In this document: positions 1 to 64,000 of the stretch, one piece after another
How positions within the stretch are numbered: position 1 is the stretch's first letter
Layout of the letters: each line of letters starts with the position of its first letter
Translations under genes and position numbers: made by a program
The notes under the pieces: model-generated
What the model was told of the DNA's origin: nothing
Databases searched by the model: none
The model's input: the letters and a program-made list of their open reading frames with translations, nothing else
NCBI GenBank assembly: GCA_965218095.1
Contig: OZ244587.1
Span: 3,488,001-3,552,000, forward strand
DNA from: Candidatus Poribacteria bacterium
Lineage (GTDB): Bacteria > Poribacteria > WGA-4E > PCPOR2b
Reading direction: 5' to 3'
DNA: 64,000 bases

Positions 1-113
1 TCGCTCATCTCCGCAACACTCAGTCCTTGATATTCTGTCAGGATAATGACTTCCGAGTTTTGGAAATTTTCTCGAATGTTTTCCGTCTGTTGGATGTTTT
101 TCTGGTTAGGCAT
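1..113 (-). CDS. rplJ: 50S ribosomal protein L10, N-terminal part (runs off the window)
   Basis: Hand translation from ATG at 113: MPNQKNIQQTENIRENFQNSEVIILTEYQGLSVAEMS. It lies downstream of rplA and the L10 leader. Confidence 0.9.
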   Translation of the reverse strand, partial: MPNQKNIQQTENIRENFQNSEVIILTEYQGLSVAEMS

Positions 114-135
114 TTGATACCCCGTCTCTTCAGTA

Positions 136-258
136 ATACCGTTTCTGAATGAAAATGTCTCATTATAGTGGAAGGAAGGGAAGAAGGGAAGGATGGGTTT
201 GCTTCCCTTCTTCCCTTCCTTCCGAAACTAATGCGGAGTTATTATTCAGAATTGGTAT
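136..258. repeat. MITE-like palindromic element in the rplJ leader
   Basis: Terminal inverted repeats ATACCGTTTCTGAAT (136-150) / ATTCAGAATTGGTAT (244-258), plus an inner hairpin GGAAGGAAGGGAAGAAGGGAAG / CTTCCCTTCTTCCCTTCCTTCC. Confidence 0.6.
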
Positions 259-494
259 AAGTTAGATCATCGGCGGTTAGACGCCAAAAAAAAACCTCCA
301 AACCGAATTGGAGGCTTCACTTCCGAACTTCCTTAAATAACGACCGGCTTCCGTGAATTCCACGTCGCACATGGTTGTTGTACGGCGCACAAATAGAACC
401 GGTACAGTTCGACGTTGCGAAAGGAGAGGCAAATTTGAAGTGCCCCGCTTCCGCGGTTCTTTCATCGTATGAACTGTGGTAATAGAAAATCGGA

Positions 495-555
495 TATGCC
501 TCGGTAGGCTGAATATTTCATTTAAACAAAATTGCACCTACTGTCTACGACGACT
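495..555 (-). promoter_or_regulatory. L10 leader (ribosomal protein autoregulatory RNA)
   Basis: Minus strand reads CGTAGACAGTAGG...TTTAA...CCTACCGAGGC between rplA and rplJ, matching the L10_leader pattern. Confidence 0.8.
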
Positions 556-592
556 AAAATATGTTCAATTTATACACACATTCACTTCTGGA

Positions 593-1291
593 TTAGCCAA
601 ATTGCTGGGGCTCCAGGCGAATTCCAACACCCATCGTTGACGATACTGCAACACTCTTCAAATACCTTCCTTTGATGGAAGCCGGCCGGGCTTGCGTCAA
701 AGCCTCCATTATCACCTGGATGTTCTCTTTAATTTGATTATCATCAAATGAGACTTTGCCGACAGGAATATGAATAACTCCCGACTGCTTCTCGGCACGG
801 TACTCAATCTGACCGGCTTTAATACTGCGGACCGTTTCCGCCACATCCATTGTGACAGTCCCGGCTTTTGCATTGGGCATTAAGCCTCTCGGTCCGAGAA
901 TGCGCCCCAACTTCGGCATGATGGTCCGCATCAAATCAGGGGTTGCAACAGTTGCGTCAAAATCCAGCCAGCCATCAACAATCTTGTCGACGAGCTCATC
1001 AACTCCGACCTCATCAGCTCCAGCTTCTTCCGCTGCACGTGCTTTATCTCCCTGAGCGAAGACAATCACACGCATCTCCTTACCTGTGCCGTGAGGTAAG
1101 GAAATCGTTCCGCGAATATTCTGATCCGCGTGACGGGGATCGACACCAAGATGTACAGCCAAATCTACTGTTTCATTGAATTTTACTGACGAACCCTTTT
1201 TCAAAAACTGTACGCCTTCATCCAAATCGTAAAGCTTAAAACGATCGACAAGCTTTGCAGCCTCGCGGTATTTCTTTCCATTTTTTTTCAT
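593..1291 (-). CDS. rplA: 50S ribosomal protein L1
   Basis: KFNETVDLAVHLGVDPRHADQNIRG and LGRILGPRGLMPN motifs; synteny. Confidence 0.99.
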   Translation of the reverse strand: MKKNGKKYREAAKLVDRFKLYDLDEGVQFLKKGSSVKFNETVDLAVHLGVDPRHADQNIRGTISLPHGTGKEMRVIVFAQGDKARAAEEAGADEVGVDELVDKIVDGWLDFDATVATPDLMRTIMPKLGRILGPRGLMPNAKAGTVTMDVAETVRSIKAGQIEYRAEKQSGVIHIPVGKVSFDDNQIKENIQVIMEALTQARPASIKGRYLKSVAVSSTMGVGIRLEPQQFG

Positions 1292-1320
1292 TTTCTTAAC
1301 ATGAGCCTCCTCTTGAGTGA

Positions 1321-1746
1321 CTATCCACTGATAGTGATGCCCATACTCCGTGCAGTTCCGGCAACCATCCGCATCGCAGATTCCAGGCTCGTTGTATTGA
1401 GGTCCGGCAGCTTCGCCTGAGCGACTTCTTTAATCTGCTCCTCCGTTAAGGAGGCGACCTTATTTCGATTGGGCTCGCCAGATCCCTTTGCAAGCTTCGC
1501 CACCTGCTTCAACAACACCGCTGTCGGTGGCGATTTGACATCAAATGTGAACGACCGATCTGCGTAACAGGTGACAACGGTTGTCACCACCAATCCCTGT
1601 TGGTCCTGAGTTCGAGCGTTAAAAGACTTGATGAATTCTGGGATATTAATCATATAGGGGGCAAGGCTTGGACCAACAGGTGGATTTGGCGTTGCCTGCC
1701 CGGATACCAGTTGAAGTTTCACAACCCCGGCAACCTTTTTAGCCAT
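1321..1746 (-). CDS. rplK: 50S ribosomal protein L11
   Basis: MAKKV..VKLQL..GQATPNPPVGP and GTARSMGI motifs. Confidence 0.99.
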   Translation of the reverse strand: MAKKVAGVVKLQLVSGQATPNPPVGPSLAPYMINIPEFIKSFNARTQDQQGLVVTTVVTCYADRSFTFDVKSPPTAVLLKQVAKLAKGSGEPNRNKVASLTEEQIKEVAQAKLPDLNTTSLESAMRMVAGTARSMGITISG

Positions 1747-1803
1747 CTATATCTCCTTAAAATGAAGTGAATCTGCCTTTCTGAACCTTTGCTTTGCTTC
1801 AGA

Positions 1804-2349
1804 CTAAATCTTTTCCACTTGGAAATACTCAAGTTCAATTGGCGTAGATCTCCCAAAAATAGAAATGGTCAGATGTAATCGCTGTTTATCTTCGTCAATG
1901 CCGTTAATCTCGGCAGGAAACTCATTAAATGGGCCATCAATCACCCGTACCTTATCTCCGATTGCAAAATCTATCGTTAGAGGCACCTTCTTCTTCTCCT
2001 CACCCGTTGAAAGATTCAGGATATTCTGAACATCTTCTTCGCCGAGGGGAGCAACGACATCCATAACACTGGGGGTATCCTGGATGAGATACCAGCTTTT
2101 CTGACTCGCCTCATCTGAGGCATCAGCGCGAAGTTCGTGTGCGGTTTGAACGAGGATGTATCCCGGGTAGGATGGGCGTTCAAATGTCCGCTTTTTGCCA
2201 TTTTTGATTTCAACAATCTCTTTGATCGGAACAACGACCTGGAGGACCTCCTCCTCTAACCGCATTGCTCGCACCCGCTGCTCCAGGTTCACTTTTACCT
2301 TCTTTTCATGCCCAGAATAGATATGGAGAATATACCAGAAACCGTCCAT
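1804..2349 (-). CDS. nusG: Transcription termination/antitermination factor NusG
   Basis: WYILHIYSGHEKKVK, YPGYILV and a KOW domain (GDKVRVIDGPF...IFGRSTPIEL). Confidence 0.97.
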   Translation of the reverse strand: MDGFWYILHIYSGHEKKVKVNLEQRVRAMRLEEEVLQVVVPIKEIVEIKNGKKRTFERPSYPGYILVQTAHELRADASDEASQKSWYLIQDTPSVMDVVAPLGEEDVQNILNLSTGEEKKKVPLTIDFAIGDKVRVIDGPFNEFPAEINGIDEDKQRLHLTISIFGRSTPIELEYFQVEKI

Positions 2350-2391
2350 AAATTCCCCCAAATTTCAGATAAGTTGGCGCTAAAATACGAA

Positions 2392-2769
2392 TTAGCCTGT
2401 CCGAATAAATAAACTGCGTAAAAAAGCCAGCCCGAAACCTTTAATTGGGTAGCCAAGGACAAAATGAGAAAAAAGGACAATTATTAATGGAATCAGCGCG
2501 ATTGGAATTGCGATTTTCCATTTTGGCGTAAACCGCTTTGCGATCAAGGGCACACACACAACGATGCCAACGAGCAAGATTATTCCATGTATAGAGACCC
2601 AGCCGGGATATACTGTGTTTCCGTCAACAAGCCAGAGGAAAATCCCCAGGATTGCACATGCCACAATCACGACAAGTGTATTGCCCTGGACATCCTTCCG
2701 TTTTGGCTTGGACACCTTGCCCCATTCAAGCTGAATGTCTCGAAGGAATTTTTTAATACGTGCTATCAT
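2392..2769 (-). CDS. secE: Preprotein translocase subunit SecE, extended form
   Basis: KFLRDIQLEWGKVSKP...TLVVIV...FLWLVD; located between tRNA-Trp and nusG. Confidence 0.88.
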   Translation of the reverse strand: MIARIKKFLRDIQLEWGKVSKPKRKDVQGNTLVVIVACAILGIFLWLVDGNTVYPGWVSIHGIILLVGIVVCVPLIAKRFTPKWKIAIPIALIPLIIVLFSHFVLGYPIKGFGLAFLRSLFIRTG

Positions 2770-2791
2770 AGGTCATTGAAAATAAAAAAGG

Positions 2792-2865
2792 CAGGCCAGG
2801 AGGGATTCGAACCCCCAACATTCGGTTTTGGAGACCGACGCTCTAGCCGTTAGAGCTACTGGCCT
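2792..2865 (-). tRNA. tRNA-Trp(CCA)
   Basis: Cloverleaf AGGCCAGTAGCTCTAACGGCTAGAGCGTCGGTCT-CCA-AAACCGA...GGTTCGAATCC...CTGGCCTG. Confidence 0.97.
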
Positions 2866-2888
2866 GCAAGAAAAAATTCATTGAAACG

Positions 2889-3041
2889 CTATCGGATTTC
2901 TTTGTGGAGTGTGTGCTTACGGCAATGACGACAATATTTCTTCAGCTCATAACGCCCTTGCTGCGTTCTTCTATTTCTTGTCGTGATATAATTCCGCTGT
3001 TTGCAGTCATCACACGCCAACGTCACCGCATCTCTCGGCAT
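2889..3041 (-). CDS. rpmG: 50S ribosomal protein L33, Zn-binding type (absent from the ORF track)
   Basis: Hand translation [50 protein letters not shown], with two CxxC pairs. Confidence 0.97.
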
Positions 3042-3091
3042 AATATCCACTCAAACAATCTGGTTTCACTTCAAACGAATCAAAAACGAGA

Positions 3092-3167
<76 letters not shown>

Positions 3168-3204
3168 ATAACCGTCGGCCGCAAAGTTGAAACCCAAACC
3201 ATTA

Positions 3205-3277
3205 GGCGGGAGACGGGACTTGAACCCGCGACAATTGGCTTGGAAGGCCAATGCTCTACCAACTGAGCTACTCCCGC
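3205..3277 (-). tRNA. tRNA-Gly(TCC)
   Basis: GCGGGAGTAGCTCAGTTGGTAGAGCATTGGCCT-TCC-AAGCCAA...GGTTCAAGTCCCGTCTCCCGC. Confidence 0.96.
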
Positions 3278-3307
3278 GTTTTACCATGCAGCCAGTCAAC
3301 CGAATGA

Positions 3308-3389
3308 TGGGGGGAGAAGGATTCGAACCTCCGCAGGCAGAGCCAACAGATTTACAGTCTGCTCCCGTTGACCGCTTGGGTATCCCCCC
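3308..3389 (-). tRNA. tRNA-Tyr(GTA)
   Basis: GGGGGGATACCCAAGCGGTCAACGGGAGCAGACT-GTA-AATCTG, long variable arm, GGTTCGAATCC. Confidence 0.97.
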
Positions 3390-3408
3390 ACTTTGTGGGC
3401 GATGCGGA

Positions 3409-3481
3409 AGCTGGCGAGAGGACTTGAACCCCCGACTAAGTGATTACAAATCACTCGCTCTACCAACTGAGCTACGCCAGC
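3409..3481 (-). tRNA. tRNA-Thr(TGT)
   Basis: GCTGGCGTAGCTCAGTTGGTAGAGCGAGTGATT-TGT-AATCACT...GGTTCAAGTCC. Confidence 0.97.
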
Positions 3482-3495
3482 AAACGCAGAGGTGA

Positions 3496-3524
3496 ATTAT
3501 ACATGCCAGCCCTTAATTTGTCAA
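3496..3524 (-). promoter_or_regulatory. sigma70 promoter of the tRNA/ribosomal cluster
   Basis: Perfect TTGACA-N17-TATAAT just upstream of tRNA-Thr(TGT). Confidence 0.9.
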
Positions 3525-3643
3525 GCAGAAATTTACAATCGTAGAAATTCTCCATGACGGAGGCGAGCATGCCAAGATGAACGTCTTCCGCATAACGACA
3601 GATACCCCTAAAATTTCTGCATTGACACCGATCAAATTTCCGC

Positions 3644-3673
3644 TTGACTTGGGGTGTTTATACGGCATATAAT
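3644..3673 (+). promoter_or_regulatory. sigma70 promoter of the oxidoreductase genes
   Basis: TTGACT-N18-TATAAT upstream of AGGAGG and ATG 3754. Confidence 0.65.
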
Positions 3674-3753
3674 TCGTAAAGTACGAAATGCACTGCAACA
3701 GACTGAGATGGTAGCACCCACGGATGCGATTGTCCAGCAAACAAGGAGGCGAT

Positions 3754-4833
3754 ATGAACAACGCATCTTGTCCCCTGCGTGTCGGGGTCGTCGGCTGCGG
3801 CTCTTTTGGACGCAACGCCTACGCGCGCAATGTCGTTGATAGTCCCGACACCTATCTCATTGCCCTGTGCGATGTGGACCGAGAGCGTGCCGAAGCGGTG
3901 GGTCGCGAATTCTTCGATGATCAAAATCTCAAACCGTGCCCGACAATTTACACAGATTATAAAGAGATGATTAATCAACAATCTCTTGATGTTGTCATGG
4001 TCGGCACGATGGCAGATGTTCGTCCGCGTGTGACTGTCGCTGCGCTTCACAGTGGTGCCCACGTCCTGGCTGCCAAACCGATGGCACCATCTCTGGCTGA
4101 AGCCGAAGAAATGCTTCAGGCGGCGGAGCGAACAGATCGAATTCTGATGGTTGGCTACAACTTCCGCTTCCGTGAGGATGCTCAGGCTGTGCACCGCTTT
4201 ATCCGCAGCGGTGGGGTGGGGACGCCACGCTTTGGACGCGCCTGGATTCACGTGGGCGGTGTTCCGGTATGGGGCCCACACTACATCAAGTCTCGGTCAG
4301 GGGGCGGCTCGCTCGCTAGTACCGGGGTTCATACGCTTGATCTGGGTGTCTGGTTCCTCGGCAATCCACCCCTTCTCTCTGTAGAAGGGCAAGCGAGTTC
4401 ACGTTTTGCCGACCTCCCCTCCCTGCCCACTGAATTGGAAGCCGTTCGAGACGCCTACGATGCCGAGGATCTTGTGACTGGCTACATCCGCTTTGCCGAC
4501 GATGTGACTTTGTCGGTTGAGAGCATGTGGCTGGCGCCCCTTCAGATCAGCGATAATGGCATTGATGTGTGGGGGACCATGGGCTACGCTTCGTTGTCGC
4601 CGTTGCGGTTGTTGACCTGGGAGGATGGCGATTATGTTGATTAGACAGAAAAAGTGGCGCCTGGCCTCGCCGGTTCATTCCGCGATGATGCACGGCGGCG
4701 CACACGGCAAGAGGTGCTCCACTTTATCGATTGCGTCCTTGGCCGGGGGGCGCCCATGATCACGCCGCAGGAGATGTGGACAGATTAGGCAATTATTGAT
4801 GGCATTTATGGCAGGGGGCGAAAGTTTTGGTAG
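3754..4833 (+). pseudogene. Gfo/Idh/MocA oxidoreductase interrupted by two in-frame TAG codons
   Basis: RVGVVGCGSFG Rossmann motif, HVLAAKPMA, GGGSLASTGVHTLD. The frame continues past TAG 4642-4644 (TEKVAPG...EVLHFIDCVLGR...ITPQEMWTD) and TAG 4786-4788 (AIIDGIY). Confidence 0.75.
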
Positions 4834-4890
4834 CACTCCACTAAAAATGGAAAAGGGAGAGATTTTTGTCAATTGGTTAGGATAGCCCAA

Positions 4891-5679
4891 ATGAGAATTC
4901 AAGAAATGTTTGAACTGCATGGTCATGTCGCAATTGTTACTGGTGGTGGGACTCACCTCGGGCGGGCGATGGCGACCACGCTCGGCGAATTGGGGACTGA
5001 CGTTATCATTGCCAGTCGCCGCAAATCCCTGTGTGGACAAGTTGCAGCTAAGATGCGGGAAGCAGGCATCAAATGTAGGGGCTTCGGTTGTGACGTAACC
5101 GACGAAGAGCAGGTCAACGCCCTGGTGGAGAGCACCGTCAAGATGCACGGGCAGTTGGACATCATGGTGTGCAACGCAGGTGGCTCTGCGACGACGACTT
5201 ACCTTCCCACCGCCTCGGTTGACGAGTTCATGCGCACATGGGAGATGAATGTCAAGAGCACCTATATGTGCGCGCAAGCCGCAGCCCGCGTGATGATTCC
5301 CCGACGCAGCGGCAAGATAATCACCCTCGGTTCCATCCACGGCTTCCTGACCGCTGACAAGCGCCTTTATAAGGATCTGAATTTCCACCGTTCGGGTCCC
5401 CCGTACCAGGCCGCGAAGGGCGGGATAGTGAACTTGACGCGGGCGCTGGCAGCCGAGCTTGGCGAGTATGGCATCACCGTCAACTGTATCAGCCCGGGAC
5501 AAATTCCGAAATCAACGACAGATCCGGAAATGGCGGAACGTTGCCGTCTGAGTAACCCGCTTGAACGAACAGGAACAGCAGATGACATCAAGGGTGCCAT
5601 CGCCCTCCTGGCATCTCGCGCCGGAGACTGGATCACCGGACACAACTTGGTGGTAGATGGCGGCTGGAGTATCTGGTGA
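4891..5679 (+). CDS. SDR family oxidoreductase
   Basis: VAIVTGGGTHLG, CNAG, YQAAK catalytic motif, ITGHNLVVDGG. Confidence 0.95.
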   Translation: MRIQEMFELHGHVAIVTGGGTHLGRAMATTLGELGTDVIIASRRKSLCGQVAAKMREAGIKCRGFGCDVTDEEQVNALVESTVKMHGQLDIMVCNAGGSATTTYLPTASVDEFMRTWEMNVKSTYMCAQAAARVMIPRRSGKIITLGSIHGFLTADKRLYKDLNFHRSGPPYQAAKGGIVNLTRALAAELGEYGITVNCISPGQIPKSTTDPEMAERCRLSNPLERTGTADDIKGAIALLASRAGDWITGHNLVVDGGWSIW

Positions 5680-5837
5680 GCACCAGGGCGGGTAAGCGGA
5701 TGGACCTCTGGGGAATAAGACAACATATCGATTTTTATAGGGTTTGGAGACCTCAGACCTGACAGATTTCAAAAAATTGTCGGGTCTACCACCCCTATAT
5801 GTACAGACTTATGAAATGCACTACTGAGGAGCAAAAT

Positions 5838-6584
5838 ATGAAAATTAGTCAAGACGCTTACAATCATTACTGGAAAAAAGGCTGGGTCGTTATTGAAGGG
5901 GTTTATGGCACCGAAGAAGTCGATCGGATTGCACAGATCGCGATTGAGGTGAGCGATGCAGAAATGAAGGGGGATAGGCCAAGTTGCGCGGTTGATCGAG
6001 CAGAGGACGGCACAATCGGGCCGCGGAAAATCGATCGCCCTTTCTTTAAGGCACGTGCTTTTCAATCTTTCGTGCTCGACCTCCGTTTGTTGCGCATCAT
6101 CGCTGATTTCACTGGTGTGAAGCCGCTGCTGGTCGGCGATCAGATTTTTATGAAACCGCCGCACTTCGGCAGCGCCAAGCCATATCACCAGGACAACTAT
6201 TACTTCAAATGCGAGCCGGCTGACCACGTAATCACTGCGTGGATTGCAATGGACGATGTAGACGAGGCCAATGGTTGCCTCCGCTATATCGAAGGGTCAC
6301 ACAAGGGCCCGGTCGTGCCACACGAAACGCCAGACCCCGACGAGCCATACAACCTTGTGCCTCCACCCGAACTCATTGATTTATCGAAAGAAGCATTGGC
6401 ACAGGTAAACAAGGGGGGCGTCGTCTTTCACCACAGCAAAGCGTTGCATACGTCACATCGTAACGAATCAGACCGTTGGCGGCGGGGTTACGCTACGCAT
6501 TGGGCTAGCTCCCAAACCACGTCGGAAAACGATACCATCAAGAACGCTTACTTTAACCACGACGATTTTCCGGCGAGCATTTAG
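5838..6584 (+). CDS. Phytanoyl-CoA dioxygenase (PhyH) family protein
   Basis: HQD, WIAMDD, NGCL..IEGSHK, distal H (LHTS) and N.S...RR motifs. Confidence 0.93.
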   Translation: MKISQDAYNHYWKKGWVVIEGVYGTEEVDRIAQIAIEVSDAEMKGDRPSCAVDRAEDGTIGPRKIDRPFFKARAFQSFVLDLRLLRIIADFTGVKPLLVGDQIFMKPPHFGSAKPYHQDNYYFKCEPADHVITAWIAMDDVDEANGCLRYIEGSHKGPVVPHETPDPDEPYNLVPPPELIDLSKEALAQVNKGGVVFHHSKALHTSHRNESDRWRRGYATHWASSQTTSENDTIKNAYFNHDDFPASI

Positions 6585-6715
6585 CAATTCATTACAGGGG
6601 GTCAGCTATGTATCGAACGATTGCTCACCAGATTTTCAATGGGCTTACGTAGAAGCATGAGGCGTCCATTTTTCTACGTTGATATACCAATTTCCTAGAA
6701 ATCGGAGGCAAAACT

Positions 6716-7828
6716 GTGGACAAAAGATATCTGATTCGAGATGCAAGCCAAATCCCGAGCCCGTCGCTGGTTGTCTATTTGGACCTGGTTCAAAAGAACA
6801 TTGAGCGGATGATTGCCCTCGCGGACGGTGATATGTCGAAACTGCGCCCGCATGTGAAAACGCACAAAACCGCCGAGATTATCGGCCTGGAGCAGGAAGC
6901 CGGCATCACAAAACACAAGTGCGCGACATTGCGCGAAGCCAAAATGATAGCCGAAACGGGTGCAACGGACATCCTGATCGCCTATCAGATGGTCGGTCCC
7001 AACCTTGATCGGTTGGTCGAACTCAAACGGCGTTTCCCCGATGTCGATTTCAAGGTCATCGTCGATCACCCGGACAGTGTAGAGTGGCTTTCGCAGGCGA
7101 TGGCGAAAAACGGCATGACTATCAAGACGATGCTAGACCTTGACGCGGGGATGCACCGCACGGGAATTGCCCCTGGCGATGCCGCCGTTGATTTATACGC
7201 GCAAATAGATCACGCCGAAGGTTTGGTTCCATGGGGGCTGCACGTCTACGATGGGCATATCCACGACGAGGATTTAGAAGAGCGTCGGAAATCTTGCGAT
7301 CAGAGTCTGACGCTTGTTGCGGAGTTGAAGGAACGATTGGCAGCCAAAGGGCTTGATGTGCCATTGGTGGTGATGGGTGCGACGCCGACGTTCCCAATTT
7401 ATGCGAAAACGCCGGACGTTGAAGCCTCGCCAGGAACTTTTATCTTCTTCGATTTTGGGTATTCAACCCGCTATCCCGACCTCGGATTTACGCACGCCGC
7501 GCTGCTCTTGACCCGCGTTATCAGTATGCCAACGGCGGATCAGATTACCTTAGATCTCGGGTACAAAGCCATCGCTGCAGACCCACAGGGCGTACGGGGT
7601 AGGGTTTTGAGCATTGAAGGGGCGGAGGTTGACCACCAAAATGAGGAACACTGGATTGTGAAAATCCCCAAAGGCACAGAAGTCAAACTGGGACAGGAGG
7701 TCTACGTGTGTCCAACCCACGTCTGTCCGTCCGTTGCCTTACATCATTCATATTACATTATTGACCGGGATGGTGATTGTATCGACACCTGGCGAGTCAC
7801 TGCGCGAAACCGCGATCTTGATGCGTGA
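6716..7828 (+). CDS. D-threonine aldolase / DSD1-like PLP enzyme (alanine racemase fold)
   Basis: LRPHVKTHK PLP lysine, GMHRTG, YDGH, EEH and PTHVC motifs. Confidence 0.9.
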   Translation: MDKRYLIRDASQIPSPSLVVYLDLVQKNIERMIALADGDMSKLRPHVKTHKTAEIIGLEQEAGITKHKCATLREAKMIAETGATDILIAYQMVGPNLDRLVELKRRFPDVDFKVIVDHPDSVEWLSQAMAKNGMTIKTMLDLDAGMHRTGIAPGDAAVDLYAQIDHAEGLVPWGLHVYDGHIHDEDLEERRKSCDQSLTLVAELKERLAAKGLDVPLVVMGATPTFPIYAKTPDVEASPGTFIFFDFGYSTRYPDLGFTHAALLLTRVISMPTADQITLDLGYKAIAADPQGVRGRVLSIEGAEVDHQNEEHWIVKIPKGTEVKLGQEVYVCPTHVCPSVALHHSYYIIDRDGDCIDTWRVTARNRDLDA

Positions 7829-7829
7829 T

Positions 7830-8096
7830 GCGCGGATAAAGAAATACGCCCCCGCAAAGCAGCGTCCGATGGAAGTCGGCGACAAGCGATTCAACGTACC
7901 GAAGACTGTATCCACCTGCCTCATCGGACCTGACCCATTCGAGATACCGCTGTGTCGCTTCGGGGAAGGTTGGGTAGTAAGTAGACTTCGTTTTACCCTT
8001 CTCCGGCATGCGCACGTTCTCCTGTGTCAGCACATACGCCCCAATCGATGGATCGAGCGTGAATATGTGGACACTGTCCCCGGATGTATAGACCAT
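7830..8096 (-). pseudogene. Internal fragment of class 1 fructose-1,6-bisphosphatase
   Basis: FTLDPSIG...SLRYV.SLVADFHRTLL.GGVFLYP is FBPase I-like; both termini are missing. Confidence 0.8.
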
Positions 8097-8159
8097 GGCT
8101 GTGCTGCTGGATTGTCACGGGTGATACATTTGCCGTGGTGTATGCTCCTTTCGCAAATT

Positions 8160-8933
8160 TCATAACGTTTTGCCACTTGCCCCCCGAAACTTCAGAGACA
8201 ATAAAACAAGGATGATCGAGTTAAACAGAAGCAAGGTTGAGATGGCGTTAATCTCCGGTGTGATGCCAAATTTCAGCATGGAATAGACCCGCACAGGCAA
8301 TGTCGTATACCCAACGCCCGCGGTGAAGAACGTAATCACAAAATCGTCAATCGAAAGCGTAAATGCTAACAACGCACCGCCAATCACGCCCGGTGCGATC
8401 AATGGCAAGGTAATCTGCCAGAACGTCCGCCATCTGTTTGCGCCGAGATCTAAGGCGGATTCCTCCAAAGATTGATCGAACCCTCTGAGTCTTGCGCGGA
8501 CAACGATGGTGACATAAGAGATATTGAACGCAACATGGGCAATGATAATTGACACGATACCGAGTGGAAGACGCACCCGGTTGTAGAACATTAAGAGCGC
8601 GATTGCCATCACGATGTCCGGGACAATTATCGGGAGATAAACGACCCTTGCGAAGATCAGGCTTAACAGAAAGCGGTATCTTTCAATCGCTAGTGCCGCC
8701 ATCGTGCCGATGATTGCTGCGACGATGGTTGAACTCCCTGCAACAATAATGCTCGTGAGACAGGCGTCCCATAGATCTCGGTTCTGAAACAACTTCCCAT
8801 ACCAACTTAGCGTGAAGCCTCCCCAAACAGCGGTTTGCTGAGAGGCGTTGAATGAGAAAACGATCAGCGTCAAGATCGGGGCGTAAAGAAACAGGAAGAT
8901 CAATAAGGTGTTGAGTTCGAGTAGTCGTTTCAT
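8160..8933 (-). CDS. potC: Spermidine/putrescine ABC permease, PotC-like
   Basis: FLYAPI...FSFN, EAA loop LEESALDLGA, FTLSIDDF, PEINAIST. Confidence 0.9.
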   Translation of the reverse strand: MKRLLELNTLLIFLFLYAPILTLIVFSFNASQQTAVWGGFTLSWYGKLFQNRDLWDACLTSIIVAGSSTIVAAIIGTMAALAIERYRFLLSLIFARVVYLPIIVPDIVMAIALLMFYNRVRLPLGIVSIIIAHVAFNISYVTIVVRARLRGFDQSLEESALDLGANRWRTFWQITLPLIAPGVIGGALLAFTLSIDDFVITFFTAGVGYTTLPVRVYSMLKFGITPEINAISTLLLFNSIILVLLSLKFRGASGKTL

Positions 8934-9041
8934 AATGCGTGAAACGTAATGCGTGTTGCGTGTTGTCGAACCTCTGAACTAATGAACCTCTGAACCCATT
9001 TCCGCATTCCCTCGTTTCCCCCATATCTTCTTCCCCTCCTC

Positions 9042-9920
9042 CTACATTTCCTCCTCCCCCTGCAAGATACGGAAGTAGATCACTGTTGCGACAAGGACGA
9101 TGCCCATCAGCAGAAAAGAGAGCGCGGAGCCAAAGGGCCAATCGCGTGCCGTTTTGAATTGGCGCTCGACCACATTGCCGATGTAATCGACCTTTCCGCC
9201 ACCGAGAAGATCCGGTGTGATGAATGCGCCAACTGTCGGGATGAAAACTAACACCGAGCCCGCGGCGATACCAGGGAAGCTTAAAGGCAGCGTTATATTC
9301 AGGAACGCCTTCCAGTGGCTCGCCCCGAGATCTTTTGCCGCATCAATCAGCGAGGAGTCTAGCTTTTCCAGTGAGGCATACAACGGCAAGATCATAAACG
9401 GCAGATAGCCGTAAATCAGCCCAATCTGAACTGCGGTCGGGGTGTTCAGAAGTTCGATTGGCGGAGCATTTGGCAAGAACCACGCCAAGATGGTATTCAA
9501 CACCCCTTCTGTCCGCAAGATCAAGATCCAAGCGTAAGTCCGAATGAGGAAATTCGTCCAAAACGGGATGACAACCAGCAACAACAGAAGGTTGCGCCAC
9601 CGATATTGATGTCGCACGAGGTAGTAGGCAAATGGATAGCCAATCAGCAGGCAGACCGCTGTTGAGATCATGCCTGTCGAGATTGATCTCCAGAGAATGC
9701 TGAGGTAGAGCGGATCGAGTAACCGCTGATAATTTTGCAGCGTAAAAAACCACCGAACCCCACCGTAAGTGCCGCGCTGTGCAAAACTATAGACGAAAAT
9801 AGATCCAATCGGGATGAGAAAAAAACATGTTAACCAAAAGAGAGCTGGGAAAAGAAGGATGACACCTTGAAGGTTGGAATGTTCTCGGAAGGATTGGAGG
9901 AGTTTGGAAATGTAGTTCAT
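9042..9920 (-). CDS. potB: Spermidine/putrescine ABC permease, PotB-like
   Basis: IPFWTNFLIRTYAW, YLPFMILPLY, AAKDLGA, RDWPFGSA. Confidence 0.92.
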   Translation of the reverse strand: MNYISKLLQSFREHSNLQGVILLFPALFWLTCFFLIPIGSIFVYSFAQRGTYGGVRWFFTLQNYQRLLDPLYLSILWRSISTGMISTAVCLLIGYPFAYYLVRHQYRWRNLLLLLVVIPFWTNFLIRTYAWILILRTEGVLNTILAWFLPNAPPIELLNTPTAVQIGLIYGYLPFMILPLYASLEKLDSSLIDAAKDLGASHWKAFLNITLPLSFPGIAAGSVLVFIPTVGAFITPDLLGGGKVDYIGNVVERQFKTARDWPFGSALSFLLMGIVLVATVIYFRILQGEEEM

Positions 9921-10157
9921 TTCGGTAATTAATCATAGTGACGGCTTCAATCATTCCCAAACAACGACTAATACCGCTACCGCTTTAGGAATTCTCTTTC
10001 CCATACATAGACACCGTTGCGCGAGGAGCATAGACCTAATAGGTTTCCAAAACCTGTCAGGTCTGAAGGATAAGATGAGAAATTTAAAACCGAAATTGGT
10101 GTAAGGTCGTCACGGAGTATACCCGAATTTTTGAACTCCATAAGAAATCGGTGTCTT

Positions 10158-10400
10158 CTAACCAAGCGCTTCGGCAACTGCTTCTGGCAGCGTGACGGTA
10201 TTTGGATCGACATCGATTGGATATTCGGTGCCATAAGCGGCAACAAGCTCATCAAAGGAGGTGTTATCCACACGCCCAAGTTCTTCGCCAGGACGATTGA
10301 GAAAAACACCCTGGCAGCTGTCACAACTCATGAGATCTACATCCGATCGTTCAATCGGGAATTGTGTAAGTGGATTATTACAATCTGGGCAAGGTAGCAT
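10158..10400 (-). CDS. Small zinc-ribbon (zf-TFIIB-like) protein
   Basis: MLPCPDC...CDSCQGVFL...GEEL. Confidence 0.6.
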   Translation of the reverse strand: MLPCPDCNNPLTQFPIERSDVDLMSCDSCQGVFLNRPGEELGRVDNTSFDELVAAYGTEYPIDVDPNTVTLPEAVAEALG

Positions 10401-10515
10401 AGATTCAATCCTTTCGGGTAGGGGTTTGGTGAAATGTGTAACCGTAAGACGTAATACAGGGTTCACGATGCAAGATTCAGAGACATCTTGGTATTCTGAA
10501 TCGCTGTATCCTTGT

Positions 10516-11709
10516 TTAATCAGCGGCAGTGGCAAGTTCTTCAGGGTGATCCATTTCGCAGAATTCAACGTAATCACTAATCAGTTCAGTGATCGTCGGA
10601 TTCTCGCCGCAGATGGGGCAGTGCTGATCGCGATTGACTTTCAACTCACGGAACTTCATGCCGAGCGCGTCGTACATCAGCAAGCGACCGATGAGCGGTT
10701 TGCCGATTCCGAGCAACACCTTGACAGCTTCAGTCGCCATCACGAGACCAACTATGCCTGGGAGCACGCCCAGGACGCCGGCCTCATTTCAGCCGGGCAC
10801 CATGCCCGGAGGCGGTGGCGTTGGATACATGCACCGATAGCACGGACCTTCGCGTGGTTTAAAAACGGTCGCCTGTCCTTCAAACTGGAAGATACTACCG
10901 TGTACGATAGTCTTATTCGTCAGCACCGCAGCATCATTGACTAGATAGCGCGTTGCGAAGTTATCGCAGCCATCCACGATCAGGTCATACGCATTAAAGA
11001 GATCTGTGACGTTGTCTTCTGACAAGCGGTCATAATACGGAATTACCTCAACATCAGGGTTTAAGGCCTTGATTGTTTCAGTTGCAGACTCAACCTTCGG
11101 CTTACCGATGGTTTCGGTACGATGGAGCACCTGACGCTGCAGGTTATTGAGTTCAACGACGTCCGAATCAATGACGCCGAGTGTGCCAACGCCGGTAGCC
11201 GCAAGGTAGAGGCCCGCCGGTGAGCCTAAACCACCTGCTCCCACGAGTAACACCTTGGCATCAAGTAGTGCTGCCTGTCCTTTTTCTCCGATTTCGTGCA
11301 GCATGAAGTGACGGCTATACCGCTCCAACTGGTCAGGGGTCATCTGTCTATCTTTTGCCGTTGAATATCCGGCAGCCCCCCAGTCTCTATAGCCGCCAGC
11401 CATCGATGTGGTATCTGTGTACCCCATTTCCCTCAGAGCTTTGGCGGCAAGCAGCGATCTTGCTCCTGCGGCGCAGTGAATGACGATCTGTTTGTTTCGG
11501 TCCGACACATAATCTTCAATATCGAACTCAAGCATACCCCGCGTGATATGAACGGCGCCGGGAATGTATCCTGCGCGATACTCATCTTCATCGCGAACAT
11601 CAAGCAGCACAAAATCTTCGTGATTATCCTGCTTCTTTTTAACTTCCTCAATCGTAACTTCCGAGATTTCCTTTCTGACTTCTTCAAGAATTTCTCTGGA
11701 TGATTTCAT
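10516..11709 (-). CDS. moeB: Rhodanese-MoeB (MoeZ/MoeBR-like adenylyltransferase), probable selenoprotein, 397 aa
   Basis: Track ORFs 10789-11709 and 10516-10767 are in one frame and joined by TGA 10789-10791 in PPPGMVPG-U-NEAGVLGVLPG, at the conserved Cys site. N-terminal rhodanese (HCAAGARS), GAGGLG, CYRC and CPIC Zn sites. Confidence 0.88.
10744..10785 (-). promoter_or_regulatory. Putative bacterial SECIS hairpin of moeB
   Basis: After UGA, lower stem GAGGCCGGC/GUUGGUCUC and upper stem CCUGGG/CCCAGG with loop CGUGCU. Confidence 0.65.
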
Positions 11710-11827
11710 GTTCTCCTCCGAGCCTCCCGTTCAGTTGACGTCGGGATAAGATTCTTTCAATGTAAAACTCAATCGCTTCCGGCGTAAATCGCCATCTCGT
11801 CGAAAAGGCGGCGTTTTTGCAACTTTC

Positions 11828-11856
11828 ATTATATCACAAGGGGATGGGGCTGTCAA
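11828..11856 (-). promoter_or_regulatory. sigma70 promoter of moeB
   Basis: Perfect TTGACA-N17-TATAAT. Confidence 0.85.
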
Positions 11857-11894
11857 AACTAAATTGAAATGGATATTCCTCTGGAAAATAAATC

Positions 11895-12130
11895 CTGTAA
11901 TGTTGTTCTCTTTCGAGCCGAGGGCTTCATGCCGGCCGAGATTGGGACGTTCCCAGTGGATGCCGTCCTCGGAGATGGCAAGACACTGAACATGCTCCTT
12001 TCCCGGGGCGTAGAAACCCACCATGTACCAGGCTTTGAATATGCCCTCCTCTTCGTCGCAGATGACCGACGCGGTCATACCGCCGTGTCGCTCCCAGGGC
12101 GCCTCTTGTTTGATAACCGGATGCGCCCCG
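11895..12130 (-). pseudogene. Truncated beta-propeller glycoside-hydrolase-like fragment
   Basis: SVICDEEEGIFKAWY...CLAISEDGIHWERPNLG (Asp-box); similarity ends abruptly before the moeB promoter. Confidence 0.6.
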
Positions 12131-12132
12131 TT

Positions 12133-13221
12133 TTATGACAGCATGCGCTCGACTGTTTTTAACTCAGCCGCAGTGTATGGTTGTTGGAACGCGCTATCCG
12201 TCGGTTCTCCATCTCGCATCAACACCGGCGATGGATTCGGAAGTTCCCAGTCGCCCAGTTCCTCTCGGTGGACAAAGGCGCCGTCTCGCTCCAGAATCGA
12301 ATAGAACGGCAGGAGAAACATCGTCAATTTTTCCATCAGTTCATCACCGGTCTCCGGCGATTCTCCCGTTTCAAACATCTCCTGAATCACGAGCTGCAAG
12401 GCGTTCCATGTGTTGTAACGAAAATACCCCGGACGCCCCGGTATCTTGCCTTCCGCATCACCCTGATGGTCGCCGAAAATACGCATATACGCCTGTCCAT
12501 CCGCTCCGCTGACCAATTGCAATGAACCATAGTACGGATGGCTCGGATGGTCATGCTCATAGATTACAAGGCCATTTGGCCTTCGCCAATTCACGGTGTG
12601 ATATGCCGCGCCTGTCATCTTGCCCCGACCTTTTTTGATTTCGTCCCGCAATACGGCATGGATGTACCACACGCCGTGTAGCCCATGCGAATAATAATCG
12701 CTCATCGAATTGTGTGCGACATAACCCTTGATGTCCGTCATGTCAGCTGCTTTTGCGCGGAGGTCGCCCACGCTTTCGGTATATTCCCAGGTCGATGCGG
12801 TCAACAGTGCGGCGCCGTGTTTTGCTGCCAGATCCACCATCGCCTGTCCCTTCGCCAGAGACGTGGCAAACGGTCGATTGACAAACGTCGGAATACCCGC
12901 CTCCAGAAAAGGCTCTGCCAGCAGTGGATACAACGAAATTGCGCTGACGTCGTCGATATATACGCCATCAACATGCTCGATCATGTCAGCGGGACGCTGC
13001 ACAATCTCAAGGCCCTGGAATGACGATTGTAATCGCTCCGCCATATTAGGCCTAATGGTCCAGGCATGCGTCAGCACCATACCTGTCGTACGAAGATGGC
13101 CCGCAGACGGATTCATTGTATTGCCCCAGATAGAGTGTGTATGCCCGCCGGCGCCGGCTATCACACCAACACGGACAAGGTCATACGGAGTAGATCGAGT
13201 AAAAGATGGCGTGGTCATCAT
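12133..13221 (-). CDS. Gfo/Idh/MocA-like oxidoreductase (divergent)
   Basis: VRVGVI, LEAGIPTFVNRPFA, HGLHGV. Confidence 0.7.
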   Translation of the reverse strand: MMTTPSFTRSTPYDLVRVGVIAGAGGHTHSIWGNTMNPSAGHLRTTGMVLTHAWTIRPNMAERLQSSFQGLEIVQRPADMIEHVDGVYIDDVSAISLYPLLAEPFLEAGIPTFVNRPFATSLAKGQAMVDLAAKHGAALLTASTWEYTESVGDLRAKAADMTDIKGYVAHNSMSDYYSHGLHGVWYIHAVLRDEIKKGRGKMTGAAYHTVNWRRPNGLVIYEHDHPSHPYYGSLQLVSGADGQAYMRIFGDHQGDAEGKIPGRPGYFRYNTWNALQLVIQEMFETGESPETGDELMEKLTMFLLPFYSILERDGAFVHREELGDWELPNPSPVLMRDGEPTDSAFQQPYTAAELKTVERMLS

Positions 13222-13448
13222 TTAGCTCCCTTTTGAAGCGGTCAAATGTTGTATGAACGAAATGAGGTTCGCTGATTGTAATGGAGTTCTATTTCAAAGT
13301 CAACCCTTTTCCGCCGGTTTTCCCGGCCAAGGGATGATGACAATTTCCCTTGACCGGCGAGCGAGAAACAGGTAAAATGGCTTGCGTATATTTCCTCGGT
13401 AGACAAGAATTAACGATTCTAACGCAGAGGCGGTATAATGGCTCACAT

Positions 13449-14339
13449 ATGACTCCAATTTCCATCGTCCTCGTTTTACTCTCCGCCTTTTTCCACGCCC
13501 TGTGGAACTACTTCGGCAAAGCAAGCCGCTCACCGCAACTTTTCTTCTTCTGGATTGGAGTTTTTACAGTGGGGATAGCGGTTGCCGCCTTCGCAATTAA
13601 ACTGCCGATCGTCCCGCAATCGGTTTGGATCTATGTCATTGCGTCGGGCGTCGTTCACTTTTTCTACTGGTTCTTCCTGAGTCGTGCTTACACATCAGGC
13701 GAGATCTCCTATGTCTACCCGATTGCCCGCTCTGCGCCCGGATTTATTCCCCTATTCGCCTTCTTGTTTTTACGAGAGCGGATCTCAGCACAGGGACTAA
13801 TCGGCATTTTTTGCATCGTATTCTCGATTTACCTTCTCCAACAGCGGGGAAGCGGCTTGACGTTCAAGGAACTGATTCGGTACATGAAGCAGCCGGATTC
13901 CGTTTGGGCGTTTTCGACGCTCGGCACAGTGATCACATACTCACTAATTGATAAGGCGGGTATGTCCGACTTTCATGCGAATTCGACCGAACATCCCGTC
14001 TGGCGGGCCGTAACCTACTACTTGACGGAAGGGGTGATTGCGCATGTATTTTACGGCATCTACATTCTATTTCGGTTTCCAAGGAGGGAAATCGCGGAGA
14101 TTGGGCGTCGGGAATGGAAGCGAATTCTCGCGACCGGGGCACTTGCGATGGCCTCTTACACGTTAATCCTTTATGTGTATATGACGCAAAAGGTGAGCTA
14201 CGTCGTCGCGCTCCGGCAGTCTTCCGTGATCTTCGCGGTGCTGCTCGGCGCTTACGTACTGAAGGAATCGCAAGCAAAACTGCGGTTCACCGCAGCAGTG
14301 GTGATGGTCATCGGTATGTTTCTGATTTCGACAGCTTAG
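13449..14339 (+). CDS. DMT/EamA family transporter
   Basis: LVLLSAFFHALWN, AY..GEISYVYPIAR, VSYVVALRQSSV; about 10 hydrophobic segments. Confidence 0.9.
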   Translation: MTPISIVLVLLSAFFHALWNYFGKASRSPQLFFFWIGVFTVGIAVAAFAIKLPIVPQSVWIYVIASGVVHFFYWFFLSRAYTSGEISYVYPIARSAPGFIPLFAFLFLRERISAQGLIGIFCIVFSIYLLQQRGSGLTFKELIRYMKQPDSVWAFSTLGTVITYSLIDKAGMSDFHANSTEHPVWRAVTYYLTEGVIAHVFYGIYILFRFPRREIAEIGRREWKRILATGALAMASYTLILYVYMTQKVSYVVALRQSSVIFAVLLGAYVLKESQAKLRFTAAVVMVIGMFLISTA

Positions 14340-14983
14340 ATCAGATGCAGCCAATCGTGCATCAGGAAATCGACCCGTTGGATTAGAAGCGATACACGTC
14401 CCATCACCGTATTACCAAACGCTGAACCGAATCCAATCATCAAAAAGATGATGCCGATCTTGGAAATCCCCCCAACAGCGCCGCGATGTTCGACGGAGAA
14501 GAAGAAATAAGTCAGTGTCGAGATAACACCGATGAGCATCAAGATTGCGCCGAAGATTTCAAAAGGGCTTAACGCGCCCGCATGAATTTGTACAAAGGGA
14601 TCTAGGGTACCATGGACCTGACGGAATATGCTTGCCTCCATCACATTAGGAATAGCCAAGCCAGATCCAATACCAATGAGGATGGCAATCGGATAGCGGA
14701 TCAGCCATGCGTATTTCGGAATGAGACGGGCAAAGAACAGTAGCCCAATGCCAATCGGAATGAGCTTCACCAATCCTCCTAGTTCGCGCTGAGTCACGGC
14801 TTCCCAAAATGGATTCCATGCTAATGGAATCAGACCGTCATAGATTGAAAGCACGATACCGTAGCCAACCGAAACGCCAAGAAAAAGGTGCTCAGCAAAA
14901 CGATAAAACGGGTTATCGCGGTAAAGAAAGCTGTAAATGCAAAGCGTGAGAAAAGCAGCTATCCAAACGCCGACTAATGCCAT
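14336..14983 (-). CDS. Conserved hypothetical membrane protein (gene 4 of the DUF6754-type operon)
   Basis: LTLCIYSFLYRDNPFYRFAEHLFLG...LTYFFFS...LMIGFGSAFGNTVMGR; multi-pass. Confidence 0.75.
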   Translation of the reverse strand: MALVGVWIAAFLTLCIYSFLYRDNPFYRFAEHLFLGVSVGYGIVLSIYDGLIPLAWNPFWEAVTQRELGGLVKLIPIGIGLLFFARLIPKYAWLIRYPIAILIGIGSGLAIPNVMEASIFRQVHGTLDPFVQIHAGALSPFEIFGAILMLIGVISTLTYFFFSVEHRGAVGGISKIGIIFLMIGFGSAFGNTVMGRVSLLIQRVDFLMHDWLHLI

Positions 14984-15001
14984 ATATACAAACCTCCGGT
15001 T

Positions 15002-15817
15002 TTATTGTTCTTCACGTCGCTGGATAAAGAAGGCGATATTGCCCAAAATCACTAAGACCACAATTAGGAGATGAACGAAGGATTGGACGCTCATCCCCGC
15101 TGTTCCCTGTGCAGGTATGTTAATCAGTTTTTCGTACTCCGCCGCTCCCAGGAGTCCGGGCATCAATCCGACCAACTGCTTCGTCTGTAGATATGGATAC
15201 AGTTCCGATACCATCACGCCAGTCACGCCTGCAGCAATCTGCTGATTGTATCTTGTATTCGCGTAGGTAATCCACGCCCCCGGCGTCGCAGATGAAGCCA
15301 AATCCAAAACCAAATCTATCTGATCATAATTTTTGATGTCCATCATCATAGGGATTTCGGCAAGCGATTTTTTGCTATAATCGCTCTCGTAAACACTATC
15401 GATTGCATTGCCCATTCCAAGAAGCACTTGCACACCGCCGGGGCGGAATCCGAGATAGACATAGTCGTCGCCATTGACTGCGCCGGTTTCCTCTGCGACA
15501 TCCTTCATAACCTCGTCGCCAAGCGTCGCCCCGACGTTAAACAGGGTCAACCCAATGGCTCGAATCTTTTTCCTAAAACAGTGACGCAGAACAGCGGCAG
15601 CCATTGGTTCGAGTTCTGCCAATGACGAGGGACCATAGTTGAACGCTATCATAACTGTTGAGCGGGGCGGGAGAGCGTCAATATAATCGTAGATGTTGCG
15701 CGTTGGCTCGGAAACCGTAACTGGAAAATTGACTTTTAGCAATGTTGGGATGATCACTGCCAGCGCAACTAGAATAAAGATGATACGTCGGTCAATGTTC
15801 ATCAATTTTTCGAGCAT
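15002..15817 (-). CDS. Conserved hypothetical membrane-anchored protein (gene 3)
   Basis: IDRRIIF, AELEPM, DYVYLGF, LYPY, GLLGAAEYE; hydrophobic segments at both ends. Confidence 0.75.
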   Translation of the reverse strand: MLEKLMNIDRRIIFILVALAVIIPTLLKVNFPVTVSEPTRNIYDYIDALPPRSTVMIAFNYGPSSLAELEPMAAAVLRHCFRKKIRAIGLTLFNVGATLGDEVMKDVAEETGAVNGDDYVYLGFRPGGVQVLLGMGNAIDSVYESDYSKKSLAEIPMMMDIKNYDQIDLVLDLASSATPGAWITYANTRYNQQIAAGVTGVMVSELYPYLQTKQLVGLMPGLLGAAEYEKLINIPAQGTAGMSVQSFVHLLIVVLVILGNIAFFIQRREEQ

Positions 15818-15822
15818 CGGTT

Positions 15823-16467
15823 TTAATCTCCTCCTCCAAGATAGGAACGCTCAATCCCCAGGATAATCCGAATAGATTGAGATATAACGCCAAGGCTGAC
15901 ACCGAGGATAATCCCTCGTCGTGATGAGAGGTTAGGATTCTCCAAGATCCATTGTCGGGCTGTGGAGGGCAAATTATCTTCAAATGGCATAATCTTATTC
16001 CAAATGAGATCCCCGATGGGAGCATTCCCAAGCATCACAATCAGGGCCGCTACCAATAAGAGAGTTGCCTCGAAAGTACGGGTGCGGAAAGCACGATACG
16101 CTGCGGACGCGATAAAAAATGCGAGGAGTGAAAACATTGTTGCATCCATTGGCACCTGGACATTTTTGAACATCCACACAAAGGCCGAATGACGGGGACC
16201 AAAAGGGATACCAATCGCAACCATAACAATCATCCCGATAAAAACTAGGTAACTGTACTGCCAATATTCGGTGCGACGTCGTATGCGTACCCAATGAGTA
16301 TGCACTAGTGTTGCAACAGCCAACACCAGTGCAAATGGTCCTATAATCAACGCCCAGTTGATGACTTCGTTCCTGAGCCCCTGAGATACTGGATGTGGGC
16401 TAAACTCGACGAACATCATCACAATACCAAAAAGGAAGCAGAACGCTAACGGAACTTGTCGTCTCAT
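15823..16467 (-). CDS. Conserved hypothetical membrane protein (gene 2)
   Basis: ATMFSLLAFFIASAAYRAFR...RGIILG...RIILGIERSYLG. Confidence 0.75.
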   Translation of the reverse strand: MRRQVPLAFCFLFGIVMMFVEFSPHPVSQGLRNEVINWALIIGPFALVLAVATLVHTHWVRIRRRTEYWQYSYLVFIGMIVMVAIGIPFGPRHSAFVWMFKNVQVPMDATMFSLLAFFIASAAYRAFRTRTFEATLLLVAALIVMLGNAPIGDLIWNKIMPFEDNLPSTARQWILENPNLSSRRGIILGVSLGVISQSIRIILGIERSYLGGGD

Positions 16468-16505
16468 AACACCTCCATATTCGTGAAACGTGATGCGTGA
16501 AATCC

Positions 16506-17387
16506 CTACCCGACCCGCTGGAAGAAGGTTGTCATCCAGTTTATGCCGGAAAGCTCAAGAATGATGCCAATGATAATGGCAGCGAAGATTAACAACTTTC
16601 CGTAATCTTGTCCTTTTAGGCTCCCGAGCAGCATGGGTTCTCCCGATAGATACGCGCTTGCAGCGTACAACTCTTCGCCAATCAATGTGTAATCACAGGC
16701 GGCTATGAAAAACGGCAATTGTGAATCGGAATCGGTGCCTGCAATTTGAATCGCACCGACAGAATTGCCCGTCTCGGCGAGGATTAGCGATTCGGCGTAG
16801 AACGTACCTTGCATGAACACCGCGGCGGGTTTCTCACGGATCATCATCCCATCAACGCCCGCAGCGTACGCAAACTGACTATCAGTTAAGAAAAAGATGT
16901 CATCCTCTTTATAGGCATCCGGGTGGCCTTCATTCAAGTAAGCAGTTCTCACCATCTCACGAACGACATTCAGTACAATCGGATCGTTGCACGGTACGCG
17001 AAGCGAGGTTTCATAGTCAGCAGTTTTCCGCGCAACCTGACTCAGGATATTCATGCTCGCGATTGTCGCAACATCGCTGACACTGCCCAGTCCCAAGATG
17101 TACATAATCGGACGCCCCATTTCTGTCGATCTGCCGATAGCCTCATCTACGGCTTCGAGGCCGGGAATACGACGGATGAACAGTTTCTTTCCACTCCGCG
17201 CGTGATAGATGCAATAGACCACTGTAACCGAGTAAAGGACCACGGATAGGAAGACCCATTTTTTGCCGGTGTGGAACCATCTAGTATCTTCGGTTTCGGT
17301 TGCATCCTGTGCAAAGGCAATGCTATAGCCCCACCCAAGCACAAGCATCAAGATAACCAGACACTGAATGATTTTCTTAGACTTCAT
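16506..17387 (-). CDS. DUF6754-like protein (gene 1), with signal peptide
   Basis: IRRIPGLEAVDEAIGRSTEMGRP, QFAYAAG, AESLILAE, QLPFFIAACDYTLIGEELYAASAY. Family assigned from recall. Confidence 0.75.
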   Translation of the reverse strand: MKSKKIIQCLVILMLVLGWGYSIAFAQDATETEDTRWFHTGKKWVFLSVVLYSVTVVYCIYHARSGKKLFIRRIPGLEAVDEAIGRSTEMGRPIMYILGLGSVSDVATIASMNILSQVARKTADYETSLRVPCNDPIVLNVVREMVRTAYLNEGHPDAYKEDDIFFLTDSQFAYAAGVDGMMIREKPAAVFMQGTFYAESLILAETGNSVGAIQIAGTDSDSQLPFFIAACDYTLIGEELYAASAYLSGEPMLLGSLKGQDYGKLLIFAAIIIGIILELSGINWMTTFFQRVG

Positions 17388-17435
17388 TCTGTTTTCTTTC
17401 TCCTAACTTTTGAGTTGACGATTAAAACGTAAAAC

Positions 17436-17639
17436 CTATTTGCGTACTGCGTGATTTGCTGATTCGCCCGTCTCCCGTTCAACAGCATGGCAACGCACAA
17501 TGCGTCCATCCCCAAAATCCAGAGGCTTCGGGACAACCTCGTTGCACACGCCATCAATATAAAGCGGACAGCGCAGGTAAAACCGACAGCCTGTCGATGG
17601 ATTCACAGGCGATGGTAACTCGCCGGGCAGGATCTTGCG
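17436..17639 (-). pseudogene. C-terminal remnant of an oligopeptide/dipeptide ABC ATPase (OppD/OppF Cys domain)
   Basis: Hand translation RKILPGELPSPVNPSTGCRFYLRCP...C...GRIVRCH; no ATPase domain and no start codon. Confidence 0.75.
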
Positions 17640-17649
17640 GACAGCAGCG

Positions 17650-17678
17650 ATTATAGCACGTTATCAGTGATGTGTCAA
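17650..17678 (-). promoter_or_regulatory. sigma70 promoter of the membrane-protein operon
   Basis: Perfect TTGACA-N17-TATAAT. Confidence 0.85.
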
Positions 17679-17760
17679 AAGGAAAATTGAACCGACGAAT
17701 CAACAAACGGGCGAATCAGAAACAAGCATCAAAGTAGGGGATAGTTCATCCTGAATTGTT

Positions 17761-17921
17761 TAGGACTTACGCAGCCGACATGCAGAACATGCAGTTTCAC
17801 AGGATCTTGAATCATGACTCCCCGATGGATCGGGGCAGGCTCTGAATCTGATGCAAGATGCAAAATACAGGGGGCGCAAGAGGTTGGGGGTTAATCGACT
17901 TATGCAATTGCCTAAGTCCTG
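17761..17921. mobile_element. MITE with the same ends as the IS701-like remnants
   Basis: Ends TAGGACTTACGCA...TGCCTAAGTCCTG, flanked by the 5-bp direct repeat TTGTT. Confidence 0.8.
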
Positions 17922-17932
17922 TTGTTATAATC

Positions 17933-19030
17933 CTACCGAAACCAAGCGTAGTTGAGCCGCAGCGATCGGTCTTCTAAGGGCAATTCAACCCGTGTACCGC
18001 CCCGGGCACTGGAAACCTTCAGCGCAATCTCCACCTCCAGCGCCACAGCCACACGCCGGCCTGAGTTCTTGGGTTCGTCCAGCTTTCCTGCCAGGCAGTC
18101 AAAAATATCGGCGTACCCATACACCGCACCGTAAGGCGGTCTGAACTGCGGGTCTGGCCAAGGCATTTCCACATGTTTCTGTCCCGACAGGGTATCAACC
18201 TCCTGCCACAGACGCCAACCCGGTTCATACCCAAAGACAATCTCCCCTTTCGTCCCTGAAAGCCGGATGCCCGGCGCGCCCTTACGGAAGTGGAGCATCT
18301 GGTCCTCAACCGTCACCAGTATGCCCTGCCCCATGAATTCATCGCTGCCTGATTCCTGCCGCGGCGCATCGCCAATTCCAACGACCCAGGCGGGCGCGCT
18401 ATTGAGAAAATACGACCAGTTCTGGTGCTGAGCCCCAGGGCCAGCGGCTTCCATGCCAATGATTTCCCCAATAGCGCCGCTCCGCACCAGTTCTTTCGCC
18501 TTGCCAAAGGACGGGTGCGTGGTTGTGATTGAACCGCAGCAGAGCGGTACGTCAGCCTTGGCACACGTCTGCACCATGCGGTCCGCCTCGTCAAGGGTGT
18601 GAGCCATAGGCTTTTCCGTCATGATGCCCCTGGCGCCACATTCAACAGCCAAGCAGGTCAGATCGGCCCGTCCCTTGGTATTGGTGGCGACAGCAACGAT
18701 ATCGAGCTTCTCTCCGCGCAGCATTTCCTCGGCATCGGTATAGAGATTCTTCACGTCATAACGCTCGCTGAAAATCTTCAGACGCTTCTCATCGCGATCT
18801 GCGGCGGCGACCAACTCGACCTCTGGACGGTCCCAGAGTGCTTCAGCATAGGTGCTCGGCAGCCCCTCATTGCCGGGATGCTCCCAGTGGTGAATACGAC
18901 GGTGCGGGTCCACCTCGGGCGTGGGGCGGTCCACATCGTCCACGCTGAACCGATCCGGAAGTCGTTGCGCTAAGTCGTACAGCATTCCCATCCAGCCGAG
19001 ACCAATGACTCCAGCGCGATATTTATCCAT
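17933..19030 (-). CDS. Gfo/Idh/MocA oxidoreductase
   Basis: RAGVIGLGWMG, LDIVAVAT, IMTEKPMA. Confidence 0.9.
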   Translation of the reverse strand: MDKYRAGVIGLGWMGMLYDLAQRLPDRFSVDDVDRPTPEVDPHRRIHHWEHPGNEGLPSTYAEALWDRPEVELVAAADRDEKRLKIFSERYDVKNLYTDAEEMLRGEKLDIVAVATNTKGRADLTCLAVECGARGIMTEKPMAHTLDEADRMVQTCAKADVPLCCGSITTTHPSFGKAKELVRSGAIGEIIGMEAAGPGAQHQNWSYFLNSAPAWVVGIGDAPRQESGSDEFMGQGILVTVEDQMLHFRKGAPGIRLSGTKGEIVFGYEPGWRLWQEVDTLSGQKHVEMPWPDPQFRPPYGAVYGYADIFDCLAGKLDEPKNSGRRVAVALEVEIALKVSSARGGTRVELPLEDRSLRLNYAWFR

Positions 19031-19451
19031 AAGTCTCCTCCTTGTTTGTTCAACCTTATCAGAAATTTTGACCCCTAGAAGATCTTACACATATATAGAA
19101 ATCTCCTATTCAATCCTCACCATCAAATTCATCTTTCATTCGATCTCCGGCCTGCTTCATTATTCCGGGAAATACGGATCCCTGGATTATTCTAGCCCCG
19201 CTTTGACATTCACCAACATCAAACTTATCTGATTATACTTGAAAAAAGGATTAAAGAAAAGAAAAAATGACAAAGCCCTATAATATAATAATGCCGGATT
19301 CGTTTCAAAGGGGCTATCTGAAATATCGAAAATGTGGTATACTTGATTCTGTACCATCAAAAACTTCGGTCGTTCAAGATCAATAAGTATACGGCCTTAG
19401 TATACGGCCTTTAAGAATTTTCATCCCAATCGATCAGCATGGAGGGTCATT

Positions 19452-20240
19452 ATGAGCCTAGATACGAAGTATGACATCAACCAGATGATGGAGGAATGGC
19501 GGATCAATGGGTTCGTCGTTTTCGAGGATCTCATCCCGACGGAGAAGATTGACCGTATCCGCGATGCCTGGGTGCCGATTCGAGACCGCGACATTGAGCA
19601 ACAGGGGAAAAATCCGTCCCGCGGCTATCATCGCTATAACGTGCAGGTGCCATTCAAGCGCCCCTTGGTCGACGAAGAAATCTTCGAGCATCCCGCCCTG
19701 GTTGAATTTCTTGGGCGCGTGATGGGGCCAGATTACGTGTGGACACACTTCGACTCGAACATACCACTGCCGGGAACAGACTATCAGAAATGGCATCGGG
19801 ATGGCATGGCTTCCCCCTTCCCAGGCGTTATGACGCCGGCTTTCTGTGTCGGCGTCAAATTCCCACTGGTTGACACGAACGAAGATAATGGCAGTTTTGA
19901 AGTCATTCCAGGTACGCAGTACGTCACCAATGACGAATTACCCCCCAATTTCGACGACATCTTTGGCGCTGGCGCAGACCGCCGTGGGAGGTACCACCCA
20001 ATCCGCCTCAATCTGAAGAAGGGCTCGCTCTGGGTTCAGGATGGGCGCGCCTTTCATCGCGGCACCCCCAATCGATCGGATCACGCACGCGATGAACTGT
20101 GCATGGCATTCAGCGTCCCCTGGCTATTCAGCGGGCGGCTGCATGAGTACACCGAGAAGCACTTCCCACGGGACCTTTGGGAAAGCCTGTCGCCCCGCGC
20201 GAAACATGTGCTGCGATGGCAGCGAGTGAAAGATGAGTAA
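19452..20240 (+). CDS. PhyH family dioxygenase
   Basis: QKWHRD, PLVD..EDNGSFEVIPGT, HRGTPNRS. Confidence 0.92.
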   Translation: MSLDTKYDINQMMEEWRINGFVVFEDLIPTEKIDRIRDAWVPIRDRDIEQQGKNPSRGYHRYNVQVPFKRPLVDEEIFEHPALVEFLGRVMGPDYVWTHFDSNIPLPGTDYQKWHRDGMASPFPGVMTPAFCVGVKFPLVDTNEDNGSFEVIPGTQYVTNDELPPNFDDIFGAGADRRGRYHPIRLNLKKGSLWVQDGRAFHRGTPNRSDHARDELCMAFSVPWLFSGRLHEYTEKHFPRDLWESLSPRAKHVLRWQRVKDE

Positions 20241-20488
20241 GGAAATGAAGGAGCCGGGTGGGTAGCTAACCGAATTTGAACCCAAGGGAGGATACCGAAT
20301 CCTCCCCGCATCAGGTTGGACAGGGAATCGGTTTTAAGCCCCTGTTATCCTCTCTATTCTAATGATCTGCTTTTGACATTTGAGGTACGATCATAGTTCG
20401 ATAGCCAAATCAACAGATTTAGAACATTATCTGTCATTTGAAGAGGATTGCGCGGATAGATCAGCAACGACCTGATATAGGAGAAATT

Positions 20489-23400
20489 ATGTCCAATTGT
20501 AGCACATCTCGGTCCCGAATCCGAGACAATCACAAGCGGGGAACGGTTGGCGATTTTCTGAAGTCCGAAATCGAAAACGGTTCGTCGCTCTCCATTGTAT
20601 CGGCGTACTTCACGATTAACGCCTTTGACGCGCTAAAAGGGTATCTGCGCGGAATTGACGGACTTCGATTTCTGTTTGGTGAACCCGACTTTATCAAAAG
20701 CCTTGATCCGGAAAACACCGACGAGAAAGCCTTCAAAATTGTGGACGATGGCTTGGAACTTCGGGAACAGCTTCAACAGAAGCCGATTGCCAAAGCGTGC
20801 GCCGAGTGGATAGAAGATAAGGTAGAGATACGGTCAACCCGGCAATCGAATCTACTCCACGGAAAAATGTATCACATTGCCAACAACGGGGTGGAAAAAG
20901 CCATCATGGGCAGTTCCAATTTTACCGTGCGCGGACTCGGGTTGAGTCCGCCCCACGATAACATTGAACTTAATCTTGAGGTAGACGACTCCCAAGATCG
21001 CCACGACCTGAAAGCATGGTTTGATGAAATCTGGAATGACATGAACCACGTCGAAGATGTTAAAGCAAAAGTGATTGCCGCACTCAACCGGCTTGGAAAA
21101 GACCACGCGCCGGAGTTCATTTACTATAAGACGCTCTACGAGTTGTTCCGGGACGACTTAGAAGCCAGAATGAACAACGACCAGAAACTGGAAGACACGC
21201 ACCTGTACGACACAGAAATTTGGAAGGCGTTGTATGCCTTCCAGAAAGATGGCGTAAAAAGCGTTATCGCCCGTCTGTTGCGTCACAACGGTTGCATCCT
21301 CGCCGACAGCGTGGGATTGGGCAAAACCTACACGGCATTAGCAGTTATCAAGTTCTTTGAATTAAGAAATGACCGGGTGCTGGTGTTGTGTCCCAAAAAA
21401 TTACGCGAAAACTGGGCACTGTATTCAGAGCGTCATAACCAGCGCAACAACCCTTTCGAGGAAGATAAATTCGGTTATCATCTCATGTCGCATACCGACC
21501 TATCCCGTTACAGTGGTGAGTCCGGCGGCATCAATTTGGAAGGCTTTAATTGGAGCAATTTTGACCTAGTGGTGATCGATGAATCGCACAACTTCCGCAA
21601 CGACACCAAACCCGTTCGTGATGATGCCGGTAATGTCATCCGCCACAGTCGTTACACACGGCTGTTAGAGGAGGTTATCAAGGCAGGCGCCAAAACGAAG
21701 GTACTGATGCTTTCGGCGACGCCGGTGAACACCTCTCTTATTGACCTGCGAAATCAGATCTACCTGATGACCGGAAAGCGCGAAGAGGTCTTCCAGAAAA
21801 GTTTGGGGATCAGCAATATTCGCGCTTTGCTGGGGCAGGCGCAAAAGACGTTTAAGGCATGGGAGGACAGCCCGGACGAGGGCGGTGGTAGAGATAAGTC
21901 GAAGTTGCTGGCTGAATTGGGCGCCGATTTCTTCCAGTTACTTGGCGGCGTTTCTATCGCCCGCTCTCGGCGTCACATTGAGAATTTCTACGCTGAAGAA
22001 ATAGAGAGAATCGGCAAGTTTCCCGAACAACTGAAACCGGAAAACCATCACCCACCGACCGACCTGACCGGCGCGCTCTCTTATAAATACTTGGCTAAGC
22101 AGATAGGGAAATTCTCTCTGTCTATCTACACGCCGTCTAAGTACATTACCGACCCGAAGGTAAAGCGACGGTTGGCACAAGAGAAAAAAGAACGGCGGTT
22201 CAATCAGGAGGATCGCGAGCGGTTCCTGATCGGGATGATACGCACGAACTTCCTGAAGCGTTTGGAGAGTTCTGCACACTCCCTCACAGAAACACTCGGA
22301 CGCACCATCGGCAAAATTGACACCTTGCTGGAAAAGATTAACCGCTATGAACAAAACCAGCAGATGCCAGAAGCAGAAGCCGACATCCTTCCGGATGACG
22401 ACGAAGACGATGAGGAGTTCCTAGTGAATAGGGCACGTCACCCCTATCACTTGGGAGAATTGGATTGCTCCGGCTGGAAGGACGATCTCATAAAGGACAA
22501 ACAGACTCTGACCGAGGCGTGGGAAAGCGTCAAAGCAATCACGCCGGCGCGGGATGGCAAGCTCAAAGCGATCAAGGCGCATATTCGGGACAAGGCGCGA
22601 AACCCGATGATCGACAAGGACAGCAAGATCAAACGCAAGCTGCTGGTGTTCACTACTTTCAAGGACACGGCAGAGTACCTTTATGATAACCTGTCAGACT
22701 TGGCGGCGGAATTAGACCTGAACATGGCGTTGGTCTCCGGCGACGCGACGCGAACCACAATTAGCCCAAACAACTTCAACGCTATCCTGACTAATTTTGC
22801 GCCACGAGCCCGTGGGCGCGCCAACAACGGCGGCGGCGAAATCGATCTGCTGATCGCCACCGATTGCATATCAGAGGGGCAGAACCTGCAAGATTGCGAC
22901 ACGGTGTTGAACTACGACATCCACTGGAATCCGGTGCGTATCATCCAACGCTTCGGCCGCATTGACCGCATCGGCAGCCGCAACCTGTCTGTGCGAATGA
23001 TTAACTATTGGCCCACCGAAGACATGGAGGTCTATTTACGTTTGCAGAGTCGTGTGGCGGCTCGCATGGCACTCGCGGACGCAGCGGCAACCGGCGATGA
23101 AGACCCATTGAACGAATTGGCATACGAACAAGCCCAGATGGAACTGAATTTCCGCGACCAGCAATTGAAGCAACTGCGCGAAGATGTGCTCGACCTAGAC
23201 GACCTCTCCGACGGGGTTGTTCTGAGCGATTTTACGCTCGATTACTTCTTCACCCAATTGTTGCAGTATCTGGAAAAAAACAAGGCGGAATTGGAGTCAA
23301 CTCCTAGCGGGGTGTATGCAGTTACCCATGACGAAAAACGTCCCGAGGAAACGGGTGTCATCTTTTTTCTCCGCCAGCGGAACGCCAGCACGGATAAACA

Positions 23401-23779
23401 GAGAAAAACAGCCAGCCCCATTTACCCTTTTTATACGGTCTACATCCGCAACAATGGTGACATCCGCTACGGTTGTGCAAATGCCCGACAGGTGCTCGAT
23501 CTGTTTGAATCGGCGGCTGTCGGAAAGCCCAAACCGCTGCAAAACCTGTGCATCCAGTTTGACGGCGAAACCAGAAGCGGCAGGGACATGGCGCACTATG
23601 ACAAACTGTTGAAAGCGGTCATCGACCACATCAGCAGGGCACATAGAAAGACACAGATCAGAGGTATGGGGATTGGCGGCACACGCGGCTTCAAACTAGC
23701 TCCGAAATCCGAAGCCCCCAGAGATACCAGCGATTTTGAGTTGGTGACTTGGCTAGTTATCACAACCCCGCAGTCATAG
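20489..23779 (+). CDS. SNF2-like helicase with N-terminal PLD-family nuclease domain (R-M associated)
   Basis: LHGKMY...GSSNFT (PLD), ADSVGLGKT, DESHN, LSATP, ATDCISEGQNLQ, QRFGRIDRIG. Confidence 0.92.
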   Translation: MSNCSTSRSRIRDNHKRGTVGDFLKSEIENGSSLSIVSAYFTINAFDALKGYLRGIDGLRFLFGEPDFIKSLDPENTDEKAFKIVDDGLELREQLQQKPIAKACAEWIEDKVEIRSTRQSNLLHGKMYHIANNGVEKAIMGSSNFTVRGLGLSPPHDNIELNLEVDDSQDRHDLKAWFDEIWNDMNHVEDVKAKVIAALNRLGKDHAPEFIYYKTLYELFRDDLEARMNNDQKLEDTHLYDTEIWKALYAFQKDGVKSVIARLLRHNGCILADSVGLGKTYTALAVIKFFELRNDRVLVLCPKKLRENWALYSERHNQRNNPFEEDKFGYHLMSHTDLSRYSGESGGINLEGFNWSNFDLVVIDESHNFRNDTKPVRDDAGNVIRHSRYTRLLEEVIKAGAKTKVLMLSATPVNTSLIDLRNQIYLMTGKREEVFQKSLGISNIRALLGQAQKTFKAWEDSPDEGGGRDKSKLLAELGADFFQLLGGVSIARSRRHIENFYAEEIERIGKFPEQLKPENHHPPTDLTGALSYKYLAKQIGKFSLSIYTPSKYITDPKVKRRLAQEKKERRFNQEDRERFLIGMIRTNFLKRLESSAHSLTETLGRTIGKIDTLLEKINRYEQNQQMPEAEADILPDDDEDDEEFLVNRARHPYHLGELDCSGWKDDLIKDKQTLTEAWESVKAITPARDGKLKAIKAHIRDKARNPMIDKDSKIKRKLLVFTTFKDTAEYLYDNLSDLAAELDLNMALVSGDATRTTISPNNFNAILTNFAPRARGRANNGGGEIDLLIATDCISEGQNLQDCDTVLNYDIHWNPVRIIQRFGRIDRIGSRNLSVRMINYWPTEDMEVYLRLQSRVAARMALADAAATGDEDPLNELAYEQAQMELNFRDQQLKQLREDVLDLDDLSDGVVLSDFTLDYFFTQLLQYLEKNKAELESTPSGVYAVTHDEKRPEETGVIFFLRQRNASTDKQRKTASPIYPFYTVYIRNNGDIRYGCANARQVLDLFESAAVGKPKPLQNLCIQFDGETRSGRDMAHYDKLLKAVIDHISRAHRKTQIRGMGIGGTRGFKLAPKSEAPRDTSDFELVTWLVITTPQS

Positions 23780-23794
23780 CAAGTCCTTAGTCCA

Positions 23795-23945
23795 GTAGGG
23801 GCAGGTCTTGTGCCTGCCCTATACACCAACAGACACAATAGGGCAACCACGAGGGTTGCCCCTACGGAATCACCCGAATGACTGTAGGAGGGATTTCCTA
23901 ATCCCGACACCTCTCGTTCAGTAGGGGCAGGTCTTGTGCCTGCCC
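23795..23945. repeat. GTAG-type REP cluster (REPIN/BIME-like)
   Basis: GTAGGGGCAGGTCTTGTGCCTGCCC at 23795 and 23921; inverted partner GGGCAACCACGAGGGTTGCCCCTAC ending at 23865. Confidence 0.8.
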
Positions 23946-23982
23946 AAAACTGAAGGCTGCTTAACAAACAGGAACGAAATAC

Positions 23983-26900
23983 ATGAACAACGAAGAGATC
24001 AAAAAGAAGGAAGAAATTGAATCCGCTTTGGCGGCAATAGCCGGCGGCGATTTTTTGGAAACCTCAATGGAACTACTAGCGGTTTTGGGCTACCGCAGCG
24101 AACTCACTGATGAACTTCCGGAAACGGTGGATGGCTTTATTGAGGAATTACCAGCCCGGAACAAAAACACCAAGACGGAACAGGAATTCCGAGATGACGC
24201 GGAATCGGTAGAGTTGGTGTTTCAAGTTGGGAGCGACGAAATTGCTGGTAGTCAGCTAACGTTGTTTGAGTCACGTTTCGATGAGGAGAATGAAGATAGT
24301 TTCATGTTTTTTACGGTTGAGTTGAAAGATAAAGACTACCCCCGAGGCAAATACGCCCAGTTTACACGAGAGGTCAACAAGCGGATGGTGATGCCGGTTG
24401 TGGTGTTCTTTCGTGTTGAGAATCGCTTGACCATAGGCTTTGTCGGTCGCCGTCCAAACCAGCTTGATGAATCCAAAGATGTCCTCGAAAAGGTGACACT
24501 GATCAAGGACATTCGGCTGAATGATCCGTACCGTGCACATAAAGATATTCTGTTTGAACTCTCGTTGGCGGAGTGCGCGAAATGGATGGCTGACCACAAC
24601 CAACCGAAAAACTTCGATGGCTTGCTCGCGGCTTGGCTTGCCCGACTGAATACCGAAGAACTCAACAAGCAATTCTACCGGAAGTTGTTCCACTGGTTTG
24701 AATGGGCGGTTGAGGAGGCAAAGTTTCCGACAGACAAAAATCGCACCTTGAAGCCGGAGGAGCACGTCATCCGCTTAATCACGCGCCTGCTGTTCGTCTG
24801 GTTTATGAAGGAAAAGAGGCTGGTTGCGGAAGAACTGTTCAACGAGACGCAAGTCTCCCCCTTACTGAAAGACTACGACCACGACACCGGCGATTCCTAC
24901 TACCGCGCGGTGCTACAGAACCTGTTTTTCGCCACACTGAACACCGAGATAGAGAAGCGTCAGTTTAGCAAAGGGGGAAACCCCGGCCATCGCAATTTCT
25001 CACGGTATCGCTACAAGGAGCAGATAAGCGACCCCGATAAACTGCTAAAACTGTTCGTCCAAACGCCATTTATCAACGGGGGCTTGTTTGATTGCTTGGA
25101 CAGCGAGGCGGCGACAGAGGGCGGCGGCTACCGAATTGATTGCTTTTCCGATGTGCACTACAAGAAGTTGAGCATTCCCAACCGTCTCTTTTTTGACAAA
25201 CAGCGCGGTCTGTTTCCCCTGCTGGAACACTACAAGTTCACCGTCGAGGAAAACACGCCGATAGAGCAGGAGGTCGCGTTGGACCCGGAGCTACTCGGCA
25301 AGGTGTTTGAAAACCTACTCGCCGCCTATAACCCCGAAACCGGCGCAACGGCACGGAAGCAGACAGGTTCTTATTACACCCCGCGCGCCATTGTGGACTA
25401 CATGGTGGAGGAAGCATTAATAGCAGGGCTAACAGGACAGGTGTCGCCAACAGATGGCAATGCAAAGTTTTGGGAAGAACGGTTGTACTATCTGTTCGAC
25501 TATGCGAAGGTGTTCGACGATGCGAGCGAATGGTTCGATAGCCGGGAATCGGACGAGGTTGTGCGGGCAATTTCAGAACTGAAGATACTGGATCCGGCGG
25601 TCGGTTCGGGTGCGTTTCCGATGGGTGCCTTGCACAAACTGACCCTCGCACTGCGGCGACTTGACCACGATAACACCCGATGGGAACAGCTACAGAAAGA
25701 ACGCGCCATCCAGCGGGCAGCGGATGCGTTTGATACGAAGGATAGACAATCACGCGATGAAGAACTCAAGGAAATTAGCAGAATCTTTGAAAATTATTCC
25801 GGCAACTTCGGGCGAAAGTTGTATCTGATCCAAAACAGCATCTTCGGTTTGGACATTCAATCCATTGCCTGCCAAATCGCCAAACTCCGCTTCTTCATCT
25901 CCCTTGCAATTGAGCAGAAGCCGGATCGAGACGCCGACAACTTTGGGATTAAGCCCCTGCCGAACCTGGAGACGCGCTTTATCGCAGCAAATACGCTAAT
26001 CGGCCTCGAAGGGGAGCTAACCCTGACAAGTCCCAAAGCGAAGGCGCTAGAGCATAAATTGAGCGCGAATCGCGAGCGACATTTCCACGCAACGACACGC
26101 CCACAGAAACTGGCGTGTAAGAGAGATGACAAGAAATTACGACGAGAATTGGCTACAGAGTTAAGACATATCGGTATGCCCGCCGATGATGCGGATAAAG
26201 TTGCCGACTGGGACCCCTACGACCAGAATGCAAGTGCGGATTGGTTTGACGCAAGACGGATGTTTGATGTTAAGAACGGGTTTGATGTGGTGATTGGCAA
26301 TCCGCCGTATATTAAGGAATATACATTTAAGCACGCATTCGATGGGCTTCGAGAGTCTCCTTACTATCAAGGTAAAATGGATATTTGGTATATGTTTGCC
26401 TGTGAAGGAATAGATATCATAAAAAACGGTGAAGGTGTAGTTACATTTATTGCTCAGAATAATTGGGTTACCAGTTATGGTGCTTCAAAGATGAGAAATA
26501 AAATTATTAAAGACGCGCAGGTTTTGAGTCTAATAGATTTTGGTAGTTTCAAGATATTTGAGTCCGGAATACAAACAATGATAATGATTTTCAGAAAAAA
26601 CACCGACTCTGACAGTTACTCGTTTGATTATAGGCGACTTCATGGGCGGGACCTCAATATCAACGATGTTATGTTGCTTCTCAATAAGAGCGATAACAGT
26701 AAAGCAGAACACTTAACTCCGACGATTAAAAGAAGTGAATACGCAGGTAGATCTTTAACATTTAGCAATTCTGAAGTTGAATTGATTCTTGAGAAGATTT
26801 CATTAAAGGGCAATCTTCGTCTAAATCCCAACAAGGAAGTCGCTCAAGGGATTGTCCCCAATCCAGATGTGGTTGGAACGTCGAATTTAAATAAGATTCC

Positions 26901-27645
26901 AGAACATAAAATGATAAAATACGGAATAAAAAAAGGCAATGGTGTTTTTGTCGTACCGAAAGACTTTTTCAAGAGGTTAAACAATTATGAAAAAAACCTG
27001 CTTAGGCCTCTTTATGAACCTAGCGACTTAACCCGATACTTTATAAAAAAACCGAGTTCCAAGGAAATCATTTACATAACAAAGTCCAATGATGACAAAC
27101 AAATACCAATTTTATTAGACCATCTAGAGAAATTTAGAGAGATAATGAACGCAAGAAGGGAAAACAAAAATGGTCGCCTCAATTACTATCACTTGCATTG
27201 GCCGAGAGATGAGTATTTTTTCAAACCAGGTCCTAAAATTTTATCGGTTCGAAAGTGTACTAGGCCAACCTTTACATACACTGAGGAGAGCGCATATGTA
27301 ATGATGGCTATAAACGTCATAAAATCAACCCGATTAGCTACTAAGTATCTTGTAGGTTTGTTAAACTCCAAACTGATTGCTTTTTGGTTAAAACATAGGG
27401 GGAAGATGCAAGGAACAAATTATCAAATTGACAAACAGCCGTTATTAGCAATCCCCTTAATTTCACCTTCATTTGAACAAAAGGCTTCGGTTGAAACTTT
27501 AGTTAATCAAATCCTTGAGGCCAAGTGCGCTGACCCAGATGCGGACACTATCGCCCTTGAAAATGAGATTGATCGGTTGGTATACTCATTATACGATCTC
27601 ACCCCCAAAGAAATCGCTATTGTGGAGGAAGCGGAAAATGTCTGA
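23983..27645 (+). CDS. Type IIG / Eco57I-like N6-adenine DNA methyltransferase with C-terminal TRD, copy 1
   Basis: GSYYTPR, ILDPAVGSGAF (motif I), FDVVIGNPPY (motif IV), TaqI-C-like TRD, tail EIDRLVYSLYDLTPKEIAIVEE. Confidence 0.93.
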   Translation: MNNEEIKKKEEIESALAAIAGGDFLETSMELLAVLGYRSELTDELPETVDGFIEELPARNKNTKTEQEFRDDAESVELVFQVGSDEIAGSQLTLFESRFDEENEDSFMFFTVELKDKDYPRGKYAQFTREVNKRMVMPVVVFFRVENRLTIGFVGRRPNQLDESKDVLEKVTLIKDIRLNDPYRAHKDILFELSLAECAKWMADHNQPKNFDGLLAAWLARLNTEELNKQFYRKLFHWFEWAVEEAKFPTDKNRTLKPEEHVIRLITRLLFVWFMKEKRLVAEELFNETQVSPLLKDYDHDTGDSYYRAVLQNLFFATLNTEIEKRQFSKGGNPGHRNFSRYRYKEQISDPDKLLKLFVQTPFINGGLFDCLDSEAATEGGGYRIDCFSDVHYKKLSIPNRLFFDKQRGLFPLLEHYKFTVEENTPIEQEVALDPELLGKVFENLLAAYNPETGATARKQTGSYYTPRAIVDYMVEEALIAGLTGQVSPTDGNAKFWEERLYYLFDYAKVFDDASEWFDSRESDEVVRAISELKILDPAVGSGAFPMGALHKLTLALRRLDHDNTRWEQLQKERAIQRAADAFDTKDRQSRDEELKEISRIFENYSGNFGRKLYLIQNSIFGLDIQSIACQIAKLRFFISLAIEQKPDRDADNFGIKPLPNLETRFIAANTLIGLEGELTLTSPKAKALEHKLSANRERHFHATTRPQKLACKRDDKKLRRELATELRHIGMPADDADKVADWDPYDQNASADWFDARRMFDVKNGFDVVIGNPPYIKEYTFKHAFDGLRESPYYQGKMDIWYMFACEGIDIIKNGEGVVTFIAQNNWVTSYGASKMRNKIIKDAQVLSLIDFGSFKIFESGIQTMIMIFRKNTDSDSYSFDYRRLHGRDLNINDVMLLLNKSDNSKAEHLTPTIKRSEYAGRSLTFSNSEVELILEKISLKGNLRLNPNKEVAQGIVPNPDVVGTSNLNKIPEHKMIKYGIKKGNGVFVVPKDFFKRLNNYEKNLLRPLYEPSDLTRYFIKKPSSKEIIYITKSNDDKQIPILLDHLEKFREIMNARRENKNGRLNYYHLHWPRDEYFFKPGPKILSVRKCTRPTFTYTEESAYVMMAINVIKSTRLATKYLVGLLNSKLIAFWLKHRGKMQGTNYQIDKQPLLAIPLISPSFEQKASVETLVNQILEAKCADPDADTIALENEIDRLVYSLYDLTPKEIAIVEEAENV

Positions 27646-27756
27646 ATCACGGATTAAACAGATGACGCGGATAGCGCGGATTTCTTGAATCTGTGGCAAT
27701 CTGCGATTCTGACAATGAAGAAATTACTATTGTGGAGGAAAGAGAAGGAAATTATA

Positions 27757-28893
27757 ATGGATGATTTAACTACTTCGCTACTACGGGATTTAGAAGAGGA
27801 AGCCACTGAAGCTAAAGTCGAAACCGAAGAAGCGTGCAACAAAATGCTCAGAGATTTGCACACTAATAACCCCCAACTCATGGCTGCAGAGGTCAAAAAA
27901 CTTAATGATGTGAACCTTACAATGTTCTTTGGCAATAGTTCCGCTGAATCCAAAAGCTGGAAAAAATACCATCACCAATTGGAGGCTCGCCTGCTCAAGC
28001 AGATTTCTTCTGAGGTGGGAAAGTTTCTTAATTGCCCAGTAGAAGCCAGTGAGTTAAAAAAGTACCTGGTAGACTCTAGAAACAAAAACAATGAGTTGAA
28101 TGGAATTGTTCATGGTCCCAAGCGGGAAATTGACAAAGTACGTCAAATCTGCGATGACTTTCAAGTTAGGACTATGACAGAGATACGGGACATGTTTATA
28201 CGAGTTACGATTGAACGCGCTCGTCACATCGGACAGCCCGTCTTACCGGATATTCGTATAACACTACTCTTCCCCACCTCTAGTACGACAAATGTACTGA
28301 TATATCATGCGGAGGCGGATGTAGTGAAGGCGGATTGCATCTATCGTCTACCATCAGTGACACTAGATACCAATGTGGTTCTCTATATGAAGAAAGGAAA
28401 GATAGTAGACCCGCTGGAACTCCGCAAGAAATGCCCGGTGGATTTAGCAGTTACACACCGAATCCGAGAGGATCTGAAACCTTTGCTGTCTGATGAGCAG
28501 TTTCTTACAGATAACTATATTAGAAAAATTCCTTCAATTATGCGCTGTTGTTTCGACAGCCGAAGCGAGCGATTCCTACTTAATCCAGAGTTCGACAAAC
28601 CGGGGAGTACCGAGTTTTTAAAGATGGCCGAATCTATTATTGACGATTTTAAACAAACCGGGGAGAATCCTCCAGAATATCAAGACTGGGATCACCTCCA
28701 CGCCCATTACATGTCTGGGAGAGATTTTTTTCTGACAGAAGATAAAAAAATTCTTAAGATTAATTGTCAGTTAAAAGAATTAGGTATTCGCGTAATGAGA
28801 TTTGAAGAATTCTTAAGATTGATTGAAAAAAATGGGATATTGTTGTATCCAAAAAATCCTGAAAATCCTAAAATCCAGTCAATCCAGATTTAG
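27757..28893 (+). CDS. Hypothetical protein with C-terminal PIN-like domain
   Basis: VTLDTNVV...E...DWDHLHAH...FFLTEDKKIL acidic pattern typical of PIN nucleases. Confidence 0.65.
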   Translation: MDDLTTSLLRDLEEEATEAKVETEEACNKMLRDLHTNNPQLMAAEVKKLNDVNLTMFFGNSSAESKSWKKYHHQLEARLLKQISSEVGKFLNCPVEASELKKYLVDSRNKNNELNGIVHGPKREIDKVRQICDDFQVRTMTEIRDMFIRVTIERARHIGQPVLPDIRITLLFPTSSTTNVLIYHAEADVVKADCIYRLPSVTLDTNVVLYMKKGKIVDPLELRKKCPVDLAVTHRIREDLKPLLSDEQFLTDNYIRKIPSIMRCCFDSRSERFLLNPEFDKPGSTEFLKMAESIIDDFKQTGENPPEYQDWDHLHAHYMSGRDFFLTEDKKILKINCQLKELGIRVMRFEEFLRLIEKNGILLYPKNPENPKIQSIQI

Positions 28894-28907
28894 ACAAAGG
28901 AAAAAGA

Positions 28908-30431
28908 ATGAGCGAACCACTAGAAGTATTCATTACCTATTCACATGAGAACACAGAAGCAAAAGACGAACTCATAACGCGCCTTGCTGTGATGAAGCAA
29001 CAAAATGAATTAGTAACTTGGCACGACAACGAAATGCTTCCCAGTGACAAGTGGCGTGAAGAAATTTTTTCCACGCGCCTTCCCAATTCGGATCTTTTGC
29101 TCTACCTCGTCTCCGCTGCGAGCCTTGCCTCTGAAAACTGCAATAGGGAGTTGGCAGTAGCCTTAGAAAAAAACATAAAACCCATCCCGATTATCCTTGA
29201 GGATTGCGATTGGAAAAAGCATCAACTTGGTGAATTCCAAGCTCTTCCTGACAAAGGCAATCCTATTAACGAGTGGGAATTTAAGAGCAAAGGTTGGCAA
29301 AATGTAGTAGAGGGCATCCGAAAATTCGTTGACGCAATGCAGTCTCAGGTGGATTCGCCTCCCAGTACGCCTGAAGAAGAACTACGCGCTGAATTGGCAA
29401 TCCAACAGGGTAATTTTCTGCTAATGCTCAAGCAAGTAGACAGGGCGATAGAAACCTATTCACGCGCGATTGACCTCAATCCTCGCGCTGCTCATGCCTA
29501 TTATAATCGTGGCAATGTTTACCACAACAAAGGCGAGTTTGGACGCGCCATCACAGATTATACCAAAGCAATAGAATTGAACCCTAATCTTGCGGAAGCC
29601 TACAACAATCGGGGTAATGCTTACATGGACAAAGGCGATTCAGGGAGTGCCATTGCAGACTATAATAAAGCGATACAACTCGACACCAATTGTGCCAGTG
29701 CCTATTACAATCGTGGTGTGGCTTACGGAGAAAAAGGCGATACTGACCGTGCCATCGTAGACTATACCAAAGCGATAGAACTAAATCCTGATTATACCGA
29801 GGCCTATAACAATCGCGGTCTTGCTCACAGTAAGACAGGCAATCTTAATTGTGCCATTGCAGACTATGACAAAGCGATACAACTGCGACCAAATGATGCC
29901 GAAGCCTATAACAATCGCGGTCTTGCTCATAGTAAGACGGGTAATCTTGACTGTGTCATTGAAGACTTTACCAAAGTGATACAACTGCGACCAAATGATG
30001 CCGAAGCCTATAACAATCGTGGAGTGGCATACCACAGAAAGGGCGAAATTAATCTTGCCATTAAGGACTATAACCGGACGATGGATTTGAATCCCGATTT
30101 TGTTGCCAAAGTCTATTGCAATCGTGGCGAGGCGTGGTTACATCTGAGAGAATGGGGCAAAGCCAAATCAGACCTGACTGCTGCCAGAGACATGGGTGTA
30201 GATATCATTACCTCGTTTCATAACGAATACGCAAGCGTCTTGGACTTCGAGCAGAAACACGATGTTCAGCTACCAGCAGACCTCGCCGCCATGCTGACAC
30301 CCCAGGGAGTCGCCATAGGAGAAGAAGTAGAGCGGGAAGCCCCCCATGAATTGGCGAGCGATTTTGAAATCGTCTTAGACGAGATAGTAAGAAAATACGA
30401 TCGAGCATGGAAAACTCTAGCCAAACCTTGA
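28908..30431 (+). CDS. TIR-TPR protein 1 with antitoxin-like C-terminal tail
   Basis: VFITYSHEN...WHD...LVSAASLASENCNREL (TIR, catalytic Glu present), about 8 TPRs, shared cap, tail DEIVRKYDRAWKTLAK. Confidence 0.9.
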   Translation: MSEPLEVFITYSHENTEAKDELITRLAVMKQQNELVTWHDNEMLPSDKWREEIFSTRLPNSDLLLYLVSAASLASENCNRELAVALEKNIKPIPIILEDCDWKKHQLGEFQALPDKGNPINEWEFKSKGWQNVVEGIRKFVDAMQSQVDSPPSTPEEELRAELAIQQGNFLLMLKQVDRAIETYSRAIDLNPRAAHAYYNRGNVYHNKGEFGRAITDYTKAIELNPNLAEAYNNRGNAYMDKGDSGSAIADYNKAIQLDTNCASAYYNRGVAYGEKGDTDRAIVDYTKAIELNPDYTEAYNNRGLAHSKTGNLNCAIADYDKAIQLRPNDAEAYNNRGLAHSKTGNLDCVIEDFTKVIQLRPNDAEAYNNRGVAYHRKGEINLAIKDYNRTMDLNPDFVAKVYCNRGEAWLHLREWGKAKSDLTAARDMGVDIITSFHNEYASVLDFEQKHDVQLPADLAAMLTPQGVAIGEEVEREAPHELASDFEIVLDEIVRKYDRAWKTLAKP

Positions 30432-30844
30432 AGTATTTGACAATTGAGGACATTCTGAGGGTTGCCAAGGGGCAGGTGGGTAGCTATCAGTTGTTGAATG
30501 AAAATCAGTTACACTATTTGGTTGAAATAGTCGGTGAAAAATTAGGTGATACAGAACTGTTTCCGACTTTGCCCAAAAAAGCTGCTGTATATGCCCATCA
30601 CATTATTACTGGACATATATTTTCCGATGGGAATAAACGTATCGGCCTGACTTGTGCGCTCGCGTTTTTAGTTTTGAATGGCTGTTCTCTTCATCGCAAC
30701 ATTGATGATTCGATTATTGAGCTTGGCTTTAAGATTGCGGATGGGACGATAACCGATCTGGAGATAATCGCCGAGGATTTACAATCATGGATTCAGCGAC
30801 AGACGTATGAATCGGTTGTATTTACATTAGATCCGTTTAACTGA
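30428..30844 (+). CDS. doc: Death-on-curing (Doc/Fic family) toxin
   Basis: MKYLT.EDI, LFPTLPKKAA, HIFSDGNKRIG. The TTG start overlaps the upstream TGA (TTGA). Confidence 0.88.
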   Translation: MKYLTIEDILRVAKGQVGSYQLLNENQLHYLVEIVGEKLGDTELFPTLPKKAAVYAHHIITGHIFSDGNKRIGLTCALAFLVLNGCSLHRNIDDSIIELGFKIADGTITDLEIIAEDLQSWIQRQTYESVVFTLDPFN

Positions 30845-31042
30845 GGGCGGAAATTGTCAGAATCGCGAATTAGACCGGAGTTGACACAGGTTACGCTGTT
30901 TTAATCCGTGGCAATCTGTGATTCAGACAACGCAGAAATCTCCCTTGTGGAAAAACCGCCGCCCTGAAATCCTGAGAATCCTAAAATCCAGTAAATCCAG
31001 ATTCAGACAATGAGGAAATCGCCATTGTGGAGAACAAAAAGT

Positions 31043-32485
31043 ATGGCAAAAAAAGAGCCGCGCCGTGTCAAAACTCTGAGCGAGTTTATAGAATGGGCAG
31101 CACAATTCAGGGACGGACGATATCTGTTTCGTGGTGTTTCAAACGACGCCTACAAAATAGAGGCATCTGCTTACCGCCGCCTGCGAGAAGCGGACAGAAA
31201 TAATCCGAGTAAGCTACTCAAAATCAATCAGGAATTGATAGAAAAAGCACGAGGTCGGGGACACGATCAGAAAAACGGTCAGCGACTATCCGATCTGGAA
31301 CTACTTGCAGAACTTCAGCACTTCGGCGCAGCCACCTGCCTGATAGACTTTACACGCAGTGCATTGGTCGCGCTCTGGTTTGCCTGCCAACAAAGTGCCA
31401 AGGGAGAAGCAAACGGTAAAGTATTCGCTGTCCGTAGCGATGATCCGGCACGCTTGAAAACGGTTAATCCGGAATTGATAAAAAAAGATATTGACCACTT
31501 TCTCAACTTGGATGAAAACGATAACTATCTGCTATATCAATGGGATCCCAAACTTCAGAATAATCGCATCATCGCCCAGCATTCAGTTTTCCTATTTAGC
31601 GGTGCCCAAATTGAAGCAGAGGCTGAATGTGTAATCATAAAAAGTAGCAAGCAAGACATCCTGACATCTCTGGATAAAATATCAGATATCGCTGAAGAGA
31701 GTATTTATCCTGACTTTGACGGCTTCGCTCGCGTACATGCCCACGATAAACCCTACATTGAACCCAACGCCCACGGCTATCTGCGACGCGGTATTGAGGC
31801 ACAGCAAAATAATAATCTGGATGATGCTATCGCCTACTACACTGAAGTCATACGGTTAGAGCCGGACCCCGGCATTGTTGCCAATGCCTGTTACAATCGC
31901 GGCGTGGCTTACAGGAAAAAGGGAGATTATGACCGTGCCATTGCAGACTATACCAAAGCGATAGAACTCAATCCCTATTATGCCAACGCCTATAACAATC
32001 GCGGCGTGGCTTACAGGAAAAAGGGAGATTATGACCGTGCCATTGCAGACTATACCAAAGTGATAGAACTCCAACCCAATTATGCTATAGCCTATATCAA
32101 TCGCGGCGCTGCTTACGGGGAAAAAGGTGATTATGACCGTGCCATCGCAGACTTTATCAAAGCGATAGAACTCAATCCCTATTATGCCAACGCCTATAAT
32201 AATCGCGGCGTGGCTTACAGGAAAAAGGGAGATTATGACCGTGCCATTGCAGACTATACCAAAGCGATAGAACTCAATCCCTATTATGCCAACGCCTATA
32301 ACAATCGCGGCGTGGCGTGGTTACACCTGCAAGCATGGGAAAAAGCCCAAGCCGACCTGACGACTGCCAAAGATATGGGGAGGGATATCACTGCTTCATT
32401 TCATAACGATTACACAAGCGTCCCAGACTTTGAGCGGAGAAATGGGGTTAAGCTACCGGCAGACCTTGCTGCCATGTTGCTTTGA
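31043..32485 (+). CDS. FRG-TPR protein 1
   Basis: YLFRGV, LAELQHFGAATCLIDFT...ALWFAC, NNRIIAQHSVF, IYPDFDG; near-identical 102-bp TPR repeats; shared cap. Confidence 0.9.
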   Translation: MAKKEPRRVKTLSEFIEWAAQFRDGRYLFRGVSNDAYKIEASAYRRLREADRNNPSKLLKINQELIEKARGRGHDQKNGQRLSDLELLAELQHFGAATCLIDFTRSALVALWFACQQSAKGEANGKVFAVRSDDPARLKTVNPELIKKDIDHFLNLDENDNYLLYQWDPKLQNNRIIAQHSVFLFSGAQIEAEAECVIIKSSKQDILTSLDKISDIAEESIYPDFDGFARVHAHDKPYIEPNAHGYLRRGIEAQQNNNLDDAIAYYTEVIRLEPDPGIVANACYNRGVAYRKKGDYDRAIADYTKAIELNPYYANAYNNRGVAYRKKGDYDRAIADYTKVIELQPNYAIAYINRGAAYGEKGDYDRAIADFIKAIELNPYYANAYNNRGVAYRKKGDYDRAIADYTKAIELNPYYANAYNNRGVAWLHLQAWEKAQADLTTAKDMGRDITASFHNDYTSVPDFERRNGVKLPADLAAMLL

Positions 32486-32639
32486 ATCTCCCGATAAATC
32501 GGGATTCTCGGAACGGAACCGATCTTATCGGGGCTGACACCCGAGCGATAAGCATCACGCCGACGAGTCTTTTTGAATCCGTGTCAGCCGTTAATCCGCG
32601 ATAATCCGCGATTTTGACAATGATACATACTAACATAAC

Positions 32640-33334
32640 TAGGAGTTACGCACTTGGTCAGAAAATAGATTATAATATAGACTATGAATCCACCCAAATG
32701 CAATGAATATGACTATACCAACTTTCTGATTACGACTTCCAGATACACAGTTGTACTGAGGCTGCCAGAGTCCAACCCCAAAAAATAACGACAACCGTTA
32801 CAATGCCGCAAAATGGGATAAGCAATTCTAGGCTAACGCAGGCGAATTACCTCCGGGAACTGGAGAAGTGTCATTGACAACTAGCATCTAAGGCAATGAG
32901 CGCATTGAACGCCGCGTATGACAGTCTATAATCTACAATTTCCTCCCTTAGCCCAAAAGAGTAAATCTCATTTGTTCCTGCTGATTTGAGCGTTCAACTG
33001 CGTTAATTCTACATATGACTCGTCGGTGCAAATCTTTATCATTATGCACGCTAACTTTTTTGGTTCATGTAAAAAGAAAGTGCAAAGCGCAAGGAGAAAC
33101 CGAGTTTTCAAGAAAAAACTCGGTTTCTGTTGCACGATTTCTTAACATCAGCCACTTTTTTTTGCGTTGGCATTGCGTTGGCATTTTTATGAAAAATGAA
33201 TTGGTGTGCCCTGATGACACAAATAAAGCAGAACCTAAGCATTTACTGTAGTTGCCCGATTCATCGGGTGTCATGTTGCTTTGAATCCCGATCTCCGCAT
33301 CGGGGGTTTTGAGCATTCAACTGCGTAAGTCCTA
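32640..33334 (+). mobile_element. Non-autonomous IS701-like element, copy 1
   Basis: TIRs TAGGAGTTACGCA / TGCGTAAGTCCTA, 5-bp direct repeat ATAAC, decayed transposase start MNPPKCNEYDYTNFLI...SCTEAARVQP. Confidence 0.8.
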
Positions 33335-33348
33335 ATAACATACAAATA

Positions 33349-33882
33349 ATGAGCAACAATCTAAAATACAGGGATATCACCGAAAAGATTATTGGGGCTG
33401 CTTTTGAGGTACATAAGTTTTTAGGCAACGGCTTCCAAGAGGTGATTTATCAGCGAGGATTGGCGTTTGAGTTAGCACTCCTATGGTACGAGCATTCGGC
33501 TCCATCATACATTAAAATCGTGAAGCCAAATTATGAGTCTACAATACGGTGGTACAGGGATATAAGGTGTTCTTATCACTATCTTGATCTGTATTATCGC
33601 ATGGGGAAAGCTTGTCATAGAATCGGTCGCTATCAGGAGGCTGTTGAAGCATATCATAAAGCTATTGATCTTCAGATAGCCATTGTGGATGCATATAATG
33701 AAGCGTGTTTTGAAACGGAGACGCAGGCCGTTGACATTAAGGAAGAAAATAAGAGACAGCATTTCTTACAGTGTTTTATGCCTGAACCACCGGAGTATCC
33801 GGAGTGGTGGACTGATGTTTTCCAAAACAGAGATTCTGCTTGTTGCCATAGACCTCTGCGGGATGCGGAAATAAAACAATGA
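33349..33882 (+). CDS. Chimeric ORF: GxxExxY N-terminus (about 43 aa) fused to an unrelated TPR-like segment
   Basis: Matches the GxxExxY copies up to GLAFELA (~33478), then diverges into YYRMGKACHRIGRYQEAVEAYHKAI. Confidence 0.65.
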   Translation: MSNNLKYRDITEKIIGAAFEVHKFLGNGFQEVIYQRGLAFELALLWYEHSAPSYIKIVKPNYESTIRWYRDIRCSYHYLDLYYRMGKACHRIGRYQEAVEAYHKAIDLQIAIVDAYNEACFETETQAVDIKEENKRQHFLQCFMPEPPEYPEWWTDVFQNRDSACCHRPLRDAEIKQ

Positions 33883-33962
33883 AACACAAACGAAAATTCT
33901 AGCTTAAGCAATTAAATTTCAATCAACAGATCGCGCTTTAATATCCGTCGGGAGAGTTGATT

Positions 33963-36900
33963 ATGAACCAACACAGAGCCGCCATCACGAACGCCCTAAA
34001 CCGCTTCACCGATGGGAGTCTCGCTGAAAACGCACGAAACCTGCTAAATACACTCGGCTATGGGAGCGAAAGAGCCCTAGCCCTTGAACCGAACACCGCC
34101 GACGCGTTTATTGACGCGTTCGATCTACAAGAGAAACTGAATCACGATAAGGCACTGACGACAGAGTGGGCGTCCATCAATCCGCTTTTCCAACTCAGAG
34201 GTGAGGACTTGACGCGCACAGATATAGACGGATGGCTTTTCGATCCCAGCCAGACGCAGGTAGATAACACCATCATCGAGTCCTACCTTTTCCTCGCGCT
34301 CTGGTTGGACGGAAGCAATTACAACCGCACCCAACTCTCGCAAATCACCCGCGAAATCAACAAACTGTTCCCGATGCCCGCGATGCTGCTCTTTCAGCAC
34401 GGCAACACACTCACGCTGTCGGTTATCAACCGCCGTTTGGGTGTACGCGACCAATCCCGCGATGTCCTCGAAAAAGTAACCCTCATCAAGGATATTGATT
34501 TCAAGGATACCCACTGTGCGCACATCGATATTCTATTCGATCTCGCCCTCGAACCGTTGAATCAAACGCACGGCGTCCACAACTTTGTTGAACTGCATCG
34601 CGCTTGGGAAAAGACACTGGATACCGAAGAACTCAACAAGAAATTCTACCGGGATCTGTTCGACTGGTTTGAACGGGCGGTTGCTGAAGGAAAGTTTCCG
34701 ACAGACAAAAATCGCACTTTGAAGCCAGAGGAGCACGTCATCCGCTTAATCACGCGCCTGCTGTTCGTCTGGTTTATGAAGGAAAAGAGGCTGGTTGCGG
34801 AAGAACTGTTCAACGAGACGCAAGTTTCCCCCTTACTGAAAGACTACGACCGCGACACCGGCGACTCCTACTACCGCACGGTGCTACAGAACCTGTTTTT
34901 CGCCACACTCAACACTGAGATAGAGAAGCGTCAGTTTAGCAAAGGGGGAAACCCAGGACATCGCAACTTCTCATTGTATCGTTACAAGGATGAGATAACC
35001 GACTCCGATAAACTCCTAACACTGTTTGCCCAAACGCCATTTATCAACGGCGGTTTATTCGATTGCCTTGACAGCGAGGAGGCAACACGAGATGGTGGCT
35101 ACCGCATTGACTGTTTTTCCGATGTGCATTACAACAAGCTAAGCATTCCCAACCGTCTTTTCTTTGACAAACAGCGCGGTCTGTTTCCCCTGCTGGAACA
35201 CTACAAGTTTACTGTCGAAGAAAATACACCGATAGAGCAGGATGTCGCGTTGGATCCGGAACTGCTTGGTAGGGTGTTTGAAAACCTGCTTGCCGCGTAT
35301 AATCCCGAAACCGGCACAACGGCACGGAAACAGACAGGTTCTTATTACACCCCGCGCCCCATCGTGGACTATATGGTGGATGAAGCGTTAGTGGCAGTGT
35401 TATCGCAAAAGTGCAACCTGGCCGAAGACTGGTTACGGTCTCTACTTGATTATACGCAGATGTCCGACAATGGCAAAAAGTGGTCTGATAACCCTGAAGC
35501 CGACTGCGTTGTGAAGGCGATTTCCCAACTCAAGATACTGGATCCGGCGGTCGGTTCAGGTGCTTTTCCGATGGGGGTACTGCACAAACTGACCCTTGCG
35601 CTGCAGAGGTTGGACCTAGATAACAGCCGGTGGGAGAAGCTACAGAAAGAACGTACCATCCAGCGGGCGGCGGCTGCGTTTGATACAAAGGATAGACAGA
35701 CACGCGATGAAGAGCTCAAGGAAATTAGCAGAATCTTTGAAAATTATTCCGGCAACTTCGGGCGGAAGTTGTATCTGATCCAAAACAGCATCTTCGGCTT
35801 GGACATTCAATCCATCGCCTGCCAAATCGCTAAACTCCGCTTCTTCATCTCCCTTGCTATTGAGCAGGAACTGGATAGAGATGCAGACAACTTCGGGATT
35901 AAGCCTCTGCCGAATCTGGAGCCCCGCTTTATCGCGGCAAACACGCTAATCGGTCTCGAAGAAGAGCGAACCCTGACAAGCCAAAAAGCGAAAGTTTTAG
36001 AGGGGGAATTGGATGATAACCGTGAGCGGCATTTCCACGCAACGACACGCCCGCAGAAACTAGCGTGTAGGAGAGAGGACAAAAAATTGCGGCGAGAATT
36101 GGCGACGGAATTAAGGCATATCGGTATGCCCGCCGATGATGCGGATAAAGTTGCCGACTGGGACCCCTACGACCAGAATGCAAGTGCGGACTGGTTTGAC
36201 TCGAAATGGATGTTTGGTATCACAGACGGGTTTGATGTGGTGATTGGAAATCCACCGTACCGGCAAGTCCACAAGGGCGTACATTCAGCGGCTCAGTTTC
36301 CTTATTCGGAGGGTAGAGACAAAGGCAAGCAAAATCTTTATAAACTATTTGTGGAGCAGTCATACAACCTTTGCAAACGGCGCGGGGTGGTCACTCTCAT
36401 CGTGCAAAGCAGCTTGATGTGCGACCTTTCGTCCGCCGTGACTCGTCAACTTCTGCTGGAACACACACAGTTGAAACACATCATTGAGTTTCCAAAGACA
36501 GCGCAGTCACGGGAGGTACAAGTTTTTACAACCGTGACACAAGGCACCTGTATCTATCAGTTTACTAAAGCTTTGCCCAATGGTGAACCTATCAAAATTT
36601 CGGTGGGCAACGATGCTCATAGCATTGCAGATTTGAGATTCTCCGCTATTACTAAAGAAGCGATTATGAATTTGTATCCAGAACTACGATACTTTCCACA
36701 TATCGGAGAAGGCAGTGTTTCCATTCTGGAGAAAATCGCTGACGACGAAACCATTAATCCTCTGAAGCATTACATTGCCGATATCATCCAAGGCGATCTC
36801 AATCTGACCACACATTCCTCTCGATTTTCTCGGGTGCCTTCGGCTGTGCGTCTTTTGCGCGGATGGCACGTAAATCGTTTCGTTGTTAAGTATGATGACG

Positions 36901-37388
36901 CAGACGAATATTGCGAAGAGGGATTTATGGTAGACAAGGTTGCAGCCAACAGAAGCAGCACTTTTCTGATTTGTCAGCAAATAACAGGCACGGTTGACCT
37001 CCGACGCTTACACTTTGCTTTGACCGCAAACCCATCAACAGATTTTCTGTGGGGTAATAGCGTCAACAAAATGCTGTTGAAAAACTGGGCGCATAGCAAG
37101 ACGGTCTTGGCATTGCTCAACTCCAAATTTATGGATTGGTTTTTTCGTATCACTTCGACAAATAACCATGTACAGGGTTACGAATTGGAACAACTACCCA
37201 TACCGGTAATGTCTGATGATAACCGTGAAAAACTCAACAATCTGGCAGGGCAAGTTATGGAAGCCAAACGCACCGACCCGGACGCGGATGTATCCGAACT
37301 TGAAAATAAGATTGACCAGATAGTATACTTGTTATACGGTCTTGACGCTGATGAAATTGAGATTGTGGAGGAGGCGGAAAATGTCTGA
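33963..37388 (+). CDS. Type IIG / Eco57I-like methyltransferase, copy 2 (different TRD)
   Basis: Same motifs as copy 1; core near-identical at DNA level, unrelated after NPPY (36249-36260), same IVEEAENV end. Confidence 0.93.
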   Translation: MNQHRAAITNALNRFTDGSLAENARNLLNTLGYGSERALALEPNTADAFIDAFDLQEKLNHDKALTTEWASINPLFQLRGEDLTRTDIDGWLFDPSQTQVDNTIIESYLFLALWLDGSNYNRTQLSQITREINKLFPMPAMLLFQHGNTLTLSVINRRLGVRDQSRDVLEKVTLIKDIDFKDTHCAHIDILFDLALEPLNQTHGVHNFVELHRAWEKTLDTEELNKKFYRDLFDWFERAVAEGKFPTDKNRTLKPEEHVIRLITRLLFVWFMKEKRLVAEELFNETQVSPLLKDYDRDTGDSYYRTVLQNLFFATLNTEIEKRQFSKGGNPGHRNFSLYRYKDEITDSDKLLTLFAQTPFINGGLFDCLDSEEATRDGGYRIDCFSDVHYNKLSIPNRLFFDKQRGLFPLLEHYKFTVEENTPIEQDVALDPELLGRVFENLLAAYNPETGTTARKQTGSYYTPRPIVDYMVDEALVAVLSQKCNLAEDWLRSLLDYTQMSDNGKKWSDNPEADCVVKAISQLKILDPAVGSGAFPMGVLHKLTLALQRLDLDNSRWEKLQKERTIQRAAAAFDTKDRQTRDEELKEISRIFENYSGNFGRKLYLIQNSIFGLDIQSIACQIAKLRFFISLAIEQELDRDADNFGIKPLPNLEPRFIAANTLIGLEEERTLTSQKAKVLEGELDDNRERHFHATTRPQKLACRREDKKLRRELATELRHIGMPADDADKVADWDPYDQNASADWFDSKWMFGITDGFDVVIGNPPYRQVHKGVHSAAQFPYSEGRDKGKQNLYKLFVEQSYNLCKRRGVVTLIVQSSLMCDLSSAVTRQLLLEHTQLKHIIEFPKTAQSREVQVFTTVTQGTCIYQFTKALPNGEPIKISVGNDAHSIADLRFSAITKEAIMNLYPELRYFPHIGEGSVSILEKIADDETINPLKHYIADIIQGDLNLTTHSSRFSRVPSAVRLLRGWHVNRFVVKYDDADEYCEEGFMVDKVAANRSSTFLICQQITGTVDLRRLHFALTANPSTDFLWGNSVNKMLLKNWAHSKTVLALLNSKFMDWFFRITSTNNHVQGYELEQLPIPVMSDDNREKLNNLAGQVMEAKRTDPDADVSELENKIDQIVYLLYGLDADEIEIVEEAENV

Positions 37389-37486
37389 ATCACGGATTAA
37401 ACAGATGACGCGGATAGCGCGGATTTCTTGAATCTGTGGCAATCTGTGATTCTGACAAGGGTATATACTAACAGAGGATACAAATA

Positions 37487-37885
37487 ATAAGCAACAATCT
37501 AAAATACAGGGATATCACCGAAAAGATTATTGGGGCTGCTTTTGAGGTACATAAGTTTTTAGGAAACGGCTTCCAAGAGGTGATTTATCAGCGAGGATTG
37601 GCGTTTGAGTTAGCACAAGCGGGTTTGGCATTTACGCGTGAAATTGAGCAAGACATTTTCTATAAAGAGTTGCCGGAGCCTATAGGCACGCGTCGAGCAG
37701 ATTTCGTGGTCGAAGAAAAAGTGTTGGTGGAATTGAAGGCTATCTCTGAATTGGAAGATGTACACATAGCCCAGGCATTAAATTATTTGAAGGCATATCG
37801 GCTGGAAGTAGGTTTATTGATCAATTTCGGATCTAAAAGATTGATATTCAAAAGATTGATTCTTTCGCAACCGGATCACGGCTGA
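37487..37885 (+). pseudogene. GxxExxY protein with start codon mutated (ATG>ATA)
   Basis: Same length (399 nt) and nearly the same sequence as 42263-42661, but CAAATAATAAGC replaces CAAATAATGAGC. Confidence 0.75.
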
Positions 37886-38224
37886 TGTAGATAACGCCGA
37901 TTTAATCTGTGTTCTCCTTGAATCCGTGACAATCTGCGATTCAGACAATGAGGAAATTGGGATTGTGGAGGATGGAGTGGGGAAACTATCTGAATCACGG
38001 ATTAAACAGATGACGCGGATAGCGCGGATTTTTTAATCTGTGTCCTCCTTTAATCCGCGATAATCTGCGATTCAGACAAAGAAGGAATCGCCACAGTGGA
38101 GAAACCACCGCTCCGCTCCGCTTGGATAGCGATATCCAAGCGATATAGGGATAAGAAACGATACCTCCCAAAATCCTGAAAATCCTAAAATCCAGTGAAT
38201 CCAGATTCAGACAGAGGAAAGAGA

Positions 38225-39616
38225 ATGAGCGAACCACTAGAAGTATTCATTACCTATTCACATGAGAACACAGAAGCAAAAGACGAACTCATAACGCGCC
38301 TTGCTGTGATGAAGCAACAAAATGAATTAGTAACTTGGCACGACAACGAAATGCTCCCCAGTGACAAGTGGCGTGAAGAAATTTTTTCCACGCGCCTTCC
38401 CAATTCGGATCTTTTGCTCTACCTCGTTTCCGCTGCGAGCCTTGCCTCTGAAAACTGCAATAGGGAGTTGGTAGTAGCCTTAGAAAAAAACATAAAACCC
38501 ATCCCGATTATCCTTGAGGATTGCGATTGGAAAAAGCATCAACTTGGTGAATTCCAAGCTCTTCCTGACAAAGGCAATCCTATTAACGAGTGGGAATTTA
38601 AGAGCAAAGGTTGGCAAAATGTAGTAGAGGGCATCCGAAAATTCGTTGACGCAATGCAGTCTCAGGTGGATTCGCCTCCCAGTACGCCTGAAGAAGAACT
38701 ACGCGCTGAATTGGCAATCCAACAGGGTAATTTTCTGCTAATGCTCAAGCAAGTAGACAGGGCGATAGAAACCTATTCACGCGCGATTGACCTCAATCCT
38801 CGCGCTGCTCATGCCTATTATAATCGTGGCAATGTTTACCACAACAAAGGCGAGTTTGGACGCGCCATCGTAGACTATAACAAAGCGATAGAACTCAAAC
38901 CCGATTATGCCGGTGCCTATTACAATCGTGGTGTGGCTTACGGAGAAAAAGGCGATACTGACCGTGCCATCGCAGACTATAATAAAGCGATACAACTCGA
39001 CACCAATTGTGCCATGGCCTATTACAATCGCGGTAACGTTTACATAGACAAAGGCGATGTTGGTTGTGCCATCGTAGACTATACCAAAGCGATAGGACTA
39101 AATCCTGATTATACGGAAGCCTATTACAATTGGGGTAATGCTTACTACAACAAAGATGAGTTTGACTGTGCCATCGTAGACTATACCAAAGCGATAGAAC
39201 TGAATCCTAATCTTAGGGAGGTCTATAACAATCGCGGTCTTGTTCACGGTAACACAGGTCATCCTGACCGTGCTATTAAAGATTTTACCAGAGCGATAGA
39301 ACTGGATCCTAATTATACCGGAGCCTATTACAATCGCGGAGTGGCATATTACAAAAAGGGCGATTTTGAGCGCGCCATTGAGGATTTTGACAAGGCTTTA
39401 CAACTGAAACCTGATTATGCCATGGCCTATGGCAATCGCGGCGAGGCATGGTTACACCTGAGAGAATGGGAAAAAGCCAAAGCAGACCTAATGGAGGCCA
39501 GAGTCATGGGGATAAATATCATCGCTGTGTTTCGTAACGACTACGGAAATGTTGCGGACTTCGAGGGTAGAAACGGGGTTAAGCTGCCGGCAGACATCGC
39601 CGCCATGTTGCTTTGA
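38225..39616 (+). CDS. TIR-TPR protein 2 (no antitoxin-like tail)
   Basis: First ~640 nt almost identical to the 28908 gene; TPR units differ afterwards; ends AAMLL. Confidence 0.9.
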   Translation: MSEPLEVFITYSHENTEAKDELITRLAVMKQQNELVTWHDNEMLPSDKWREEIFSTRLPNSDLLLYLVSAASLASENCNRELVVALEKNIKPIPIILEDCDWKKHQLGEFQALPDKGNPINEWEFKSKGWQNVVEGIRKFVDAMQSQVDSPPSTPEEELRAELAIQQGNFLLMLKQVDRAIETYSRAIDLNPRAAHAYYNRGNVYHNKGEFGRAIVDYNKAIELKPDYAGAYYNRGVAYGEKGDTDRAIADYNKAIQLDTNCAMAYYNRGNVYIDKGDVGCAIVDYTKAIGLNPDYTEAYYNWGNAYYNKDEFDCAIVDYTKAIELNPNLREVYNNRGLVHGNTGHPDRAIKDFTRAIELDPNYTGAYYNRGVAYYKKGDFERAIEDFDKALQLKPDYAMAYGNRGEAWLHLREWEKAKADLMEARVMGINIIAVFRNDYGNVADFEGRNGVKLPADIAAMLL

Positions 39617-39918
39617 ATCTCCCGATAAATCGGGATTCTCGGAACGGAACCGATCTTATCGGGGCTAACACCCCAGCAATAAGCATCACCGTCGGCGGTT
39701 TTTGAATCTGTGTCATCCTTTAATCCGTGGCAATCTGCGATTCAGACAACGAAGAAATCGCCACAGTGGAGAAACCGACGAACTGCTCCGCTTGGATAGA
39801 CATATCCAAACGATATAGGAATAAGAAACGATACATCCCAAAATCCTGAAAATCCTAAAATCCTGTAGATCCTGATTCAGACTCTCCCCCGAAGAAATTG
39901 GGTTGTAGAGGACAAATC

Positions 39919-41392
39919 GTGAGTACACAAAACCCATCCAATCCCCAAGACGACCTAAACGCGGTTTTGGAAATCATCCGTGAGGTAGCAGAAAAATCAA
40001 CCAGCGACAACTACATCTACCGCGGCGAACCCAGACGCCATAGAAAAGTGTCGTCAAGCCTTTGGCGTGAATGCAAGAGAAAAATGCGGACTGAGGACTT
40101 TGATATACAGGCTATCGAAGGGCTAATACTGGACTCGGCTAAAAACTATACCCCCGAACAAGAGGAAATTGAAATCTGGGCTGAACTCCAACACTATGGG
40201 GGTCACACTAATCTTATAGACTTTACGACGGACAACCATATAGCCCTCTTCTTCGCCTGCGATCGTTTCTTTGACAAACCGGGCAGGGTTATTTTCTTGG
40301 GAGAAGGAGCGCAGAACGAAAATCGAGTTGAGAAAAAACCCCAGAATCCACGAAACCGCATCATAGTCCAGAAGAGTGTATTCATTCGACCACCCACAGG
40401 TTATGTTGAGCCAGACGATATAATCACTATCCCAGCACACCTCAAACAACCCATATTAAGTTACTTGGAAAAACATCACGGTATATCTAACGAAACCATC
40501 TATAACGACCTTCATGGGTTTATTAGAAATCAGGACATGCACCAGATTGCCTGTATAGAGTTTTATGACGGTTCAATCCAGCAACAAACAGGAGACCCGG
40601 AGAATGAAGACACAAGCGAAACTTGAGCATTACGATAAGGCAATTGAGCACTATAGCAAAGCAATAGCACTGCAACCCAATTTTGTCATCGCCTATAACA
40701 ATCGTGGCATTGCTTACGGTGATAAAGGCGAGTATGACCTTGCCATTGAAGACTTTAACATGGCAATAAAACTGAAACCGGATTATGCTATCGCCTACAA
40801 CAATCGCGGGGCGGTTTACCGCATCATAGGCGAGTATGACCGTGCGATCGAAGACTGTAATAGGGCGATAGAGCTCGATCCCGGTTATGCTGAGCCTTAT
40901 AGCAATCGTGGTGCGGCTTATCGGGAAAAAGGCGAGGAGGACCGCGCTATCGCAGACTATGACAAGGCGATACGACTGAAACCTGATTTTGTTGAGGCAC
41001 ATTACAATCGTGGAGTTGCTTACATCAAAAAAGGCAATTTTGACCGTGCCATCGTAGGCAATACCAAGGCAATAGAACTCAAACCTGACCTTGCACATGC
41101 CTATAATAATCGTGGTAATGCTTACACTCAAAAAGGCGAGATTAACCGTGCCATTGAAGATTATAACAGAGCGATAGAACTGAAACCTGACCTTGCTGAG
41201 CCTTATACTGGTCGGGGGGTGGCGCGGTTACACCTCAGAGAATGGGAAAAAGCGAGAGCAGACCTGACGGATGCCAAAAACATGGGAGTGGATATTACCG
41301 CTGGGTTTCATTATTTCTATGAAAGTGTCCCGGACTTCGAGGGTAGAAATGGGGTGAAGCTACCGGAAGACATCGCCACCATGTTGCTTTGA
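39919..41392 (+). pseudogene. FRG-TPR protein 2, frameshifted near 40565-40625
   Basis: FRG half (YIYRGE, LQHYGGHTNLIDFT) and TPR half lie in different frames; the paralog at 46959 is continuous. Confidence 0.75.
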
Positions 41393-41547
41393 ATCTCCCG
41401 ATAAATCGGGATTCTCGGAACGGAACCGATCTTATCGGGGCTGACACCCCAGCAATAAGCATCACCGTCGGCGGGTCTTTTTGAATCCGTGTCAGCCGTT
41501 AATCCGCGACAATTCGCGATTCTGACAATGATACATACCAACATAAC

Positions 41548-42248
41548 TAGGAGTTACGCACTTGGTCAGAAAATAGGTTATAATATAGACTATGAATCCA
41601 CCCAAATGCAATGAATATGAATATGACTATACCAACTTTCTGATTACGACTTCCAGATACACAGTTGTACTGAGGCTGCCAGAGTCCAACCCCAAAAAAT
41701 AACGACAACCGTTACAACGCCGCAAAATGGGATAAGCAATTCTAGGCTAACGCAGGCGAATTACCTCCGGGAACTGGAGAAGTGTCATCGACAACTAGCA
41801 TCTAAGGCAGTGAGCGCATTGAACGCCGCGTATGACAGTCTATAATCTACAATTTCCTCCCTTAGCCCCAAAGAGTGAATCTCATTTGTTCCTGCTGATT
41901 TGAGCGTTCAACTGCGTTAATTCTACATATGACTCGTCGGTGCAAATCTTTATCATTATGCACGCCAACTTTTTTGGTTCATGTAAAAAGAAAGTGCAAA
42001 GCGCAAGGAGAAACCGAGTTTTCAAGAAAAAACTCGGTTTCTGTTGCACGATTTCTTAACATCAGCCACTTTTTTTTGCGTTGGCATTGCGTTGGCATTT
42101 TTATGAAAAATGAATTGGTGTGCCCTGATAACACAAATAAAGCAAAACCTAAGCATTTACTGTAGTTGCCCGATTCATCGGACGTCATGTTGCTTTGAAT
42201 CCCGATCTCCGCATCGGGGGTTTTGAGCATTCAACTGCGTAAGTCCTA
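41548..42248 (+). mobile_element. Non-autonomous IS701-like element, copy 2
   Basis: Near-identical to 32640-33334 apart from a 6-bp ATGAAT duplication; same ATAAC direct repeat and same flanks. Confidence 0.8.
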
Positions 42249-42262
42249 ATAACATACAAATA

Positions 42263-42661
42263 ATGAGCGACGATCTGAAATACAAAGATACTACCGAAAA
42301 GATTATTGGGGCTGCTTTTGAGGTACATAAGTTTTTAGGAAACGGCTTCCAAGAGGTGATTTATCAGCGAGGATTGGCGTTTGAGTTAGCACAAGCGGGT
42401 TTGGCATTTACGCGTGAAATTGAGCAAGACATTTTCTATAAAGAATTGCCGGAGCCTATCGGTACGCGTCGAGCAGATTTTGTGGTCGAAGAAAAGGTGT
42501 TGGTGGAATTGAAGGCTATCTCTGAATTGGAAGATGTACACATAGCCCAGGCATTAAATTATTTGAAGGCATATCGGCTGGAAGTGGGTTTATTGATCAA
42601 TTTCGGATCTAAAAGATTGATATTCAAAAGATTGATTCTTTCACAACCGGATCACGGCTGA
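42263..42661 (+). CDS. GxxExxY protein (PD-(D/E)XK-like)
   Basis: LGNGFQEVIYQ, RADFVVE..VLVELKA, AQALNYLK...GLLINFG. Confidence 0.92.
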   Translation: MSDDLKYKDTTEKIIGAAFEVHKFLGNGFQEVIYQRGLAFELAQAGLAFTREIEQDIFYKELPEPIGTRRADFVVEEKVLVELKAISELEDVHIAQALNYLKAYRLEVGLLINFGSKRLIFKRLILSQPDHG

Positions 42662-42907
42662 CGCAGATAACGCCGATTTAATCCGTGTCCTCCTTTAATC
42701 CGTGACAATCTGCGATTCAGACAGTGAGGAAATTGGGATTGTGGAGGAGGCCACGAATTGCGTGTGTAAATTGTCTGAATCAGGATTTTCAGGATAGAAG
42801 GATAAACAGGATAAGAAAGGATGCGTCCAAAAACCCTGAGAATCCCCAAATTTTGTTGCCGACAATACACCACACTGAAGGACAGGAGGGAAAGGAAGAA
42901 ATTTTTG

Positions 42908-44536
42908 ATGGAAGAAATAAACTGGGAAATTCCGAGAATATCGGACGATCCAATAAAACTAACGCTAAAGAGTGGTGATCAATTATTCATCATAGGAGCT
43001 AATGGTTCGGGGAAATCGGCGTTAATACAGCGATTTGTTTCGGAGAATAGAGGCAACAGGGTTAAGCGGATAGCTGCACATAGACAAACATGGTTCGACT
43101 CAGGAAGCATCGATCTTACACCCGCAGGGCGCCAAGAACATGAGACAGACACGCTAAACTACAATAGAAACAATGAAGCTCGATGGAAGGATCTCAGGGG
43201 GGGCGAGGGTTTATCTGTTGTCTTATTTGACTTGATTGCTAAAGAAAACGCTATTAACAAGTCTATTGCTCGCCATGTACGTAATCAAGATACTGACCAA
43301 GCATTAGAGTTTTCTGCTGAATCGCCATCGCCGTTCGATCAGATAAATGAGTTGCTTGCTCGCGGCAGACTGACGGTTACGATCGAAAACTCTGATGACC
43401 AGAATCTACTCGCAAGGCACCCACAGGGGGAGCCCTTCAGCATTGCAGAAATGTCAGATGGCGAACGGAACGCAATGATCATCGCAGCGCACGTTATTAC
43501 GGCTGAACCTGAAACGGTGTTCGTGATCGACGAACCGGAAAGACACCTCCACCGATCCATTATCCAGCCATTTCTCTCGGCGTTGTTCGCCCTAAGAAGG
43601 GAGGACTGTACATTTATTATCGCAACCCATGAGATCGCACTGCCGGTCGCCAACCCGGATGCACAAGTTCTCATGCTCCGATCATGCCAGTGGAGCGGTA
43701 AACAATGCCATGCTTGGGATGCCGAAGTCTTGAAGCCGAACTCTGAACTACCGGAGGACCTCAAACTCGCAATCTTGGGATCCAGAAAAAGGATCCTCTT
43801 CGTGGAAGGCCAGCTTGGCAGTTCAGATTTTTCACTCTACACTACTCTCTTTTCCGGACTTTCCGTGATCCCAAAGGAGAGTTGTGAGGAGGTCCAAAAG
43901 GCGGTGCTTGGGTGGCGAGGATCTCAAGAAATCCACCCTGTACATGTAGAAATATTTGGACTCATTGACCGAGATAACCGGACAGACGAGGATGTAAAGG
44001 AACTTGCCAAAAAGGGTGTATTCGCTTTAGAAGTGTATTCGGTTGAAGCTCTCTACTATTGCTCAGACGCTATTGCTGCTGTTGCTGAACAACAAGCAAA
44101 ACTCCGTGATGAAGATGAAAGTAAACTCATCGAGTCGGCCAGGCAAAAGGCAGTTGGTGTTCTGAAAGGCCACGCGGAGGAAATGGCGGCGCGGATGTGC
44201 GAACGCCAAATACAAAAACTCACTCTGTCGAAAATTCCGGGCTGGAAGTCAATTAAGGATAACCCAACTCAACCAATCAGCGTATCTATTGATCCAATAG
44301 CCTATTCTGAGGAGCTTAATTACTTCGATAAACTTGTCGATGATGAATACCTAGATCAACTTATTGCCCGTTACCCAGTGCATAAAAGCTGCGCTCTTAC
44401 AACTATCGCGAAAACCCTCAAATGCTGCGATAGAAACGACTATCAGCAGATAGTTCTCGCCCAAATTCAGAAAGACAGTCAATTGGCTTGCAAGTTCAAA
44501 GAGCGTATTGGCCTACTTTCTGAAACACTGGATTAG
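42908..44536 (+). CDS. ABC-type ATPase fused to a TOPRIM/DUF4435-like domain (OLD/PARIS-like defence protein)
   Basis: GANGSGKS, MSDGER, IDEPERHLH, ATH, followed by ILFVEG...D and GLIDRD. Confidence 0.85.
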   Translation: MEEINWEIPRISDDPIKLTLKSGDQLFIIGANGSGKSALIQRFVSENRGNRVKRIAAHRQTWFDSGSIDLTPAGRQEHETDTLNYNRNNEARWKDLRGGEGLSVVLFDLIAKENAINKSIARHVRNQDTDQALEFSAESPSPFDQINELLARGRLTVTIENSDDQNLLARHPQGEPFSIAEMSDGERNAMIIAAHVITAEPETVFVIDEPERHLHRSIIQPFLSALFALRREDCTFIIATHEIALPVANPDAQVLMLRSCQWSGKQCHAWDAEVLKPNSELPEDLKLAILGSRKRILFVEGQLGSSDFSLYTTLFSGLSVIPKESCEEVQKAVLGWRGSQEIHPVHVEIFGLIDRDNRTDEDVKELAKKGVFALEVYSVEALYYCSDAIAAVAEQQAKLRDEDESKLIESARQKAVGVLKGHAEEMAARMCERQIQKLTLSKIPGWKSIKDNPTQPISVSIDPIAYSEELNYFDKLVDDEYLDQLIARYPVHKSCALTTIAKTLKCCDRNDYQQIVLAQIQKDSQLACKFKERIGLLSETLD

Positions 44537-44720
44537 GTAGAAAACCCGCAAACCGAATAGTTAGAACCTCCATTTTTAACCCAAGTTCGTCGCTTCCAGA
44601 TCCTCTCCAGCATCAAACAGGATGCGTATCTCGTCTGCTCTGTGAAATTTGGTTGACACCTATTCACCGAAAGATTATTATGACACCAAAAGAAATTCGC
44701 ATCGTGAAGGAGAAGAAGTC

Positions 44721-46268
44721 ATGCTAGAACTGAACTCAGCACCCGTTGGCTTTGATTACGCTTATAAAAGTGGGCCTAACAGAGATACTACCAAAGCGAT
44801 AGACCCGAAACTTGACGATGCCGAGGAATATAATACCCGCGGCATCGCTTACAGCGAAAATGGCAAGCAAGATAGGGCAATCGCAGACTATAACAAAGTG
44901 ATAGAACTCAAACCCGATTATGCCAACGCCTACAACAATCGCGGCATTGCTTACGGGGTAAAGGGCGATTTTGATCGTGCCATCACAGACTTTAACAAAA
45001 CGATAAAACTCAACCCGAATAGTGCCAATGCCTATAACAATCGTGGCGTTGCTTACGGGTTAAAGGACGAGGTTGACCTTGCCATCGCAGACTATAACAA
45101 AGCGATAAAACTCAAACCCGATTATGCCGCAGCCTATAACAATCGTGGGATTGCTTACCGCGATAAAGGCGATTTTGACCGTGCCATTGCAGACTATAAC
45201 AAAACGATAAAACTCAAACCTGATTATGCCGCAGCCTATAACAATCGTGGTGCTGCTTACGACAAAAAACGCGATTTTGACCTTGCCATCGCAGACTATA
45301 ACAAAGCGATAGAACTCAAACCCAATTATGTCGAGCCATATACCAATCGTGGGGTTGCCTACGACAAAAAACGCGATTTTGACCTTGCCATCGCAGACCA
45401 TAACACGGCGATAAAACTCAAACCCGATTATGCCGAGGCCTATAACAACCGCGGGATTGCTTACTTCAACAAAGGCGATTTTGACCGTGCCATTGAAAAC
45501 TATAACACAGCGATAGAACTCAAATCCGATGATGCCATAGCCTATTACACTCGCGGTGTAACGCGCTTACACCTACAAGCATGGGAAGAAGCCAAATCCG
45601 ACCTGACGACTGCCAGAAACATGGGAGTGGATATCACCGCAGAGTTTTGTAACATCTACGGAAGCGTTGCAGGCTTTGAGCAGATAACAGGTATTCGGTT
45701 ACCTGCAGACATCGCCGCAATGTTGACACCCCAAGTAATTGCCATGCGAAATAAAGAAGCGTGGGAGGCGACTCACGAATTGGCGAGCGATGCCGAAATT
45801 GGCTTAGACGAGCTCTTAGAAAACTATGCGCGGGCATGGAAAACTCTAGCAGAAGTGCCTCTGCTAGAAGGAAGTTCTGTTCACGCAGATTTAGATGACC
45901 TCGCTCCAACGGACATAGAGAAGGCACTGCAAAAAGTACGAGCAGAAGCAGAAGAAGAGAGGAGACTTGATCAAGAACTAGATGCCATCCCAGAAACGGC
46001 TTACCAAGATGTGGATCGGTTTTTGAAAACAATCAACAAACTCGTACCCCTACCCGATATTATGCCCTTAGACAACGGTGAAATCTGCCTCGAATGGCGA
46101 GAAGGACAAAAGATATTTACCTTGAGTTTTGGTGGAGATGGGCACATTGTTTTTGCTGGAATCTTCGGCGCGGAGAATCACACGCGTGGGATATTAACCT
46201 TCTCAATGCCTCACCTTATCGCCGTTATTGGCATGATTACAAGTCTTTACCTCCATTATGATTATTGA
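44721..46268 (+). CDS. TPR protein with shared cap, antitoxin-like helix and an extra C-terminal domain
   Basis: About 8 TPRs, cap, DELLENYARAWKTLAE, then IPETAY...PLPDIMPLDNGEICLEWRE...LSFGGDG. Confidence 0.8.
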   Translation: MLELNSAPVGFDYAYKSGPNRDTTKAIDPKLDDAEEYNTRGIAYSENGKQDRAIADYNKVIELKPDYANAYNNRGIAYGVKGDFDRAITDFNKTIKLNPNSANAYNNRGVAYGLKDEVDLAIADYNKAIKLKPDYAAAYNNRGIAYRDKGDFDRAIADYNKTIKLKPDYAAAYNNRGAAYDKKRDFDLAIADYNKAIELKPNYVEPYTNRGVAYDKKRDFDLAIADHNTAIKLKPDYAEAYNNRGIAYFNKGDFDRAIENYNTAIELKSDDAIAYYTRGVTRLHLQAWEEAKSDLTTARNMGVDITAEFCNIYGSVAGFEQITGIRLPADIAAMLTPQVIAMRNKEAWEATHELASDAEIGLDELLENYARAWKTLAEVPLLEGSSVHADLDDLAPTDIEKALQKVRAEAEEERRLDQELDAIPETAYQDVDRFLKTINKLVPLPDIMPLDNGEICLEWREGQKIFTLSFGGDGHIVFAGIFGAENHTRGILTFSMPHLIAVIGMITSLYLHYDY

Positions 46269-46671
46269 TCCAAGAGAAAGACTCAGTCGTTTCGTACTGA
46301 GCAGAAATGAGTTTCGTCCTTCTGATCAGACTGTTAGGCCTAAAGCATTTATCCCGCCAAAAAACAAACGGTTGTCCGTTTACCGTACCTCAACACTGAG
46401 CGAAGACGAGATTTGGTCAACTGGTAACGAGTTTGTCGCTGAACCGAGAGGTAAGACCCTTTACGGTCGAGCAGACCTTTTGGCACAAGATGTTTACGCT
46501 CTCCGGCAAAAGGTTGAACCAGAAACTTCTATACATCCTTTACATGCTGATATTATACTGTGGCCAGACGGACGGGACGACATTTTATTTTTGGCAACTC
46601 AACTCGTACTACGGTCGAAATTCGTTTCAAGAACGTCATCCCCGAACGCTTTAGTCGGGGACGGGAAATGA
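46258..46671 (+). CDS. Small hypothetical protein, possible ADP-ribosyltransferase-like toxin
   Basis: Overlaps the upstream stop; R...AF.P....LSVYR...HADI pattern resembles ART/Tse2-like folds (from recall). Confidence 0.5.
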   Translation: MIIDPRERLSRFVLSRNEFRPSDQTVRPKAFIPPKNKRLSVYRTSTLSEDEIWSTGNEFVAEPRGKTLYGRADLLAQDVYALRQKVEPETSIHPLHADIILWPDGRDDILFLATQLVLRSKFVSRTSSPNALVGDGK

Positions 46672-46731
46672 GATTAATCAACTGATACACTTAATACAAC
46701 TTAACTCCTGAAGAAATTGCCATTGTGGAGG
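46665..46731 (+). pseudogene. Decayed 3' end of a Type IIG methyltransferase gene
   Basis: AATGAGATTAATCAACTGATA...TACAACTTAACTCCTGAAGAAATTGCCATTGTGGAG reads NEINQLI..YNLTPEEIAIVE, compared with NEIDRLVYSLYDLTPKEIAIVE in copy 1. Confidence 0.7.
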
Positions 46732-46958
46732 ATTGGGTGGGTAAATTGTCTGAATCAGGATTTTCAGGATAAGAGAGGATTGGTCGCCATCTCAACTCGA
46801 CGAGCAAAAGAATCCTGAAAATCCAGTGAATCCAGATTCAGACAATTGCGAGGATAAGGTATCGCCGATAACGGGTCTTTTTGAATCCGTGTCATCCTTT
46901 AATCTGCGGCAATCCGCGATTCAGACAATGAAGAAATTACCATTGTGGAGGACAAATC

Positions 46959-48698
46959 ATGAACTCACAAAACGACCTAAGCAAAATTAGGGAAAAAATC
47001 AGCGAGATAGAGGAAAAATCAGCCAACGGCGACTATATCTACCGCGGCGAACCTGAATGTTATGAGAAAGTCTCCTCGAACCTCTACCGCCAATACGAGA
47101 AAGAAATTGAGGCGGAGCACTTTGATATAGAGGTTGTCCAAACAGAAATTCTGAACGAGGCTAAGAAATATGCCCGCGAGACCGACAACGAATTTGAAAT
47201 CATGCCCCAACTCCAACACTGCGGAGGTAAAACTAACCTGATAGACTTTACGACCGACTACCTGATAGCGCTCTTCTTCGCCTGTGATGGCTTTCTTGAC
47301 AAACCCGGTAGGGTTATCTTGTTGGGAGAAAGAGCACGGAGAGAAAACCAAGTCGAGGAACCTCCGAATCCAATAAATCGCGTCAAAGATCAGAAGAGTA
47401 TATTCGTTCAACCGCCCAAGGGCTTTATTGAACCAGAACTAGACAATATAATTGATATTCCCAAATGCCTCAAACAGCTCATGTTAAACCACTTGGAAAA
47501 GTACCACCGCATATCTACCGAAACCATCTACAATGACCTTCATGGATTTATTAGAAATCAGGACCTCCATCAAAGCGCCTACACGGAGTTTTTTAAAGGT
47601 TTGACGTGTCAAAAGAGAAAGCAGTATGATAAAGCCATTGAGCATTATACCACAACGATAGAACTCAAACCTAATTATGCCGAGGCCTATAACAATTGCG
47701 GCATTGCTTACCGCAACAAAGGCGAGATTGACCATGCTATCGAAGACTTTAACACAGCGATAGGACTCAAACCTGATTATGCCGAGGCCTATAACAATCG
47801 CGGCATTGCTTACCGCGACAAAGGCGAGATTGACCATGCTATCGAAGACTTTAACACAGCGATAGAACTCAACGATTATGCCCCGGCCTATAACAATCGC
47901 GGCAATGCTTACCGCAACAAAGGCGAGATTGACCATGCTATCGAAGACTTTAACACAGCGATAGAACTCAAACCTAATTATGCCCCGGCCTATAACAATC
48001 GCGGCATTGTTTACCACGACAAAGGCGATTTAGAACGCGCTATCGAAGCCTATACCAAAGCGATAAAACTCAACAATTATGCCCCGGCCTATAACAATCG
48101 CGGCACTGCTTACCACGACAAAGGCGATTTAGAACGTGCTATCGAAGACTATAACACAGCGATAGAACTCAAACCACACCTTGCCGAGGTCTATTACAAT
48201 CGCGGCAATGCTTACCGCAACAAAGGCGAGATTGACCATGCTATCGAAGACTATACCAAAGCGATAGAACTGAATCCCGATTATGACGAGGCCTATAACA
48301 ATCGCGGCACTGCTTACAACGACGAAGGCGATTTTGACCACGCCATCGAAGATTTTAACAAAGCGATACAACTCAAACCATACTTTACCGAGGCCTATAA
48401 CAATCGCGGGGTGGCTTACGGCAAACCGGGTGAGTACGCCCTTGCCATCGAAGACTATACCAAAGCGATAGAACTGAATCCCGATTATGCCATCGCTTAT
48501 AACAATCGCGGTGAGGCGTGGTTACACCTGCAAGAATGGGGTAAAGCCAAAGCCGACCTGACGACTGCCAAAAACATGGGGGTGGATATTATCACAGCGT
48601 TTCGTAACGACTACGTAGACATCTCGGACTTCGAGCAGAGAAATGGCGTCGAGTTACCGAAAGACATCTCCGCAATGCTAAGGCGACCGCAGACATGA
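46959..48698 (+). CDS. FRG-TPR protein 3
   Basis: YIYRGE, LQHCGGKTNLIDFT, ALFFACD; about 10 TPRs, including two 33-aa units; shared cap. Confidence 0.9.
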   Translation: MNSQNDLSKIREKISEIEEKSANGDYIYRGEPECYEKVSSNLYRQYEKEIEAEHFDIEVVQTEILNEAKKYARETDNEFEIMPQLQHCGGKTNLIDFTTDYLIALFFACDGFLDKPGRVILLGERARRENQVEEPPNPINRVKDQKSIFVQPPKGFIEPELDNIIDIPKCLKQLMLNHLEKYHRISTETIYNDLHGFIRNQDLHQSAYTEFFKGLTCQKRKQYDKAIEHYTTTIELKPNYAEAYNNCGIAYRNKGEIDHAIEDFNTAIGLKPDYAEAYNNRGIAYRDKGEIDHAIEDFNTAIELNDYAPAYNNRGNAYRNKGEIDHAIEDFNTAIELKPNYAPAYNNRGIVYHDKGDLERAIEAYTKAIKLNNYAPAYNNRGTAYHDKGDLERAIEDYNTAIELKPHLAEVYYNRGNAYRNKGEIDHAIEDYTKAIELNPDYDEAYNNRGTAYNDEGDFDHAIEDFNKAIQLKPYFTEAYNNRGVAYGKPGEYALAIEDYTKAIELNPDYAIAYNNRGEAWLHLQEWGKAKADLTTAKNMGVDIITAFRNDYVDISDFEQRNGVELPKDISAMLRRPQT

Positions 48699-48816
48699 AT
48701 GTTGACAGACAGATTAACCTCCGAGGAAATTGCCATTGTGGAGGAAGCCCTTGAAAGAAAATTAACCTGATGATTACGCCGCCAAATTTCAAAAATTGGT
48801 GTAGGAGGATAAATCC

Positions 48817-49134
48817 ATGAATGGCGCAGAAAAGGTCGTAAAGCATTTGGAAATGACCCAAGCCGTTATTAACCATTTGGGAAGCAACAGCCTCTTGGTC
48901 AAAAGCTGGAGCATGACAATTATCGTCGCAGCGATGGTTTTAATCGGCAAACAGGACATACAAAGCCCATATTTTTCATGGTGCTTATTCTTCCCATCCT
49001 GGGATTTCGGTAGAGGTTATGTTCACCTTTTTCGTGTTTGTAGTGGTTTATACGAAGGCATTATAAAGTCCATGCATCCAACTCGCGAGTCGAGGGAAAT
49101 CAGGGTGCCCCTATCGGTGAGTTCGGGGTTGTGA
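48817..49134 (+). pseudogene. Truncated small membrane protein of a type seen in defence loci
   Basis: KHLEMTQAVINHLGSNSLLVKSWSMTIIVA resembles a transmembrane-effector N-terminus (from recall); similarity is lost after ~48980. Confidence 0.45.
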
Positions 49135-49285
49135 TTGTTTCCCTGAATTCCCGGACAGATCAGCGTAGGCCTGGCAAATTCGGCCACCAAAGGCGCAGGA
49201 AGGAATCAACTAATGAGCAGCCGCATCCATTGATTTCGAGCAGTCCAATTGTCTGAGAGAGCCATGTAAGGAAAGGAGGTCAATT

Positions 49286-50449
49286 ATGACGCGAACTATA
49301 GGCGTCGGCGTAATCGGCATGGGGTGGATGGGCGCCGTACACAGCCGTACCTACCAACAGATTCCGAACCGTTTTCAAGACGGTGGCATCCAACCACGCC
49401 TGGTAATCTGCGCTGATGACGTTGAGGCGCGTGCGCATGAAGCGCAAGAACTTTTGGGCTTTGAACGATACACTACGGATTGGAAACAGGTCATTGCCGA
49501 TCCGGAGGTTGAGGTTGTGAATATTACCGCTCCAAACAACATGCACCTTGAAATTGTGCGGGCAGCAGCCGGGGCGGGTAAGCATATCTTCTGCGAGAAA
49601 CCTGTTGGTCGAAATCCGCAGGAAACTGCCGACATCGAATATGCAGCACGCCAGGCTGGCGTTTTGACCTTTGTCGGTTATAATTACAGGTGGGCGCCGC
49701 TTGTGCAGTACGCCCGACAACTGATTCAAGAAGGACGCCTGAGCAGGCTGACGCACTATCGCGGGCGTTTCTTTGCGGGCTATGCAAGTAATCCTCACAG
49801 CGTACTGTCGTGGCGTCTTCAGCGCGAGGTTGCGGGGCTGGGGAGCCTGGGTGACCTGATGTCGCATGTCATCGATATGGCACAGATGATAGCTGGTCCT
49901 ATCAAGCGTGTGGTGGGCAACTGCGAGACTTTCGTCCCACAACGTCCGCTTGCCACACCTGGTGAAGGCACGCATTTCAGCATCCGCACAGACGGCCCAA
50001 TGGGCGATGTTACCAACGAAGACTATGTTGGCGCGTTGGTGCAATTTGCCAATGGAGCCCATGGCGCTTTGGAGGTCTGTCGGGTCATAAACGGCCCGCA
50101 GTGTCAACTGGCATGGGAGGTGCATGGTACGGGCGGGGCATTAAATTGGGACTTCGAGCGCATGAATGAGCTCAATCTATTTCTCTCCCATGAGGATAGT
50201 GCGCGCGACGGTTACACCCGTATCATGAGCGGTCCCGAGCACCCGTTTCATGCACAGTTCAATCCTGGACCTGGTGTGGGTTTAGGCTACGAAGACCTAA
50301 AGCTCATTGAAGCCTACCAATTCTTGAAGTCGATTCGAGATGGGGAACAGCGCGAACCCGGCTTCCGCGAAGCGCTGGCCGTGGCTGACGTACTGGCTGC
50401 GATTCAACGCTCGTGGGAGACGGGGGGTTGGGAAAACGTACAGATATAG
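49286..50449 (+). CDS. Gfo/Idh/MocA oxidoreductase
   Basis: [30 protein letters not shown]. Confidence 0.94.
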
Positions 50450-50625
50450 TACACTCTCATTTTGACGGGCGCCGTAGAGCCTGTCCGATTCTCGGACGAG
50501 CACTGCTAGTTGGTTCATCCGCTTCGGCGGTGGCGGTTGAACGGTCCCCAATTGCATTGAGGGTAGGCTTGGCAGCGCCGCTCTACTTTAACCCTCACGA
50601 GTTATTTTACAAACAGGAGGTCAAA

Positions 50626-51183
50626 ATGAAAATCCGTGAAGATTTAAAACCCGGTAACATATTCCCAAACTTTGAACGCCCCGACCAAGACGGCGTGATC
50701 AGAACACTGGACGAACTGATGCGGGGATGGCCAACGATTGTCGTCTTCTGGCGTGGACAGTATTGACCGAAGGATGTTCTCCAGTTGGAGAATTACGCAA
50801 GAGACTTGCAGCCCGAATTGCGGGTCAACTACTGCAAGCTAATCGCGGTCTCAGTCGATGATCAGGAAACGACACAAGCCTTTCGTGCGCGGATCAGCGC
50901 GGAGTGGCCTTTCCTGATTGACGCCGATCGGGCGCTGATCAATGAACTGGACATCGTGGACAACACGGACCCGGTCCACTCTCCGATTCCCATTCCCTAT
51001 ACCTTTGTGCTGGACAGCAATCGTGAAATCTACAAAATTTACAACGGTTGGTGGTTTGTGGGACGCCCCACGGTGGAGGAGCTACGGCACGATTTGCGGG
51101 CATTGATAGCGCGCCGAAATGACTATGAATATGACTGTGCATGGGATGTCTCAGAGGAGGTACGGGAGGGGGCATTTCTCTAG
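50626..51183 (+). CDS. Redoxin (AhpC/TSA-like) protein, probable selenoprotein, 185 aa
   Basis: AGGAGG RBS and ATG 50626; FWRGQY-TGA(50764)-PKD sits at the redox Cys position; the frame continues to IAVSVD...WPFLID...PYTFVLD. Hairpin GTTCTCC-AGTT-GGAGAAT at 50776-50793. Confidence 0.85.
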
Positions 51184-51269
51184 GGCGTATTGGCGAACTT
51201 GAGACAGTCCTTGTTGGATGGAAATGACGGTGTGCAGCGGAGAACGGAAAACGGGAAACATGCGACGAC

Positions 51270-52050
51270 TTATACCAACTTTTCGATTTCCGTACGAAGC
51301 GCTTCAAAAGTTTCTGCGACAGACATGCCTGCTTCCTGCAGTACTTCTGCTCTGCCGCAAACCGAACCGCGCCCGCCTTCGACAATCACCCCGGCGTGAC
51401 CAAACCACACACCCTCAAGATCATCCACAAACCGGCGGGATAAAAATGCAGTAATGCGGAGTCGAGAGGGCTTTTTCTTCAATCGTTCCGCAAATTGTTC
51501 CTCCGCAGCGCCACCCGGTTCACCATAAATAATCCCCGCATCTGTGGCGGGGGCATCTTCGAGTAACTCAACCAGATCCGTGAAATTTGAACCGACGATT
51601 GGATCGCCACCCACTCCGATGGCGATGCTTTGCCCAATGCCACGGCTGGTTAAATAACTGGCGATTTCGGTAGTCATACCGCCGCTGCGGGAAAGCACCG
51701 CGACATGTCTCCGCGTAAACGAGCGACGCACATTATCCACGCGCCCACCAATAGAAACACTTCTTCGGGGCGTTGCACTTTCGTCAAGGTTAAGCCCTCC
51801 AAACCGGGGCAAATCATCGCACGCAGATCCGCCTCCATATCCGCGCTCCCGGCGGGGTGGATACGCACGAAACGAAGCGAACCTCCCGGCGGATGTCCCA
51901 GGGCTTTTGCTGGCAGGGAGCGGGCGGTATCTTTCTCGGCACGCCATCCTCTAGATCGAACATCGCAACATCTAGCTTCAGCCCGAGGGCTTTATCGATC
52001 ATTTTCTGTTGATGCCCAGGCACGAACATCCAGGACCGCATCATCTGCAT
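51270..52050 (-). pseudogene. Fused remnants: CitE/HpcH-like lyase N-terminus and succinyl-CoA-synthetase-alpha-like C-terminus
   Basis: MRSWMFVPG...FDLEDGV (frameshifted) joined to VLSRSGGMT.E...GQS..IGVGGDP...YGEPGG...FGHAG. Confidence 0.75.
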
Positions 52051-52156
52051 ATAAACCTCCCATTCTCTGCCTCCGGGAAGAGGTCTTTTTCAGATTGCAT
52101 ATTTAATCCACCTTTCCGCAATCAGTTTTTTGCGGCTTTCAAAATGTTGCTGACCT

Positions 52157-53493
52157 CTACTTTGCCAACCACGCACTCTCAAACGCAATGACGCCGCCCG
52201 GTATGATATTCATATCACGAACTTTGGGTTGACACAGAAAGCTGGCGGGCAGGAGATAAAGCGGAATCAGGGACTCGGTCTGGTCGCTCGCTAAGGAGAG
52301 AACGTCACGATCTTGAGGAATTGGCATCGACAGCAGGGCAAGCGCATTAGAGCCGCTCTTGAGAATTTGCTGAAACGCATCGGGATTTGTCGTTTTGACC
52401 ACTACCTGCAACCCAATCTGAGATAGATAGTCACGTCCCAGCCGCGTTGCAATCGCGCTGCCTGCATTGTCCGGGAGTGGGGCGTAGATTAGACTGAGCG
52501 TTTGTGAACCATCCCAGCCTCCATGCTTTAAGCGTCTGCGCGCCTTCACACGGTCGTAGGAGAGTGTAGAGGGGATAGATGCCATCTGGGAGGATTTTTC
52601 CCCGTACTGCAACTGCAAGAGCGCATTCACATCAACTGCATATTTGATCACATTGTGCCAAGCCGGGGGGTTGGGGATTTGCGGCATCAGGCGAAGATAC
52701 ACAAGCGTTGCTGCATCTGTTTGAATCAAGACCTCATCGAGCTCTTCACGCTGGTGCCTTTCCGCTTCTGTGAAGGGAAGCGGCAAAGCATCTAAGACCC
52801 CCGATTCAAAATCGAACAGGGCTTCACGTATATTCGCATAGTAACGGAAGGTCACCCCGTCCAAATACGGTCTACCCCAAACGTAATCCAAGTTCGCCCG
52901 CAATCGTACTTCCGTCGAGCTGTAAGAATCCAGGCGAAATCGGCCTGTGCCGATCGGTTGCCGGTTCCCTTGTGTCGTGATCCACGCTGTCGGCGAAGTC
53001 AGTTTTCCAGGAATTCCGGATCGCCGGCTTGCAATGTAACCTGGAGGTGGGCATCATCAATGACGCGAATTCCTTGAATCTGTTCGGTCGTGTTGTTTCG
53101 ATACCCTTCCGTGCCCTTAATGAGGAACAGCGGTTGGAGAGAGACGAGCCAATTGCCATCTTGTACCGATCGTTCCCACCCCCGTTTCACATCACTCGCC
53201 CTCACCGGTTTGCTATTGTGAAATTTCGCCCCCTGCGCGATTGTAAACCGCCAGATCCGATGGTCATCGGAATGCGTCCAGCTTTGGGCAACCGCCGAGA
53301 TAATCCGTCCAAAACGATCGCGTTTCACCAGCCCTTCATACAGGTTTGACGAGACCTGCAGCTCCGCAAAATTGAGATAGTTGACCGCGTCCAGCGTTGT
53401 GACAGGCTGAAAAACCGCGTGCTGCAGCGTCCCCCCGAATCTCGGGTGTGGGGCAGATTCGACAGCTACAGCCATCAAACAGAGAATCGCCAT
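52157..53493 (-). pseudogene. Peptide ABC transporter substrate-binding protein (family 5), single frameshift at ~53003
   Basis: GGTL, LYEGLV, AQSW, FHN. Adding one A to GAAAACTG restores EKLTSPTAW...PIGTGRF...RPYLDGV. This could be a sequencing error. Confidence 0.7.
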
Positions 53494-53548
53494 GCAAAAA
53501 AAAGGGGGCAGATAAATCTTCCCGCCCCGGTCATTCCTTGATCTATAG

Positions 53549-53655
53549 AACGTAAAACGTAAAACGTAAAACGTAAAGCGTGAATGACCTCCTGAACCCT
53601 TGAACTCCTGAACTCATAGCTTTCTGAACCTCTGACCTCCTGAACCCTTGAACGC
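53549..53655. repeat. Short tandem 7-8-nt repeats
   Basis: (AACGTAA)x4, then TGAACCCT/TGAACTCC units; related tracts at 8935-8998 and 16482-16500. Confidence 0.7.
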
Positions 53656-53686
53656 CTTTACCTACCTTGTGTCTCTGTTGGTAGTA

Positions 53687-54937
53687 CTAACCTGCCTGCG
53701 CCATTTCGTCTAAGCTGCTCAACAGGGCATCCATCTCAATCTGCAGATTTCGCAGTTCTTTGGAAACATCATCACTTTCAAGGCGGGCGTTACTAATCTT
53801 AGCTGTCTTGATCCGTATGATTTTGGCGTGCGTGTTATCAAGCGACACACGAATCGTCGTCAACTGGGCATTGGTCTGTGCCGCCAGGTCTTCGATCTGC
53901 TCATGATTTTCAATTCGATCTTCGAGGGCTTTCAACGCTTCCTCATATTGAGAATACACCGTCGCGTTGGGCGCCTCTGCGAGCTTTCTCGTGATTTCCA
54001 CTCTTTCATCGTGGAGCTTTTGCATGTCGGTCGTCTGCAGGTAATCATCGATCTGTTGCAGGCGGGAGATGAGATTGGCGGCCTTTGCAAAAACGCTATC
54101 AATATGTTCAATCGAACTCTCCAACAGTGGTTTGACGCCTGCGTTAGCAGAATGAACCTGCTCAAAAATCCTATTACGAAGTTCACGAATCCGCGAAATG
54201 GGGCCAATGTATTTGGCTTTAAGTTTGAAGGGATATTCTTGCCAGGGTTCGAGCGCTTCTTGTTGAAAAGCCACTTCAGGCTTGAAGAGGTCACGATAGG
54301 CGATTACCTGGACACAGACAGCAAATGGGATAGTGATAAATATACCAACGATGAATCCGGCAACACCTATGAATGAGATGACGGTGAAGGACAGTCTATG
54401 CCAAAGCTGTGGCACGGTGAAAAATATTCCCATTGAGAATCCAACGATGCCCATAAGTGAAATAAAGGTCAAAGTCAGTCCATATAGCCAAAACCGTCCC
54501 CAATTCTTCAATGACCCCCACCCCTCCTTCCACTTAAATGTAAATACAGTTTTGAACGCAGTGCGAAAGGCGGCGCCGACAGCTTGCCGTTCGTCGATTA
54601 ACAGCGGAAATGCCAACATCGAAGTCGCCCAGACCAGTGGGGCGAATGGGAGGAGAGTGGTTGAAGCCAAAAAGATAAGCAATGAGAAGAACGCGCCCCA
54701 ATACCGCTGAAATCCCTTGAAGATGTCACGAATCCGTGGATTTTCTCCATGCACCGACTTCAACGCCATGTAATACAGACCGGCATAGAGTGGCGCAAAA
54801 AAAAAGACAATCAGCGGAGGAATGCAGATTAAAGCTGAGAAAAGGCTGGCAAAGAAAAAAGTGAATAGATTTTGTTTGTACAGTTTCCAGCCGTCAGTGA
54901 ACCATTTTTCAATCGTGACTGCGGGTTGATTTGCCAT
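53687..54937 (-). CDS. Hypothetical membrane protein with C-terminal coiled coil
   Basis: N-terminal multi-pass region (GWKLYKQN, DIFKGF) followed by a helical, charged C-terminus. Confidence 0.7.
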   Translation of the reverse strand: MANQPAVTIEKWFTDGWKLYKQNLFTFFFASLFSALICIPPLIVFFFAPLYAGLYYMALKSVHGENPRIRDIFKGFQRYWGAFFSLLIFLASTTLLPFAPLVWATSMLAFPLLIDERQAVGAAFRTAFKTVFTFKWKEGWGSLKNWGRFWLYGLTLTFISLMGIVGFSMGIFFTVPQLWHRLSFTVISFIGVAGFIVGIFITIPFAVCVQVIAYRDLFKPEVAFQQEALEPWQEYPFKLKAKYIGPISRIRELRNRIFEQVHSANAGVKPLLESSIEHIDSVFAKAANLISRLQQIDDYLQTTDMQKLHDERVEITRKLAEAPNATVYSQYEEALKALEDRIENHEQIEDLAAQTNAQLTTIRVSLDNTHAKIIRIKTAKISNARLESDDVSKELRNLQIEMDALLSSLDEMAQAG

Positions 54938-55544
54938 AAATTCGCCGCACACAACATGCCCCCTTTGTCTGAAACAAGGCATTGTAGAAGTGTGGTACTT
55001 CTCCTTTCTTTTAGGGCTTCAGCTTAACCGGCAACAAGATTTTCAGAAGTCGAGCGGGTCCGATCTTCGATTGAGACGAGCACTGCCAAGTTCCGTTCCG
55101 AGAATCCCGATTCCTCGGGGCCCGTTTGATCTTGACAACAAAACAACATGAATCCCGATCTATCGGGACTCTACGGGATCTCCGTTTTGCGAAGTCTCGT
55201 TGTAGTGCTAGGTGCCAACGAGGCATTTAAAACGTGGTAACGCTCTATATTGTTAAAAATCTCCAATAACACCCATTTTGTGGGCGATACGTTCTCTGCC
55301 ACGTCGTTTTCGTGACAACCGTTGGTTGGTCTTGCGCACCACTTTCTGGTGCTGTTTGAAGAAACTAGGAGATTGAGCATCGGCACCGTCTGACGCCGTG
55401 AGATAAGTTTTCAGCCCAAAGTCGAAGCCGACGATTTTACCGGTTCGCTCAACGACTTGCGGCTGTGTTTCGGCATCGGTGACAGCAATGATATAGAGGT
55501 CTCCGACGCCAGATCTAAAGATCGGGGGTTTCTCGCGTTTTCTC

Positions 55545-55611
55545 TAAGGAAAAACCTGGTTTTGGATTCGGGATAAACTTCAAATTTCGGCTGTCCTGTC
55601 GCTTGAACCAT
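55545..55611 (-). pseudogene. Short remnant resembling the DUF3471-type C-terminal domain of serine hydrolases
   Basis: VQATGQPKFEVYPESKTRFFL; flanking sequence is non-coding. Confidence 0.4.
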
Positions 55612-55826
55612 AAGGCACTAAAAATAATCACTATTTTAAGCAAGGAGGTATTATGAAAAGAAAACACCCCCAAAAACGGGTGAATCCCATCCCAATGATA
55701 ACCACTGTTACCGCCCCTTGCGGATGGTCAGAGGACTAACCGCAGATTTTCAAGCCCGTGTTCTATTGTGTTGAGATTGGAATGACGCATAGTATATGCG
55801 AAATAGGGTAGGATTAGCGTTCTTCA

Positions 55827-57959
55827 TCACTGCTGAATGTTGAGGCTGAAGCGTACATGTCGTTCAGCGGCTGGATAAAAGTAGACCAGTCCACTCCCTG
55901 AAGCATCGGGGAAACCCGTTGTACTGTAGGATTTATCAAAGATATTGAATACGTCGAATGTAGCAGAAACGAGACCGAGTTGATATCCAAGCCGAGCATC
56001 CACAGTGGTATAGTTGGGAAGCGTAATCGTATTCGCGTCATTGAGAAAAATACGGTTTGCAGATTTAACGATGATGCTGCCATCAACCCCGGATTTGTGT
56101 ACGGCGTTGACGCCGCCAACGATGACATCGCGTGGGATTGCCTTTAGGAACTTCCCTTCATTCTTGCCAATTTGGGATTTTGCGGACTGATGTGTGTAAT
56201 TGAGGAAAAGATTCAGATTCGACTTGATGCTAAACTTTATTCCGGTCTCAACTCCCTGGTGACGACTTTTACCTATGTTCACGTATTCGAGCTTCTGAAG
56301 GTCAAAATCCAACTCATCTTTCATATCCATTGTATACGCAGCGAGCGAAAATTCGCCGAACAACAGGTTTGGAGAGAGTACCACACGATGATAACCTCCC
56401 ACCTCCAGAGATGTCCCAAATTGTGGGTTCAGGTCACCGCTTGAGAGCAAGATTTTGAACGGTGGATCCGGTGGAAATTGAACGATAATCGAGCGCTGGT
56501 CATAGAGCTGATCGAGTGTTGGGGCCTTGAACGACCGAGAAACGTTGGTGTACAAATTACCGACATGCTTCTCTGTGTTAAGATAACGGTAATTCGCCCC
56601 CGCTTTTGGGCTGAACTCCGAATGGGTTGTCGATTGTCCCTCCCCTTGACTGGGTACTTTCGGGGTAAATTCATCTCGAAGTATATCGGCGCGTCCTCCT
56701 AGGATAATACGCAGTTTTTGAATCGGCATTAGTTCGTATTGAAGGAATCCAGCAATCGAATGTCGAGTGCTATCGCCCTGTTCGTCCAACTTTCCCCGCG
56801 TGACAGAGACCGCATTCCTATAGTCATTCAATCCACCAAGGAAGAATTGATAATACTCGGACGAGAGCGAGTGCAATCCCGCGTCAATGCCAAGGATGAG
56901 ACGATTTTTAAAGGGAAGTCCAAGTTGGTCGAACGTCAGTTGAAGTGAGCTCGCGAGGCGTGATACTGTAAGCAAGCGATTCTTTGTATCGGCAAATTTG
57001 GGACTCAGCGGAAGTGTCCTGACAGCATCAGAATCGCGAATCTCTCCGGAAATCGTACTCGAGAATTGAATCGTTTCATGAAGTTTATACTCACCTGTTA
57101 ACGCGCCACGATGCGTTCGGTCGGTGGTATGGTCAAATTTAAAGTACGGCGAGGATTGAGTGCGAGACTCGTCTAATTTAGCACTGGTCAACGGACCAGG
57201 TTCATCAAATTGCTGGAAGTGATGAGTCGTAGAAAGGGAGAGTGAGGCGTTCGGTGTTTGAAGCACCGTGAAGGAACCACCAATATTTTCTACCGCACGG
57301 TCGGCATGTTCCCGGAACCCGGTGTCTCTTTCCCCCGATCCAAATACCATATACTGATGCCCATTCCAAACACTGCTTGCTCGCGCCTGTGCGCCGAGTG
57401 AACCAAACGTCCCGCCAGTTACTGAAAACTGTGTTGAGGGTGTATGTTCGCCTGATGTAACAATGTTGACAACGCCGCCAATTGCTGAATCGCCGTAAAG
57501 CGAAGATGCGCCCCCGCGCAGAAATTCAATTGACTTAATACTTGACAGCGGAATGGCATTCCAGTTCATCAGCCCTTTCTCGAGTTCGTTGAGCGGTTTT
57601 CCGTCCATCATAACAAGCACATACTCCGCTTCGCCGCCACCATAAAAACCGCGCAGACTCGCTAACGAGTCGCGTCCGAGCCCATCACGGTTCAAGAAGA
57701 CAACTCCGGGCAAAGTTCCCAAGGCATCGGAGAGATTCTTAAGTGGCAACGATTTTATTTCAGAGGAAGTACGGACGGACACAGCAGCGGTAGACTCGAA
57801 AAGCGGGTGTGCCATGCGCTCCGTGGTTACAATAATTTCCTTGAGTTGATAAATCCGATTGGAGTCATCATCCGCTACGACACGGCCGAGGAAAATCGGC
57901 GAAAACTGATTGATGCAGATTACGGCAAGAACAACTAGATTAAAACGTTGATTGAACAT
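55827..57959 (-). CDS. TonB-dependent receptor
   Basis: Signal peptide, EIIVTTER TonB box, plug SLRG...VMMDG, IEFLRGGASSLYG.AIGGVVNIVT, FKAPTLDQLY, NIFDKSY. Confidence 0.93.
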   Translation of the reverse strand: MFNQRFNLVVLAVICINQFSPIFLGRVVADDDSNRIYQLKEIIVTTERMAHPLFESTAAVSVRTSSEIKSLPLKNLSDALGTLPGVVFLNRDGLGRDSLASLRGFYGGGEAEYVLVMMDGKPLNELEKGLMNWNAIPLSSIKSIEFLRGGASSLYGDSAIGGVVNIVTSGEHTPSTQFSVTGGTFGSLGAQARASSVWNGHQYMVFGSGERDTGFREHADRAVENIGGSFTVLQTPNASLSLSTTHHFQQFDEPGPLTSAKLDESRTQSSPYFKFDHTTDRTHRGALTGEYKLHETIQFSSTISGEIRDSDAVRTLPLSPKFADTKNRLLTVSRLASSLQLTFDQLGLPFKNRLILGIDAGLHSLSSEYYQFFLGGLNDYRNAVSVTRGKLDEQGDSTRHSIAGFLQYELMPIQKLRIILGGRADILRDEFTPKVPSQGEGQSTTHSEFSPKAGANYRYLNTEKHVGNLYTNVSRSFKAPTLDQLYDQRSIIVQFPPDPPFKILLSSGDLNPQFGTSLEVGGYHRVVLSPNLLFGEFSLAAYTMDMKDELDFDLQKLEYVNIGKSRHQGVETGIKFSIKSNLNLFLNYTHQSAKSQIGKNEGKFLKAIPRDVIVGGVNAVHKSGVDGSIIVKSANRIFLNDANTITLPNYTTVDARLGYQLGLVSATFDVFNIFDKSYSTTGFPDASGSGLVYFYPAAERHVRFSLNIQQ

Positions 57960-58726
57960 GAGGATTTCTCCTTCCAAGACAATATCCGTGGTGTCCAGAA
58001 CGGCTACATGGATAAATTCACGGCAGATGGTTAGGAATTGAACACAGGTGGTCAGGGATTGAACGATTTTATCGCCAGCAAAGCCTCTACACTCGATAAC
58101 AGATTCCAGAGCGAAGCCAGACCACAATCGAAGCCATCGGTGCAATCCCAAACCCGCTCCGCGATTCGATCCGTATAAGTGGTTTAGCTGTCCAAGCGGC
58201 GATTGATGCAGTCAGCCGGTTCAGCAAACTCAATTGTCCGGCTTTAAGACCGAACTCAAGTTTCGACCCGGATAAAGGATGAAGCCAGAAACCGAGTTTT
58301 TTCCAACCAACACCCACAATTTCAGCCAAAATGTGTTTCGTCATCAAGCCTCCCTTTCGGGGCGGTTCAATTGAACTTTCGAGGGTCATCCGCCAATGAA
58401 AAACTCGGTTTCTCTCCAATAGGTCAATACTTGGGTGACCTATCGCCTCGACGATGAATTTCTAGGCGACTTTAGTCGTCATCATGGTCATGGTCGTCGT
58501 CATATGCTTGGAACTTCAAGTTCGGAGCAAGTATTCGACTTTTGTATTGACAGGATTGGCAAATGGTGTACCAACGACGTGTAGTCGTAGTGCATAGTAG
58601 GTGCTAGAATCCAGTTTCGGAATGATTGGCTTAGGAACAGATTTGATAATCGGCTTGCGTACCGTTGACTTTGGGGGGTTCAGTGGGTGTGAGAATATTC
58701 TTAATGTCCCAACCGCGCCAACGATG

Positions 58727-59212
58727 CTAATCATCATCGTCTGCTTCTGTCATTGGAAGCGCCGAATTCATTTCTGATCGAATCTCCGAATGACGTATCT
58801 TCCCACCCAGATCTGCTGTCCATGCCATCAATGCCGAGACGACAATTGCAAGTATCAACGCTAACGTGACATATCCTTTTAGAAGGGTATCGGCATGACG
58901 AGAACGCCACAGCACGATTAAGGCGAGAATGCCCAAGATGCCAACGGCTATAAGGGAGACCAGTGCTGCTTCTTCATGTTCCTCAATAATCGGTTCAGCC
59001 ACACCCGGCAGATGTTCGACGATTTCTTCCGTTGGCTCACCGGTGAAATAAACCGGCAGCGTCGCTACGGCAATGATGACGAAGACGCCCAAACTCACGC
59101 GCTTGATTTCTTCGTTTTTCTTTGCCATACCGAAAACCAGCAATAGCGTACCAAACACCGTTCCTAAAACCGGAATGTGATTGAGCAAAAGATGTACATG
59201 CGCCCAATTCAT
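58727..59212 (-). CDS. His-containing 4-TM membrane protein (DUF2231-like)
   Basis: HVHLLLNHIP, TGE, IEEHEEAA, TADLGGKIRHSEIR. Confidence 0.7.
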   Translation of the reverse strand: MNWAHVHLLLNHIPVLGTVFGTLLLVFGMAKKNEEIKRVSLGVFVIIAVATLPVYFTGEPTEEIVEHLPGVAEPIIEEHEEAALVSLIAVGILGILALIVLWRSRHADTLLKGYVTLALILAIVVSALMAWTADLGGKIRHSEIRSEMNSALPMTEADDDD

Positions 59213-59430
59213 AGGATTTACCTCCGAGATTAGATTTGGTAAAAGGGGAAATGCTCCTCGAAAGTTCCGTTCAATCAAGACGCCACTTCAATATCACCGA
59301 TAAAACCGAAATTCTCAGATGCGCCCGTCAGTCCAATGGGAAATCCGACGCCGAATTCCAGTCCGAACGCTTCCTATTCGATAGCAGGGATGAGCGCAAG
59401 TTGGTTCGCCTCTCCGAATAAGTGAATAGC

Positions 59431-59446
59431 AGCAAACGGTATGCCA
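59431..59446 (-). promoter_or_regulatory. sigma54 (-24/-12) promoter
   Basis: Minus strand TGGCATACCGTTTGCT has GG-N10-GC spacing. The upstream palindrome TGTTCA-N5-TGAACA (59520-59536) is a candidate activator site. Confidence 0.7.
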
Positions 59447-60205
59447 AAACTAATTCAAAGTGGAAATGGCGTCTATACGCGAATTTCTAATGATTTTTGC
59501 CTGATTTACTTTTTCAGGTTGTTCATTTTTTGAACAGTCCTGTTCAAGAGAACTGAAGGCCACAGCCCTCTCCCGCTCGAAAACCACTAACGATCCTGCA
59601 ACCTTTGTGCAACGTTGCGTTCTTCCTGCTCAACCGCATTGGAATAAATCGCCGTCGTTTTGATACGGTGCATTTGCAAAGATTAAAACGAAAACTTCGG
59701 TTACAAATCCGGATGTGCTACACTGCGAGGTACAACCCAAACAGTCTTATTGCTTCTCACACATCCTGAAAATGGAACCAATGAACATTCGTCAGCAGAT
59801 TGGGTCGGTTCAGGTTCAACAACTGGTAATCACAACGACAGCAACCGATTTGACATTGATATGGTCACTGAAAGGTATAACCAAAGTGGAAAAGCTAGAG
59901 GCACCGGAAATGAAGCCCTTGGAATTGGCTGCGTGTCTCATACATTTCTGCAAGCCGCTGGCGTTGAATTGGTTGCCGTCGTTTTTGCGGAGGAGCTGGC
60001 GATTGAAAAGAAAGACACAAATCTGATACAGAATCAAACGGATATTTTCCTGACTTGCCCCCAGTTTTTAAGGAGAGCGTATCATCATCGATCATGCGCC
60101 GATACCACTCTCAAAGGTATAGTTGGAAAGAAAATCGTACATCTGCTCAACGGTATAGTCAGCGTATGGGCCGAATTTATGGGAGTTTTCAGGAACGGCT
60201 ATTCA

Positions 60206-61333
60206 TCACACGGCGTACGCAACCGAGCCGTCCTCGCGCAATAAGGTCTGGCCGGTGTTCATGGGTTGGTAGGGAGTTTGATCAATCAAGCTGTCGTCGA
60301 GCTCCACACCCAGCCCTGGCATTTCAGGAATCGGGATAAAGCCTCCCTCACGTTGGTACGAGGTTTTGTAGACCGCGTGGTGCGAGGCTTCGTCGCCCTT
60401 GGAGTACTCTTGGGTAATGAAGTTCGGGATGCTGGCGTCGAGGTGCAGCGAGGCAGCTGTGGTCAACGGCCCTAAGAAATTGTGGGTGACCACAGCACTA
60501 TGGTAAGATTCGGCGATAGCGGCGATTTTTTTGCAGTGGGTTAGACCGCCGGCCAGGGCCACATCTGGGCGGACGTACTGAGGTCCGCCTATGGCGAGCA
60601 ACTCGCGGAACTCCCAGATTGTGGTCAGGCGTTCACCGTTGCCCAGGGGGACGGAGATGCGCTTGGCGAGCTCCGCCTGAGAAACAATGCTGTCGATCTG
60701 GATCGGGTCTTCCAGAAAGTAGAGATTGAAAGGCGCCAGCGTCTCGGCCAGGACGATGCCGTTCATGGGCGTGAGCTTGCGGTGGACTTCGACGATGAGA
60801 TCCAGGTCGGGTCCGCCCCCCTCGCGTGCCGCCGCAACTAGATCGCGAGCCGTCTTGACGAGGCGATCCAGCCCCATATCCTGGTATCCGCTGACCACGG
60901 GATCGAACTTCAGCGCGGTGAATCCTTCTTCCACTGCGGCTTTGGCGGCCTGAAACATCGTCTCGGGAGTGGAACCACCGCCCAACAGATGCAGGCGGAT
61001 TTTGTCACGGCAATTGCCGCCTAGCAGTTCCCACACCGGGGCGCCAAAGTGCTTGCCTTTGATGTCCCACAGGGCAATATCTACGGCACTGATGGCGCCG
61101 CAGAGTGCCGTACCTCGAAACGGGCCCATGCGGTAGAGGTACTGCCAGTGATGTTCGATGCGCAAGGGATTCTGCCCAATCAGGTATTTCTCGAAGGTCG
61201 CAATGATTCTTTCCACCGCTTCAGGGTAGCCCCAGCAAGCGGTCTGACCGATACCGCTGAGGCCATTATCGGTATGGATGCGAAGCACGTAGCCGTTGCC
61301 GATAAAGAAGGATTCGATTCTTTCGATTTTCAT
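60206..61333 (-). CDS. Mandelate racemase/enolase-superfamily dehydratase (DgoD-like)
   Basis: AISAVDIALWDIKGK, GFTALKFDP, EVH, FLEDP, GERL, THNFLGP, PGLGVELD. Confidence 0.9.
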   Translation of the reverse strand: MKIERIESFFIGNGYVLRIHTDNGLSGIGQTACWGYPEAVERIIATFEKYLIGQNPLRIEHHWQYLYRMGPFRGTALCGAISAVDIALWDIKGKHFGAPVWELLGGNCRDKIRLHLLGGGSTPETMFQAAKAAVEEGFTALKFDPVVSGYQDMGLDRLVKTARDLVAAAREGGGPDLDLIVEVHRKLTPMNGIVLAETLAPFNLYFLEDPIQIDSIVSQAELAKRISVPLGNGERLTTIWEFRELLAIGGPQYVRPDVALAGGLTHCKKIAAIAESYHSAVVTHNFLGPLTTAASLHLDASIPNFITQEYSKGDEASHHAVYKTSYQREGGFIPIPEMPGLGVELDDSLIDQTPYQPMNTGQTLLREDGSVAYAV

Positions 61334-61593
61334 AGGAGACTCCTTGGTATGTGATAGCACAAAAATTCTGTCGCCCAATTTAGCAGAGCGCATAACAGTT
61401 CAAAGGAGGATTTGGTTCTAAGCTGCACCGTTGTCTTCTTCTTCAATGAAATCTGCCCAAAGTTGCTCCAGATTGATGACAAGCCTATCGAACAGGTGGG
61501 GGCAGAAATCCTCGCCGCTATCCACAGTGCCAGCCCGCAAGTATCCTTCCGATGACGGAAGAGTCCTCGATCCGTTAGCTTGCGTAATATGTC

Positions 61594-63267
61594 TTACTTC
61601 TCACCCACATGCTGTTTAACCTGCTCCGGGAAATACCTCATCAAGCTCTCAGTGATATTCGGGGCGGCCATCCCGAGGCCACAGGCGCTAGTCGCCTTCA
61701 TCACCCCCCCGATGTCGCTCACCTCGCCGATCCATGTCGCTAATTCCGTCGGACCCGCCCTCCCGGCGAGGCGTTCGGTGAGACGCTGCGTGCCAATGCG
61801 GCAGGGAAAGCACTTACCGCACGATTCTTCAGCGAAGAATTCCATCGCATTATGCGCCATTTCGATTATGTCCCGGCTGTCGTCGAAGGCCATAATTCCG
61901 GCAGCGCCAAGCATAGCACCCTTGCTTCCAATGCTGGGCTCGTCAAGTGTCACATTGAGGTCGTCTCCCGCGAGGAAACCGCCGGAGAGACCTGCCATCG
62001 TGACCGCCTGGATTGAACGCCCTTCCCGCGGACCACCCGCCCAGTGGTAGAGCAGCGTCTTCAAAGGGAGTCCAAATGGCACTTCGTAGTTGGCAGGTTT
62101 CTGGATGTCGCCCGAGAGACTGATGACCTTCGTGCCGGCATGACCGTTCAGTCCGAGACTGCGATACCAATCCGCACCGCGACGCATAATCTGCGGCGTG
62201 GAGACGAGGGTCTCGACGTTGTTGACTACGGTTGGGAGGTTCTCGTAGCCGTGGGTCACCGGATATGGCGGACGATTGCGCGGGAAGGGGTGCTTACCTT
62301 CCAAACTGTTCAGAAGTGAGCCTTCCTCGCCGCAGATATAAGCGCCAGCGCCACGTCGAAGGTGGACGTGAAATCTGAAATCCTTTCCGAGTATCTTTTC
62401 GCCGAGGAAGCCCGCTTCTGCTGCCTCGGCAATTGCGCGTTCGATAATGCTGAAGGTCTCAGGGTATTCGTAACGGAGGTAAACGAAGCCGCGCGTCGCG
62501 CCGGTGGCGTAGGCGGCGAGAATCATTCCCTCGATCACCGCGTGTGGGTCGTAATCGAGGATCGCGCGGTCTTTGAAGCAGCCAGGCTCGCCCTCGTCCG
62601 CGTTACAGACGATTGTCTTCGGCTCGCCGGGGGCTTCGGCAACTGCCTTCCATTTAAACCCTGTCGGGAAACCCGCCCCTCCGCGCCCGGTGAGCTTGCT
62701 CTCCGTGATGACCTCAATAACCTCGGTTGGGTGCATCTCCTGTACCGCCTGTGTAAGCCCCTCATACCCCCCGGTCCGGCGGTAGCCCGCAATACTGGCT
62801 CGACCGGGCTCGCGAATCGAAGCGAAGACACACTCCTCAATTCCGCCTGGATTCGGTGGAGGTAGGGGAGAGGGTTTGGCTTCGAGCGCATCCGGACTCG
62901 TGCCGATGAACACCGTGTGTCCTTTGAGGACAGGCACAAAATCGTCGCAGCGGCCTGCGCAGGGCATTGGCGTCGCGCCATCCGCCTTGAGCGCCTCAAG
63001 GATTTCCTTCCCACCTACCAGACAGCAAACGGGTCCCGTACAGACTCGGGGCACGCTTTGCCCCGGCGGTGTACGGGAGAAGTGGTGGTAGAAGGTGACA
63101 CTTCCGAAAAGGTCAGCCAGTGGAATTTTAAGCCCCACAGCCACGTCCCGGAGGGCTTCCTCCGAAATAAAACCATCTCGATCATGGAAGGCATGGAGCA
63201 AGGGAAGAAGCGGCGCCGGCTCGTTACACCAGCGGTCAATGAGTTCTTGATTCGTTGGGGTTGTCAT
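61594..63267 (-). CDS. NuoE-NuoF-like fusion (NADH-binding diaphorase subunit)
   Basis: N-terminal VTFYHHF...CTGPVC...CAGRC; GRGGAGFPTG, CNADEGEPG, GAGAYICGEE, ESCGKCFPCR...CGLG. Confidence 0.9.
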   Translation of the reverse strand: MTTPTNQELIDRWCNEPAPLLPLLHAFHDRDGFISEEALRDVAVGLKIPLADLFGSVTFYHHFSRTPPGQSVPRVCTGPVCCLVGGKEILEALKADGATPMPCAGRCDDFVPVLKGHTVFIGTSPDALEAKPSPLPPPNPGGIEECVFASIREPGRASIAGYRRTGGYEGLTQAVQEMHPTEVIEVITESKLTGRGGAGFPTGFKWKAVAEAPGEPKTIVCNADEGEPGCFKDRAILDYDPHAVIEGMILAAYATGATRGFVYLRYEYPETFSIIERAIAEAAEAGFLGEKILGKDFRFHVHLRRGAGAYICGEEGSLLNSLEGKHPFPRNRPPYPVTHGYENLPTVVNNVETLVSTPQIMRRGADWYRSLGLNGHAGTKVISLSGDIQKPANYEVPFGLPLKTLLYHWAGGPREGRSIQAVTMAGLSGGFLAGDDLNVTLDEPSIGSKGAMLGAAGIMAFDDSRDIIEMAHNAMEFFAEESCGKCFPCRIGTQRLTERLAGRAGPTELATWIGEVSDIGGVMKATSACGLGMAAPNITESLMRYFPEQVKQHVGEK

Positions 63268-63511
63268 TCTGCGCTCCGACCAGGGAAAAGATATAAATCA
63301 CCGCAATTAAACGTTGACAGCATCCGCTGTCAACCTGGTACTATCTTATCAATTTTTCAGCATCAGGTCAACAAAAATTTCCTTTTTGTCCTTTAATTTG
63401 CCTTCATTCGGTATGTTTCGATGTAGTCTGCGGATTCATGGGCACCAAAAACCCCGTGCGATATACACGGGGCTGGGAAGTATGTCAACAGACTATCTTA
63501 CTTGTTGTGTA

Positions 63512-64000
63512 TCAGTAAAGCCCGAGGTAATTGTTGGTCTCCCACTGGCTGATGCTCTGATGATAATCCCGCCACTCCTCGCGCTTGACTTGGAGGTAGT
63601 AGGGGGCATATTTGGGACCAAGCGCACCCCGGATAACCTCGTCAGCTTCCAGATGGTCGAGGGCTTGGCTGAGTGTTCGTGGCAAAACATCAATACCGCG
63701 CCGTTGCAATTCGTCTTGCGGAATTTCGTAGAGGTTATCGTTGTTGCGCTCCCCGGGGTCAATTTCGTTATCGATGCCATCGAGCCCGGCGGCGAGCGTC
63801 GCTGCCATAGCGAGGTAAGGATTGGCGGCGCCGTCCCCTGAACGATTTTCAATTCGCCCCGATCCAGGGATGCGAATCATCTGCGTCCGGTTGCCCCCGC
63901 CATAGGTCATATAAACCGGCGCCCATGTCGCCCCGGAGCGCGGCGCGCCGGAGATAAGACGTTTGTAGCTGTTGACGAGGGGATTGGTGACGGCAACCAG
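63512..64000 (-). CDS. Glutamine synthetase family protein (GlnT/GmaS-like), C-terminal part
   Basis: Frame is open to the window end: NPLVNSYKRL...SGATWAPVY...NRTQMIRIP...DGAANPYLA. Confidence 0.85.
   Translation of the reverse strand: MVAVTNPLVNSYKRLISGAPRSGATWAPVYMTYGGGNRTQMIRIPGSGRIENRSGDGAANPYLAMAATLAAGLDGIDNEIDPGERNNDNLYEIPQDELQRRGIDVLPRTLSQALDHLEADEVIRGALGPKYAPYYLQVKREEWRDYHQSISQWETNNYLGLY

Follow-up and report, generated by a model that had tools for sequence, protein, structure and literature searches.

How do defence genes come to be stacked 3' of a restriction-type DNA methylase, with small palindromes and copies of its last codons between them? The question is raised by positions 27610–48744 of the window, i.e. 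of the whole 64,000-nt stretch analysed here, which comes from a Poribacteria genome, probably that of a sponge symbiont. The sequence-only reading had taken this region for an integron-like array, in which cassettes are gained and exchanged at the tail of a restriction-modification gene. The array is real, conserved and cassette-like but it is not an integron; most likely it arose by palindrome insertion and repeat-mediated recombination.

Anatomy of the array

The array is built on methylase 1, a Type IIG-like protein (23983–27645; Pfam Eco57I, N6_Mtase and TaqI_C; PADLOC REase_MTase_IIG, E 1.5e-66) with the C-terminus LYDLTPKEIAIVEEAENV. All genes described here are on the + strand. The methylase is preceded by a fusion of an HKD (PLD) nuclease with an SNF2 helicase (20438–23779; Pfam PLDc_2, SNF2-rel_dom and Helicase_C; PADLOC C3a139 'HKD+Snf2', E 3e-113), presumably its restriction partner; homologues with ~80% identity stand upstream of the methylase in loci L021, L027, L028, L036 and L039 of relatives.

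The first cargo gene encodes a 378-aa protein (27757–28893) with no match in Pfam, PADLOC or NCBIfam and only unnamed clusters at 0.90 in the Protein Atlas. It is followed by a TIR-TPR gene (28908–30431; ThsB-like TIR domain and 7 TPR repeats; Pfam TIR_2 and TPR_1; PADLOC ThsB, E 4e-23), the end of which is overlapped by a gene of the Fic/Doc family (30407–30844; Pfam Fic, NCBIfam DOC_P1). The same TPR-Doc pairing is found in L017, L020, L021, L027, L028, L039 and L042. The next spacer (30856–31033) consists of a palindrome (30856–30928), a degenerate motif copy at 30935, a right arm of a second type and the motif 31015–31033, and leads to an FRG-TPR gene (31043–32485; Pfam FRG and TPR; PADLOC PDC-S15, E 1e-32). 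Methylase 2 (33957–37388; Pfam) is a paralogue of methylase 1 with a different specificity domain and 85.6% nucleotide identity over 1665 nt; it carries its tail motif at 37353–37371 and a palindrome at 37383–37456. Behind it lie a GxxExxY gene (PD-(D/E)XK_3; 37487–37885; Pfam PDDEXK_3, NCBIfam TIGR04256, tblastn), of which the island holds also a second copy (42263–42661) and a fragment (33349–33882), and a run of empty units (37904–38213) formed by a right arm with motif 37953, a palindrome (37988–38077) with degenerate motif 38084 and a second-type right arm reaching 38213. A second TIR-TPR gene (38225–39616; 79% amino acid identity to the first) starts directly 3' of a palindrome end plus GAGGAAAGAGA. 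The block 39705–41392 contains a right arm, motif 39754, a second-type arm, degenerate motif 39894 and a frameshifted FRG-TPR gene (parts 39898–40626 and 40565–41392), and the segment 42680–42820 contains a right arm, motif 42729–42747 and the left arm of a second-type palindrome. Further downstream are an AriAB-like (PARIS-type) ATPase with DUF4435 (42821–44536; Pfam AAA_21 and DUF4435; PADLOC AriAB, E 4e-59), a TPR protein (44649–46268) and, overlapping it, a 137-aa protein (46258–46671) with homologues in arrays L023, L031, L037 and L040. The latter, earlier named a PIN protein, has no match of any kind in Pfam, NCBIfam or PADLOC. The segment 46665–46951 (long relic tail YNLTPEEIAIVEDWVGKLSESGFSG between two stops, with motif 46713; palindrome 46748–46843; right arm; motif 46933) precedes an FRG-TPR gene of the second type (46959–48698; Pfam FRG and 9 TPR repeats). 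The outermost relic tail (48713–48770; LTSEEIAIVEEALERKLT and stop, motif 48726–48744) precedes a 105-aa ORF (48817–49134) and has a paralogous unit at 5.326 Mb of the genome. This anatomy bears out the description of the array as real, co-oriented, defence-like and tied to the methylase 3' end.

Roughly half of the array goes back to an old duplication, in tandem, of a block of ~10 kb that includes methylase 2; independent cassette events are therefore fewer than motif copies. The duplicated segments are 24645–26309 and 34616–36259 (85.6%), 28853–30296 and 38170–39610 (87%), 31893–33478 and 40800–42392 (87.7%), and 37478–37972 and 42254–42748 (95.8%).

Motif, palindrome and frozen tail

The motif is the 19-nt EIAIVE-coding sequence, scanned as GAAATYGCCATTGTGGAGG at ≤3 mismatches. 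Its ten matches in the window (27610, 27720, 31015, 37353, 37953, 39754, 42729, 46713, 46933 and 48726) are confined to the + strand and to 27610–48744, against a chance expectation of 0.05; none of 100 shuffles reached ten. Together with three degenerate + strand copies in the same register (30935, 38084 and 39894; repeat families D12 and D20 and sequence reading) they account for the ~13 recurrences counted earlier. The motif follows GATTCAGACA at 27720, 30935, 31015, 37953, 38084, 39754, 42729 and 46933 and precedes TCTGAATC at 27610, 37353, 37953, 42729 and 46713, as had been noticed. In the whole genome (6.35 Mb) the island holds 9 of 11 matches at ≤2 mismatches and 10 of 25 at ≤3. The one real outlier, 5326546 on the − strand, lies within a second methylase-linked island, and these two islands contain all nine palindrome-plus-motif composites of the genome. 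The motif itself is restricted to methylase-linked islands. The palindrome is dispersed genome-wide: outside the island there are 5 of its 15 strict copies and 35 of the 48 GATTCAGACA sites.

The palindrome is MITE-like and spread over the whole genome, and an empty counterpart site can be demonstrated. It has the termini TGTCWGAATC...GATTCWGACA and arms made of AATCYGYG or AATCC iterons; copies between co-oriented genes are 74–197 nt long and imperfect, with conserved ends and variable interiors. The copy behind methylase 1 (27640–27713; 74 nt, GTCTGAATC...GATTCTGAC, AATCYGYG iteron arms, by sequence reading) has a single-strand folding energy of −18.5 kcal/mol (z −2.9), its twin behind methylase 2 one of −20 kcal/mol (z −6.3) and the 96-nt palindrome 46748–46843 one of −25.1 kcal/mol (z −6.0). 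At the L022-type methylase/TIR-TPR junction an allelic series with 0, 1 or 2 inserted units is found in five genomes, which identifies the palindrome as a discrete insertion. Gene stops had been placed within the palindrome arms. This is true of both methylase TGAs (GTC TGA ATC, left arm), but the GxxExxY stops precede the right-arm segment and the stop at 46671 abuts a relic tail and not a palindrome; the Doc stop is 11 nt 5' of a palindrome arm.

Most intergenic motif copies lie 5 nt past the right end of a palindrome. Among 57 palindrome-to-motif offsets, 43 are of 5 nt, 2 of 6 nt, 1 of 9 nt and 11 of 23/24 nt; downstream of the tail the palindrome joins at 5–25 nt. A single fixed crossover point does not fit such variation, and the small number of offset classes is as expected from few founding joins spread by duplication.

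Judged by their sequence, the motif copies between genes are what is left of methylase 3' ends; these relics appear to travel with the cargo genes as a leader and putative ribosome-binding site. The relic 27715–27764 (motif 27720–27738; sequence reading and composite pattern match) keeps the frame ...GNYNG, its TGA (27762–27764) overlapping the start of the next gene (ATG 27757). In the relic at 46933 the frame EITIVEDKS is closed by a TGA that overlaps ATG 46959 (ATGA coupling, 46959–46962). In relics 46713 and 48726 as much as ~50 nt of tail is kept 5' of the motif. In the relative locus L022 the stop of the intact methylase overlaps the TIR-TPR start without any palindrome. The proposed ribosome-binding spacing was found as described, with GGAG 10 nt 5' of ATG 31043 and 7 nt 5' of ATG 46959, and GAGG 7 nt 5' of the GTG at 39919; the leader GTGGAG-RACAAAAAGT-ATG of the FRG-TPR gene 31043 is present also in L019. 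Within one genus, the motif copies 5' of one FRG-TPR type have been free to decay.

The last ~32 codons of methylase 1 (27547–27645, motif at 27610–27628) are frozen at the nucleotide level: among 29 homologous tails the synonymous codons of this stretch are nearly invariant, whereas those in columns 14–93 vary. The frozen codons are rare ones (CTT 28/28, GTA 21/21, ATA 21/21, TTA 23/29) and spell a promoter-like TTGAAA-18-TATACT, which matches the consensus and is located at 27557–27586. Spacer positions within this block are frozen too, which a promoter alone would not require, and promoter and terminator scans gave no excess over shuffles. Probably the last ~100 nt are constant as DNA because they carry expression signals (promoter-like site, ribosome-binding site) for downstream genes, and we infer that the methylase tail acts as both.

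Related loci and their breakpoints

The motif is present in 46 of 61 relatives (reversed-pattern control, 0–2 per genome). The palindrome-plus-motif composite was found in 15 genomes, all from a single order, out of 159 scanned in that order and 176 in the phylum (control, 0). Of 20 loci selected by the composite, 16 have a homologous methylase 5' of it in the same orientation. TIR-TPR, FRG-TPR, Doc, GxxExxY and the AriAB-like protein are recurrent cargo, and one relative has 154-nt tail-plus-palindrome units in 7–10 tandem copies 3' of four methylase paralogues. Gene stacking at the methylase tail is supported insofar as the same architecture recurs with different cargo orders; it is qualified by the large share of tandem duplication and by the nature of the motif copies, travelling relics that are only candidate recombination sites.

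Orthologous loci differ by cassettes, homology breaking within the first palindrome after the tail. Between L023 and L040 identity is 92.8% over the entire methylase, and homology ends 43–46 nt from the nearest end of a palindrome; between L031 and L034 it ends 12 nt inside the palindrome. Both pairs, each sharing a methylase specificity allele, break 12–46 nt into the post-tail palindrome, and a TPR cassette of L040 has palindrome-arm repeats of ~50 nt on its two sides. In total 43 of 116 block ends lie ≤40 nt from a feature, compared with 20% of positions, an enrichment that is in part circular, since an alignment will stop at a repeat in any case.

Origin of the array

The whole is best explained, with a probability of about 0.55, by a coupled ancestor followed by palindrome insertion and duplication/recombination. 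In the ancestor, effector genes (TIR-TPR, FRG-TPR and others) would have been translationally coupled to the Type IIG-like methylase, its last codons (..EEIAIVE..) providing the ribosome-binding site (GGAG) and its stop overlapping the next start. Repeated insertions of the small MITE-like palindrome would have followed, at the tail and near it, and duplication together with homologous or unequal recombination between repeats (palindromes, tail relics, 102-nt TPR units) would have stacked and swapped the genes, each keeping a piece of the tail as leader. The joining was probably done by general recombination and not by a dedicated enzyme. Among the points against this explanation are two features that go beyond simple MITE insertion: the tail is doubled on both sides of the palindrome (27610 and 27720), and the hsdM/hsdS junction is duplicated over ~20 nt. 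It is possible that a process duplicating long targets has acted. Among 11 complete palindromes of the genome only the methylase 1 copy has long matching flanks (score 18); two tandem hsdM/hsdS palindromes score 9.5–11 and the other eight, including three island copies, 4.5–6.

The co-oriented genes split by 74–197-nt palindromes, the frozen tail, the tandem empty units and an architecture common to three families could also point to a dedicated cassette system, with palindromes comparable to attC, the tail to attI plus promoter, and a recombinase or transposase encoded elsewhere; 152 DDE_Tnp_1, 32 rve, 8 tyrosine-recombinase and 4 Y1 matches in the genome are possible sources. A site-specific system would likewise leave conserved termini with variable interiors and at least six different cassette types starting directly 3' of the GATTCWGACA terminus. 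We nevertheless regard such a system as unlikely: the palindrome-motif distance varies on both sides, the integron core GTTRRRY is absent from the palindrome ends, and the motif before one FRG-TPR type is free to decay in one genus. As the sequence-only reading stated, the window has no integrase; neither a recombinase of the tyrosine or serine type nor a transposase was found in it or next to the arrays examined, except for a Xer-like gene at a distance of ~10 kb from one of these arrays, and three array-bearing relatives have only 2–3 tyrosine recombinases per whole genome. As for GxxExxY, all four genome copies lie just past methylase 3' ends (three in this island, one between hsdM and hsdS), each embedded in palindromes, the hsdM/hsdS copy within the duplicated junction, and homologues occur in 9 of 36 examined relative loci. 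GxxExxY could accordingly be a selfish element, a homing-type nuclease cutting methylase 3' ends, with repair copying the gene and its palindromic flanks and duplicating the junction, thus seeding arrays. This is quite improbable, since a GxxExxY gene is missing beside most of the cassettes and of the tail copies, the four loci read in the relative whose tandem arrays are largest have none, and the family, on whose function a literature search found nothing, is not known to have nuclease activity or a target.

Mis-assembly of strain variants across repeats might be suspected, as the source record is probably a metagenome-assembled genome (the relatives from the collection scan are such genomes), the island has many repeats (TPR units, palindromes, 96–98% duplicated blocks), and contigs from public short reads end at them, none bridging a cassette. 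We give this very little credence: the genome is a single 6.35-Mb contig, several other single-contig genomes show the same architecture, the duplicated blocks are mostly 85–88% identical and not near-identical, and island pieces with 0–5 differences were found in runs of three studies.

The array gives no sign of a dedicated recombinase. It is in the layout that it resembles known cassette arrays, and the term "integron-like" describes this layout and not a mechanism.

Gene content of the array

The genes studied here form a real, conserved and cassette-like defence array, the mechanism of which we infer. A restriction-type methylase serves as their single anchor: leaders derived from its tail, together with small palindromes, chain the genes to its 3' end, and this organization is found in three families of one order. 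The array begins with the gene of an HKD-SNF2 protein (20438-23779, + strand) and that of methylase 1 (23983-27645, +), which combines an Eco57I/N6_Mtase catalytic region with a TaqI_C specificity domain. These are followed by genes for a 378-aa protein of no known family, a TIR-TPR protein, Doc and an FRG-TPR protein, by a non-coding block, a GxxExxY fragment and methylase 2 (33957-37388, +), which matches the same Pfam families as methylase 1. Behind methylase 2 lie GxxExxY, a second TIR-TPR gene, a split FRG-TPR gene, the second copy of the non-coding block, GxxExxY again, an AriAB-like ATPase, a TPR protein, a 137-aa protein of no known family, an FRG-TPR gene of a second type and a 105-aa ORF. 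Both methylases exceed the Pfam cut-offs for Type IIG-like methylase domains, and the Protein Atlas places the 378-aa and the 137-aa protein in unnamed clusters only; the label PIN, given to the latter in the sequence-only reading, is thus tentative. All cargo genes lie on the + strand and are complete, each with a start codon; they include a ThsB-like TIR, a PARIS-like AriAB, Doc and a candidate PDC-S15, in agreement with the sequence-only reading, which had described the cargo as co-oriented and defence-like. Past the array G+C increases at the gene of a Gfo/Idh/MocA oxidoreductase, for which tblastn finds 59 matching stretches in the genome. Five tRNA genes are clustered at 2792-3481 (-); they are the only Rfam hits at gathering thresholds in the window and two relative loci, and the repeats match no known RNA family.

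Self-comparison demonstrates that much of the array is an old tandem duplication of the succession methylase, TIR-TPR, FRG-TPR, non-coding block and GxxExxY (85-88% identity), with one younger duplicated segment (96%). The FRG-TPR gene of the duplicated block (39898-41392) consists of two overlapping frames, 39898-40626 and 40565-41392, and is probably frameshifted. The two copies of the non-coding block (32640-33340 and 41540-42250), 98% identical in part, begin past a palindrome end and contain a promoter-like TTGAAC-16-TATAAT (32905-32932 and 41819-41846) together with a strong hairpin; a 78-codon ORF within the block appears spurious. The bins of this block reach a summed contig depth of 1416-5153 in four public runs versus tens to hundreds elsewhere, and therefore part of it is a high-copy repeat.

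The TPR genes of the array (28908-48698) and of its relatives have common 102-nt repeat units with 60-87% nucleotide identity, and all of them keep a conserved 3' end of ~193 nt. The TPR-Doc arrangement is constant behind differing N-terminal domains (TIR, FRG or none), which, together with the common units, suggests domain shuffling within the TPR repeats. Paralogues (24645-27500 versus 34616-37300) and orthologues (loci L023, L031, L034 and L040 of relatives) differ by block swaps of the methylase specificity region (~residues 870-1050), which is flanked by the conserved N-terminal 870 residues and the conserved last ~35 residues.

The methylase tail and its relics

Both methylase proteins end in ..LY.L...EI.IVEEAENV, and their stop codons already belong to the left end of a palindrome of 74 nt. 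The motif encoding EIAIVE in this tail, searched as the pattern GAAATYGCCATTGTGGAGG with up to 3 mismatches, has 10 matches in the window, all on the + strand at 27610-48744, against a chance expectation of 0.05. Three degenerate copies (30935, 38084 and 39894) are present besides, in the same register, within a repeat family of 39-88 nt, so that the roughly 13 copies counted by eye were all recovered. The sequence-only reading had not seen the motif outside the island; in the whole genome (a single 6.35-Mb contig, 50% G+C) the island holds 9 of 11 copies at up to 2 mismatches, and a further real copy is found outside, at 5326546(-), in a second methylase-linked island. This second defence island (genome 5318001-5337500) contains an Eco57I/MmeI-like methylase, two IS copies, a DUF5131 protein, an AAA_21 ATPase and a PLD-SNF2-like protein. 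It harbors the sole composite (palindrome end, 5 nt, motif) outside the window in this genome, preceding a paralogue of the 105-aa ORF.

The intergenic motif copies at the starts of array units (27720, 31015, 37953, 42729, 46713, 46933 and 48726, all +) are relics of methylase tails. The relic at 46713 reads stop-YNLTPEEIAIVEDWVGKL.. and retains ~50 nt of upstream tail; that at 48726 reads LTSEEIAIVEEALERKLT before its stop. The relic at 46933 encodes EITIVEDKS with a TGA overlapping the ATG (46959) of the FRG-TPR gene, and that at 27720 ends in ..EEREGNYNG with a TGA five bases past the ATG at 27757. In one relative (locus L022) a live methylase ends in ..EIAIVEAAEKERK, and a TIR-TPR gene follows with no sequence between them, its ATG overlapping the methylase TGA. 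These stop/start overlaps indicate a former translational coupling of the effector genes to a methylase, and their predicted leader is the GGAG-containing motif. In another relative (L039, 11665-11682) TAA replaces the first GAA of the motif in the methylase, and the last ~12 residues are lost.

The alignment of 29 methylase C-termini reveals an unusual feature of this tail. Synonymous codons are free to vary in columns 14-93 (in one leucine column six codons occur, the commonest with a share of 0.32); over the final ~32 codons the synonymous choice is almost invariant and falls on codons rare in five genes of the window: CTT (28/28, usage 0.13), GTA (21/21, 0.14), ATA (21/21, 0.19) and TTA (23/29, 0.09). 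Conservation of the frozen block extends to two families and, in part, to a third. In a consensus scan the frozen codons spell a promoter-like TTGAAA-18-TATACT at 27557-27586 and 37300-37329, followed by the motif with GGAG. The promoter and terminator scan gave counts at or below those of shuffles, and this match is counted as a lead only, for its position in the frozen tail. Such synonymous codons point to a DNA signal embedded in the coding tail, probably one for expression of the downstream genes; the alternative is that the tail was spread by recombination. The array also suggests that the TIR-TPR and FRG-TPR effectors cooperate with the methylase operon or depend on its control for expression. 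A predicted complex of TIR-TPR residues 150-507 (13-row alignment) with the last 110 methylase residues (29-row alignment) scored 0.00, which is neutral as evidence.

The motif was found in 46 of 61 related genomes (0-2 matches per genome for the reversed-pattern control), and the composite in 15 of 159 genomes of the order and 15 of 176 of the phylum (control 0), namely in 11 of 20 genomes of one genus and in single genomes of two other families. The phylum, Poribacteria, is known mainly for uncultured symbionts of sponges. A cyanobacterial origin of the window is rejected, as the genome has no Photo_RC match and no excess of HIP1 (156 observed, ~97 expected). The exact composite pattern had no match in public metagenome contigs or viral contigs and 2 records in genome contigs. 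In 16 of 20 loci fetched solely for holding the composite, a homologue of methylase 1 or 2 lies upstream on the same strand within 14 kb; of the others, one contains a distant Eco57I-like gene, one runs into a contig end and two have no methylase. Palindrome end plus motif is a sequence tag that finds such arrays directly. The cargo recurring among relatives in varying order comprises TIR-TPR, both FRG-TPR types, Doc, GxxExxY, the 137-aa protein, AriAB-like genes and a small "MRKAD" ORF. One relative has 35 motif copies, mostly in tandem arrays immediately behind four methylase paralogues (L013 5980-7430 and 13519-14690; L014 8800-10150; L015 7050-8700; L016 4800-5450). Its tandem unit of ~154 nt, present in 7-10 copies, consists of the last ~18 methylase codons and a 100-nt palindrome. 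One three-copy array of this relative has no methylase within 5 kb.

Palindromes, cassette borders and candidate enzymes

The palindrome is about 74-197 nt long and has the termini TGTCWGAATC and GATTCWGACA, with arms formed by runs of AATCYGYG or AATCC iterons. Two single-strand folds gave -20 kcal/mol (z -6.3) and -25 kcal/mol (z -6.0). Being short and non-coding, with terminal inverted repeats and many dispersed copies, it has the traits of a MITE, and 5 of 15 strict copies as well as 35 of 48 GATTCAGACA sites in the genome lie outside the island. The palindrome is not specific to the island, unlike the motif, which stays mostly within it. At the junction between methylase and TIR-TPR the relatives form an allelic series: it is empty in L022, holds one element in L039 and L037 and two units in L043 and L033, where it contains the palindrome, a degenerate tail copy and a second-type arm. 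This empty/filled series shows the palindrome to be a discrete insertion. Long matching flanks were observed for one of 11 complete genomic palindromes, behind methylase 1 (score 18); both copies at hsdM/hsdS have shorter matches (9.5-11), and the remaining 8 of 11 (4.5-6) are counted as having none. Long target duplication is thus ruled out as a general property of the palindrome. A consistent short target-site duplication was not seen at the palindromes examined, AAT/AATT being possible.

Among 239 palindrome ends (both strands, the window and 36 loci), 57 are followed by the motif within the next 30 nt, at offsets of 5 nt (43), 6 nt (2), 9 nt (1) and 23/24 nt (11); the distance from motif to palindrome on the other side is 5-25 nt. 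TIR-TPR, a small ORF, GxxExxY and a promoter-like block also begin directly past this palindrome end and have leaders of their own, and the motif upstream of one FRG-TPR type is decayed in one genus, GGAG included. Junction offsets and cassette starts together show the palindrome end, more than the motif, to be the general cassette border. The junction classes are few and widely copied, which fits a few founding joins spread by duplication and recombination, not a single crossover point. The array thereby offers a concrete route for stacking and swapping immune genes without a visible integrase.

Four loci of one genus with common flanks on both sides (80-93% identity) allow the breakpoints to be compared. 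The sequence-only reading expected them at the conserved tail, and this was true in part: homology is lost at or near a palindrome in both pairs with the same specificity allele, 43-46 nt from the nearest palindrome end in L023/L040 and 12 nt into the palindrome behind the tail in L031/L034, whereas in 4 of 6 pairs, where the methylase specificity domain is swapped, the break lies ~1120-1135 nt upstream of the tail. L023 has an FRG-TPR cassette at the place of two empty units in L040, and L040 has a TPR cassette, bordered by ~50-nt palindrome-arm repeats, that is absent from L023. Altogether 43 of 116 alignment-block ends are found no more than 40 nt from a motif or palindrome end versus 20% of array positions; since alignments also stop at the repeats as such, this figure is circular in part. 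Public runs of three studies hold near-identical pieces of the array in short Logan contigs, none of which bridges a cassette. The joints listed in these contigs are mostly within TPR repeats, with sides below 35 nt, and the many loose contig ends at 39842/39882 and 42009 indicate only dispersed repeats.

No match to Phage_integrase, Resolvase, rve, DDE_Tnp_1 or Y1_Tnp lies within 3488001-3552000. The genome itself is transposase-rich, with at least 152 DDE_Tnp_1 and 32 rve matches, besides 4 of Y1_Tnp, 2 of Resolvase and 8 of Phage_integrase (PF00589); with none of the latter 8 inside, the window indeed lacks an integrase, as had been stated from the sequence. All four genomic copies of GxxExxY are located at methylase ends. 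In 5 relatives no tyrosine recombinase lies next to an array, save one Xer-like gene ~10 kb from one of them, and each of three array-bearing relatives has just 2-3 such enzymes in its whole genome. At genome positions 4218950-4219760 (L051 3458-6984) GxxExxY and three palindrome copies separate the hsdM and hsdS genes of a Type I system as an insertion. The hsdM/hsdS junction, AATTTTGGAGGA..CGGTGT (~20 nt), is duplicated on both sides of the insertion, and therefore hsdM keeps its end and hsdS its start signals. This duplicated junction around GxxExxY keeps a putative nuclease-driven model alive.

On the most far-reaching reading, integron logic would have been invented here a second time, independently, to serve immune genes. 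The frozen last ~100 nt of the methylase would be docking site, promoter and ribosome-binding site at once, the iteron-armed palindromes would be cassette-borne recombination sites, and an enzyme encoded elsewhere, or the GxxExxY nuclease, would capture, duplicate and reshuffle the defence cassettes. We consider this unlikely.

Comparison with known systems

In integrons and CALINs (integrase-less attC clusters) a fixed platform, which may supply a promoter, is followed by co-oriented genes alternating with imperfect palindromes ~60-140 nt long, the ends of which are conserved. Integron cassettes mostly lack promoters and depend on that of the platform; attC sites are imperfect palindromes ending in RYYYAAC ... 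GTTRRRY, and the integron integrase is the tyrosine recombinase IntI. The methylase array likewise has co-oriented genes split by imperfect palindromes with conserved ends behind a fixed platform, a possible promoter source. However, it has no IntI, its palindrome is scattered through the genome too, and a methylase's coding end takes the place of the platform. Among the 85 candidates no array palindrome ends in GTTRRRY, as judged on terminal sequence (candidates were chosen by the termini GTCWGAATC ... GATTCWGAC with up to 1 mismatch, and some are chance pairs inside genes). The sequence-only reading had seen no attC sites either. For want of IntI and the attC core, identity with an integron is rejected, and the term "integron-like" describes the layout.

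MITE/REP palindromes, "minimal mobile elements" of Neisseria and Correia repeats are many-copy non-coding inverted repeats with empty and filled sites; repeats of this type flank gene blocks that differ between strains and are exchangeable by homologous recombination. The palindromes of the window are similarly small, non-coding and many-copy, have empty and filled sites and flank variable gene blocks, but they are strongly concentrated at the methylase tail and joined there to a leader that stems from it. Tn7 at glmS, islands at tRNA or icd ends and cis-mobilisable elements insert at a gene end, which is duplicated with the gene left intact, and form tandem arrays with direct repeats. The methylase array also lies at or past a conserved gene end that is duplicated, with tandem units flanked by direct repeats; in contrast, the window has no TnsABCD-type or integrase genes (TnsB-type rve: 0 in the window, 32 elsewhere), and the repeat boundaries are variable, not one identity block. 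The usual description of defence islands is that of loose neighbourhoods of genes. The present one resembles those nested with restriction-modification in its ThsB-like TIR, PARIS-like AriAB, Doc and candidate PDC-S15 clustered with a Type IIG-like methylase and HKD-SNF2, but in this array repeats and a former translational coupling tie the genes physically to the methylase tail, a pattern that adjacency alone would not yield.

In a limited literature search, arrays at methylase tails were not described, and only general work on defence enrichment in sponge symbionts was found. Within that literature the closest published pattern appears to be that of orphan cdiA-CT/cdiI arrays. According to Poole et al. 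2011 (PMC3150448), these and Rhs-CT arrays consist of co-oriented modules behind a main gene, each starting with a VENN-encoding fragment; the cdiA-CT modules retain variable upstream homology, have boundaries running from motif to motif and are co-transcribed with the main gene, and recombination at the motif-coding sequence was proposed, its mechanism being called unknown (PMC3150448). Modules of the methylase array also start with a main-gene fragment encoding a conserved peptide, EIAIVE in place of VENN; they too keep upstream homology of varying extent, and each reaches from one motif copy to the next. In contrast to CDI/Rhs, the anchor is an Eco57I/TaqI_C methylase, not cdiA/rhs, with the motif at its extreme C-terminus and doubling as a predicted ribosome-binding site; the modules are whole genes with their own start codons, not toxin C-termini without start signals; and there are no immunity genes, MITE-like palindromes being located between the modules. 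The "orphan module" principle of CDI/Rhs loci is in this way extended to restriction-modification systems.

Follow-up and report, generated by a model that had tools for sequence, protein, structure and literature searches.

The locus lies in a window (the whole stretch of DNA analysed, 64,000 nucleotides) from a Candidatus Poribacteria bacterium. Two overlapping genes on the forward strand, one for a TIR-TPR protein (TIR-TPR1) and one for a Doc-family toxin, carry the following features.

28908..30431, forward strand: TIR-TPR1 ORF, 507 aa, made up of a TIR head, a TPR array with its conserved C-terminal cap, a probably flexible linker and a candidate Doc-type antitoxin tail.
28926..29348, forward strand: TIR domain, residues 7-147, ThsB-like (TIR_2 47.8 bits, cut-off 28; PADLOC ThsB E 4.2e-23 over residues 7-147).
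29373..30296, forward strand: predicted TPR superhelix, residues ~156-463, including the cap ..LPADLAAML; pLDDT >90 across most of 190-460.
30297..30359, forward strand: linker, residues 464-484, TPQGVAIGEEVEREAPHELAS, starting at the point where the match to the paralogues without a tail is lost; pLDDT <50 for 467-489.
30360..30428, forward strand: candidate Doc-type antitoxin tail, residues 485-507, with a predicted helix at 486-504, delimited by a 31-sequence alignment and by complex-model contacts.
30407..30844, forward strand: Doc toxin ORF, 145 aa from ATG 30407 or 138 aa from TTG 30428, sharing 25 or 4 nt with the tail ORF.
30614..30640, forward strand: Doc catalytic motif HIFSDGNKR, which fits HXFX(D/N)(A/G)NKR.

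Pfam detects TIR_2 at residues 7-112 of TIR-TPR1, followed by seven TPR stretches. Comparison of the TIR head with the PDB gave weak TIR matches (best E 2.9e-4), and phmmer against the PDB gave no hits. A segment ..NCNxEL.. is conserved in all five close TIR heads compared, and its Glu may be the catalytic residue. The AlphaFold2 monomer has a mean pLDDT of 74; its best Foldseek match is an 8-repeat consensus TPR (E 7e-18), with nothing beyond generic TPR superhelices. In a motif census of the genome the cap ..LPADLAAML was found in six ORFs, all within the window.

The extent of the tail becomes apparent when TIR-TPR1 is compared with its paralogue at 38225..39616 (463 aa). The two proteins are 79% identical and TIR-TPR1 is 44 aa longer, ending in ..ELASDFEIVLDEIVRKYDRAWKTLAKP; an earlier reading made from the sequence alone had put this extension at about 40 aa. 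The first 200 codons are identical at 597 of 600 nt and the subsequent 200 at ~68-82% per 40-codon block, a pattern that is, on the DNA comparison, a receptor-like mosaic. At the DNA level the match to the paralogue and to two further TPR genes breaks off directly after ..GCCATGCTG, at 30293/30294. The linker that begins at this point is probably flexible, judged from the model, and is of an EATHE type common to TIR-TPR1 and the small antitoxins described below. The tail helix is modelled in the monomer with a pLDDT of only ~57-67. An assembly artefact at the junction was rejected: a Logan contig from a public run covers 30159-30377 with no differences (the run may be the source sample itself), and the same junction occurs in many genomes. 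None of the sequencing runs searched contains half or more of the stretch's words. RNA-library contigs spanning the tail and the doc start were also seen; their source is a relative whose antitoxin stands alone, they may stem from carried-over DNA, and they are not taken as a sign of expression.

The downstream ORF scores above threshold with both Pfam Fic (38.3 bits, cut-off 24) and NCBIfam TIGR01550 DOC_P1 (45.4 bits, cut-off 38.65), and its profile matches PDB entries 9vzc (E 8.9e-11) and P1 Doc 3k33 (E 1.3e-6). On these scores it belongs to the Doc family of the Fic/Doc superfamily. The motif, defined as HXFX(D/N)(A/G)NKR in the accessible part of PMC13034048, is intact, and H70, F72, G75, N76, K77 and R78 are invariant in 31/31 relatives. 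Translation could start at TTG 30428, which overlaps the TGA of TIR-TPR1 (30429-30431), or at ATG 30407. The TTG is favoured because in seven of the ten relatives compared the upstream ATG is barred by an in-frame stop and an ATG stands at the codon homologous to TTG 30428; at locus L032 the two ORFs overlap as ATGA at this codon. The start proposed from the sequence alone, with its TGA overlap, is supported by this comparison, and the motif is intact as stated there. A promoter and terminator scan gave counts not above those of shuffled sequence. No antitoxin-like ORF of at least 25 aa other than TIR-TPR1 was found around Doc, in agreement with the earlier statement that a separate antitoxin gene is lacking. 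The paralogue, as also claimed, lacks a neighbouring doc; a single Doc of this kind is present in the genome. P1 and Salmonella Doc phosphorylate EF-Tu and arrest translation (PMC9207808, partial text), and by analogy with these enzymes we infer toxicity and the same target here.

The association of tail and toxin was followed in relatives. In 61 related genomes, 31/31 loci of this Doc family have a full-length tail match immediately upstream, two of the Docs being broken and one tail lying 110 nt away. At 40/40 loci on Poribacteria genome contigs (30 + 10), a set that shares species with the first, the tail closes the ORF that runs into Doc. Doc without the tail was never seen in either set. 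The tail is therefore not a chance read-through. Its consensus is Y-[DE]-R-A-W-K-T-L, and Y497, A500, W501 and L504 are invariant in the 31-sequence alignment. Conservation imposed by the overlapping doc frame was considered as a cause and rejected, since the conserved Y34 and R36 (tail numbering) lie upstream of both Doc starts and the tail is conserved where doc is gone. The gene order is that seen in toxin-antitoxin modules of type II: an antitoxin ORF directly upstream, a 4- or 25-nt overlap, and a toxin that never occurs without the antitoxin ORF.

The linkage holds in one direction. Every Doc has a tail, but 25 of the 57 tails have no adjoining Doc. Next to eight of these 25 lie Doc stumps, which keep either 12-31 codons from the start of doc or a fusion of residues 1-13 to 114-130. 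Toxin-antitoxin pairs usually decay in this way. That Doc has been lost repeatedly while its partner was kept lends indirect support to the growth arrest presumed for Doc. A further group is found in genus g11, where eleven tail-bearing ORFs of 69-72 aa stand 10 nt after TPR genes with neither Doc nor stump and the tail is well conserved; two of these genomes (G051 and G036) gave no Fic/Doc match. This suggests either a Doc-independent role or a very recent loss. TIR-plus-tail proteins likewise retain the tail where another gene has replaced Doc. The window itself holds a second tail copy without Doc (45726-45854), in which the consensus D is changed to A and an extra domain follows the tail; by hand count against locus L104 it is ~63% identical over 30 tail residues and ~85% over the added domain. 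This X domain and a protein Y adjoin the second tail. In the protein atlas both fall only into unnamed clusters, and the AlphaFold2 model of Y (mean pLDDT 33.5) gave no usable fold.

The proteins that carry the tail are diverse: a 69-aa small antitoxin, short TPR proteins (~100 aa), long TPR, TIR-TPR and FRG-TPR proteins, and TIR alone. Residues 440-507 have matches of at least 62% identity in 20 database proteins, of which eight have TIR_2, three have FRG and nine have TPR only. A 30-aa tail profile recovered 25 clusters among representatives, a count that gives no estimate of range, since long TPR carriers are probably masked when sequences are clustered at 50% identity. The TIR-TPR1 tail corresponds to the toxin-specific C-terminal portion of the small modular antitoxin. 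The N-module of this antitoxin is combined with three different tails, and one of the two other tails adjoins a ParE/RelE toxin: at locus L021 a TPR protein is fused to the N-module and tail type 2, followed by the ParE/RelE toxin (Pfam E 8.5e-9). Toxin specificity therefore resides in the variable tail. The tail fusion in TIR-TPR1 is one example from a modular family that extends through the Poribacteria lineage. Neither the 44-aa tail nor the 69-aa small antitoxin matches Pfam at E up to 1. NCBIfam gave no match for the small antitoxin or the type-2 form (P0184), and sub-threshold noise only for the type-3 form (P0183). The DNA-binding domain by which type II antitoxins autoregulate was found by Pfam in 0/17 partner proteins (TIR-TPR1 and 16 relatives), which leaves classical type II autoregulation unaccounted for.

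Modelling of the tail with Doc, a check proposed from the sequence alone, placed the tail on the groove at the catalytic loop. The interface is predicted with an ipSAE of 0.87 in three runs, the best control scoring 0.00. In the tool's calibration the mark is reached by 58/80 solved complexes and 2/110 mismatched pairs; custom alignments were used here, so this calibration holds only roughly. At least 90% of contacts are common to the runs, and the partner pLDDT is 68-69. Tail residues 22-42 (protein 485-505) contact Doc residues 9-23, 75, 77-78, 81-90 and 95-108, including G75, K77 and R78 of the catalytic loop. Solved Phd-Doc complexes learned by the model may account for part of the score.

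The tail had also been described as resembling the C-terminal helices of Phd- and AbrB-type partners. Such a resemblance is undetectable by sequence (Pfam at E up to 1, PDB profile at E up to 10). The tail profile found no Phd chain in the PDB, the best hit (E 0.23) being unrelated, and the Phd/YefM N-terminal fold gave no Pfam match in the tail, the 69-aa stand-alone protein or TIR-TPR1. Comparison with the C-termini of the small antitoxins of distant Docs is weak (hhalign probability 2.8%; one pairwise BLASTP E 0.001) and rests on only three usable antitoxins from 27 outgroup loci. The reading of the tail as an antitoxin partner of Doc is supported by its linkage to Doc, its match to the modular antitoxin and its modelled fit in the groove; the resemblance to Phd/AbrB helices is not supported by sequence.

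One close comparison is Phd-Doc of phage P1, Salmonella and E. faecalis (PDB 3K33, 3DD7, 9VZC). The toxin is of the same family with the same catalytic motif, and the antitoxin gene lies upstream and overlaps. In the available portions of PMC9207808 and PMC13034048 a C-terminal helical peptide of ~22-28 residues occupies the concave surface of Doc, and the tail is modelled likewise. According to the former, the Phd 52-73 peptide alone inhibits Doc. TIR-TPR1 differs in having no Phd/YefM or AbrB-type DNA-binding domain, no detectable Phd similarity in its tail, and a 463-residue TIR-TPR protein as carrier. In PanA_Phd-C:Doc of Corynebacterium doosanense (PMC10440598, seen in part, as for the following statements), a short Doc-neutralising element is joined linearly to an unrelated domain dispensable for neutralisation, an arrangement that the tail and its carrier may share; the Phd-C element neutralises Doc when carried on Panacea or on SUMO. 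PanA systems, like the family described here, combine one accessory module with different toxin-specific elements. In Poribacteria, however, the accessory part is not Panacea but a lineage-specific helical module of ~45 aa or a TPR array headed by TIR or FRG, and the term TPR has 0 occurrences in the accessible main text of that paper, supplementary tables aside. Among the Poribacteria FRG- and TIR-headed TPR proteins (PADLOC PDC-S15, ThsB-like TIR), TIR-TPR1 belongs to the same family, with the ..LPxDIAxML cap and with fused and split forms. In CapRel, toxin and antitoxin are in one chain. An antitoxin element is covalently part of a larger protein in a phage-defence setting, as proposed here, and both cases carry the idea of a trigger acting on the antitoxin part; at the present locus, by contrast, the toxin has its own, overlapping gene and the candidate antitoxin is joined to a different defence protein. 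The literature searched, part of it by title and start of abstract only, gave no account of a Doc antitoxin fused to TPR or TIR.

We consider it probable, at about 0.62, that TIR-TPR1 is a TIR-TPR defence protein to which, as its last ~25 residues, the Doc-neutralising helix of a modular antitoxin specific to Poribacteria is tethered. Fusion, gene overlap, intact Doc motif and strict Doc-to-tail linkage are evident from the sequences. In the proposed mechanism, the tail helix on its ~20-residue flexible linker would replace the small N-terminal helical module usual in the family. Doc would be translated from the overlapping ORF and then captured by the tail, an amphipathic helix lying in the groove beside the catalytic loop; each TIR-TPR1 molecule would therefore hold one silenced Doc kinase. 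Displacement of the tail, a cut at the linker or an end to tail synthesis would leave Doc free to phosphorylate EF-Tu and so to stop translation. We infer that tail release is the activating step, and the likeliest role of Doc is that of a back-up growth-arrest effector of the defence island. The tethered peptide is best read as extending the known design of a linear neutralising element on an accessory domain.

What would release the tail can be proposed only tentatively. TIR-TPR1 may be an immune sensor with a releasable second effector, in which the TPR array binds a phage ligand, the tail is displaced or the linker exposed, and Doc is freed, with the TIR as an NAD-directed output. The surrounding defence island, which includes type IIG restriction enzymes, PARIS AriAB in fused form, a ThsB-like TIR and FRG/PDC-S15 genes, fits this reading, as do the receptor-like mosaic and the swapping of TIR, FRG or no head on the same tail inside Doc clades; Ernits et al. 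put forward sensing as a function of the accessory domains of antitoxins (PMC10440598, partial text). In the largest Doc clade, however, most partners are of ~100 aa, have a single TPR or two, and lack an effector head.

It is somewhat doubtful, though conceivable, that the fusion is a neutral by-product of recombination, in which the tail-plus-doc cassette is selected, parts upstream of the ..MLTPQ.. or ..EATHE.. linkers are freely shuffled, and TIR-TPR provides only translation and stability. Stand-alone and fused partners are nested in one well-supported Doc clade (98/98), the fused and split forms at L118 differ by one codon (CAG versus TAG) between ORFs in the same frame, and SUMO suffices as carrier for Phd-C function (PMC10440598, partial text). 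Free shuffling, however, fits poorly with a carrier that is TPR, TIR or the small N-module in 17/17 partners scanned and never a DNA-binding domain. The N-module-free junction is moreover common to loci whose Docs are only 69-86% identical, and the fused form has therefore lasted.

A broader proposal, held with considerable reserve, is that the C-terminus of TIR/FRG-TPR proteins, ..LPxDIAxML-TPQ.., is a socket that takes exchangeable toxin cassettes through toxin-specific antitoxin peptides, to be released by a TPR sensor trigger. Doc, ParE/RelE and the two-gene pair X-Y would be the cassettes seen.

Toxin-antitoxin modules stabilise mobile DNA, and the tail could guard its gene in a similar manner. 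The antidote ends a 1.5-kb defence ORF, so that a frameshift, nonsense mutation or deletion would strip the tail, could leave Doc, and the loss would be punished. The tail does lie at the extreme C-terminus of long ORFs at many loci. We find this unlikely, as the Doc start overlaps the upstream ORF and premature stops may lower Doc translation too, and as Doc is often lost with the partner kept, the opposite of what a guard predicts. Least probable is a mainly Doc-independent tail, for example a regulatory peptide of TPR proteins with secondary Doc binding: the g11 ORFs and genomes lacking Doc and the TIR-plus-tail proteins that outlived it favour this, but the tail drifts where an extra domain stands in Doc's place (the ~63% versus ~85% above), and Doc never occurs without it.

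Toxin-antitoxin pairs are increasingly viewed as phage-defence effectors, and how they are switched on is mostly obscure. With the tethered-antitoxin reading, the antidote peptide of a translation-blocking kinase would be built into TIR-TPR and FRG-TPR defence proteins, recurring across a phylum of uncultivated sponge symbionts. A candidate Doc-antitoxin tail and an antitoxin module of ~45 aa, both without Pfam or NCBIfam match here, are defined in partners that current genome annotation names as TPR proteins only. No modular sensor-effector design for bacterial toxin-antitoxin systems was found described in the literature searched; if the socket proposal were true, sensing would fall to the TPR array, with the tethered toxins as interchangeable effectors. 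TIR-TPR1 and its Doc would offer a concrete case in which to ask whether sensing by a repeat protein may govern a toxin by way of a tethered antitoxin.

Comparative and predicted-structure evidence lends good support to the proposal, made from the sequence alone, that the last 44 residues of the TIR-TPR protein TIR-TPR1 (the tail) would act as a tethered antitoxin of the Doc toxin encoded by the overlapping gene.

28908..30431 (+), TIR-TPR1, 507 aa, with TIR_2 at residues 7-112 and seven TPR stretches (Pfam)
30614-30640, the HIFSDGNKR motif of Doc

The head of TIR-TPR1 is ThsB-like (PADLOC, E 4.2e-23). The earlier observation that the protein outruns its near-twin is confirmed: the paralogue at 38225..39616 is 79% identical, and TIR-TPR1 extends 44 aa beyond it. 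DNA homology to the paralogue and two more TPR genes ends directly after ..GCCATGCTG, and these three genes have a common 3′ flank, unlike that of TIR-TPR1. The junction region was matched by one contig from a public run, which spans 30159-30377 with 0 differences. In the monomer model the TPR solenoid is confident, the linker (467-489) is of low confidence and a helix is placed at 486-504. The first 200 codons of the two paralogues (28908-29507 and 38225-38824) are identical at 597/600 nt, and identity in codons 201-400 falls to ~68-82% per 40-codon block; so sharp a mosaic suggests either that the head underwent gene conversion recently or that the repeats have diversified. An ORF of 402 aa (27685..28893) lies directly 5′ of TIR-TPR1, its stop 15 nt ahead of the ATG; it gave one sub-threshold, unconvincing Pfam match (E 0.006) and none in NCBIfam or PADLOC.

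Doc scored above the cut-offs of Pfam Fic and NCBIfam DOC_P1, with E. faecalis Doc (9vzc) and P1 Doc as its profile matches in the PDB. It is the only Doc of its kind in the genome. Close relatives (at least 58% identity) are all in Candidatus Poribacteria MAGs; the next matches, from other phyla, reach at most 37%. Translation could start at ATG 30407 or TTG 30428. In 7 of 10 relatives examined an in-frame stop excludes the upstream ATG, and in the same seven an ATG occupies the codon homologous to the TTG, overlapping the partner's TGA; the TTG/TGA overlap of the sequence-only reading is therefore plausible. No further antitoxin-like ORF was found near Doc, in agreement with that reading.

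Doc is consistently preceded by the tail. The ORF running into Doc ends in ..[DE]xI..xY[DE]RAWK[TI]L.. at 40/40 Poribacteria loci on genome contigs. Among 61 related genomes, which overlap the MAG records behind the 40 loci so that the two counts are not independent, a full-length tail match lies directly upstream at 31/31 loci of this Doc family, two broken Docs and one tail 110 nt distant included. Tail residues Y34, A37, W38 and L41 are invariant in 31 sequences. Conservation of Y34 and R36 is not explained by the overlapping doc frame, since both lie upstream of either candidate start.

The complex of tail and Doc, predicted from alignments of Doc and of the tail (31 sequences each), scored 0.87 in 3/3 runs, against 0.00 for the best control; in calibration the mark was reached by 58/80 solved complexes and 2/110 mismatched pairs. 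Since Phd-Doc complexes are already solved, this pass may partly reflect likeness to them. At least 90% of contacts agreed between runs, with a partner pLDDT of 68-69. Tail residues 22-42 are predicted to contact Doc residues 9-23, 75, 77-78, 81-90 and 95-108, an area comprising the catalytic loop and its surroundings.

The range of carriers points to the tail as a conserved, portable element.

Proteins carrying the tail
Small protein, 69 aa
Proteins with 1-2 TPRs, ~100 aa
Long TPR proteins (maximum 1113 aa)
TIR-TPR proteins, 540, 591 and 1052 aa
FRG-TPR proteins, 622 and 641 aa
TIR-only proteins, 202-210 aa

Residues 440-507 matched 20 database proteins at 62% identity or more (TIR_2, 8; FRG, 3; TPR only, 9). 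In the Doc tree the mode of tail attachment tracks clades (junction-type or stand-alone, 9 rows; TIR-only, 2; direct-TPR, 20), and heads differ inside clades.

The 69-aa protein has 193 relatives (37-121 aa). Its first ~45 residues occur with three different C-terminal tails and gave 86 matches in 39/61 genomes, 11 of them within ORFs of at least 279 aa; the tail would thus be the toxin-specific part of a small antitoxin. TIR-TPR1 has lost the ~45-residue module but retains a Doc-type tail and, ahead of it, the linker (..EAPHELASD..). A TPR protein fused to the entire small protein (locus L048) represents an intermediate state. At L118, fused and split forms differ by CAG versus TAG in the same frame: twice in tandem (2450-2464 and 4457-4471) the TPR gene ends ..EMLTP-TAG and the 69-aa tail-bearing ORF begins three codons on, in frame, and fused relatives carry CAG at this codon. 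Possible explanations of the TAG are a simple nonsense split and stop-codon read-through. At L021 a 296-aa TPR protein (4633..5523) is joined via ..MLTPQ.. to the module bearing the type 2 tail (..LERAKADIKAGRLKRW..), its 3′ end overlapped by a ParE/RelE-family toxin gene (5504..5779; Pfam ParE_toxin, E 8.5e-9); Doc is therefore not the only toxin whose antitoxin is fused to a TPR protein.

Among 57 full-length tails, 31 lie beside Doc and 25 lack it; the remaining one is at a contig end. Eleven of the Doc-less tails, which argue most strongly against a role directed at Doc alone, are small ORFs of genus g11 lying 10 nt past TPR genes; none of the 11 is followed by a Doc stump, and two of these genomes gave no Fic/Doc match. 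Doc stumps follow 8/25, and the distribution of Doc-less tails and stumps is a pattern of decay. In the other 6/25 the ORF runs on to encode domain X (139 aa), and ORF Y (125-137 aa) follows with an overlap; one such unit is in the window and five are in relatives (L103-L107).

44649..46268, second TPR protein, 539 aa, same junction, with a drifted tail (..NYARAWKTLAE) at 45726-45854
46258..46671, window copy of ORF Y, 137 aa, overlapping the preceding ORF

X and Y matched no family in Pfam, NCBIfam or PADLOC; they may be a different toxin-antitoxin-like pair replacing Doc. At four g11 loci (L109, L113, L115 and L116, ~2660-2720 in each) the start of Doc (~12 codons) comes after ORFs encoding TIR plus tail. 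An unrelated gene starting ..HDIIDNR..EKLVEHI.. comes after the stump at L109, L115 and L116; at L113 this sequence appears only farther downstream, past a stop-rich stretch. This arrangement marks the site of Doc replacement.

The window is a defence island; besides the TIR-TPR pair it contains FRG-TPR genes (PDC-S15 in PADLOC).

20438, one of three long ORFs
23983, long ORF, type IIG restriction-methylase by score
33957, long ORF, with a 1.7-kb stretch 86% identical to the ORF at 23983
42821..44536, fused PARIS AriAB, single 571-aa ORF (PADLOC E 4.4e-59; Pfam AAA_21 and DUF4435)

All six ORFs in the genome with the TPR cap ..LPxDIAxML are within the window. FRG domain and TPR array are split once as overlapping ORFs (39898..40626 and 40565..41392) and fused twice (31010..32485 and 46959..48698). 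The ~158-nt 3′ flank common to the three tail-less TPR genes (32483-32640, 39614-39749 and 41390-41548) shows 87-94% identity, and fragments of this flank recur at four further places in the genome, one adjoining a truncated small-antitoxin module (genome ~5326600).

The tail had been likened to Phd/AbrB-type partners; it is predicted to work like them, but is no Phd by sequence or domain. The Phd 52-73 peptide is enough to inhibit Doc (PMC9207808), a Phd-C element on Panacea or SUMO neutralises Doc, with accessory domains proposed as sensory (PMC10440598), and a bent C-terminal helix sits in the concave surface of Doc (PMC13034048). No description of a TPR- or TIR-fused Doc antitoxin was found in the literature, supplementary files aside. 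Sensing by the TPR array with release of Doc is a hypothesis for how TIR-TPR1/Doc would operate.
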